Positions 1 through 64,000 of a stretch of 64,000 nucleotides of DNA are shown here, one piece after another. A program made the position numbers and the translations under genes. Numbering within the stretch: position 1 is the first letter of the stretch; the number at the start of each line of letters is the position of its first letter. This stretch comes from Salpingoeca rosetta (lineage: Eukaryota > Protista > Choanoflagellata): NCBI GenBank assembly GCA_033442325.1, contig JAWQFM010000003.1:222724-286723 (forward strand). The letters run 5' to 3'. The notes beneath the pieces were generated by a model. The model did no database searches. It had not been told where the DNA came from and saw nothing but the letters and a program-made list of their open reading frames with translations.

Positions 1-1191
1 GATCGCCGAGAACACGCCACGCTCAGACCAGGTACTATCATCCGCACCGAAAGGGGGGAGAGAGGGAGAGAACAGGTGAGCTGATGTTGGGGGAAACTTG
101 CGTTTGGCTGGCTCTGTGTGTGTGTGTTTGCTTGTGTGCATGTGCTTGTGTGCATGTGCTTGTGTGCATGTGTGCGTGTGCATGTGTGCGTGTGCATGTG
201 TGCGTGTGCATGTGTGCGTGTGTACTTGTATGTGCTTGCATGTGTGTATGTATGAACTTGCATGTGCTTGTACGGTCGTGGGAATGTATACAATGTAAAG
301 GTGTTTGTGGTAGATCAAGCAGCCTCGGTTCGCTCACGGGTGCATAGGCTTACGATGGTGGGTTGTGATCGTCGCCGGGAGTCTGGCCTTGATTAATGAG
401 GAGGTGGTAATGCCCCACACCGCCAACAGCAATTCAGCCGTGACGAGCACCACGCGTGTTGCTGTGAAAGCAATGTTGTAGGAGCGAGAGGAAAACACGA
501 GAGTAAGAAAAAAGGGAGACAGTGTGAGCGACCATGCATGCGTGAATGCATTTGCGTATATTGCTGTGTGGCAACAGCGTGTACCAGCCAGTTGTGGTGG
601 GATGCATCACCGTCAGCACTCAAGCTGGTCATTTGCAGCCAAGCGCTGACAATGAGCTGTGAACGCACCGCATGGTGAAGCTGCGAGAACGTGGACATTG
701 GTGTTGAGGAGCTGCTTTGGACATCCGTAGCTCTTGAACATGTTGCTGGAGGCGGTTGTTTCCGCTCTCAGCAAAGCCACGGTTCCATTGTCCCGCAACA
801 CGACCCATGACGCCTGCACTCGAACATTTCAAAAGCACAGGTGCAGACGCGCTGTGATCAGCTGCACAATACCATGCGATCAATGGACACGCCACTGCTA
901 TTGCACGCGCATGCACTTCACGCTCGCATACATGCATGTACATGTACATATGCAACCAACGTGGGTGTGCACATTGTTGTGCATCCCACCTTCCGCACAC
1001 ATCCACAAATACACAAGATACACCCACACAAACACACATCCACACGTCCACAGACAACCACACATCGACAGACAACCACATGAGCATGCTCATGCTTCAC
1101 TGACGTGATCGGGAAAGGCTGGGTCGCTCACGGCACAGAGCGTGGCCCATGGCAAGTTTGGTCCGCCCTCGATCAACGTCTCCAGCAGCAT
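1..1191 (-). CDS. 5' portion of a spliced hypothetical gene, possibly beta-propeller-like; runs off the window start
   Basis: Hand-spliced, phase-compatible exons from ATG 1191: MLLETLIEGGPNLPWATLCAVSDPAFPDH, ASWVVLRDNGTVALLRAE...VHVLAASPC (~670-815), ATRVVLVTAELLLAMWGITT...HH (~352-460), LPGLSVACSRR (<35). No recognised homology. Confidence 0.4.
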
Positions 1192-1328
1192 CGTTGTTGT
1201 TGTTGGTTGGCTGGCTTCTGGGCTGTTTGAATGTGGCGGTTGCAGGCCGATATTTGTGGCAAGATATAGCTATTTCTCATCATCCAAGATCGCCTTGGAA
1301 CACAAGCAGAAGGAAGAGACCAGCAGGG
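1192..1328. promoter_or_regulatory. Probable bidirectional promoter between the unknown (-) gene and HIBADH
   Basis: 137 bp between divergent ATGs; depends on the low-confidence upstream model. Confidence 0.3.
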
Positions 1329-4271
<2,943 letters not shown>

Positions 4272-4695
4272 TCCAGCACACACACGCATGCAGTGCCTTT
4301 TGTCTCTCTCGCTTCCCCACAAATACAACGAAAGCGCCTGCACACTGCACTCGATAAGCCAAGCCAACCCAGCCAGTTCCTCTCCACCTCAAGTTTTTCT
4401 GTGTTGTGTTGTGACATGATGTGATGTGATGACTGTTTCTTCAACAAGTTGGTGAGTTGTTGTTTTGGTTTACTGAGCAAAAGCATCACACGTCTCCTGA
4501 ACAGCAGGAACTTGAAACTTGTGCGAAGCTTACACACTCATTCAACGCAGTGGTTTGTTGAAGGGGGTTCGTTAAGGGGTAACACAATTAGTAAAGATAG
4601 GGCACGCGAGTACAGCAACGAGTGTGCGATTGATAGCAGACACCGCATGACACACAGCAAGAGTACAAGCATTGCGCCGCCATGTGTTTGCCTGC

Positions 4696-5928
<1,233 letters not shown>

Positions 5929-6974
5929 TCAAGCAGTCGCTCGTTTGTCAGACAAAACAACAACAACAACAACAACAACACCCCACTGCACTGCGCACTG
6001 CCAGCAAAAGGCACAGGCAAAGAAGAAGGTTCACCAGGGAAGCTTTGTGGCTGGTTGTGTGGCTTGTCTGGCTTATTTTTGGTGCGACAACAACACAGCC
6101 AGCACACAAAAAAAAAGGCTGGGCGTCCCACAGTTGCGACAACTCACACGGACATTCTGCAACGGAAATGCCCCCTGAGAAAGCATTCGGGAAAGTGGGC
6201 GGTGCCACGAAGCCACACAACCCAGAGCAAACGAAGCGGGTGGCGAACAGAGGTTCCCAAATCGGGAAACCTGTGATGGCATGCAACACGTCAAACATGA
6301 CAGGTGCAAGCCGTTTGGATGGATGGCATTGGAGCCGCCACAATTTCGAACTGGGTGGTTGATTTGAAGCAGCGTGCTGCTGAGTTTGATGATGAAATGA
6401 TGACGTGAGCACGCAGACGCTACATAGGACGCTTGGGCTTCTGGGCTTGCTGCCTGCCGGAAGGACTTTGTCGTGTGTGTTCTGTTGCTTGTTTGTGTTG
6501 TTTGCTTTGCAGGAGTAGGAAAGACTCCGAGAAGCACATGAATTACAAGGTACACAGAGCGGAAGAAACGCTCTTGTTGGTTCTAAGTGTGTGCGGGTTG
6601 AATGTAATCAAAGTGCAACAAACGAACGGGTCTCAAACAAGATGTCACTGCTGTGCTGCTGTGCTCTTGCGGCACTATCACGGCAGCACAACTACCCGAA
6701 CTCCTTGACCTTTGTGTCACAGGCACAGCAAGAGCAAAATCAACCCAACAAAATAAAAGAAAAGCTGTGATAGTGTTATGTGCAGACAATTCCAAGTACC
6801 GGAAACGCTCAACCAAGAACTACAGCTTGTTTCGATCGAGGAGCATACGCCTGCCCTTACGCCAAGAGCGCTGTCGATTCGAGAGGCAGCAGCGTTCTAG
6901 CCAGCGTTCCAACACCAAAGAGGCAGAGAACGAGAGAAGGAGAGAACGAGAGAACGAGAGAAAAAAAAAAAAAA

Positions 6975-9900
6975 GTGCCGCGGTTGTAACGGTCGTGGCG
7001 GTCCTGTGAGCGCGAGCAACAGCAGCCACCACCACCACCGACGGCGGCCACTGCGGCCGCGCCATGGACGCAGCCATGCGTGGCAAGCGCCACGGCAGCG
7101 ACGAGACCGAGGACAGCGGTGGAAACGACGGCCCACCCAGCAGGAAGGCCGCCCACCACGACTCCCCGTGGCGTCACCGCCTCCGGCCTAACCGCCAGAG
7201 CCGATCGCCCCCGCTCACGCAACGCCCCCAAGCCGCACCCCGCTCGCCGTCAGCCTCCCCCGCCCGCACAGAGCACCCGGCAACCACCGGACACCCCCCG
7301 CCCGCGCCCGGCGACGGCCACGACGAACGAGGTAACGAAAACACGCCACAGGACACGCCCGGTCCTGCGTCGCGTGCATCCCCTACCCCACCGCCGCGCA
7401 GCCGCCAGGCCGACATCTCCAGAGGACGGGACAAGCAGCCCCGCCCCAGATCCGCCTCAACAGGACGCCGCACCGTGCGCACTCGCCGGCATCATACTGC
7501 CGAGCCCAGCCGCACCGCGCAGCCCCACATCGATACCACGAGCCCCCGCGCTCCCCAGGACCAGCAGGTGCGAACCGCCACCCCGTTCCCATCCCAGGCA
7601 CGTGACGCTTCTTCCCCCACCGCTTCTCCTGCCATCCCCCCTGGCCACCCCAGCCAGACCGAGGGCCCAGCCCCTGCCGCAGCGCCCCCCTCGCCGCCCC
7701 GGCCGGCCTCAAATGAGGACGCGCCATCAGCCCCTGCGGGCTCACCGCCATCGCCTCCCCAAGCAGGCACTCCCATCCTCTTCGAGGGACCTACCCATCG
7801 CGACACCACCCCCGACCTGCCCGCGCACGCCGCGGCCGACCGCACCACCGCCGGCATCGACGACGACCCCGACACGCAACTGCACGACGTGTTCGCGGTC
7901 CACGAGTGCTGCCGGACGCCGGGCTGCTGGGTCAGTACCCACCAGCCCGTCTCACTCACGCCGGAGCAACTCGCGCCACGCCAGCCACTCCCGCGCTTCC
8001 CCTGCCCTTTCGAGCGGTGCCGCAAGCACCAACACTCGACAGACACCGAAAACAGACGCTTCGACCTCACCAAGCTGGCTCAGCACTTCCGTTCCCAACA
8101 TGCAGACGACCTGTCCCCAGGTCTCGCGGAAGCCTTCGGACTCACATACTGCACCAGCTGCTCGGGGCACATCTTCTCGCCGCGCCACAGATGCAACAAT
8201 CGGGCACACACCCCCGAGGCCGGCACTGATGCTGACGCCCATGACCTCCCCATCCTCCAGCCCTCCGACGGCCAGTGGACCCGAGATCTCAAGGGCATCG
8301 AAGCGGACCTCGTCGAGCGCGTGCGAAACAAGGACGACAGCGATATCTTCCACTGCTACCGCACCGCCCAGAAGATCCCCAACCATCCCCTCGCGTATCG
8401 AGCCTTACGGATCGCATCCAACATGATCGTAGAAGCCGAAAGCGACCCCAACAAGCGGAAGCGACACAATGACTACGTCCTGGGTGCCTTCCACCTACTG
8501 CAGCTCATTTTCGCCAGGGACAAGGCACACTACATCCGGAACAACACACTACACGCCCGGATGTGCCTCCTCGCGTCGCGCAACTGGGACCGCCTGGAGG
8601 CACGAGCCACGATCCGGATGCGGTCGCCGCGCACCGACGAGGAAGGACGCGCCGGCAAGGCCCGCCAACACCTCGCAGCGGGGAACATCTCCAACGCATA
8701 CCGCACCCTCGCAGATGACTCCACGATGGCGCAGTGGACACCCGACACCCTCGCCAAAACCAAGGACAAGATCCGCACCGACGACGAAGAACCCTTGGGG
8801 GCCATCGACAACGTCCTCGACGACAGGGACCAGGTGTTCCAGCTCGAGGACTCCAACATCAAGGACGCCATCGCCTCCATCAAGACCAGCTCCTCGGTCG
8901 GCGCGACAGGCATCTCGCCCCACCTGCTGCGCATGCTGTCCGACAGCGGCAGTGGCAACGGTGCGGTCGCCCTGATCAACATGCTCTTCCGCGGAGACCT
9001 GCCCCACATCACCCCGCACCTCATGGGCGGCAGACTCATCGTCCTCAACAAGAAAGACGGCGGCATCCGCCCTATCGTGCCCATGGACACCGTCGCAAAG
9101 GCATTGGAAAAGGCCGCGTTCCTCAAGACCAAAGGAGCAGTCGTCGACTTCCTATGCCCGCGCCAACTGGGCGTCGGGGTTCCCGGCGGCACCGAACTCA
9201 TCGTCCACGGCATCCGAGAACACCTGCGCCGCAACCGGCAGGACGTCACCCAGAGCCTCGACATCTCCAACGCCTTCGGGTCCATCAGCCGCCAGGCTAT
9301 CCTGGACACGCTGGTGACGGAATTCCCGGTCCTGGCTCGGTGCTTCCACTCCACGTACGCAACAGCCCCGCGGCTTGTGCTACCTAACGGCGACCACCTG
9401 CACATGACCGACGGCGTCGCGCAAGGCGGGCCGCTGTCCCCTGCGTACTTCGCCATTGCCATGCACGGCGCCCTGCGGAAGGCCGCAGGTGAAGGCGAGC
9501 GCGAGACCAACGGTCGAGGCGAAGACGATAATGAGGGCGAAAGCGCGGCCGAACAACGCAACACGTGCGTGGTAGTGGCCTACCTCGACGACGTGTATAT
9601 CGCCGGGCCCCAGGAGAGCGTCGAACGGACGGCTGCCCGCTTCGCCAGGCACGCGCTCGACGTCGGACTCAAGGTCAACGCTACCAAGACAACAACAATC
9701 AAGTACGGCGACCAAACCGCCTCCGTCCTTGGGGCCCCCCTCTTCAGCGCCGCCCCCGTCGACAGGGTCGACCACGCTGCAGCCACCATTGACAAGGCCT
9801 TCCGCCACCTACCCCTGCAGTGCATCCTCATCCTCCTGAGGTACTGCGTAGTGGCTAAGGAGAACTACACGATGCGCACCACCGCGCAATGCACCCAGGC

Positions 9901-10709
9901 GTGCCGCAAGCTCGACGAGCTCATCGCCCTGTCCCTGGCCAGGATGTTGGGGCACACGAACCCGCTTAAGGATGAGTCGCTTCAACGCTGCCTGCGGCCC
10001 TATCAACGCGGCGGGCTCGCCCTCCGGTCCCAGGAGTCGGCCGCCCCCGCCGCCTTTCTCGGCGCCATACGCGACTTCTTCAACAGCACGCGACACCCCT
10101 TTGAGTGCGGCCTCCCCAGCAACACGCTTAGGACCGAGATGTCGGCGGCACTGACGCGGCTCGCGTGCACGACGCGCGACAAGGAACAGGGCGGCGTCAC
10201 CACGATTGATGAGGTCCTCAAAGCCGGGAGAAAGCTCCAGCGCACCCTGACCAGGATCCTGGATGAACGCACCCCCTACAGCCACAAGCGCACCGTCCGC
10301 GCCTTCCAGCTCAGCGCAGGCGGCCCCGGGTCCTTCCACTGGCTCACCGCGATGCCCAGCTGCCCAAAACTCACCCTCAACGACGCACAGTTCAGAACAT
10401 CCCTCAGTGCGCGTATCCGAGTCCCGGCGGCTGGGTACCACCCTCGCGCCTCGTGCAGGGCATGCCACAAGCCGACGGAGAGCGCGTTCCACCAGGAAAG
10501 CTGCCAATCCATCCGCAAAAGGCGACACGATCGTCTCAACGGCGACATCGCCGCCTTCCTCCGCAACAGCGGCCTCTCGGCCGTATGCGAGGTGGGAGAC
10601 TACGTGGACGGTGGACAGCAACGCCTGGACATCGACTGCGTCCTTCCGGACGGCACCGCCGTCGCGACCGACCTCACTATCATTAAAGTTTTACATCAAA
10701 AAAAAAAAA
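6975..10709 (+). mobile_element. Non-LTR retrotransposon with RT and restriction-like endonuclease, probably CRE clade; 5' boundary uncertain, ends in an A12 tail
   Basis: Single intronless, microsatellite-free 3.6-kb ORF followed by ...taaagttttacatc(A)12. Domain order zinc fingers-RT-CCHC-RLE matches early-branching RLE LINEs. Confidence 0.88.
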
Positions 10710-10723
10710 CAGACATTAGTTAG
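7064..10723 (+). CDS. Retrotransposon polyprotein (Pro-rich N-terminus, C2H2/CCHC zinc fingers, reverse transcriptase, zinc knuckle, truncated RLE)
   Basis: Zinc fingers CPFERC...HFRSQH and CTSC..H...HRC. RT motifs KKDGGIRPI, QLGVGVPGGTE, LDISNAFGSISR, GVAQGGPLSPAYF, AYLDD. C-terminal CRAC-x8-H-x3-C, RHD, E, RLDI...D. The native frame ends at ~10684 and the last residues come from the tail and flank. Confidence 0.9.
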   Translation: MDAAMRGKRHGSDETEDSGGNDGPPSRKAAHHDSPWRHRLRPNRQSRSPPLTQRPQAAPRSPSASPARTEHPATTGHPPPAPGDGHDERGNENTPQDTPGPASRASPTPPPRSRQADISRGRDKQPRPRSASTGRRTVRTRRHHTAEPSRTAQPHIDTTSPRAPQDQQVRTATPFPSQARDASSPTASPAIPPGHPSQTEGPAPAAAPPSPPRPASNEDAPSAPAGSPPSPPQAGTPILFEGPTHRDTTPDLPAHAAADRTTAGIDDDPDTQLHDVFAVHECCRTPGCWVSTHQPVSLTPEQLAPRQPLPRFPCPFERCRKHQHSTDTENRRFDLTKLAQHFRSQHADDLSPGLAEAFGLTYCTSCSGHIFSPRHRCNNRAHTPEAGTDADAHDLPILQPSDGQWTRDLKGIEADLVERVRNKDDSDIFHCYRTAQKIPNHPLAYRALRIASNMIVEAESDPNKRKRHNDYVLGAFHLLQLIFARDKAHYIRNNTLHARMCLLASRNWDRLEARATIRMRSPRTDEEGRAGKARQHLAAGNISNAYRTLADDSTMAQWTPDTLAKTKDKIRTDDEEPLGAIDNVLDDRDQVFQLEDSNIKDAIASIKTSSSVGATGISPHLLRMLSDSGSGNGAVALINMLFRGDLPHITPHLMGGRLIVLNKKDGGIRPIVPMDTVAKALEKAAFLKTKGAVVDFLCPRQLGVGVPGGTELIVHGIREHLRRNRQDVTQSLDISNAFGSISRQAILDTLVTEFPVLARCFHSTYATAPRLVLPNGDHLHMTDGVAQGGPLSPAYFAIAMHGALRKAAGEGERETNGRGEDDNEGESAAEQRNTCVVVAYLDDVYIAGPQESVERTAARFARHALDVGLKVNATKTTTIKYGDQTASVLGAPLFSAAPVDRVDHAAATIDKAFRHLPLQCILILLRYCVVAKENYTMRTTAQCTQACRKLDELIALSLARMLGHTNPLKDESLQRCLRPYQRGGLALRSQESAAPAAFLGAIRDFFNSTRHPFECGLPSNTLRTEMSAALTRLACTTRDKEQGGVTTIDEVLKAGRKLQRTLTRILDERTPYSHKRTVRAFQLSAGGPGSFHWLTAMPSCPKLTLNDAQFRTSLSARIRVPAAGYHPRASCRACHKPTESAFHQESCQSIRKRRHDRLNGDIAAFLRNSGLSAVCEVGDYVDGGQQRLDIDCVLPDGTAVATDLTIIKVLHQKKKTDIS

Positions 10724-11223
10724 TTAGCTCTTGTGCAGCGACATACGACTGGACTACATATGATCCAACCGGCCCATTTATATGACACAACACACCCACG
10801 TTGACCACACAAAGAAGCAAACACACACGCGTACCCGTACCTGCTGAGTTGCGTGCGAGCATGAGCGCGCTGTATGACACGGCTGCAGGGGTGCTGGAGC
10901 GGGTGCGCCAGCACAAGGGAACCATCAAGACGTTGTGTCTGGAAGCAGAGTACAAGCAAAAGAAGAAGCTCCTCGCCCTCGTGTGCCAAACATTGAAATG
11001 TGCGTGCGTAATGGGATGAATGCAGGCCTCGAACAGTGAGCGGTCATTAAAGTTTTACATCAAAAAAAAAAACAGACATTAGTTAGTTAGCTCTTGTGCA
11101 GCGACATACGACTGGACTACATATGATCCAACCGGCCCATTTATATGACACAACACACCCACGTTGACCACACAAAGAAGCAAACACACACGCGTACCCG
11201 TACCTGCTGAGTTGCGTGCGAGC

Positions 11224-15612
<4,389 letters not shown>

Positions 15613-16088
15613 CGCTCCTGCTTTGCGCGTGTGTGAGTGAGTGTGCATGTGTGCATGTGCGTGTGCATGTATGTGTCTGATTGTGTGTGTGTGTGCGTGT
15701 GTGTGATTGTGTGTTGGCTGTGTGCGAATGTGTGTGAATGTGTGTTGGCTGTGTGCGATTGTGTGACACGTTTGTGTGTGATGTGTGGCATGTGACATGA
15801 TGTGACATTGTGACATGTGACGACCTCTCTTCCACTTCTCAACAACATCGCGACCAACAAAGTGTGCTATTTTATGGACATTTTTGCATAAAATTCGGCA
15901 ACCTTGATGGGAGGGAAGACTGACCTGCTACTCACTCTCAATAACAACGTCCTCTCCCACCAACCAATCAATCAACCGACCAGCACGCACCGCACTGCTT
16001 GTTGTCTTGCTTCTTGGTGGTTGGCTTCCTCCTTCGGCTCGCCAGCTTGGTGGCGGCAACGGGCACAGGGTGCTCCTGTCCAAGGGGG

Positions 16089-18010
16089 ATGGCAAAACAA
16101 AAGATGCCGCGGTGCGGTCCTTTGTCATCATTGTTGTTGTTGGACACCACAGCGCCAGTGGTTGTGATGTTGTTGCTTCTTGTGCCGCTGATGTCGCTTG
16201 GGTTGTCCTCAACGCTGTGCAGTGCCAGCGGTAGCGAACATGGCGACTCCCCGCCCGTTCTTCAGGTGCTGTGGTGCTGTGCTGTTTGTTGTGGCGTGTA
16301 GTGTGTTTGTGCTGTGCTGTGGTGTGTGCTGTGCTGTTTGTTGTGGCGTGTAGTGTGTTTGTGCTGTGGTGTGGTGTGCTGTTTGTTGTGGCGTGTGTTC
16401 TATGTGTTGTGTGTTGTCTGTGCCATGCCGTGTTTGACCTCGTTGGCATGGCTGTGGCTTGTCTCGTGCATGTCTTGTGTAGCTTGCTTGCTTGGGACGG
16501 CCTTTGTGGCTGTGTGTGGCTGTGTGTGCATGTGTGGTCTCAAAGCCACACAACAACAACCCTCCACCCTCCGCGGCTGCAACACCTCACAAGTACGCGT
16601 GGTTGTTGTGTTGATCAACAGACCGTCGTCACTGCGCTCGAGCAAGTCACTGCCGACATTAGTCTACTGGAAACGCGAGGTGCTGTGGCTACTTTGGTGG
16701 TGTTGACTTTTTTGATGTGTTGGGGAACGATGCCTTTTGCCCGCCACACCATCTGCCCTTTCACACGAAAGCCTCGCATTTGTGTGTGTGTGTGTGTTTG
16801 TGTTTTTGTGTGTGTTTGTGTGTGTGTACATGTGTGTGTGTGTTTGTGTACATATGTGTATGTGTTTGTGCACATGTGTGTGTTTGTTTGTGCACATGTG
16901 TGTGTGTTTGTGTGTACGCACGTGTGTGTTTGTGTGTTTGCGTGTTTAGTGCAAGAGGAGAACAGGCACTGCTTATGGTGGCCAATTGATGCAGCCCAGG
17001 CGATAATTCGGGTGCGCAAGCACGGCGTGTGTTGTGTGTGTTGTGTGTGTGTGCGTGCGTGCGTGTGCGCGCGTGTGTGTGCATGTTTACCGTCGATGTC
17101 TTGCCAGTACGGTGTGTGTGCGTGCGGCGCTGATGAAACGGTTCAATCAGCTGCCGATGCTCCTTGCACCAAGGTTGCTTTTCTCTCTCACGACACGTCT
17201 TTCACACTCACATGCACACACACGCACACACATGCACACACATGCACACACGATACGTGGTAGATACGCTGCCTTTTCCCAAAGCAGGAGGCCAAGTCGA
17301 GGATACGGCTGGTCCTGCTGTCGGACAACTGGCGCCTGATACCGTGGATGTGGGACGTGGAGCTGGGCAGCCTGCGGTGCCGGTATTTCCAGCGCAAGCA
17401 GCGGCCGTCCTTGGTCATGGCCAACGTGCGCAACGAACTGCATGACGAGGAGCAGACCCTCATCTCCTGCAGTCTGGACTCAATTCAAAGCGTTGGTCCC
17501 ATTGCCTTGAACATTACAGCCATCTTCCCTTCATACCCAAAATCAGGTGTGTGCGTGTGTAGGTGTGGCTGTACTTGTGTGGTTGTGTTTGTGTGGGTGG
17601 GTTTATGTGAGTAGGTGGGTTTGTGTGGGTGTGTTTGTGTGTTTGTGTGTGTGTGTGTGTGTGTGGTTGTGTGCGAACTTGCACGTGGACATGCGTGTGT
17701 TTGTGAACTTTTGCGCGCACACCTATATCGTGCACTTGGGCGTATGCGTTTTGCGTGCGCACATAACGCGCAGTTGCGCATGTATGTGATGCGCCACACT
17801 TGTACCTGCTGTACAGCCTTGTTTACCTGTTCCAGCAAGTGCACACGCGCTTTGCTGGATACTTTGTTTGTCACCCACCGATTCCACCCACCACCACCGT
17901 CACCACCAATTCCATCCACCAACCCAACCACCCTTGCATGCCTGTGTGCAGTGCCAGAGTGGCAGTCGTCCTTGTCTATTGTTATCCAGGAGGACCTGTA
18001 CTCGCTATGA
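16089..18010 (+). CDS. Hypothetical secreted or membrane-anchored protein, ~210 aa, 5 exons
   Basis: Phase-compatible exons at ~16089-16265 (hydrophobic VVVMLLLLVPLMSLGLSSTLC), ~16622-16679, ~16950-17010, ~17263-17546 and ~17952-18010 (ends ...EDLYSL*). No recognised homology; start codon uncertain. Confidence 0.5.
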
Positions 18011-19378
18011 GGGAGACCCATCAGGCACCTGTGACCCTTCATTCAGACTGCCGCGTGTGGCATTGTGACGTGGAGGTGGAGGAAGAGGAGGAAGAGGAGG
18101 AAGAGGAGGAAGGGGAAGGGCATGGTGTTACCACGAGATTGCCTGTGAGATTGTCCACCAGCACGACACACACACGCACACATACCTTTTCACAGCTGTT
18201 TGTGGTTACGCGTAACACGTTATCTGCGTGTTGCACCAACAAGTGACACCTGCATCATGTCATGTACATACAACGCAAACACACACGCAAACACACACAC
18301 ACACAGACACACACACACACACAGACACACACACACACACACAGACACACACACACACACACAGACACACACACACACCCCACACACACACACACACCAC
18401 CCACCCCCACACACACACACACACACACACANNNNNNNNNNNNNNNNNNNNNNNNNNNNNNNNNNNNNNNNNNNNNNNNNNNNNNNNNNNNNNNNNNNNN
18501 NNNNNNNNNNNNNNNNNNNNNNNNNNNNNNNCACCCATTATCGGCACCATAATTAGTAGTAAAGCGTGGACATCCTTTTTTTAACACCCTGAAGTGAGTG
18601 TTGGGGCGAACGTTTTCCTGTGGGTCGCGCCCCAAGCAAAAGCAAAGCAAACAGCCTGACAGGTGCAAACACGCACAGCATTCCCCGCTCAGGTTCGCCG
18701 CCTGCCAACCACCCCGCCATCTCGTTCAGGTGAGGGATGATGAAGGCGGGATGAAGGCGGCGGTTGATGGTTCTCGCTGGCTGTTGTAGCTGGGTCATGT
18801 TGTCGATGTGCTCCGCTCATCACCAGCATCGAGGCACGTACTTGCCATGTGGTGTGTGATGGTCGCCGTAGCGCCACCGCCGACGCCAACAGTGAATGGG
18901 CTTTCAATGACTGTTTTGAATATCGTGTGTGTGTGTAATTTGGGCGGGAACTTCCTGTCCCCTCACGATGTGTATGTGTGTGTATTGACTCAGCTTCGAG
19001 CGACGGTGTTCGTTCGCGTTTGAACCTTTTGTGACTTACACACACACACACTCTCTCTCTCTCCCTCTCTTTCTTTTCATTTCCTTTGTGAGTGTGTGCA
19101 ACGTGTCAGTGCTGCCGGGTCTTTGGTCCGTTCTCTCGCCATCCCTTTTTTGGTGGATGCGAACATAACACCATTGTTCCCTGGATCGCGTGTTGTTCTT
19201 CCTCTTTTCATCATCTCAGAACATTCATACTCACACAACCACTCTCACCACTTCCACAACAACCCACAACAACCCACAACAACCCACAACAACAACAACA
19301 CAACAACACATTGCAATCAACGCAGCCTTTGTCTCTTCTCCTGTTGCCCTTCCCCCCCCCCAAAACTCCTTTTCAGCC

Positions 19379-19847
19379 ATGTCCGACGCCGTGCTTAAGG
19401 ACGACCTGCAGGTCAAGATCAAGTCCTCGGACGACCGCGAGTTCACCGTCCCCATGAAGGTCGTGCGTATGAGCGTCACCGTCAAGAACATGCTTCAAGG
19501 TAAACCCGTTGATTGACTGCCGCGGAGTCTTGTGTAGCTCGTTGGTTGTGTCGATGGCGATGTTGTCGATGTGTTCGTCAACTCCCTTTTTGTTTGGTTT
19601 GTTCGACTGCTTTGGTGGCTCGACAAGGCATCTGTCGTGTGGCTTTTATGCCGTTGCACATCTGTAAACGAGCTGGTGTTCTCACGTCTTGCCGTTGCCG
19701 TTGCCGGTTGCCGTTGCCGGTGCTGCCATCACTGTGATTGCCTTTGGNNNNNNNNNNNNNNNNNNNNNNNNNNNNNNNNNNNNNNNNNNNNNNNNNNNNN
19801 NNNNNNNNNNNNNNNNNNNNNNNNNNNNNNNNNNNNNNNNNNNNNNN

Positions 19848-19902
<55 letters not shown>

Positions 19903-20779
19903 CCATGCAGGTGATTGAGTACTGCGAGAACCACGCCGATGATGTTGCGGAGAAGGACGAGTCGACCAAGAAGGAGGACGAGCCATCCGGCTTCGACGCA
20001 GAGTTCCTGCGCGACATGGACCAGAGCACCCTGTTTAAGCTCATCCTGGTTCGTTTTTGTTCACACAGCCCACTGGCCATGCCGTTCACGTGCATCACTG
20101 ACGTGACCACGTCTTGGTTCACCAACCGATCCATGCCTGCCAGCTTTTTTTCTTCCTGCAAGCCCACGCACACACATACACGCACACACACGCACGCACA
20201 CGCACACCCACGCACGCACACGCACACACACGCACGCACAACTCACCACCGCTATCCCAAACGCGTTTCTTTCTTTCTTCCTTTTCTTTTCTCTTTTTTT
20301 TTGTTTGATTGCAGGCCGCAAACTTCCTTGACATCAAGTCCCTGCTGGACTTGACGTGCAAGCATGTTGCTGGCATGATCAAGAACCGCAGCGTCGAGGA
20401 AATTCGCCAACAGTTTAACATCAAGAACGACTTCACCCCACAGGAAGAGGAACAGGTGCGTCTCAGCCCGTACCGTGTCCTTTGCAAATGAAACTCGTTA
20501 CGTCCTTTAATGACACGCGCGTCTTTCCGCATCAAGCACAGTGTAACTCTAAGCCCGCCGCGTCTGCGCGGTGCATGTAGCCCATCAACGCCAACATTCA
20601 AACCGCTTTCCCTTACCCCTTCGCCCAACCACTTACTCACCCAAACACACACACACACACCCAAACACACACACACATTCTCCCTCCCCCGTCTTTCTTC
20701 TGCTACTCGTGGCCGTCGTGCTGTGGGCTTGCTGTAGGTTCGCCGGGAGAACGAGTGGATTGAGGACAAGCTGGCCTAG
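19379..20779 (+). CDS. SKP1: S-phase kinase-associated protein 1 (SCF adaptor); one exon probably hidden in gap 19748-19847
   Basis: [11 protein letters not shown]...[96 protein letters not shown]. Confidence 0.96.
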
Positions 20780-22728
20780 ACACCACGCCTCGCAGTTTGG
20801 TGGAGATGGACGTTGTCAACACTTTGTGTTCAAGCGCAGCCAGCCGCTCTGCCTTGTCACCTACAGTGGTGGTGCATATTGTGTGAAGGAATCGCCCACA
20901 AGAGGCACAAGCAAACAAACAAGGAGGCGTGCCTGTTGAGTAGTTGCACTGTGTGTTCGTATAAGCGTATGCTGTTCTGTTGTGTGTTGCTGCGTTGTTC
21001 GATGCGCATGTGTTGCGTCGGGAGTGTGGGTGTTTTCACAATGGTGTGGATTGATGTTGATGCCAGCTTTGGCCATGGTGATGTGCATGCATGGCTTGTG
21101 GTATTGTGGTAATGTGAGACATGTTGTTGCTGTCATGTGCCGTCATGTGCTGTGTTGTGATGTGGCTTAATGTCGTTTGTTTGTTTGTTTGTTGTTGTTG
21201 TTGTTGTTGTTGTTGTTGAATACAAGACCCCCTCTCTTACACCAGCTCCTTCACACTGCAACACGATTGCCAAAAGCAAAGCAGTGCGCCATACCTGTGG
21301 AGTGGATGGTCAGCGACGTGAACGCTGCGCAGTCCAGGTCATCTGCCGTCAGCCTCACCTTCACCAGCCGCTCTTCTGTAGATGTGTGTGTGTGTGTGAG
21401 TTATTTGAGTCGAGTGAGTGAGTAATTCGAGTCCAGAGAGAGTCATTTGAATGCGTGTGTAGTCGCCAGTCAGGTTCACGCGTATGTGTGCTGATGGAGT
21501 CGTGTGCACCAACTTGCAGGCTGGCAATGCACGCACCAATCATGGTGAGGAATTCTGCGCAAGAACACGAAGGGTTTGTTAGGACTTCTTCCCCGCTCAC
21601 AACGACCTCTTGCAGCGCATTGAGCTGCCATGCACGTCAGCACATGGCACGGTGAGTGTGATGTGAGCATCATCATTGTCACGTGCACTGGCCGCAAGAG
21701 CAACAACAACAGGAACGAGACAAATCAGCAAGAGAAAGAACAGCAGGAGCACCGGCAGTAGCCACCACGGACTCCTGCCACTCCACTCCACAATTATGGG
21801 CACCTGCTGCCGCCGTGACACGTATGCCTGAAGGAGAGCGCTCGTGTCCTCCAGGAATGTGGTGAGGTTGGTGCGTGCGTGCTGCCGGAGCCGGTCCAGT
21901 GGCAAGAACCCGGGCAGCGTGTGTTTGGAGAGCTCAAAGTGCTCCTCGTTGAACACCAGCACAGCAAAGTATTCCTCGTAGTAGGTGCCTTCGAAGCTTG
22001 TCTCAAAGCGAACCCCGACCGTCACGGGATCGATTGCAAACACCGCACACCCACCCAGCCGATATGCCCGCTGCAGTTCACTCAACTGCGTGCAGTGTGG
22101 CATGGCGCGGGTGTGAGTTTGCGTACGTGCGTGTGTGTGTGTAAGTTTGCGTGCGTGTGTGTGTGTGTGCAAGTGTGTGTATATGTGTGTGCAAGCTTGT
22201 ATATGCTTGTGCTTGTGTACATGTGTGCTGGTGGATGTATAGGTGTACGCACGCATGTGTGTGCAAATTTAATTCTGCTAACCTTTGCTCGTTTTGCGTT
22301 TGTCGCTGCTGCATCCACAACCTGCACAATATACGATGCATGGTCAGCAAGAAGCACGACATCAAGCACACGCGAGCAAACTTCCACCGAGTCACACACA
22401 CACACACACACACAGACACACACACACATACAGACACACATACAGAGAGAGACAAACAGACAGACGCCACCGAGTCACACACATGCACACACACACAGAG
22501 CGCGAGTAGGGCTGAGATCGCACCTCCTTCGCGGCTGGTCCTTGAAGGGAAGGATCGAGTGTGGCAGTCTTCTTGGACAGCGACTGCTGTAGCCTGTGCC
22601 GACGTAACTTCTGCTGTAGCAGCCGTTTCTCCCGCTGTAACTCAATCACTTGGAGATAAATCGTGGGTGAGGGCAGGCGAAGACACACACACACACACAC
22701 ATACGCACGCACGCACGGACAGGCAGAC

Positions 22729-22795
<67 letters not shown>

Positions 22796-22952
22796 CATAT
22801 ACACACACATATACACACACATATACACACACAAAAACACAGACACACAAACACACACACAGACACACAAACACAGACACACACACCCTCCTGTACTCAC
22901 GTTCTTGTTGCAGCTCGGCGTACACGAGCGCCTCCTCGTTTGCGTCCGCCAT
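20703..22952 (-). CDS. CENPO: Centromere protein O (CENP-O/Mcm21) homologue
   Basis: Coiled-coil N-terminus ([32 protein letters not shown]) then a CENP-O-like core AYRLGG...[21 protein letters not shown]...[13 protein letters not shown]...[18 protein letters not shown] (~21805-22086). Later exons [15 protein letters not shown] (~21295-21377) and [15 protein letters not shown] (20860-20703). One internal exon near 21430-21540 is not resolved. Confidence 0.8.
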
Positions 22953-23194
22953 CTTCGTGTAACGGCCTTTGCTGATATCGGCAGCGACTGAATTCAGATT
23001 TGGGCATGTAATTCGGCAGCAGTGGCAAACACCAACAAAACAACAACTTGCCCACCACCCCAGATCGACCTCATCCCACAGCTCGTCCCCCCTCCCCCTT
23101 CTCCTCACCACCACCCACCAACCACCACAACACACCCTTCGTACTCAAACCCGCACCCCCTCCCCTTTCAAGTCCCGTCTGCGCAGCGGTCACC
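22953..23194. promoter_or_regulatory. Probable bidirectional promoter between CENP-O and the RNF213-like gene
   Basis: Only 242 bp between divergent start codons. Confidence 0.5.
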
Positions 23195-25295
23195 ATGCTG
23201 CGGGTGGAGGTCGGCCAGATGGAGGCCGATCGCTCCGGCATGGGTGGTGGCATCGGAGCTGGTGGAAGAAGCAATGGCAGTGGCGGAAACGCGAATAGTG
23301 GGCGCCGGGGCCGGCAAGACATGACCATCCCAAGCATCGTCCAGCACAAGCGGGGCACAGTCCTGCTCACGCTGTTCGTGCCAAGGGCACTTGGCGAGCA
23401 GCGCACGGGTGACGACCTCGCCCAGAGCAGTGACGGTGGCTCATCGACATCAACAACACCAGCGATCAAGAAGATCAGCGTCAAAGAATGCACGCTCCTC
23501 GTACCAGACGCCGTCGCCAGCAACCACGGAAGCACAAGCTCTGATGTGGGGTCGCGCAAAGCTCCCACACCAACTTCCTCCCCCACCGAAGGCTCATCGG
23601 CAGCGTTTCGGGCACCGCTTGGCCGCATGGTCTCCGCGCCAGCACCGCCGCTCGCAACTGCGGGCCCCGCTGCCGCCAGTGGCTTTGACCGCCTCCATCG
23701 TATCGAATCCGATACCCACGCACCACCCGGCCCTCTGTCGCGCCAATTCAGCATGCAGCAACGCTTCAAACCCACAGGCGCAGCCGCTGCAGATGCAGCC
23801 CGGCAACCTGGGCAACCTGGGCAATATGGGCAACCTGGGCAGCATACGGTGCACGGTCTCGTCCCTGCGTTCCAGTTGGCCGACACTCCGCAGCTGGCAC
23901 ACCGCGAAGACCACCTGTACGTGTGCGAGTTGCAGACGCCCCGGCTCTCCCCAAAAGCCTGGCGCTGGATTGGATCGCCATCAGGGTCGCCAGCCAAGGA
24001 CAAGCAGCAACAGCAACAGCAGCAGCAGACGAAGAAGAAACAGAGCGGCGAGGCTTCGTCGCAAGACGGCGACAATGGTCTGCGCAAGCGATGCGCTGAC
24101 GCTGCGCGCTTTGAGCTGCAGATCAAGCTGTCCATCTCATTTGCGGCCAAGGGACACCAAGGCAGCACGCAGGCCGGCCTTGTGGAAGAGGTGAAGACGC
24201 TGTACTTGAGCATCGACCAGTCAAACGCAACAAACTGCGTCAAGTTTGCCATCGTGCACATGCCCACCGCCAAGCAGCCCCCAGCGAGCCCCATCACCCT
24301 GTGCGCCGAGTACATGGCATATGTGGCCGCATCCAGGCCCGGCCTTGACAGTGGCGCTGTCAAGCGTGGCCCCATGTTGGCACAGGCAGCGTGGCTCGTC
24401 TGGCACCAAGCGTTGCTCCTCTCCACGCTTCGAGGGTGTGTACATTGTTGCTCGTGTGTTGTGCTGAGTTGTGTGCTCTGCTGTTTGGTGCGTGGCTCTG
24501 TGCTTTTGTGTTGCGAAGCGCACGTGTTCTGTGCCGTGTACCTGAGCACCTGGGAGTGCAATTGTCACCATTCCTCTTTCCTCACTTCACGCATGCACGC
24601 GCGTACAGTTGGAAGTTCATGGACCGCTCCTATCAGTCCCTTCGTGTCACCTTTGACGCGCTGGACAAATATGGCATGGTCGGTACACAGCAATGCACTT
24701 GTGTGTGTGTGTTTGCTGGATGCCTGTGGACGCCCGCCATCTCCAACTTGCTCACACCCCTCATTACCCTCACACACACACACACGTACACTCGCGCGCG
24801 CACACATATGCACACACACACGCACGCACACACACATGAACACACACTCACACACACACACACTTATGCACACACACACTCACATGAACACACACTCATG
24901 TACACGCTCATTGCTGGCAGGATTCGCTGGAGGCGTTTGTAGCGCGGGCGTGCCTAACGGGCCAAATCCTGCGGTTTGCACAGCACCACCGCAGCCTGAT
25001 CCAGTTTTCGCCACGTGTTTGGGAGCTTGCGCCTCTCATCACCCGCCAAGCAGCCGCCGACGCCATTTCAACCTGGCTGAACCAGCGCAGGTCCCTCACC
25101 GCGTGGGAGCACGTACGTATGCGTATGATGATGTGTGGATTTGCAATGTGCATGTGTGTTGTGCATGCGTGTGCGTATGATGTGTGGATCTGCTTGTGCG
25201 CATTTGCGTTTGGTGAATTTGTGGTGTGTCGGGTATGCCATACCATTTTTGTTGCGTGAACTCATACAACATTACTTGACCTTTGGCTTTGCCTT

Positions 25296-25382
<87 letters not shown>

Positions 25383-28300
25383 TGCCGTGCATTGGCTCAT
25401 GTCAGGGCCTGGAGATGCTATTGTTTGTGTTCAAGCAAGCGCTGCGTGGGCTGATTTGCGTGGACATGACATCCATCCTGACCTCCTTCCGCTATCCGCG
25501 CGTGTTCCCCGTGCTTACGCGTGTCCGCGCCATGCCAGCTCGCCCTGCACTTGTTTGGGGCACACCTTACAAGGCTTTTGCCTTTGGGAACGGCCTGGCC
25601 CTTGCCTTGGCTGCGCTGAGGGAGGTGAAGCCTGCTGCCCTGCACATCCCCGGCACAAAGCAGCCGCCAGCAACACGCAAGTGGCAGACGCAAGTGCGGC
25701 AGCCGTTCCACCTCTCAGGTAGAATGCGTGTGAGCGCTGCTGATGAGTGTTGGTTGCCTGCGTGGTTGTGCATGTTTTCCGAGCGACATCAATGAGTGAC
25801 ATACATGTGTGCAGGTGTATGCTTGCGCGCGATAACTCCATATGTGTATGTGTATGGTGGTGGGCAACTCGCGTGCGACATTCGTGGGATTTTCCCTGTG
25901 CCGTTTCACACGCGCGTCTTTATTGTCTGTGGCTACCCTGCGCCCGCCCTCTCGACCACCACGGCCACATGACTCATGTCGGTGCACATCATTCGTCATC
26001 TCACCATTCGTCATCTCACCATCCCGATCTTCTCCTCCTGTCTTTCCCCTTTCCTGTTGCATGCCTCATCGCTCCTCCCCGCCTCCACGCGCGCTTTCTC
26101 CCTTGCTCCAAGTGTGCCACTGGCTGCTGACGGTGCTTGACCAGCACATGGGTGCACTTGAGGCTGCGCTCGCCGCCGCGTCCCGCAGCAAGCGTGTGCT
26201 GCACCATCGCCTTCGCAGCGCCATTGCCGACGGCGTGCTCCAGCCGAGTGATGAGCAGATGCTCACCGACGTGCACACGCGCGTGAATGCAGGCGAATGC
26301 CTTGTGCAGGACCTGGGCGCCACGCTAGCAGCATTGCGTAAGTGGGAGAAGACGGCCTTGGACGAGCGTGGGAAGAGCTTTAAGGACACCACACTGCGCA
26401 CGCTCATCTACACGTTCAACTTTGGGCTGGCGGATGAAGACAAAGCCATCATGAACGCCCTCATGGACTTGATGCCCGCATCGGCAAAGAAGGGAGGCAG
26501 TGCTGCAGGAAAAGGCACAGCTGGGCCAAGTTCATGGGCACGAGGTGGCGACGAAAATGATGATGATGACGACGATGACGACGATGGTGACGATGACGGT
26601 GAGGATGAACTGGAGGATAACGACGATGATGATGAAGTTGATGATGTTGATGATGATGATGATGATGATGACGACGATAGCGGCGGCGCAGGTCGGGGCA
26701 GACAAAAGCGAAAGGGAAAGAAGAAAGCAAAACAGAAGAACGCGCCACTGGAGCTTGGTCCCCGTGACTTCCGCGTCACCACCATCAGCGGCACAGGCAC
26801 CCGAGGTTGGTGTGTGCGTGGGTGAGTGGGTGGGTGAGTGAATGAGTGAGTGAGTACGTGTGTGTGTATTGGGACATGCCACGCGCACGCCTCTGCGGCT
26901 GTTTGGGCGTTTGCTCTGCTGTTGATCATGTGATGTTATCTTGAGCCACCGCTCCACACCCACCCTCCTTTCTTCCTCCCACTCAACTGCACGCATGCAC
27001 GCACGCCCGCTCACTCGTGTACATTGTGTACATTGTGCGCAAACAACATTGTGTGCTGACATCACAACACATCACATCACTAAAACGCAGGCAACCAGGA
27101 CACCCCCATCGAGGTTGTTGTTGACACACACAGAGGCAAAGGCAAAGGCAAAGGCAAAGGAAAGAAGGACACGGGTCCCGCATCGGCAAGCACGGGGTTG
27201 TCACCAGCAGCGTCGGCAACTGATGGTGGCACGCGCCGACCAGAGAGGGAACAGGACACTGCAAAGGAGAAGAAGAGGAAGAAGAAGCCCAAAGATGAGC
27301 GCCCTTCGTTCAACTCGCCCCAGGACGTGCTCTCTCTGCCAAACGGAGACATTGTTGTGTGCGACCGCGACAATGCGCGCGTGCGTGTCATCACACCAGA
27401 GGGGAAGGTGTCCACCGCGCTTGGGGTGGGCAAGCGTGGCCACCAGGATGGCGTCGGCGCAGGTGTCCGGCTGGCAGGACCACGCGGCATGACGCAACTT
27501 GCAAGCGGCTCATTTGTCGTCACTGATGCAGAGAACCACTGCATTCGCGAAGTCTCATCTGCGCTAGCCAAGGTGGAGACGATTGCAGGGTGCACACGTG
27601 CTGGCGTGCGTGATGGCGACGCGGCGGCTGCAGAGTTCCGTTACCCAACACATGCGCTCGAGATTCCACGGCAGAAGCTCATCCTTATCACAGACACGGG
27701 AAATCACACCATCCGCGCCATCAGCCCGCCCGACGCGGTGCGTGCGCTGTCGCATGTATCTCTAATCGTCATGCATGTTGCATGAACTCTCATGCGTGTG
27801 AAAGGTCATTGCGCTGTTGTTTAAGTTGTTGTCGTTTAAGTTGTTTAAGTTGTTGTTGTTGTTGTTTAAGTTGTTGTTGTGTTTAAGTTGTTGTTTAAGT
27901 TGTTGTTTAAGTTGTTGTTTAAGTTGTTGTTGTTGTTGAAGTTATGTCTCACTCACAACCCAGTGCTGTGAAAGGTGTGCACAATTCTCAAGTCATGTCA
28001 TACCATTTGATTTGATTTCACCGCACTCATCCATGCCATCGCCCATCCCGTCACACATGCGCATGCAAACGCCAACAGAAGGGCCATCGGACGGTGCGAA
28101 CGGTGGCTGGGCGCGCTGGACGGCCCGGCCACACAGATGGCCCTTCCGGAACCACCATGCTCGACACGCCCGCATACATGGCGCTGCTTCCAAATCGCAA
28201 CGTCGTCTTTACAGATGAAGGCAACCACTGCGTTCGCGTGCTGGACACCAAGTCGTGGCGTGTTGAGACCCTCTTTGGCACGCCCATGCGCCCTGGCAAG

Positions 28301-28839
28301 CGCGTCGGCGTGGGAGTTCACGCCCTGCTGCGCGCACCGTCAGGTAAGACAGAAGGGGGGCAATGTGGCGAACGTAGTCGAAGGCGTGAGTGCTTGCGTG
28401 CGTGCGTGCGTGTGTGTGTGTGTTAACTCATCACCAATCTCCGCCAATATGCGTGACTTGGCCTTCTTCCTGCTGTTCTTGTTCTGGTTCTTTGGTTCTG
28501 GTTCCTTTTTCTGGTTCTTTGTTCTGGTTCTGGTTCCCGTTGTTGTTTCTCTCCACAATGTTGCGTCATCATGCTACCACGCTCCTTGCTTCGAAATCGT
28601 TCCAACGCGTTCACGGCGTTCACTCACACCCTTGAACACCACAGGCATCGTTGTGAGCCCAGGAGGCGACATCTTTGTGAGCGACACGGGAAACGACCGC
28701 GTTGTCATGTATTCGCCAGTCACGCAAGAAGTCATTGTTGTTGCTGGCGGATTTGCAGGTAAAATTCACGCACAAGAAAACCTCCCGCACATGTCATTGT
28801 GCCCGCTCTTTGGGCACGTGTGCACGTTTCGTTGTATCG

Positions 28840-28904
<65 letters not shown>

Positions 28905-31332
28905 ACGCAAACAACCCTTACCCCCGCACGCGAATGCATGGAATTGTGCTCGAACACACTGAGTACTCACACGCTTTCACGATGATCACCAACAGAGCGG
29001 GAAGATATGGTGGATGGACACGGGCGCGCTGCAACACTGCAGGGCCCACGTGGCCTCACCTTTGACAACGGGGGTTGCTTGATTGTGGCGGAGGGCGCTG
29101 GTCACCGCGTCCGTCGCATCGCAACACCGGCTGCCACGGACCGCGCGCGCCTGCACCTGGACACACTCATGCGCCCCATCGCGCGCACGTACGCCAAGCT
29201 GAGCGACGCCGTGAAGCGAACGTACAACACCGCCAACAACACTGTGCGCGCACTCAACGCAGCGGCAACATGCATCAACGAAACGCGACAGAAGCTCCTG
29301 CCGAAAATGTATGCGCGCGAGGCGGCACACGCGATGGCCAACCTGCACATGTTCAAGCAGTCACCCGACCTGCTGCCACAGCTGGATGCCCTGATTGGCG
29401 CCGTGCCTGTGCTGCACAGCCTGCAAGACGTGATCACACCGCAGGTGTTAGAGGACCCCATGCTGCGCTCCCTGGCCAGCGACAAGCTGCTGGAGGTGCT
29501 TGGCGAGTACTCGTGGTCACCGCACGCATACACGCGTGACATGCAGCAGCTGATTCGCCTGGCAGAGGCCCACTTCCTCACCACCCTCCACGGGCAGACG
29601 GTGTTTGGTTCCAAGGCGTTCCGCTCCCGCCCGCGCATCGACGTCGACGGGCCGTCGCTCACCCTGCTCACCCTGCTGCTCCAGCAGAACAACGGCAAAG
29701 GGTTTTCTGACCCCACCTTCCGCGCCGCCGCGTTTGGATGGATCACTCGGGTGCAGGAGGAGCGGTCCGGTGCTGCCGCCGCATCGGCAAAGGCCAAGGA
29801 GATGAACGAGCAGCAGAAGCAGAGGCACCAGAAGCAGCAGCAGCAGGCGGCAACCACGGGCAAGGGGGCAGCAGCAGCAGCAACAGCAGCGGGGGCCACA
29901 CTGGGCGGCCCCACGGACAGCAGTGGCGTCGACAACATTGCGTCTCACTCACGCCGCTTGGTGCGGGCGCTGAAGTGGTGGTCGGCGTACAGCATGCCGC
30001 GCGACCCTCTCCAGGTGAAGACACTGCAGTGGCTCATGGCTGGTCACCTGCAGGGGCTGACAGCAGGACGCCTGCTGCTGCCGTCGCTGGCGACACTGCC
30101 AGTCATCTTCAAGGAGGTGCAGCTCGCACCAGGCCACGCCAGCGTGCTTGTCAATGCGCTGACTGCAGGAATCACGCAAGCCGATGTGGCAGAGGCGGTG
30201 TGGGACGAGATTGCGCCGTTCATCGCCAGCTGCGGCAGCAGTGCGGGCCTGTTGCGCAACGCGCTTGCACGCCACGTTATGCGACAGCTGATTATCGCTG
30301 TGATGCAGGCTGTGTTTGGCAGCAACGTTGCCCAGCGTGACACGCAGCGGCCGCTTCTCCGCGGGTACGCTTTCCGGGCGGCAGCGAGGCTGCTTGCATG
30401 GAATGCTGGGGACGCAAAGGTGCGTTTCATGGCCTCGGATCCAAAGGTGGTGGTGTCGGGCAAGCAGCAGCAAGGGCCCACCCGCGGTGGCGGCGATGGA
30501 GGCCAGCAAGAGGGCGAAGCCAGCACAGTACAGAAGCAGCAAAAGGGCACAAAGAAGGGCACGAAGAAGGACAAGGCGCAGCACGACGCCAGCGTACCTC
30601 AGAGCACTGCTGCTGAAGAAATGAAAGCGGTAAGCAGCGAGCTCCACGAGATTGTGCGTCGCATCACCGCAACCGTTGGTGCGCAGTACCGCTCGCTCGT
30701 CACCACCACGTGCAGCCTCTCGGCGCTCTCAGCCATGCACCAGCACAGTGCCACCTTCCGTGACATGTGCTACAGCATCAACATTCGCCACGGCATGCCA
30801 GCGCTGACCACGTGCGTTCGGTTGCGCGACTCTGCGCTCGCTGTTCTCAACAACGCCCGCGAAGTGGCCCTTGACCTGATGGTGGGTACCGAGGTGGCGT
30901 CTGCCGTGACACACGTCTCCGACTGCGTGGACACGTTGCAGCTCGCCGAACTGTGCCGCTTTGTGCAGCTGACGCTGGTACACCCAAAGGCGATGCAGGC
31001 GTTTGCGGGCGAGTGGGCGGTGGAGGCAAAACCGTACCTGACGCTGAACGACGGGCAGACGATTGCCGAACTTGACCCACCACTACCGTCGCTCCCGAAG
31101 CGACTGCTCACTGCTGCCGAGTGGCTGCAGAGCGTGCGCGGGGCCGAGCTGTTTCGGCACATCTGGCAGGACTGCACGCAGGATGTGGTTGGGATTTGGG
31201 AAGTCGCCGCCGCATGGCGTGGCTTCTGGACGCAGCTGCAAGACGGAACCCTCTCCCTGGACAAGTGAGTGCCGCTCCACGCAACGCTATCTTTGCGTTG
31301 TGAGGCGTGGGCATACTCTCACACACACACAA

Positions 31333-31363
<31 letters not shown>

Positions 31364-31400
31364 CACAAACATACACACACGCACACACACACACACACAT

Positions 31401-31476
<76 letters not shown>

Positions 31477-34400
31477 TCACGCAACCCAAAACACCACCGC
31501 CTCCCTCCAAACACACACGCAACAGGTTGTATCAGCTGTCCCCAGTGTTGAAGAAGGAGTCCCTAATTCTGCTGGCGCAGACAGCACACTTCAAGCCAGA
31601 TCACGATGTTGCTGCTGCCGTCACTGATACCACCACCAGCAGCAGCAGCAGCAGCAGCGAAAGGGCATCGACAAGTCAGCCATCACCAGCAACAGTGCAA
31701 GGTGCTGGCGTGACTGTAGTCACAGCAGCGGCGACATCCGCAACAGAGCAGCAAGAAGATGCTGAGGCAGACGGCGGCACAAGCAGCAGCATTGTCAGCG
31801 ACACGCTTGCTCTTCGCATTCGAGCAGCCGCAGACAAGAGTGACGACTTCTTCTTGCTCGTCGGAGACCGGCTGGAAGCTGAGAAGTGGGTGAGCGAGCA
31901 CGGCGGAAGCCTCGGCCAGACAACACGCCTGGTGGACCTTGTACGCCACGCAGACCACGTCACGGCGGTGTTGCCCCTCATGGAGCAGCTTCTTCTCGGC
32001 TCAGCCAGGCCCGCACTCCGCTCCGTGCGCAACGCCGTCGACCACGTGCAGCGCAGTCTTCCGCAGGACTGGAGGCAGCAGCCCATCAGCACCGTGGCCT
32101 TCATTCTGCCCACGTCGTCACGGGTGGACAGACGGTACATGGCAGTGAGCCAGGACGTGCTGCGGCAGCTGAAGCAGCACGGGGACCTGCTGCACTGGCT
32201 GCGGTCGTTCCACAACGACCAGGAGTTCAAGGCCAGCATCGAGATGGCCATGGGCAAGACGGAGAACGAGTGCCCCTTTGAGCTGTGGGTGAACGGGCGC
32301 GTGGACGAGGAAGTGCTCTCCATGCTCGGTGCTGTGCGGCGCCACTTCTACCCGTTCTTGTACCGGCAGCACGATCAGCTGAGCCATCCAAGGGCGCTGC
32401 TCGAGCCGCTCGTGGCCCTGCGCACGCCGCCCGCCAATCTCGACAGCACGCTGACCCGCCTGTCGGGCCTGCTCGACCCCCTCGTGTCCCTCGTTGATGC
32501 CGTGGGGGACGCGGGCACAACGCAGCTGCTGCAGCTCATGCAGCCGAAGACGCAGGCAGCGTGGGTGGTGGTGCAGGCGCCAGGGCAGCAGCAGTCAAAC
32601 GTCTTCCTGCAGTTTTTCCTCCCTCGCAGACAGAAGACAGACACACAGACGAAGAAGCAGAAGAACAAGAAGAAAAAGAACACCATGACAACGCAAAAGA
32701 CGAAGCATGACGGCAGTCACGAGAGCGAGAGTGAAACGGCAGCCACGAAGCAGGCACAAGACCCTGCTCACAGCAAACCGGCAGCAACAACAGGAACAGC
32801 GGCACCTGCTTCAACAGCCGCACCGAAGAAGCAGGATGTGGGTCGGGCGTACTACCAGCGCTCATTGGAGGAGCTTGAGGACTTCCACGCGCGTCTGCTG
32901 CTCAAGACGGAGAACAGGTCTGCGCAGGCCCAGGCTGCTGTGGCGCATTTTGTGGAGCAGTTTGCGTGGGTTAAGAAGCTTTCTTCCACGGCTGCGCAGC
33001 TGCACGAGGCAGGGCACCTGCACTACTCGTCGTACCTGTTCCACTTCCCGCTTGCCCACGATCCACAGCAGATTGTGGAGGCGGCACGGCACTGCAGCCG
33101 CCAGCTCAGCGCGTGGGAGGAGGGCGTGCGCACGCTTCGAGAGCAGTACTATGTCCTCAACGTGTACACGCCGCAGACGGCCTGGTCGCTGCTGCACCTC
33201 ATGCACCGCGCGGAAAGCACAGCCGCAGGCGAGCCCAGCGAAACCAAGGGGATGCACGACAAGCAGGGCACAACCACGAGCGACACCACTGCTTCTACAG
33301 CCAACACAACGTCAACAGCAGCAGCAGCAGCAGCAACGACAGCACAGGCGGGGAGCGCAGCGGCCAAGCAGGACTTGCAACGGCTGGTGTCAGCGATGCT
33401 GATGCTGTGGAACGCAGACCTTGGCTGCGATGACTTCACAGTCGCGTGCTTGTACGATGCGCTGCTTTGTCTGTATCGGCGACACGAGCGCCGTCTACGC
33501 CGCAGCCTTGTTGCCGTGCCAATTCAAAAGACGGACAGCGGCTACGTACAGCTCAAGCAGAGCTTAAGTGCCCCCAAGCGCGGTGTCGCCTCTTCGGACG
33601 CCAACGGCGCAGAGACCATGTGGTTCTCGCACGTGTCCTTCCACACGCAATCGGCAGAGCTGCAGCCAGGGCAGCGTGGCACGGGAACGGCGGCCGGTCG
33701 CCTTGGGTCGGCATCTGCGCTTCGCACCATGGCCCAGATGCTGACCACGTGCCTGGGCGGCTATGAGCCTCGCTACCGGGACTTGCACGACGAAGTTGCA
33801 GCGATGACAACCGATGCTGGAACGCCCTTGGTTCTTGGTGGAGCGACAACCAGAGGAAGCGACACGGCGGCAGCAGCCGCCGCAGGTACAGGAACAGCAG
33901 CTGGAGAAGACCTGGACGATGACGATGAGGGTGATGGCGATGATGATGGCGATGGAGAAGGTGGTACTGTCGCTGCCCGTGACGAGCGCGCGCGCACGCC
34001 AATTGCACATCTTCCCTCCCGGACTGCGACGGGGTCCGCTGAAGCCAGCAGGCAACACGCGTCCGACGCTGACGACTTGGAGCAGGCAGCGCCGGCAGCA
34101 CACGTGCAGACCTACGGGGACGGCGTGAATCTGGTGTGCGTGGAATCGCACGAAGAAGCGATCGACACGGTGCTGTCTGCATATGCCCTTCACCGACAAA
34201 TGCCCGAGCACGCTACCATGCTGCTGTCTCGTCCTCACACGTCCGTGCAGGAGGTGGTGCGGTTTGTGGCCCGCTGGGGACAGACCGGCTCGCACAAGAA
34301 GGTTGCCACGGCTGCCCCGACAGAAGCAGCAAGGCAGCAGCGCATGCCGAGGACCTGGTCGGACGCTGGCAATGGTGTTGGTGATGATGAAGACGAGTTG

Positions 34401-36077
34401 CTTCTTGACGCTGGTGCTGATGGGTACGACGGTATGTGCGAAGGCGCGGTGCGGGCGGAGGGCAGCGAGAAGCGGTTGTTCTGCATTATGTTGCTGGACG
34501 TTCCGCTGGCGCTGCAGCAAACAGCGGCAGAGCAAATCCAGCTGTGGAGCAGATACGCACAGGCGCCGCTGCTTGTGGTGGCTGGGGCTGACAGCACGCA
34601 CTACGTGTCGAACCAACTGGCGTTTGCGCGCTGTTCCGCTGTGCGCTTGCCGCTTGATACGACGCAGCAGATTGTGCGCCAATACCTGCAGGCCATGACA
34701 GCGGGCGTGACTGTGGTGGCTTCTGAACAGGCAGGCGCCGGCAAGACGTTCTGGGTGAGGCAGGACGCGGCTGCGCACGGATACGCCCTTGCACATGTCC
34801 CCATCACCTCCTTCGAGCAGCTGTACTCGCAGACGGTGAATGCTGTGCGAGCGATGCCGTCCTCAGTTGTTCTCGACCCAGAGCTTCTCAATGCCACGCC
34901 TGTGACCCGCAACACAAGTGGTGGTGGTGGTGGTGGCGTCCGTCCTCACACACAACAGCAAACGGCAATTCACTTTGACGTGTGCTTGCTGGAGGAACAG
35001 CTGGTTGAGTTGGATGCGCTCATGTTTGGGCTGGTGCTGCTTGAGCTGATGCAACACCGGTCCACGGTTGCCTTTTGGAAGAGCGCAACCACGCGCATCT
35101 ACATTGAGGTGCCCAGCCTGTACGTGCTTCGCGCGTGCCGCACACTCCGCGTTCTCGGCCTCCACATTGTCCGCCCAAGCGCGGCCACATTCTGCACAGA
35201 TGCAACACGCCTGCGAATTGGAATGCGGCACCACTTTCAGGCCTTCACCCACAGCAGCAGCAGCAGCAGCAGCAGTGCATCAGCAACGGCGCTGGCGTTA
35301 GTGGACACACAGCCAGTCCGCAACGATGCTGGGAAGGACGGTGCGGATGAGGATGGTAAGGGCGACAGCCCCGGAACAGAAGCAGGTGGCGACACGACAC
35401 ACAAGGTCGACAGTGTGGACGAACATCAAGCCACCAGCAACGCAACAGCAGCGAAAGTGGTGCGCACTGCTGTACCAGACAAGTTTGCGCACGTGACAGC
35501 GCAGCAGCGGCTGTCGTTTGTGAGCCGCGTGCTTTTTGATTACTATGCGCGTGCGTGCGCGTCGCTTGGCATGGACAACGCAACGCCACCGTATGTGTCG
35601 TTGCTGTGCGAGGACGAGAGCAAAGATTTGCCGGCGGAGTGGTGTTGGTCGCTGCTTGAGCTGGCGATGGTGGAAGCGAAAGAAGAACAGCCCTCGCTCT
35701 GGTCCGTTTGGAACACAATCAACGTTTTGTTCTACCAGCTGGCACAGCTACTGTTGGAAGGGCGCGTGCTGCTGGGCTGCAACCCTTCCACGCGCCCAGC
35801 TCTCGCCGCCAGGATCATTGGCTTTGTGCTTGATTCCGCGCTGCAGTTTGGCGGGCGCCAGACCGTTCAGGCCCAGGGCCGCGCCTTCAGCGACGTTGTG
35901 CAGGTTCGCAACACAGGCGTCAATCTCCACGGCGCGTTTTCTCAGTCCGTACGCATCAACGGCCTCCGCTCGTATGTGCACCCAAGCGGTGTGCAATTCT
36001 ACTACTGGTGTGTAAAGTGCCTTACTTGCTTGTTTGCTTGCTGACCTGCTTGTTTTGCGGGCCAGTTTTGGCTGTGC

Positions 36078-36167
<90 letters not shown>

Positions 36168-38686
36168 TTTGAGAGGGGTAATGTTCGTCCTCCTTCCTCC
36201 CATCGTGTGCGCCCTACTCGTTTTGTTTTGTCACATGTGTGGGTTCTCACTCCAGTTCCACAACCCACCAACACCACAACCCACCAACACCACCACCACG
36301 AATACAATCAGCCGCCATCGTGAGGCGTGGGTGGTCGAGGAACCATCTCAGCACTACGCCAAGATGCATCTTGTGAGCACTGATCCCAGTGGCACCCGCG
36401 ACTGGTGCCGTGTGACGACGTCGACGGTATCTGATGTCACGGTGACAGCAGCAGTGGATGGGCACGCGGTGTCCAGCTTGAGCTCGCTCACGCAGTGGAT
36501 TGGGAAGGAAGCGCCCGGCAACACCGTCCGCGTTTGCGTGGCTGCAGGCCGCTTGAAAAAAGAGTTTGTGGCGACCAGAGAGCAGTGGCTGTGTACGCCC
36601 TCGGCATTCATTGTGCTGCTGCACGCACACGACGACGTAGTGCTGCGCCTGAACCCGCTCACTGGGTGGTGCTTCATTCACTCTGGCCAGACACACCTGA
36701 TTACGTCTATGGGTCGCCTTGGTTCTTCAACGTGGACGGTATTGCATGCTGATGAGGCCACCAAGCACACCTACCGGCCAAGCGTTTCCATGGAGGTGGA
36801 CATGCCACCACCAGATCCCGTGCCGGCGTGGGTGGCCAGAAACAGCGTATGGCCGCGCGTAGACAAGATGCGCGCAGAGCGGCAAGTCGACGACGATGCA
36901 TCTTTGGCGTCACCAACGCCGTCGTCATCATCACCATCATCGTCATCAGCGCCATCGTCGGCCTCCGCTGCCAGTCGTCGTGGCGCCAGTACAGTCCCAA
37001 AGCACCTGGCCAGGACCAGTGCCATGATCGGCACTGGCGATGGTGGTGGCGGCGGCGATGCAGCCTTGCGTGTTGGGCATAGGAAGGAGGAGCACGAGGA
37101 GGAAGATGTGGAGAAGGTGATTGAAGACGCCCCAAATCCGTTTGCAACGGCTGCTGGTCGCCTGATTCAGCCGTGGGGTGAGGCGCTGCACGACTGCCTC
37201 GTCTTCCACGCTGAGCTGGAGAAGGGCGCCTTCCTGCTGTCGTTGCAGCCATACACCATGCGCAACTTCAGGCTGGGGCTTGCGACCAGCCAGGCCTTGG
37301 AAGAGCACGGAGTGGTGGTGCCGCAGAGCTTCACCGACCTTGAGAAGCACGTGCATGAGGTGCTGAGTGGCATGACGGGCCACGCACGCTCGAGCGATGA
37401 GGCGCGCGCGCTGCTTGGCGGCAAGTACCACCTCACCATCGACAACCTGCTGAAGATGGTGGCGGTGTACGTTCGCCTGCGCTGCGGCATCCCTGTCGTG
37501 CTGTTGGGCGAGTGCGGCTGCGGCAAGACCATGCTGATTCGCTTCCTGTGCGAGTGGCTCGACGTGCCCCTGCTCATCTTGGATGTGCACGGCGGCACGC
37601 AGGAACGCGAGTTTGAGGACATCTTCGCCCGCGCGGAGAAGGAGCTTGCGTCCGCACCGAACCCAAGCACAGCACGCGTGTTTGTGTTTTTGGATGAGGT
37701 GAACACTTGCAACCACATTGGGCTTGTGCGGGAGATTGTGTTCAGCCGCTCCCTGCACGGGCGTCCCATTTCCTCGGGCATCAAGGTGCTGTGCGCCCTC
37801 AACCCGTATCGTGAGCGCGTGCAGAAGGAGGGCACACAGACCCCCGGCCTGGTGTACACGCTGCAGCAGGAGCGCACAGACACAATGGCCAAACTTGTCT
37901 ATCGCGTGCACCCGGTGCCGCTGACCTTTCTGGATTTTGCATTTGACTTTGGGCAACTGTCCTCCACCGAGGAGGACTCGTACATCTTGGGCATGGTTCA
38001 GGGAAGCCTCCCAGACCACGAACGACACGAGCACGAGCTTGTGGCGCGGCTGATCTTGCTGTCACAGGCGTTTATCCGCGAGTGCGATGGCGATGTGAGC
38101 GCCGCCAGCCTGCGCGACGTGCGTCGCTGCCTCAACCTGCTCGTGTGGTTCAAGTCCAACCTGGTGACGAAGAAGGCGACCAAGATCTCCCCGCTGGCCG
38201 TGGCAGCCACGCTCGCGCTGGCGTTCACGTACTGGTATCGCCTCAACAGCGATGAGGCGCGCAAGGGCTACTGGACAAGGTTGCGCAAGCAGGCGGATTT
38301 CCGGTCCTTCAACCTCATTGAGAGCAAGATGGAACCGCTGCGGCACAAGGGCACGTTTGAATCCATTATCCAGCAGTTGCAGCAGAAGTTCTGTGAGAAC
38401 GTGTCGCTTGAAGAGGATGTTGCCCTGAACAGTGCGTTGAAGGAAAACGTGTTTGTGACCGTCGTGTCCATGCTCAACAAGCTGCCATGCATGATTGTCG
38501 GCAAGCCAGGCAGCTCAAAGACGCTCGCCTTGCAGGTATGTTTGGATGTGTAGTCGTTTGCTTGGCCTTTGGTGGGCCGTAGGGGGGGGGGTTGTGCACA
38601 CGCCTGACGTGATCATGGTCATGCCCTTGCTGCTGTTGCTGCTGCTTGTTGCAAGGTGAATGGGGTTCGATTCCGACTGTCGATGT

Positions 38687-38718
<32 letters not shown>

Positions 38719-38758
38719 CACACACACACACACACACGCACGCACGCACACACACATG

Positions 38759-38832
<74 letters not shown>

Positions 38833-41800
38833 ATCTGTCTTTGTCACTGTGCACTCCAACAGGTCATTTCTGCAAATTTGCAAGGGCCGCAGAGCAGGAA
38901 CCCGTTCTGGCGGCGCTTCCCGGCCGTGACCATGTTCCAATTCCAGTGCTCGCCTCTCACCACGGCCAGCGGCATTCTGCAGCAGTTTGAGGTTGCCAAG
39001 CGCTATCAGGCGTCGTCCGAAGATGTCGCCGCCGTTCTGGTCCTCGATGAGGTTGGTCATTCGTGTGTATGGGTGCACATGTGTGCATGAATTGCGTGAA
39101 CGAGTGCGTGGATGTATGTGCATTTCGTGTATGTGCGCATGCGTAAGTGCATCACGACTTGTGAGCGTGTGTACATCCGTTACTTGTTGTAGGCATGTGT
39201 GAGCCGTCCTTGTGCTGAGCACGATGACACTGCCAACAGGCCCTGCATCGTTCACTATCAACCGTGGAACACCTCACGCTTCTGCTGTTGTGCTTTGAAT
39301 GGCAGATTGGTCTTGCGGAGTTTTCTCCCGACATGCCGCTGAAGGTTCTTCACGGTCTTCTTGTGGACCCGCCCATCCCCATCGTGGGCGTCTCAAACTG
39401 GGTACGCTCGCGATCCATGTTGCCTTGTATGTTTTGAATGCTTTGTTAAGGCGTCCTTGCTCACCTCATGATGATCGTGATGTTTCAACACACAACCAGG
39501 CGCTTGATGCAGCAAAGATGAACCGCGCAATCTGCCTGAGCCGTCCAAGCCCAAACTTCGAGACCCTTGTCACAACTGGTGCGTGTGTGTGTGCGTTTGT
39601 GCGTTTGTGCGTTTGTGCGTTTGTGCGTTTGTGCGTTTGTGCGTGTGCGTGTGCTTGCTTGTCGTCTGGTTTGCGTACACACTTGTGCGTTGCGTGCAAT
39701 CGCGTCAACCTCCAGTGTCTTCTGCCTCTCAAGACCACATGTTCTCCACCATCACCACCATCCCCCACCTGCGTGCCCCCTCCCTCCAAAATGTGCCCAC
39801 AGGCCGCCACATTCTGGGCGAATCAAAAGCAGCTGTGCAGCAGCTGTTGAACCGGATGCTGGAGCCGCTTGCCTCTGCGTTTCACACACTGATCCAAGAG
39901 GGCGAGAAGAAGCGGGCTTCCAAGGTGTTCTTTGGCATGCGAGACTACTACAGCCTGCTCAAGATGATGAAGCGACAGTTCACCACGGACCCAAAGCGCC
40001 TCCTCCGCGGCATGACCTCCCACGACCTCAACATGCTCGTCTGCCGCAACTTTGGCGGCGACACAGCCCTGCTCACGCGGGCCGTGCGTCTGTTCCACAT
40101 CCGCTGTCTTGGGCACGGCGCATCGGAACGCCCCGTGCACGTGCTTGATCTTGCGCGCGCGAACCTGTGCGATGCACACGCGCGCCACCTCCTGCTCTTC
40201 ACGTCCAACTCCATGGCACTGGAGATGCTGTTTGGGGCCGGTCTGATCCAAGGCACCAACACACGCGTGCTGATTGGCAGCCAGTTCACGGAAGACGCGT
40301 CTGAGCTGCAGCTGATCCACCAGATCAACGACGTGCGTCGCGCCATGGAGGCCGGCGACACCCTCATCCTCGTCAACCACTTCAACATCTTCGAGTCGCT
40401 GTACGACCTCCTCAACATGCGATACGTGACCAAGACGAACAAGCAAGGCAAGCGCGTCCGCATGCTTCGCCTGGCCATCGGCTCCCGCTCGCAGCTGTGC
40501 GAGGTTGCAGACGGGTTCAAGGTGATTGTCATTGTGGAGGACGCGGCGAAGCGCAAGCTGGACTTGCCCTTCCTCAACCGCTTTGAGCGCCAGCTCATGC
40601 GCCCGCACGACGTCGTGACGAAATACCAGCAGCCGCTGGTAGAGGAGTTGCTGGAGTGGGTGCGGGCCATTGTCAGGGAGACGGGGCTCGGCAAGGTGTC
40701 GCGCGTGTTCCCTTGCCTGACCAACGACAGCCTGCCGTCTGCAGTCCTACTGGCGCTCAAGTTCAAGCCCGTGCCTTCCGATGAGGACATGGAGTGTGCA
40801 GGCGACCTGGTCAAGGACTGGCTGTACCGCATCGCCACGCCATCGGCCGTCTTGCACTCGCCAACGCTGCAAGAGGCGTTTGGTGGCCTGGACGGCTTTC
40901 TCCAGACCCATGGCGACCTTGCTGCCGTCATGCGCGCATATGTGCTGCGGCCAAAGAAGACGCACACATTGTCGTCTCTGCAAACAGCAGCGCCCGCAGA
41001 AAAGGAGGCGCAGCCACAGAAGAAGAAACAGCAGCAGCAGCACGCAGACGCCAACGCAGCGCAGAGTCAGGGCGAAACAGCTGCCGCCACCCAGGGCGAA
41101 GAAACACCTTCAGATGGTACCGATGCGACAAGCGACGTTGCCACTGCTGATGTGGGCGGTGATGGTGCGACAATGACGACGGCAGCAAGGCAGCCAGATG
41201 TGGCAAAGGCGGACGAAGGTGCTCAACAACAAGGTACTGGTGCCGAAACAACGCAGGTTGGAGCAAAGCAAGAAGAGGCAGCAGAAGATGTGGCAGAAGA
41301 AGAAACAGTGTCCAAGGGCACCGCGACAGCGCCCGAGGAGCAGTCGGCTGTGGGTGACACCGCTAGCACCACAGGCACAGCCACGAGTACACCCGCAACT
41401 GCGACCACCACGACCGTGACCGAGGAAGCAAAGGTTGAAGACGAACGTACGTGCAGGGACAATGAGGCGCAACACCGGCGCAAGCGTCGCACGTACCGTG
41501 ACGTGGACAGCGATCTGACGGTGCTGCTGACCCAGTCTGCAGCGGCACACATGACGCCATCGACCTTTGACGGGCTTGTTGGACCAGCGTGGGATGTGCA
41601 CTATGAGAACTTTGCTGCCTTCTCCTCGGAGCGGCAGCTGGAGGCGCGCCTGACCGGCTTCTTCACCGATGCCGCTGCGCTCGTTCGTGCGGCCACAGCC
41701 CAAGACGACAACGAGGACAACGGCAGCAACAAAGGCGACGAGAGTGCTGGTGAGGGCACGGAAGCACGCAGTCATCAGCGTGCGCATCGCGAGGGCGCGG

Positions 41801-44800
41801 GCGCGGTGGTACGTGAGCAAGGCCTGACGGCGCTAGCTTCAGACACCAAGACGCATGCTTTGCTGGTGCTGCAGTGCGACTCGCTTGCTGCCAAGGCCGA
41901 GGTGATTCGCCACGCCATGTGGCTGTGTCGCGCGGGACGTGACAGGATGCTGCGAGACAGCGGGCTCTCGCCTCGGCAGGCATCGCACATCAAGGTGCTG
42001 GTTGTGCTGCATCTTCCCCCGAGCGTGAAGGGCCGCAAGCGCTACTTCCCACTCACGTTCATGCGGGACTGGCAGTGCCTCTTCTGCGACGACCTGCGGC
42101 CACAGCAGCAGGGCGCCTTCCGCGTGCAAGTGCAGCGCACCGTGTACGAGCTTGTGCGTGACGGCCACATCTCCGTTGAGCGTGCACTCAAGACGCAGTT
42201 TATGGCCGCGCTCTCCCGCTGCCGTGTCCCCGTCGAGACAGCAGGCGGCACAGCTGCTGACCATAGTGGTGGTGTTGGCGGTGGCCGTGGCCGTGGTGCT
42301 GCAGAAGATGGTGATGGCGATGGCGACGGCAGCGGTGGCGTTGGACGTGAGCTGTCCACACCTGCGTCCACAAACCACTATGCCCGCGTGGTCATGTTCT
42401 CACGTTTGCTGAAGAACGCGCGCTTCCTCGCCCTATTCGCCAAAGTGGTGGAGGAGGTGGCACGTGTGGCACTCGCCGACGGCAAGCACTCCACCGTTCA
42501 TGTGCAATGGGCATCGAAAACCCCGCACGGGTCCCTGCGTGAGTCACTGCACACGTGCTTGGAGGCGGTGATTGTGGACATCATGGCATACGTGTTGCCT
42601 GCGCTTGACCACCACTTCACATTGAGTGTTCTGGATGCTGCGCTGGAGCGTGGTGACCGCGCAAGCGTGGACCTGTGCTTCAAGCTGTGGGGCTCGCCCA
42701 CTGTGCTTGATGTTGAGGCGCTTGGCATGACATACCGCCCACAGCAGCACCGCGTCATCACCATGCCCCACGCAGGGCAGCACGCCATTGCGCCAAACGC
42801 GTTCCCAATGTCATATCGGATCATGAAGCATCTGGTGGCTGAGCAGACGCGCGCCCTCGTGCTGACCAAGGCAGGCACAGACGTGATGCGCGCCGCAAGC
42901 GTGCTGCAGCAGGCATGCCACACCGTGTTTGGGCCGAGCCTTGTGCGCGCTTGGGCGTCGCAGCGCGACGCACAGAGACAGCAGCTGCGGTATCTGTATG
43001 ATCTGGTCAACTATCACGTTGCACCCTCGCGGGGCCTCACCTGGCAGCAGCACGCGCGGTGCCTGGCGCTGATTGGACGCGCATGCGACCCCGTGTTGCT
43101 CGCCAGCGTGGCCGGGCTGCACGCCGTGCTGATGCAAAACGAGCTTCGCCTGTCCACCTATCTTTCGCTCCTGGCCAACGAGCACCTGTCGGGCGTCATC
43201 CATGTCGACAGCGTCCTGGAGCACTTGGAGGATTGTGTGGATTCGCTGCTCAGTTCACCGTCGCCGCAGCAAAGCGGAAGCACTGCTTATGGTGCCGCTG
43301 GTGACGGCGCCACATTTCTGGCCCCCGAGGACGACGACGACCTCTTGCTTGACGACGCTGACGATGACGCTGACGATGACGATGACGATGATGTTGAAGG
43401 TGGTGAGTATGATACGAACAATCGTGGTGACGACGGTCATGCAGTGGGAGCATCGCCAGCAACGACTGCAGGAACAACAGCGATGGCAGCAACAGCTGGC
43501 ACCTCCATGTCCGCTGCGCGTGCACGACTGCAGACGGTGGACACGGAGCTGACGAAGCAAGTGCTGCGAGCAGTTCGGGAGAAGCTTGAGTCGGCGGTTG
43601 GGGAGGATTCGCTGGTGCAATTGGTGGAGGCCGTGCAGACGATCCACACTGTCTCGCCGCAGGTGAACCGGCTCTTGTGCGCACACGGTAGCGAGGCCAG
43701 CGACGAACACAAAGAGGACAGTAGCAGCGAAGAAGAAGAAGATGATGGTGGTGGTGATGATCCGCAACGCAATGCAACGTGCGCACAACTGCGTGAGATG
43801 GCGGGTCTCTCTGCGTTGGCGGATCTTCTGCAAGTGCTGCAGCAAACAGCATGCCAGCCGCTGCGCAGAGTCACCAGCTTGCGATACCGCGCCAGAGGCC
43901 ACCTCGGGCCCTTGGAGTTGGAGGAAGCGGGCGTGACCCCTCACGTGCTGGGCGCGCACGTGCTGCTGGAGAATGCCGCAAGCCTGCGTGTTGTGGACAC
44001 GGCGCACATCACGTCTGCGCTGCGCACGGTGGCGCAGGTGTGCGCTGTATTCAGGGAAGGCGCGCTGTTTGCGGCAGAGGACGCGTGGCTGAGCGGCATG
44101 ACCGCTGTGGACGAGGCTGAGAGCGTGCACCTGCTTGCTGCGCGGCGCATGGACTATCTTCAGGCCTCGCTCGTCTCGGCCTATTTGCAGCACTGCATGG
44201 CGTGCGTGGAGCTGAGCCCGCGCCACCTGATGCGTGCGCGTGCGTCGGTGTGCGAGCGGCTGTGGACACTGCTGAGCGAGTTTGAGCTTGAGGGCGCGAA
44301 TCACGGTAACCGCACGTCTGCAGCCGAGGCCAAGAGCTTGGTGCTGCGCGGTGCGCTGATTGCATTCGAGACGGTGTCTGGCACGACGGCGATGGACATG
44401 TGCGAGCAACGGCGCGGGCGCGTGTCTGCACAGGCGCTGCTCGTCACGTTGTGGGACGTGATGGATCGCAATGCACAGGGCCATGCTGACGGCGGCAGTG
44501 GCAGCGACAAGTCTGCACGCGTGCTCACAGCCCGTGCGGTGAAGGCTGTGGCGTTGCCCAAGGCCGCGCTCTCCGTGGAGAAGCGGGACGACGGTGTGAC
44601 CGTGTTCCTGCGCGGTCTGGTGGCGTGCCACCGTGCGCTTTCGAGCTTCACGCGGTCTCTGCAACGACGTAGCGCCACGCGCCCGCCCGCACAGTCGCCG
44701 CAAGGCCCGCTGGCGCAGCTGTTGGCGGAGCACTGGGCTGGGCTGCACGTGCTCAAGCGGGTGCGGCGAACGATGGGCATCGAGGGGATTGCGATGCTGA

Positions 44801-45940
44801 CGGCGTGGACGGAGCAGCAGCGGCCTTGGGTGAAGCTCGATCGCACGCTGCAGGTTGCGGCGAGTGACAGGCTGCCGGACGTGTTTAAGCACTTCACGCA
44901 CGCGCAGAACCAGCCGCTGATGAATGTGGCCGTGCACTTTGCGGTGACGTGCGATGACTACTCGGAACTCAAGCACCAGTTTTCGCCCTCGCTCCTGTCA
45001 TCCGAGCTGATGAACGCTTTTTCGTGCTTTCTTGGTGCCTACTTTTCCCAAGTTATCGAGCCAAACCTCCATCGTAAGCACGTGCTATGTGGGGCAATGC
45101 GTGGTGTTTGGGTTGTCATTGTTGCTGTTTTGGTCTCAGGTGCTACATTTCGCGCTTGTTCGTGTGCCCACATGCTTTGTTGTTCTTGCTCATGAATTAC
45201 TTTTCGATGTTCATACAAACACACTCACACAACACAAACACAAATGCACACACACACGCACACACACACGCACACACACACGCACACACACACATCAAGG
45301 CACGCGTGGCGTGAAAGAACTGCACAAGTGGTTGCGTGCGAACGTGTTGTCCCGGCTCTCTGGTCCAGCTTACCAGCTGCTGCAGTGGATTCTCGATGGC
45401 TGCCGCTTTGGGGTGAATGCGCATACACATGTTTACTCACGTGTTGTTACATATACACACGTTTACTCACGTGTTGTTACATATACACACATGTACATAC
45501 AGACACATGCACGCACGCGCATGTACATAAACGTGCGCGCGCGCACGGCCTGTGTTGTGATGCAGCGTGTCAGTGAAAGGCGCCTGCTCACTGTCGTCGC
45601 GTGCTTTCGTACAATCGCTTCAACGTACGACTTACATGGCTTGTTGTTGTCTCCTGCTTGGCCCGTGCCAGTTTTCCCACACGGCGGAAGACGAAGAGGA
45701 TCACGAACAGGAAGATGTGGTGCTGCAGCAGCTGGCGTTTGTGCTGGGCATCATCGCCATGCGTCAACCCCGGTCCTGGCTCGGTGAACTTGTGGTGTCG
45801 CCTGCCTCGTCCTCCAAAGCCTACATCGTCACCATCCCAGGCAACGAACTCGCTCTCATCTTCAACTCCTCACCCTATGTCGGCTGGTACCGCTGCCCCA
45901 ACGTACGTGCGTGCGTGCATGCGTGTGCGTGCGTGCGTGC

Positions 45941-45999
<59 letters not shown>

Positions 46000-46604
46000 T
46001 GTGTTTTTGTGTGTACGTGTGTGCGTGCGTGCGTGCGTGCATGCGTGTGCGTGCATGCGTGTGCGTGCATGCGTGTGCGTGCGCATGTGTGTGGGGGGGA
46101 GGGGCTCCACTTGATGTGCGTGCGTACGTGGACTTCTCTCCGTCTCTCCGTCTCTCCGTCTCTCCGTCTGTCTGTCTTTCTCTCCCACTGCTTGTGTTTT
46201 GCATGTCAGTCACCACACACGCACTGTGTCCTTCCTTGCTGACTTGTCCTTTGTATTGATGGGGGTGTCGTTTCTGCGTTTCCATGCTGCGCAGGGCCAC
46301 CTGTACTCTGTTGGCGAGTGCACGATGCCGATGCAGCAGTCCAGGTGCCCCGACTGCAAAAAGTCGATTGGCGGACTCAACCACAACATGCTCTCAACAA
46401 ACACCAGAATCTCCGATTCAGAGGTGCGGCCAGACAAATTGTTCAAAGGGTGGAGGGGGGGGGATTGGAGTAAGCGGTACCACTGTGCCATTTGTTGTTG
46501 TCTCGCCTAATCACTGACACTCGTCTGACATAATCGTACACAAACACTCACGTTCGCACACATGTTCACGCACACACACGCACACACACACACACGCACG
46601 CACG

Positions 46605-46680
<76 letters not shown>

Positions 46681-49358
46681 GGGCAGTACTCGAATGTGGG
46701 GCGGCCGCTCACCACGACGTTTGTGGCGGCGCTGCGGCTCATTCTGCACCTCAGCGTTCGCCTGAGCCTGTTTGCGTTTGGGCCTACCTCCGCCATGCAA
46801 TTCCTGCGTGGCCCCAAGCGCAGCATTTCCAAGACGCAGGCACGCTTTGTGCAAGATCTGACACACGTGTGCTTGCGCGACCTTGACGCCATTGCCCGGC
46901 GACGCTCGCTACGGGAGGCGTACATGCTCGTTGTGCTCCTCCTCAAACACATGCACAACAGCGCCATCCCGCCTGCGTTCTCCACGGCTGACAAGCGCGA
47001 CGCGTACGAGCGGACGCTGCAGAACGCAACAGCAAACAAGTATCTGACCGACCCGGCGTACCTGCGCAGGGCGGCAGAGAGCGCCGTGGAGGACACACGC
47101 GGGCAGCAGCTTGCCAGGCTGTGGAACTGGTGCAAGCAGCAGATTGAAGTTGCGGACGGCACAAACGCGGGCGAGTCAGCAGCAGGATCGTCAGCACAAG
47201 ACAAATCGTCGGCTCGAGCAGACTTGGCGTCGGTGCCAGGTAGCAGGGACCCTCGCAGCCGGCGTCGTCGTGGCGGTGCCACTGACTACGACGATGACGA
47301 TGATGACGATGGTGATGATGACGATGACAGTGGCGAAAGCATGTACTTTGAATCACTGCTGTCTCAGCGCATGGACGATGAGAGTGGCGCGTCGCTGCTG
47401 ACGATGCTGCGGTCTCCACGCGAGCCCGTCACGCTCGACCGCTTCTTTGAGGACTTTCAGTCCAGCAGCGAGTACAAGACGCGCCATCGCCTGCTTGATG
47501 CTGTGCAGCGCATGGAGGAGCGGTTGGTGCATGTGCATGTGCTGGTGGACATTCTCGCCTGGCACGCTGTCCTATTTGACGTGTTCCCGGACGGCAGCCT
47601 GACACGTGAGCAAGCAGCGGAGATCACCAACGCGGATGTGGTTGCAATGCTGCCGGTGGGACGACGCGAGGCCGCATCGCGTGTCCTCGATCGCTTCTGT
47701 ACCGGATTCAACGCCGCCTTTCCTCTCCTGCACCCGGTACGCATGCAGATGGCGCGTGGTGTGGTGTTGTAATGTGCGGTGGTATGCAGCGTTGGGATTG
47801 GTGTGCATGTAGGGGCGACTGACATGACTGGTGTTTGGTTTGGGGCGTACTTGACTGTTGCGTGGAGCGGCTAACTGGTTTCTGCAGTGTCGAGTTTGTT
47901 TTACACCACCAAGCAGCACTGCTTGGTTCATGCCAGTTGTGATGTTACACAGATTTATTATTTCATGTTGCGTGCACTCACTTGTGATGCTCTGTGCATT
48001 TTCAATCGTTCTTTGTTGCCTGCCGTTCCTCACCTCCCACTCCATCCATCCCCCACCTTGCTCAATGGGTACGCTCGTCACGTTTGACACAGAACATCTA
48101 CGAGTGCGACCCGAACCCCTTCTTGACACAGCGCAAGGAGGTAGATCTGTCTGGACTACAGCAGTCCCCAGGCCTCCCCATGAGCCCGAGCGTCGCCATC
48201 ATCTTCTCGCTGCCGGCACACGCACGTGGCGAGACGGATGCGCGAGGCCTGTGCACGCTGCAGCTGTGCCGGCTGCTGGCCAACGCACACAACGAACTGG
48301 TGACTGCACTCGCTGCCGCAAGGGCGCCTGTGAACACAGCAGCTGCAATGACCGTCGACCATGCACAGCAGCAGCAACAAGGGCAGCAGCGGCAACAGCA
48401 GCAGCCACAACAGCAGCATGTGGTACGAGCAGACGCGCAGGCTGTTGCGAGCGCGTTTGGCGCTGCTGTATCGCATCTTACGCCGCGGGTTGCGCTGGAC
48501 CAAGCCATCATCAAGTACTCGCGTGGCGAGATGGAGCGGCTTGTGCGCCTGCATGCGATTGAGCCGTTGCGATACGCGGTGACGGGAATCACGTCGTGGT
48601 TTGACTTTGCCGGCGTGGAGAATGCGTTGGCGCGCCGTCTGCTGCACGGCAAGTCGACAATTCAGCTTGAGCTGCAGCAGTACCACTACGGCGGGGAGCT
48701 GAACAACACGGGGCACCTGAGCACCCTGCGCATGCGTGTGCCACAGGCTGCTCTGAGCAAGGCGGTGAGCGCGCACATTGTGAGCGAGCTGGACACGCAG
48801 AACCGCATCAACGCCGTGCTGGGCCACCTTGAGGCGTGCATCTCGTTCCTGGCCTCCGTGGGCGGCCTCTCTGCTGCTGCCGGCATCTCCGAGGAGACGC
48901 TACTTGCAGATTACATCACGGGCACGCTGCTGGTGAATGCGGACACGTGGGCCAGCGCCTCGTGCGACTCCATCAACAGGCACGTGCAGCTGCGACACGT
49001 ACAGAGCCTGTTTGTGCTGTTGGAGCAGCAGCTGTCTGCGACCACGCTCGACTTTGTGCACTCGTCGTACCGCGAGCCGCTGCCGGCAGATGTGGTTGCG
49101 GTGCTGAAGCGGGACATGCACGCGTTTGACTTTGACTTTTTGCAGACGCTGCTGCGTGATCTGCTGGTGAACCGGCTGACGGAGGCAAACTTCCCGAGCG
49201 ACGGCCCGCTCAAGGACTATCTGGAGTACCTGACGGAGGTTGACATTTCCGAGGCGGCGTGGTTCCAGTTCCTGCCAGACACGCTCGCGCTCGCACACGC
49301 ACACAGCCTGTACGAGTTTGTCTCCTCCTCCTCCTCGTCATCTTCTCAGGAGGTGTGA
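23195..49358 (+). CDS. RNF213/mysterin-like giant AAA+ ATPase and RZ-finger E3 ligase with N-terminal NHL repeats, ~20 exons, ~7000 aa
   Basis: The exon junctions checked splice in frame from ATG 23195 to TGA 49358. RNF213-type motifs: [128 protein letters not shown] finger [35 protein letters not shown] and an RNF213-like C-terminal domain. Confidence 0.9.
26770..29120 (+). other. Six NHL repeats (predicted beta-propeller) within the RNF213-like gene
   Basis: Repeat cores [103 protein letters not shown], joined by V.TxAG...G..DG linkers. Confidence 0.9.
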
Positions 49359-49881
49359 TTTGAGAGAGGAGAGTGATGTGTGTGTGTGTGTGAGAGAGGG
49401 CGAGAGAGGAGAGTGATGAGTGTGTGAGAGAGGGTGTGTGTGTGTGAGTGTGTGAGTGTGTGTATGAGTGTGAGGGTGTGAGTGGGAGTGAGACGTGAGA
49501 GAATGGGACGTGATTGTATGCACGTTTGTGTGTGTGTGTGTGGTTGTTGCTTTTGTTGTTGGTTTCAAGTGAACACTTTAAGTGAAACATCATCGAAGAG
49601 CATGCCAAGCAACACATGGACACAGGTAGACACAGTCACAAACAGGCAGGGACACAAACACACACAGGCAGGCAGACACAAACGTGCATACAATCACACA
49701 CACACACACACAGACACGGATGAACACACACGCACACACACAGACACGGATGAACACACAAACACACACAATCCAAACAAATGTGGTGGTGATTGGTGGA
49801 TATCTTCAGCCAATTTTCGCCAACCACAGCAAAAAGCCATTCCCACCGCAGCTTTTGCGCGACAACAAACAGAACAACACC

Positions 49882-52069
49882 ATGGCAGACGCAGCGCCGC
49901 TTGAGCTACCGCGTGTGCGGTGGTCGCTGGATGAATGTAAGCAATGTTTCGATCCTAGTCTGCTGCGCACCTGTGCGTGCGTGCGTGTGTGCGTAAAGGT
50001 TTGCTCGTGGCTGTGTGATTTGTTGTGGTGGTTGTCGTCCATGCCGTCGTCGTGGGTTTGAAGGTCACCAACACACGAGAGGGGCTGTGTTGTTGATGAT
50101 AGTGTTGATTGCTTTGTTCGAGGCTTTGGGCTTTGGCTGACTTCCTGTCCTTGCTTGTTTTGTTGTTGGTGTGATTGGTTGATCAGCATGCTTTACCATC
50201 GCCACGGGTGAAGGGTTCTGGGTGTACAACTCGGATCCAACAACGCTCATCAAGAAGCAAGGTGAGCGCGCATTTCGTGTGTGCATGTTCTGTCATGACA
50301 CATCGTGTTTGAGAGTGCGATGTCTGGGACATGATGTGATGTGCACAGCTACGCGTTTATGCTGGCAGGCATAGATCTCACTCCGTCTTACCCTTGTGCA
50401 TGTGTGTGTGCAGACCTGGATGGCGGGGTATCAATCGCGCAGCTGTTGAACAGAAGCAACATTGTCCTGCTTGTTGGTGGAGGCGAGAAGCCCGTGGATG
50501 CACCGAACAGAAGTGCGTCCTCGTGTTGGCCCTGTGCAAGCTTGATTTGCTTGGGCCTTGCTTGCTTGGTCTTCTGTGTGTATGTGTGTGTGTGTGTGTG
50601 TGTGTGTTCGTGTGTGTGACAACCCCACGCTCACCACAGTTTCTTCGCTACTTTTCTGTCCTTGGCGTTCCTTTGCCGCAGTTTGTGTGTGGGACGATGT
50701 CAAAGGCCGCATCGTGCACAGGATCGAACTCAAGAAGAACATTCTTAACCTCCTCGTCAAGCACCAAAGGTACGTGTGTATCCATTGTTTGTTTGTGTGT
50801 GTATATGTGTGGTGTGCAGTGTGCGGCTGGTGTATTTACATGGTTTGTTTGCGTGTGCATGTGCGTGTGCGTGCATGTGTGCGTGTGTGCGTGTGTGTGT
50901 GCTTTGACATACAAGCACAAAGAGTGGCCATTGTTCCGTTGGGAAGATGGTCAGATGCTCACGCATGTGCACAGGCTTGTTGCAGTGGTTGACGACGAGG
51001 TATCGGTGTTCAGTTTCCCCGGCAAACCGTTTCCAAAGCTGTTGCGGACGATCGAGACCCGCCCCAACCCACACGGTGTGGTGTGCTGCGTTGCGCTGTG
51101 TTTGTTTCTTGTCCAAGGACATCTTTTCCTTTCCTTTGCTTCCTGCGTTGTTTGCCTGTTGGCATCTTTCTTTGTGCTTGGTTTCGCTTCAGATCTCACT
51201 GCTGCCCTCGACACACACACACACACACAACACACACACACACAACACAACACACACACAACACACACACACAACACATACATACGCACGTACACACACC
51301 AAATACGCACACACACACACAACACAACACACGTACTTCGACGGGTTGATTTGTAGCGCTGGTGACCCTGTCCTCGGTGCCATCTGTGCACATTCTCGCC
51401 TGTCCCGGCATGCAGCCCACGGACGTGTACATCTTGGATGTAGGCAGCGACAAGCCCAAGATTGGCCCAACCATGGTGTCTGCACACAAGCACCCGGTCA
51501 CGAACATGAACATTGACGCCCGCGGCGAGCTGCTTGCCACGGCCTCCTCTCGCGGCACCATCGTGCGTGTGTACGACACGCAGCGCGGCAAATTGTTGCA
51601 CGAGTTTCGTCGCGGGTACACGTCATCCATGTTGACCACACTGCAGTTCAGCCGCGACGCCACCCTGCTGTGCGCAGCGAGCGACCAGTCCATCCACCTG
51701 TACCACATTGCCAACCCGAGCCTCAACACACGGTCCGTGTTTGGGTTCTACAAGATGGAGGGCGCTCGCTCGCGTGCGTTTTCGTCGTTTGAGACGACGG
51801 GCCCCTGCGTGTGTCGCTTTGACCGCCAGGGCCAGGCCGTTATTGCGGTGTGCGCAACACGCATTGCGCACAAGCTTCGGTTTGACAAGCGGACAGGGGA
51901 GGCCGACGACAGCCAGGCGATTGTGCAGCTGATGAAGCACAACTCTGGCAGTCTGTTCCGCGTTGACCCGGACAAGTGGCGGGAAGCGCATCGTGGGTAC
52001 GCCAAAGACATGTCGACCAGCACCGGCAGCGACACTGGCAGTGCTACTGGTGGCAGCGCAGAAGGATGA
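49882..52069 (+). CDS. PROPPIN (WIPI3/WIPI4/Hsv2-like) phosphoinositide-binding WD40 autophagy protein, 6 exons
   Basis: [30 protein letters not shown]...PNR/x[20 protein letters not shown]...[19 protein letters not shown]...HEFRRG (lipid-binding motif). The NIxxLVGGG..P.N....WDD pattern points to the WIPI3/4 branch. Confidence 0.9.
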
Positions 52070-52530
52070 GAGGCGACATGCGCGTGTGTGTGTGCGTGTG
52101 TGTGTTTGTGTGCGTGCGTGCGTTTGTGTGTGTGTGTGTTTGTGTGTTTGTGCGTGTTTGTGTGTGTTTGTGTGTGTGTGCGTGCGTGCGTTCGTGTGTG
52201 TGTGTGTGTGTGTTTGTGTGTTTGTGTGTGTTTGTGTGTGTGTGTTTGTGTGCGTGCGTGCGTGTGTGCGGTATCGCTGTGGTTGTGTGTTGTTGTGATT
52301 CTGTGCGTGATAGCGGAGGATATTGGTGTCGTTGTTATTCCTTTACGACCCGTCGTGTTGGCTTGATACTTGCTCTTTGTTGATGGGAAGGTTTCGGTGA
52401 TGTCACCACACGTCTACTTCTCATGGTCGTGTTTATGTTCGTGTTACGCTCTACTCCTGTTCTGCCGCGGGGATGCAAACAGACACAGTAAACTGGGTTG
52501 GAAAAGTGTGGGCGTTGTGTGAAGTGAACA

Positions 52531-52570
<40 letters not shown>

Positions 52571-52782
52571 CTATCATCGTGTGAGAATGAACAGTGGAGT
52601 GAGTGGAGGACAAATTAAGGAAGAGAGGACAGAAGAATGCTGCGCGTGCAAGGTGCAGCTAAATAACTGTGTATGTGTGTGTGTGTGCGCGTGCGTGTGC
52701 GCGTGCGTGTGCGTGTGTACATGCGTGCTTGCTTGGACGAGTTGTGCGTGTGCATGGCACCGCACATTGATCAGGTGTCGCC

Positions 52783-53109
52783 TCAGCAGTTGCGACGACG
52801 ACGACGACGACGACGTCGACGCCTGCGTCTCCGGCGGCGACGGCGGCATTGCGGCGTGGTTGTGGTTGTGGTTGTGGTTGTGGTTGTGGTTGTGGTTGTA
52901 GTTGTTGTTCTTGTTCTTGTTGTGGTGGTGGTGGTATCTGCGGTTGTTGTGAGGTCGTCTGTGGTTGAGGGCTGTTCACTTGCTGTTGTTGACACCACGT
53001 TGCTTGTTGTTGTCACCGTCGGGGTGGGCGTTGGCGCGGGCGTGAAACCGCCCGTGGAAAACTCCTCGGCAGTCAACAAGCACGATCCACGTGTCTGCGC
53101 GTGGTTGCA

Positions 53110-53182
<73 letters not shown>

Positions 53183-53824
53183 AATGCGCCATGCGCATGA
53201 GAATTGGCAATCTTGTGATGTGATGGGAGTTGTGATGAACGTAGTGGGCAGCGACGCTGAACGGCAATCGACATGGCTCCAGCACCAACACTAGCGGCAC
53301 CTCTTTGTGCATTTGTGCGTGTGTGCGTGTGTGAGTGTGTGTGAGTGTGTGTGCGTGTGTTCATGCACACACCTGGATGGCGTAGTCGATGTCGCTTCGG
53401 GAGCAGGGGGAGAGCGAGAGCGAGTTTTCACCAAAGGTGATCAGGGGGTACATGAGATAGTACGCGTCTGCACGGAAAGAGAAACAGAGAGAGGGGGGGG
53501 GGTGAGAGAATGTGCGTGTGCGTGTGTGTACGTGATATGTGTGCGAATGGAAGGCGTGTGAGTGCGCTCAGTTTCAGACAAACACACACACACACACACA
53601 CACCTGTTGGGTTGCATTTGTTGCCGTCTCTGCGCTGGCAAGATTCCTGGTAGGAGCAACTTGATCCAAGGCAGCACGTGTGATACGCACCTGGTGCAAC
53701 GGGGAAAGGCACAAGAGTAACAGATGAGCTATGATCGCAATGAAGGGACGAAGCCCGAGTGCATTGGAGCAGATACATGCTGTTCGCTAACCCCTGCCAC
53801 GTCACATCAAACGCAATATATCAC

Positions 53825-53911
<87 letters not shown>

Positions 53912-54077
53912 GTGCACGCACGCACATCATACCAAATGCGTGGCCAATCTCGTGTGCAAATGTGCGGAAGAGGGTGTCATCTGACAAGTCGACGCCATTC
54001 GAGAGACTCGTGGCCACGATGGTGTTCCACGCGCGCCTGTCATCAGAGGCGCCAAACAGCGGAGGCCTTATTGGTGC

Positions 54078-54143
<66 letters not shown>

Positions 54144-54239
54144 GGTGTGGTCATCATCGTGATGGGCGCAGACATGAGGACGCGCGAGAAGGAATCAAGG
54201 GCACTGAATGCATGAAAGGCCCAAACGCACAGCACGAAC

Positions 54240-54328
<89 letters not shown>

Positions 54329-54949
54329 GATCGACCACGACTGACTTGATGTCTGTGTCGCAAAAGCCGCCGCTGAAGCTGTTGGAGATGATGGTGGCGC
54401 CACTCACGCCAGAGAGGTCAAAGTGGGAGAGGTAGATGTTCAAGCACACGTCGTTCGCCGCGGGCTGTCCAGGCAGGCGCAGCCGCTCGCTCTCATCTGA
54501 ACAGCAGAGCGGAAAAGGGAGGATGAATTTACGCACATGCCCGCGCGCACGCATCTTTGTGCATGCGGTGGCATTGTAGCAACTGCAGCTGGGTGGTGTA
54601 GGCATTGGGTCACGAAAGGAGACGTGTTTCGTCTCACATCACCACATCACATCACGCCACACCCACATGCACACCCCGCATCAGCCACATAACGTCATAT
54701 TGCATCCATTCATGGCGGGGCAGCCTCACTTGTCTCAAGGGCGTCCTCTGCCAGCAGCTGCTGCACAAACACGAGGAAATCGGCAACGGGGGACTGCTGT
54801 GGAAGAAAGCGCTCCAGCCGCACATCGCGGTGGATCTGCAGGTGTGGTGGTGGTGGTGGTGGCAATGGACGTGTATGGTGAGATACATGGTGAGATGCAT
54901 GGTGGGATGGCGCGTGCCTGTGTGCGTGTTGTTGTGGTGTCGTACAAAC

Positions 54950-54980
<31 letters not shown>

Positions 54981-54993
54981 GCACGCACGCACA

Positions 54994-55026
<33 letters not shown>

Positions 55027-55027
55027 G

Positions 55028-55060
<33 letters not shown>

Positions 55061-55331
55061 CACACACACACACACACCCACACACACACACACGCACGCA
55101 GGCGAAGGCTTCTAACCGTCCCCGCGGCGCTTATTTGTTCCCCCCGGTTCCGACATGCACAAAGTCGACCGCCAACTTGTTGTTGCTTCACCTTCGGATT
55201 GTCGACATTAAGACCTCCAAACGCCACGGACNNNNNNNNNNNNNNNNNNNNNNNNNNNNNNNNNNNNNNNNNNNNNNNNNNNNNNNNNNNNNNNNNNNNN
55301 NNNNNNNNNNNNNNNNNNNNNNNNNNNNNNN

Positions 55332-55393
<62 letters not shown>

Positions 55394-56148
55394 CACGCAC
55401 ACACACACACACACCTCACGCACACTCAAACACACACACTCAAACACACACACTCAAACACACACGCACGCACCCCGAGAGCATCTTCGTCGCTGCCTGC
55501 TTCTTGCCAGCTTGTGCGATCAATGTCCACAAACACTGTGCAGATTGGCAAATCGGTGTCCTGGCCCTGGTTCGAGTCTTCATCCACGCCAAACCAAACA
55601 GTACCACCACGCGTACGCATACATGTCATCTGGCATGTGAGGCATGAGATCAAACTTCCATTCCAGCCACCACTGTGCTTTTAGGGACAACATAACACGC
55701 ACACACATGCGCGCACAACCATGCACAACAGCGTGTGAGCGACTGTGCAGTACGACCTCGTCTTCTTCGGCCGCCGCTAGATGGCGCCTGAATCTTGCGG
55801 AGCAGCTCGTCCTCACGCGCACCGCCATCGCCCTCAAAGTTGATGACCTGCGGCTCTGATTGGGTTGTGATCTACAATGGCAATTTACAGCAGAGGGGGA
55901 TATAGGTGAGAGAGACGCATGAGATGAAGCGTCAGTAAGTGAGTGAGATAAAATAAATCGATGCAAGATACGGAACAATGTGCCTCCTTCTTGTGCACCT
56001 CAGCTCACACAAGTGCACAGAGGTACACACGCACACGCACACACACACACACACACAGACACAGAGAACACGGAGGTACACACGCCCAATTATAAGCACA
56101 CACACACACACACACGCAGAAACACACACACACACACACACGCAGAAA

Positions 56149-56195
<47 letters not shown>

Positions 56196-56531
56196 GCAGA
56201 AACACACATACACACCCATGCGTTTACACACCGTCACATCGTCCATGTGGTAGATGTAGATGGCTGGGCGGCCTTGGATGTGCAAGGTGGCGAGCCAATA
56301 CGTGGCACGCCGCTTGCCCCGGCCGAATCCGACCACCTCGTTTGTTCCTGCCTTGTACAGGTCACCGCCGATTGTTGTGTCTGTTTCTTCGCCACGCAAC
56401 TCCACGTCGTAGTCGAGGTGATTCTGGGGCGTGGCGTGGAAGGTCACGGCGCTTGCATCCGAGACCATCGTCGTCGCCGCCACCACCACAACAACCAGCA
56501 GCATGCGTGCCGCTGTCGATATCGACCTCAT
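52783..56531 (-). CDS. Secreted ADAM10/17-like (reprolysin, M12B) zinc metalloprotease with Thr-rich stalk and poly-Arg tail; part may lie in gap 55232-55331
   Basis: Signal peptide [19 protein letters not shown], prodomain ending GGRRRR (furin-like), [27 protein letters not shown], spliced zinc motif [14 protein letters not shown] (HExxHxxGxxH), Met-turn [25 protein letters not shown], then a Thr-rich stretch and PQC-R18-NC*. Confidence 0.82.
54077..54143. repeat. (ATG)n microsatellite in a metalloprotease intron
   Basis: Perfect gat tandem run seen directly. Confidence 0.9.
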
Positions 56532-56819
56532 CGTGGCCGTCGTTCTCACCTTCCCCTTCTTTTGTTCCTCCCTTGTTGCTGTGCTTTCACTTGCCGCCCT
56601 CTGCTATTGCGTGTCTCCCCCAGTCTTCGTGTCATGTCACACGCACAGAGCAAATGAACGCAAGCAGCCAGCCAGCAAGCAGCAGCCAGCCAGCAGTGGC
56701 ACAGGACCACGCATGGTTGCTGTCCTCCCGAGGTGGCCGCCCCGCAACGCACACAAATTGGAAAGCGACACCACAAAAAGCAATTTGGTTGACACGACCT
56801 GCGGACGACACGACACACG
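56532..56819. promoter_or_regulatory. Probable bidirectional promoter between the metalloprotease and GPN1
   Basis: Only 288 bp between divergent start codons. Confidence 0.5.
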
Positions 56820-57705
56820 ATGGCGACGCAGCAAACAAGCGAGAACGCTGCCAAGCAGCAGCAGGAGCAGGAGGTGCCCACGGCGCCCATGGTTGGCACA
56901 ACGCCGTGCATCATCTGCATCGGTGAGCGAGTGCTGTGCTTTCGCCTGTGTACGCATGCATGTGTATTGTTTTGGTGTGTGTTTGGTGTGTGTGTGTGTG
57001 TGTTTTTTGGAGTGTGCGTGTGTGATGAAGGCGGTGTGGTGGCGTGGGCAATCTGAGCATCCCTCACACGTGCACACGTGCACCCATCACGACAGGCATG
57101 GCTGGGTCGGGCAAGACGTCGCTGGTGCAGCGAATTAATGCCTACTTGCATCAGCGGCATGCGGGGCGACAGTGCAGCAGTGCAACCAGTGCACCAGGCA
57201 CAGAAGCCAAACAAGCAGCAAGCACAGCACAGGCAGACACAACAGCAGAAGCCCCCACACACGCAGAAGCGACAACAGAAGCAGAGACAGTAGACACGAC
57301 AGCAGAGGCGATGGATACAACAGCCTCAACAGAGGCACCAAGTGGTGAGGCCAGTACCACGCCTGCAGCGGCTACAGCTGACCGTACGCCGTGCTATGTG
57401 CTCAACCTGGATCCGGCGGTGTATCAGCTCCCGTACGAGGCGAACATTGACATCCGGGAGACCATCAACTACAAGGCCGTGATGAAGGATTATGGCCTTG
57501 GTCCAAACGGCGCCATTGTTACCTGCCTCAACCTCTTTGCCACCAAGTTTGACCAGGTTCAAGCAGCACTGCGCGCATGTGTTTGAGTGTGTGAGTGTGT
57601 GTGTTTTGAGAGAGTGTGTGAGTGTGTCTGAGTGTGTGTTTGAGAGAGAGTGTGTGTGTGTGTCTGAGTGTGTGTGTCTGAGTGTGTGTGTGTGTGTGTG
57701 TGTCT

Positions 57706-57774
<69 letters not shown>

Positions 57775-59407
57775 CGTTTGAGTGTGCGTGTGTGTGCGTG
57801 CGTTTGAGTGTGCGTGTGTGTTTGATTGTCACGTTCGTGGTTTTTTTTTTGTTTTTTGTTTCGACGTGGCAGACCTCCCCACTTGCAGTGTGTTTCGTGT
57901 GTCGCTCTTAGTGTTACCACTGCCAGCTCGCTGCCCCCCCCCCTTCTCCTTCTGTTACTGACCCGTGTGTGTGTTTGGCGCACAGGTGCTGTCGCTCATG
58001 GAGAAACGCAGTCCCACGACGGATTATTTCCTGTTTGACACGCCGGGACAGATTGAGGTGTTCACGTGGTCTGCGTCCGGCACCATCATCACGGAGACGC
58101 TTGGGTCCAGCTTCCCGACGGTTGTGGTGTATGCCATTGACACGCCGCGGTGCACCAGCCCGGTCACATTCATGTCCAACATGCTCTACGCCTGCAGCAT
58201 CATGTACAAGACGCGGCTCCCCTTCATCATTGTCTTCAACAAGGTTGACGTGACCAGCCACGAGTTTGCGGTCGAGTGGATGCGCGACTACGAGACCTTC
58301 CGCGACATTGTGTCGGAGGAGACGGCGTACATTGGCTCCATGGCTCGCTCCATGGGCCTGGTGCTGGAGGAGTTTTACCACAACCTGCGTGCGGTGGGCG
58401 TGTCTGCGCTCACGGGCGCGGGCATGGAGGACCTCTTCTCCGCCGTGGATGAGGCCGTCAACGAGTACATGACAGACTTCAAGCCAGAGCTGGACGAGCT
58501 CCTCAAGAAGAAGGTGCCTGTGTGCCTGTGTGCCTGTGTGTGTATGACTGTATGACGGTGTTTGCAGCTGTGTGTGTGTGTGCGTGTGCGTGTGCGTGTG
58601 CGTGTGTGCGTGTGCGTGTGTGCGTGTGCGTGTGTGTTTGTGCGTGCGTGTGTGCGTGAATATGTTTGCAACCTGGTTTGTATGTGTGTGCGTGTGCGAT
58701 AGTAGTGAACATGTTTGCAGCTTTTTATTTGTGTGTGTGTGTTGCACAGTCCCCGACCCCGTTTTCCTCAACACAACCGAATTTGGCCTGACGCTTTGGT
58801 GTTCTCACTCCACTCTCTGTTGTCTGGTTCCTGTCGGTTCTGGTTTCCACTCTCAACAGGAGCAAGAGAAGATTGACCGTGCCACAGAGTCCCTGACGAA
58901 GCTGGCTCGCGACATGAAGCTGGGAGGCAAGGTGGTCCTCGACTCACGAGCACGTATGTTTGTCGGTGTAGTTGTGATTGTGTGTGTGTGCGTGTGCACT
59001 TTTGTGTGTGTATATATAATTTTGTGCTTTTGTGTGCTTTTGTGTGTGCATATATAATTTTGTGCTTTTGTGTGTGTGTGTGTGTATGTGTGTGTGTGTG
59101 TGTGTCCTTTATGATTCGCACGTTTCATTTGCTTGGTGGTTCTCATCCCCTTGTTTTGGATGTGTGTTCGTACAGCGATGGGGGCAGGGGATGGCGATGA
59201 CGAGGACGACGTGGATTCAGACGATTACGATGGTGAGCCTCACCACTGCTGATTGTGGGTTGTGTGGGGGGCTGTGGGTTGTGAGCGTACCTTGCACACA
59301 CACGCACAAAAGAAGTAAACATTCACACACACACACACACACGTGTATGTACACACACATGTGTATGCACCCGCACACACACACACACACGCACCCGCGC
59401 ACTCACG

Positions 59408-59487
<80 letters not shown>

Positions 59488-59570
59488 ACACAGACCTGGA
59501 GGACAGCGCTCGCGTGGTGCAAGTGGCGACAAAGACCAACGACGCGTTCCAGCGCAGCCAAGGGTTGTGA
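56820..59570 (+). CDS. GPN1: GPN-loop GTPase 1 (XAB1/Npa3)
   Basis: [107 protein letters not shown], acidic C-terminal exons. The 3' end is less certain. Confidence 0.94.
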
Positions 59571-60142
59571 TGTGATGTGACAATGTTTTTGTGTGTCGCA
59601 CTGTCGTCTAAACTTGAACACCATAAATCGCAGTTCAACGCACGCCTGCTTCGCTCTCTTCGCCACTGCTTCGAGTACTTGCGGTCGGCTGACGATTCAA
59701 AAAAACCGTTGTCTGCCTGCAAGCAAGCAAGCAGCGATCGACGTTGTTGGATGGATGGGTGCAAACAGCGTGTTCGTTGTTCGTTGACGTGCACCGTCTG
59801 TCACAACACAATCACTCTGGCTGCGATCAGCAACAACAGATGTCACAAGCCACCCCACCACCCAACACCAAACAAGAAGTGGAAGCAAGTGACAAGCAGC
59901 GCAAAGCAGCGCAAAGCAGACCAAGCAAGCAGGAGGGCATTCTCCCCTTGTTCTTTGATGGCTGCTGGAGGTGGTGAAGCGTTCCACAAGGGTTCCTAGC
60001 GTGCTAACTGAGCCAGCCATCGACACAAAGCGTCACGCACACACCCGAACACACACACACACACACCCCAACTGGACGATACGAAACAGCACTGTGTGCG
60101 TGTGCGGAGAGACTGAGAGCTTGAGAGGGGAGAAGGCACGGC

Positions 60143-64000: not shown

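What the first reader, a model, noticed from the sequence alone, without database searches (positions are those of the whole stretch)
23195..49358. ~7000-aa RNF213/mysterin-like AAA+ E3 machine in a probable choanoflagellate: candidate pre-metazoan antibacterial ubiquitylation system
Seen: ORF-track fragments of 710, 753, 1591, 839, 1870, 358 and 454 aa join through phase-compatible GT-AG introns into one ~20.9-kb CDS, including exons of ~4.5 and ~5.3 kb. It has intact Walker A/B pairs (GECGCGKT with FLDE; GKPGSSKT with VLDE), an Arg-finger segment AKMNR, an RZ finger and an RNF213-type C-terminal domain. Established: mammalian RNF213 is a ~5200-aa dynein-like AAA+ E3 that ubiquitylates LPS on cytosolic bacteria to trigger xenophagy. 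Inference: a complete, apparently catalytically intact homologue in a bacterivorous unicellular relative of animals could be an ancestral cell-autonomous immunity module. Automated annotation may split it or call it hypothetical.
Basis: partly seen in the sequence, partly recalled or inferred. Interest (0 to 1): 0.85.

Follow-up and report, generated by a model that had tools for sequence, protein, structure and literature searches.

The report
RING-less RNF213-like giant ligase gene
This stretch holds one very large gene (about 6,900 amino acids) of a single-celled relative of animals that is a true relative of the human immune ubiquitin ligase RNF213, but the family occurs all over the eukaryotes, this copy lacks the RING domain and carries an extra propeller domain, and its antibacterial role is untested.

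Summary
The seven + strand ORF pieces and every quoted motif are at the stated places. They join through GT-AG introns into an 18-exon model of 20,721 nt (6,906 aa), from ATG 23195 to the stop at 49356-49358.

Homology to solved RNF213 is collinear along the protein:
- linker/AAA1-2: profile E 1.7e-41
- AAA3-AAA5: E 2e-50 and 2e-29
- E3 module: profile E 1.5e-25
- RZ finger: Pfam PF20173 E 4e-22, with all six key Cys/His residues
- C-terminal domain: profile E 8.6e-34, and RNF213 is the only significant Foldseek match

Four qualifications apply.
- There is no RING; the mouse RING falls in an insertion absent here.
- An NHL propeller and about 870 orphan residues sit at the N-terminus. Exons 1-4 are predicted only.
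- The family is pan-eukaryotic, not pre-metazoan. One-to-one orthology to vertebrate RNF213 is unresolved.
- The genome holds four more RNF213-like loci, one with RING plus RZ. The scan had already noted such genes on other pieces.

The antibacterial role is speculation.

The parts
23195..24397 (+). Predicted exon 1 (aa 1-401), starting at the first ATG after a CT-rich leader. The sequence is an orphan, partly low-complexity (polyQ).
   Evidence: The ORF is open and the codon score is positive only in this frame (0.115; the other five frames are negative). GC123 is 0.65/0.55/0.70, like the confident exons. No homologue was found. The donor GTCTGG is weak. There is no transcript evidence.
24921..26805 (+). 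Predicted exons 2-4 (24921-25112, 25406-25718, 26113-26805; aa 402-801). Helical-looking sequence ends in a long Asp/Glu run and a Lys-rich tract.
   Evidence: The exons come from a dynamic-programming gene model. Codon score is coding-like only in the predicted frame. No homologue was found. The NHL exon has no in-frame Met before blade 2, so it needs an upstream exon.
27091..29123 (+). NHL beta-propeller (aa ~873-1185) spread over exons 5-8: 27091-27737, 28079-28343, 28645-28758 and the start of 28996-31264.
   Evidence: Pfam NHL PF01436 scores E 2.2e-16 in 27084-27782 and 0.0027 in 28011-28982. The splice sites are strong (GTGCGT..CAACAG, GTAAGA..CCACAG, GTAAAA..CAACAG). The region is homologous to N-terminal NHL regions of full-length relatives P0161, P0174, P0178, P0182, P0184, P0185 and P0030.
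28996..31264 (+). Exon 8 (aa 1143-1899): last NHL blade plus a helical N-arm with no named domain.
   Evidence: The ORF is open with codon score 0.225. The donor GTGAGT at 31265 overlaps the in-frame TGA at 31266. There is no Pfam or PDB sequence hit.
31526..36007 (+). Exon 9 (4,482 nt; aa 1899-3393): stalk, linker and AAA1-AAA2. The AAA2 Walker A AGAGKT lies at 34731-34748.
   Evidence: A profile of this exon plus 27 homologues hits mouse RNF213 1467-2064 at E 1.7e-41. G-x-G-K is invariant in the family.
36312..38535 (+). Exon 10 (aa 3393-4134): AAA2/AAA3 and the start of AAA4. AAA3 Walker A GECGCGKT is at 37507-37530, Walker B FLDE at 37687-37698, and AAA4 Walker A GKPGSSKT at 38500-38523.
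   Evidence: PDB phmmer hits RNF213 at E 2.2e-50, against midasin at 3.9e-7 on 47 aa only. Pfam finds AAA_5/AAA.
38863..39578 (+). Exons 11-13 (38863-39051, 39306-39401, 39500-39578): rest of AAA4. Walker B VLDE|IGLAE spans the intron 39052-39305. AKMNR (candidate Arg finger) is at 39512-39526.
   Evidence: The spliced peptide [49 protein letters not shown] matches the homologues' [19 protein letters not shown]...[14 protein letters not shown] almost residue for residue.
39803..45081 (+). Exon 14 (5,279 nt; aa 4256-6015): AAA4 lid, AAA5-AAA6, hinge, and E3-back/E3-shell with large acidic inserts. No RING.
   Evidence: PDB phmmer hits RNF213 2881-3156 at E 2.4e-29. A profile of 43183-45081 plus 32 homologues hits mouse RNF213 3655-4434 at E 1.5e-25, and the mouse RING falls in an insertion absent from the profile. 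An HMM of 66 homologues hits model aa 5137-6135 at 285 bits. There is no RING regex match. The 3' junction (45081/45672) is ambiguous.
45672..46423 (+). Exons 15-16 (45672-45902, 46295-46423) with the RZ finger at 45885-46384, split by intron 45903-46294. Zn ligands are C6090, H6094, C6110 and C6113. The nucleophile is C6101 (46319-46321) and the general base is H6122 (46382-46384).
   Evidence: The spliced peptide scores Pfam PF20173 E 4.1e-22, 78 bits against a cut-off of 27. It aligns to the human RNF213 RZ at E 3.7e-13, [36 protein letters not shown] against WYTCPNGHPCSVGECGRPMEQSICIDCHAPIGGIDH. The spacing is identical to the published Zn and catalytic residues (bioRxiv 10.1101/2025.10.14.682297). 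Homologue HSPs abut exactly at 45902 and 46295.
46687..47736 (+). Exon 17 (aa 6136-6485): E3 region between the RZ finger and the C-terminal domain.
   Evidence: The region is collinear with homologues, with tblastn depth up to 25 at 47332-47739. The junction peptides SDSE|[21 protein letters not shown] and AFPLLHP|[11 protein letters not shown] match homologues.
48093..49358 (+). Exon 18 (aa 6486-6906 plus stop): RNF213-type C-terminal domain.
   Evidence: Profile A1 hits RNF213 (8s24 4917-5236) at E 8.6e-34. The AF2 model has pLDDT 80. In Foldseek against the PDB the eight matches with E <= 0.001 are all RNF213 entries (E 1.5e-8 to 1.5e-6), and the next hit has E 0.65. Homologues end at the same stop.

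Best explanation
Window 23195-49358 (+) holds one 18-exon gene for a protein of about 6,900 aa (about 760 kDa). The protein belongs to the RNF213 (mysterin) family of giant AAA+ ubiquitin ligases, in a RING-less architecture with an N-terminal NHL propeller that recurs in protists.

Layout from N to C:
- about 870 orphan residues
- an NHL beta-propeller
- a helical arm and linker
- a six-module dynein-like AAA ring: AAA2 keeps a Walker A; AAA3 and AAA4 keep Walker A, Walker B and the AKMNR arginine segment
- an E3-back/shell/core scaffold without the RING insertion
- an RZ finger
- an RNF213-type C-terminal domain

The most likely mechanism is inferred from mammalian RNF213. Nucleotide binding in AAA3/AAA4 gates the E3 module. 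An E2~ubiquitin thioester passes ubiquitin to RZ-finger Cys6101. His6122 acts as general base, and ubiquitin is passed to a lysine or hydroxyl group of a target. The NHL propeller and N-arm probably recruit that target.

Shown here: gene structure from the NHL exons to the stop, family membership, and conservation of the motifs. Inferred: attachment of exons 1-4, catalytic activity, and the substrate. The biological role, immune or otherwise, is unknown.
For: - One gene: proteins of Salpingoeca urceolata, Sulcionema, Cymbomonas and others are collinear with window 27.3-49.3 kb and end at the same stop. All junctions are GT-AG and in phase, and their junction peptides match homologues.
- RNF213 family, collinear over five segments: linker/AAA1-2 E 1.7e-41; AAA3-4 E 2.2e-50; AAA4-5 E 2.4e-29, and 396 bits against a vertebrate RNF213 fragment; E3 module E 1.5e-25; RZ E 3.7e-13 with Pfam PF20173 E 4e-22; C-terminal domain E 8.6e-34, with RNF213 entries the only significant Foldseek matches.
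- Catalytic and nucleotide motifs are intact.
- NHL plus AAA plus RZ recurs in Rigifila, Entosiphon, Prymnesium and other full-length proteins.
- The mechanism rests on Ahel 2020 (PMC7311170: the RING is dispensable and is an insert in E3-back) and on the RZ catalytic residues in bioRxiv 10.1101/2025.10.14.682297.
Against: - No transcript evidence. The only hint is that eight contig runs guessed to be RNA hold 0.66-0.75 of the words of 44000-49900, close to the model's exon share of 0.64-0.73.
- Exons 1-4 have no homologue, and the exon-1 donor GTCTGG is weak.
- The 45081/45672 junction is ambiguous.
- In AAA-core trees the gene sits in a protist subfamily (100 SH-aLRT), not next to vertebrate RNF213. 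The order of the three clade-A groups is unresolved and the tree is unrooted.
- The N-arm shows no similarity to the RNF213 N-arm.
- The predicted C-terminal domain superposes only loosely on RNF213 (TM 0.36-0.43, rmsd about 8 A).
- No activity has been measured.
Confidence: 0.78

Rival explanations
1. Two genes rather than one. An upstream orphan gene (about 23195-26825) ends at the stop just after exon 4. A separate NHL-RNF213-like gene of about 6,100 aa starts in or near exon 4.
For: Exons 1-4 have no homologue in any relative or database searched. The reading frame of exon 4 runs on to a stop at 26823-26825. The exon-1 donor is weak. No reads could be laid.
Against: The NHL exon has no in-frame Met before its second blade, so it needs an upstream coding exon. 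Exons 1-4 lie on the same strand, are coding-like only in the frames that join in phase, and no terminator or promoter gap is evident. Relatives of 6,800-7,200 aa exist (P0184, P0185, P0198).
Confidence: 0.13
2. The protein is an ancestral cell-autonomous antibacterial effector that ubiquitylates LPS or another bacterial surface lipid in a bacterivore. The function would be homologous to that of mammalian RNF213.
For: The RZ finger keeps the Cys/His pair that RNF213 uses for ester-linked ubiquitylation. The organism is reported by an earlier scan note to be the bacterivorous choanoflagellate Salpingoeca rosetta. The genome carries a diversified set of five RNF213-like loci, a pattern often seen in defence genes.
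Against: Nothing here bears on the substrate. The family is pan-eukaryotic, including photosynthetic algae and a moss. The gene belongs to a protist subfamily whose relation to vertebrate RNF213 is unresolved. Mammalian RNF213 also acts on lipid droplets and other targets (PMC6400562, title and abstract listed). NHL propellers in other proteins bind RNA or proteins (my own knowledge).
Confidence: 0.1
3. The protein is a non-catalytic or decaying copy: a scaffold or pseudogene whose ligase function is carried by the RING-plus-RZ paralogue elsewhere in the genome.
For: The RING is lost. Large acidic low-complexity inserts sit in the E3 module. The branch in the tree is long (0.91-1.28). A paralogue on contig C24 keeps both RING and RZ.
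Against: About 20.7 kb of CDS is open with no internal stop. All Walker, RZ Zn-ligand and catalytic residues are intact. Codon bias is maintained in every exon. The RING is dispensable for RNF213 activity (PMC7311170), and 64 of 66 related proteins lack a RING-like Cys/His pattern.
Confidence: 0.05

Closest known systems
Vertebrate RNF213 / mysterin (PDB 6TAX, 7OIK, 8S24, 9JW1)
   Same: The order of modules is the same and is detectably homologous: linker/AAA1-2, active AAA3 and AAA4 with Walker A/B, E3-back/shell/core, an RZ finger with identical spacing of Zn ligands and catalytic Cys/His, and a C-terminal domain.
   Different: There is no RING; the mouse RING aligns to an insertion absent here. 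The protein is about 1,700 aa longer, with an NHL propeller and an orphan N-terminus. The N-arm is not detectably similar. The E3 module carries acidic inserts. The gene sits in a different subfamily in the AAA-core tree, with orthology unresolved.
Unnamed protist NHL-AAA-RZ giants: Rigifila ramosa P0161 (5,677 aa), Entosiphon sulcatum P0174, Prymnesium parvum AB1Y20_005488 P0185 (6,914 aa), Sulcionema specki P0030, Salpingoeca urceolata P0016
   Same: They share the subfamily (100 SH-aLRT). Most share the same architecture: N-terminal NHL, RNF213-like AAA core, RZ finger, C-terminal domain and no RING. They are 35-48% identical in the core.
   Different: These are database entries without names or any study. 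The first ~870 aa of the window protein are not shared with them. The S. urceolata protein has no NHL hit on record.
Four RNF213-like paralogous loci in the same genome (G000 C22:~1144369, C24:~632327, C29:~877625, C29:~413928)
   Same: They are giant ORFs (5,811, 5,462 and 3,972 aa open frames) with an RNF213-like AAA core, 30-36% identical to the window gene. Three have an RZ finger about 5 kb downstream.
   Different: They form a separate clade with coral and amphioxus proteins (100 support). The C24 copy has a C3HC4 RING about 450 aa upstream of its RZ, as in vertebrate RNF213. Earlier scan notes (unchecked) describe one that ends in a PARP-type ADP-ribosyltransferase.
ZNFX1
   Same: It shares the RZ finger (PF20173) with the same Zn-ligand and Cys/His spacing: C1849, H1853, C1860, C1869, C1872, H1881.
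   Different: ZNFX1 is an SF1 RNA helicase with NFX1 zinc fingers and a Miz domain. The window protein has a six-AAA ring instead, and no helicase domain was found.
Midasin and dynein heavy chain
   Same: Both are single-chain multi-AAA rings of the AAA_5 type. The window protein has Pfam AAA_5 and AAA_7 hits.
   Different: Only a 47-aa P-loop stretch matches midasin (E 3.9e-7, against 2.2e-50 for RNF213). One weak match to a dynein chain (E 3.7e-7) lies on intron-derived repeat translation at the start of ORF 31269.

Membership tests
RNF213 (mysterin) family | AAA core specifically similar to RNF213 rather than to midasin, dynein or generic AAA+ | tested here: met
   RNF213 scores E 2.2e-50 and 2.4e-29, against midasin at 3.9e-7 on 47 aa. 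A vertebrate RNF213 fragment scores 396 bits over model aa 3764-4547.
RNF213 (mysterin) family | Two catalytically competent modules (AAA3, AAA4) with Walker A, Walker B and the arginine segment, plus an AAA2 Walker A | tested here: met
   [29 protein letters not shown] and AGAGKT are present. ATPase activity itself was not tested.
RNF213 (mysterin) family | Linker and AAA1-2 region homologous to RNF213 | tested here: met
   Profile A2 hits mouse RNF213 1467-2064 at E 1.7e-41.
RNF213 (mysterin) family | E3 scaffold (E3-back, shell, core) homologous to RNF213 | tested here: met
   Profile A3 hits mouse RNF213 3655-4434 at E 1.5e-25. The window sequence alone gives no pairwise hit, but it matches the family HMM at 285 bits.
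RNF213 (mysterin) family | RING domain (zinc-binding Cys/His motif; Ahel 2020 describes it as C4HC3) inserted in E3-back | tested here: not met
   There is no Pfam RING hit and no RING-like Cys/His pattern in the 6,906-aa model. The mouse RING aligns to an insertion absent from the profile. The RING is dispensable for RNF213 E3 activity (PMC7311170).
RNF213 (mysterin) family | RZ finger with four Zn ligands plus the catalytic Cys and His | tested here: met
   Pfam PF20173 scores E 4.1e-22. The alignment to the human RNF213 RZ conserves all six residues.
RNF213 (mysterin) family | RNF213-type C-terminal domain | tested here: met
   Profile E is 8.6e-34. RNF213 entries are the only significant Foldseek matches (E <= 0.001), although TM is only 0.36-0.43.
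RNF213 (mysterin) family | N-terminal stalk (N-arm) homologous to RNF213 | tested here: inconclusive
   No significant similarity was seen upstream of the linker. An NHL propeller is present there instead. No fold comparison of the N-arm was made.
RNF213 (mysterin) family | Orthology to vertebrate RNF213 in a phylogeny | tested here: inconclusive
   The gene is on the same side of the 100%-supported split as vertebrate RNF213. However, it sits in a protist subfamily, the three clade-A groups form a polytomy, and there is no outgroup.
RNF213 (mysterin) family | E2-dependent transthiolation and ubiquitylation of LPS or other substrates | not testable with these tools
   This needs biochemistry.
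ZNFX1 family | SF1 helicase core with NFX1-type zinc fingers upstream of the RZ finger | tested here: not met
   Pfam finds AAA_5/AAA and no helicase or NFX1 fingers. Only the RZ finger is shared.
TRIM-NHL proteins | RING, B-box and coiled coil followed by a C-terminal NHL propeller | tested here: not met
   The NHL propeller is N-terminal, and no RING or B-box was found.

The most novel reading that the evidence does not exclude
RNF213-like giants with an RZ finger date back to the last eukaryotic common ancestor as nucleotide-gated ligases. In bacterivorous protists the NHL-bearing subfamily would be a pattern-recognition effector. Its propeller would bind a microbial surface or nucleic-acid ligand, and its RZ finger would ester-link ubiquitin to a non-protein substrate. 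The five diversified copies in this choanoflagellate would then be an innate-immune gene family predating animals.
Probability: 0.1. Interest if true: 0.85.

Novelty: new variant of a known kind. Interest (0 to 1): 0.55.

Why it matters
The one RNF213 structure paper I opened (Ahel 2020, PMC7311170) describes RNF213 as conserved in all vertebrates. In the held paper library I found no paper treating RNF213 relatives in protists. The only paper mentioning choanoflagellates traces the RZ domain of ZNFX1, not RNF213, to them.

This window shows a near-full-length relative in a choanoflagellate. The database searches show the family in most eukaryotic supergroups, often fused to an NHL propeller and mostly without a RING.

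This moves the origin of the RZ/AAA ligase far below animals. It fits the biochemical finding that the RING is dispensable.

It also offers a bacterivorous organism in which the ancestral role of the ligase could be tested, if the genome is indeed Salpingoeca rosetta, which from my own knowledge is genetically tractable. The gene itself is an ordinary family member, and the immune reading remains a hypothesis.

Tried and rejected
- **Read laying.** No RNA reads could be laid, so there is no junction evidence. They lie in predicted intron 1, a CA-repeat stretch. Local scripts that read the whole window (ORF, splice and local tblastn work with the window as subject) still included them.
- **Pfam on unspliced ORFs.** These missed the RZ finger because an intron splits it.
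- **Single-sequence PDB searches.** Searches with the C-terminal ORFs and with ORF 29007-31265 found nothing. Family profiles were needed.
- **The window's own annotated protein.** It did not appear in either protein collection. I could not check how public annotation models the gene.
- **Exon 1 search.** It found no relative.
- **First gene models.** They ran on upstream through weak 69- and 16-nt exons to an ATG at 19379. I rejected that extension as a probable separate gene joined by the algorithm. With a homology bonus the models also over-extended exons into introns, so I curated the junctions by hand against homologue alignments.
- **Pairwise BLAST of model aa 5383-6015.** It gave nothing. 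The region is divergent and carries acidic inserts.
- **Dynein match of ORF 31269-36041.** It lies on translated intronic CA repeat and is spurious.
- **Frame error.** One genome search failed for a frame error and was corrected.
- **Not attempted.** I did not fold the spliced RZ region.

Full report
**Observation.** All quoted motifs are at the expected places: GECGCGKT at 37507, FLDE at 37687, GKPGSSKT at 38500, VLDE at 39040 and AKMNR at 39512. The window has 53-63% G+C and five 100-N gaps, none inside the gene.

**Gene model: method.** No eukaryotic gene finder is on hand, so I built a model in three steps.
- I trained a codon-usage score on the long ORFs and ran a dynamic-programming search over GT-AG introns.
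- I laid 65 long relatives on the window with local tblastn.
- I curated every junction by hand against the relatives' sequences.

**Gene model: result.** The model has 18 exons and a 20,721-nt CDS (6,906 aa, about 760 kDa). It runs from ATG 23195 to the stop at 49356-49358 with no internal stop. The two largest exons are 4,482 and 5,279 nt, and the 17 introns are 98-590 nt.
- Two apparent in-frame stops (28983, 31266) lie in introns. The second overlaps a consensus GTGAGT donor.
- Many introns hold CA/GT microsatellites. These explain the 'THTHTH' tails of the raw ORFs.

**Is it one gene?** Full-length proteins from other eukaryotes are collinear with the window from 31 kb to 49,322 and end at the same stop. 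They include Salpingoeca urceolata (4,953 aa), Sulcionema specki (5,207 aa), Cymbomonas tetramitiformis (5,532 aa) and several unnamed ones. The Sulcionema protein is collinear from 27.3 kb.
- The small AAA4 exons splice to VLDE|[16 protein letters not shown]...SNW|[13 protein letters not shown]. This matches the relatives almost residue for residue.
- Relatives' HSPs abut exactly at 45902 and 46295, across the RZ intron.
- The NHL region (model aa 873-1202) is homologous to N-terminal NHL regions of nine full-length relatives.
- Exons 5-18 are therefore one gene with high confidence.

**Exons 1-4 (23195-26805) are predicted only.**
- For them: their codon score and GC123 are coding-like in the predicted frame alone, and they join in phase. 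The NHL exon has no Met before its second blade, so it needs upstream coding sequence.
- Against them: they have no relative, and the exon-1 donor is weak.

**No transcript evidence.** They lie in predicted intron 1. The one hint of expression is weak. Eight contig runs guessed to be RNA hold 0.66-0.75 of the sampled words of 44000-49900. The model's exon share there is 0.64, or 0.73 with a 3' UTR.

**What it is.** Homology to solved RNF213 structures is collinear along most of the protein.

| Segment | Evidence |
|---|---|
| Linker/AAA1-2 | profile of exon 9 plus 27 relatives, E 1.7e-41, mouse 1467-2064 |
| AAA3 to start of AAA4 | single sequence, E 2.2e-50 |
| AAA4-AAA5 | E 2.4e-29; 396 bits against a vertebrate RNF213 fragment |
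| E3-back/shell/core | profile, E 1.5e-25, mouse 3655-4434 |
| RZ finger | E 3.7e-13 |
| C-terminal domain | profile, E 8.6e-34 |

- Midasin matches only a 47-aa P-loop stretch at E 3.9e-7.
- An AlphaFold model of the last exon (pLDDT 80) finds RNF213 entries as its only significant matches in the PDB. Eight hits score E 1.5e-8 to 1.5e-6, and the next hit scores E 0.65. The superposition is loose (TM 0.36-0.43).

**RZ finger.** It is split by intron 45903-46294. This is why Pfam missed it on the raw ORFs.
- The spliced peptide scores PF20173 at 78 bits (cut-off 27, E 4e-22).
- It reads [36 protein letters not shown], against human WYTCPNGHPCSVGECGRPMEQSICIDCHAPIGGIDH.
- The six positions are model C6090, H6094, C6101, C6110, C6113 and H6122. 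They have exactly the spacing of the published Zn ligands and of the catalytic Cys and general-base His: ZNFX1 C1849/H1853/C1860/C1869/C1872/H1881 and RNF213 C4516/H4537 (bioRxiv 10.1101/2025.10.14.682297).

**Differences from RNF213.**
- There is no RING. Pfam finds none and no RING-like Cys/His pattern occurs in the model.
- In the profile alignment the mouse RING sequence (cfichg...cpycl) falls in an insertion with no counterpart in this subfamily. This fits the structural description of the RING as an insert in E3-back that is dispensable for activity (PMC7311170).
- The N-terminus is different and longer. It has about 870 orphan residues with polyQ, a long acidic run and a Lys-rich tract. 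An NHL propeller follows (Pfam E 2e-16), and then an arm with no detectable similarity to the RNF213 N-arm.
- The E3 module carries long acidic inserts.

**Distribution.** A full HMMER scan of 1.84 billion representatives found 1,297 relatives of the AAA4-6 and hinge region. Named ones come from most eukaryotic supergroups:
- choanoflagellates: S. urceolata
- CRuMs: Rigifila
- Apusozoa: Thecamonas
- Amoebozoa: Arcella
- Discoba: Naegleria (named 'RZ-type domain-containing protein'), Entosiphon, Sulcionema, Lacrimia
- stramenopiles: Pinguiococcus, Incisomonas
- Rhizaria: Amorphochlora, Gymnochlora, a cercozoan
- alveolates: Amoebophrya
- haptophytes: Prymnesium, 6,914 aa with NHL
- green algae and a moss: Cymbomonas, Sphagnum
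- animals: corals, amphioxus, vertebrates

The family is therefore pan-eukaryotic, not a pre-metazoan step. At least eight relatives combine NHL, AAA and RZ, so the window's architecture is a recurrent but unnamed type. In the held paper library I found no paper on RNF213 relatives in protists. One ZNFX1 preprint traces the RZ domain of ZNFX1 to choanoflagellates.

**Phylogeny.** I built AAA3-AAA5 trees with FastTree on 138 rows and with IQ-TREE on 33 rows. Both give a 100%-supported split.
- Clade B holds coral and amphioxus proteins and four paralogues from this same genome.
- Clade A holds vertebrate RNF213, a group with Arcella, Naegleria and chlorarachniophytes, and a 100%-supported group with the window gene. 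That last group also holds S. urceolata, Pinguiococcus, Rigifila, Entosiphon and diplonemids.
- The order of the three clade-A groups is unresolved. The tree is unrooted, and sampling was biased towards relatives of the query.
- Strict orthology to vertebrate RNF213 is therefore not shown.

**Paralogues in the same genome.** The genome (55.4 Mb, 68 contigs; the window is C3:222724-286723) has RNF213-like AAA cores at four further loci. These are C22:~1144369 (5,811-aa open frame), C24:~632327 (5,462 aa), C29:~877625 (3,972 aa) and C29:~413928.
- RZ fingers lie about 5 kb downstream at three of them.
- The two C29 copies are 97% identical in the core.
- The C24 copy has a C3HC4 RING about 450 aa upstream of its RZ, as in vertebrate RNF213.
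- Earlier scan notes on other pieces of this genome (unchecked AI notes) describe an RNF213-like giant ending in a PARP-type ADP-ribosyltransferase and one with RING plus RZ. My loci are consistent with these, but I did not match coordinates.
- The window gene is thus one of a diversified set, not the organism's single RNF213.

**Organism.** An earlier follow-up note names the genome as Salpingoeca rosetta. I did not verify this independently.

**Mechanism.**
- Shown: the motifs for nucleotide binding and hydrolysis in AAA3 and AAA4, an AAA2 Walker A, the E3 scaffold, the RZ finger with all catalytic residues, and the C-terminal domain.
- Inferred from mammalian RNF213: ATP binding in the AAA core activates the E3 (PMC12075652, abstract). 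An E2~Ub thioester transfers ubiquitin to the RZ cysteine, here C6101. With H6122 as base, ubiquitin then goes to a lysine or hydroxyl group.
- Inferred from position only: the NHL propeller and N-arm select the target.
- Not addressed by any evidence here: the substrate and the biological role.

**Verdict.** The evolutionary framing needs correction: the family is pan-eukaryotic, this copy lacks a RING, it is one of five paralogues, and orthology is unresolved. The antibacterial function is a hypothesis. The gene is a new architectural variant of a known kind, with moderate interest.

Noticed in passing
G000 C22:~1134538-1151970, C24:~625256-641641 (minus strand), C29:~869600-884000, C29:~404800-421700 (loci L010-L023): There are four further RNF213-like giant loci in the same genome, with open frames of 5,811, 5,462 and 3,972 aa. 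They form a clade with coral and amphioxus proteins. The two C29 copies are 97% identical in the AAA core, which points to a recent duplication. The C24 copy has RING plus RZ.
   Followed up: partly
window 24398-24920, 25113-25405, 28759-28995, 31265-31525, 36008-36311, 38536-38862, 45082-45671, 45903-46294, 46424-46686: Most introns of the gene hold CA/GT dinucleotide microsatellites of 42-130 nt, which translate as THTHTH or CVCVCV.
   Followed up: partly
window 22145-23000: The region upstream of the ATG is packed with CA and GACA-type microsatellites, followed by a CT-rich leader (23012-23194). It looks intergenic or promoter-like. No promoter analysis was done.
   Followed up: no
window 19379-20455 (+): Three short exons with high codon scores (84, 138 and 141 nt, 0.31-0.49 per codon) and good splice sites lie upstream, across an N gap (19748-19847). 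They are probably a separate gene that the gene-model algorithm wrongly joined to this one.
   Followed up: no
window ~57095 (+): A P-loop [18 protein letters not shown] lies here. From memory it resembles GPN-loop GTPases, but I ran no search on it.
   Followed up: no
window 26560-26680 (model aa ~719-760) and 23990-24020: There are very long Asp/Glu runs (two runs of 9-10 Asp within an acidic tract of about 45 residues) followed by a Lys-rich tract, and a polyQ stretch in exon 1. Further acidic inserts interrupt the E3 module (model aa ~5430-5500).
   Followed up: no
related proteins P0188, P0194, P0197, P0199, P0200, P0203, P0211; P0198; P0193: Relatives carry other add-on domains according to precomputed Pfam hits: U-box (PF04564), UBA (PF00627), PH (PF00169), RanBP zinc finger (PF00641) and WWE (PF02825). 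The family seems to swap accessory modules around a constant AAA/RZ core.
   Followed up: no
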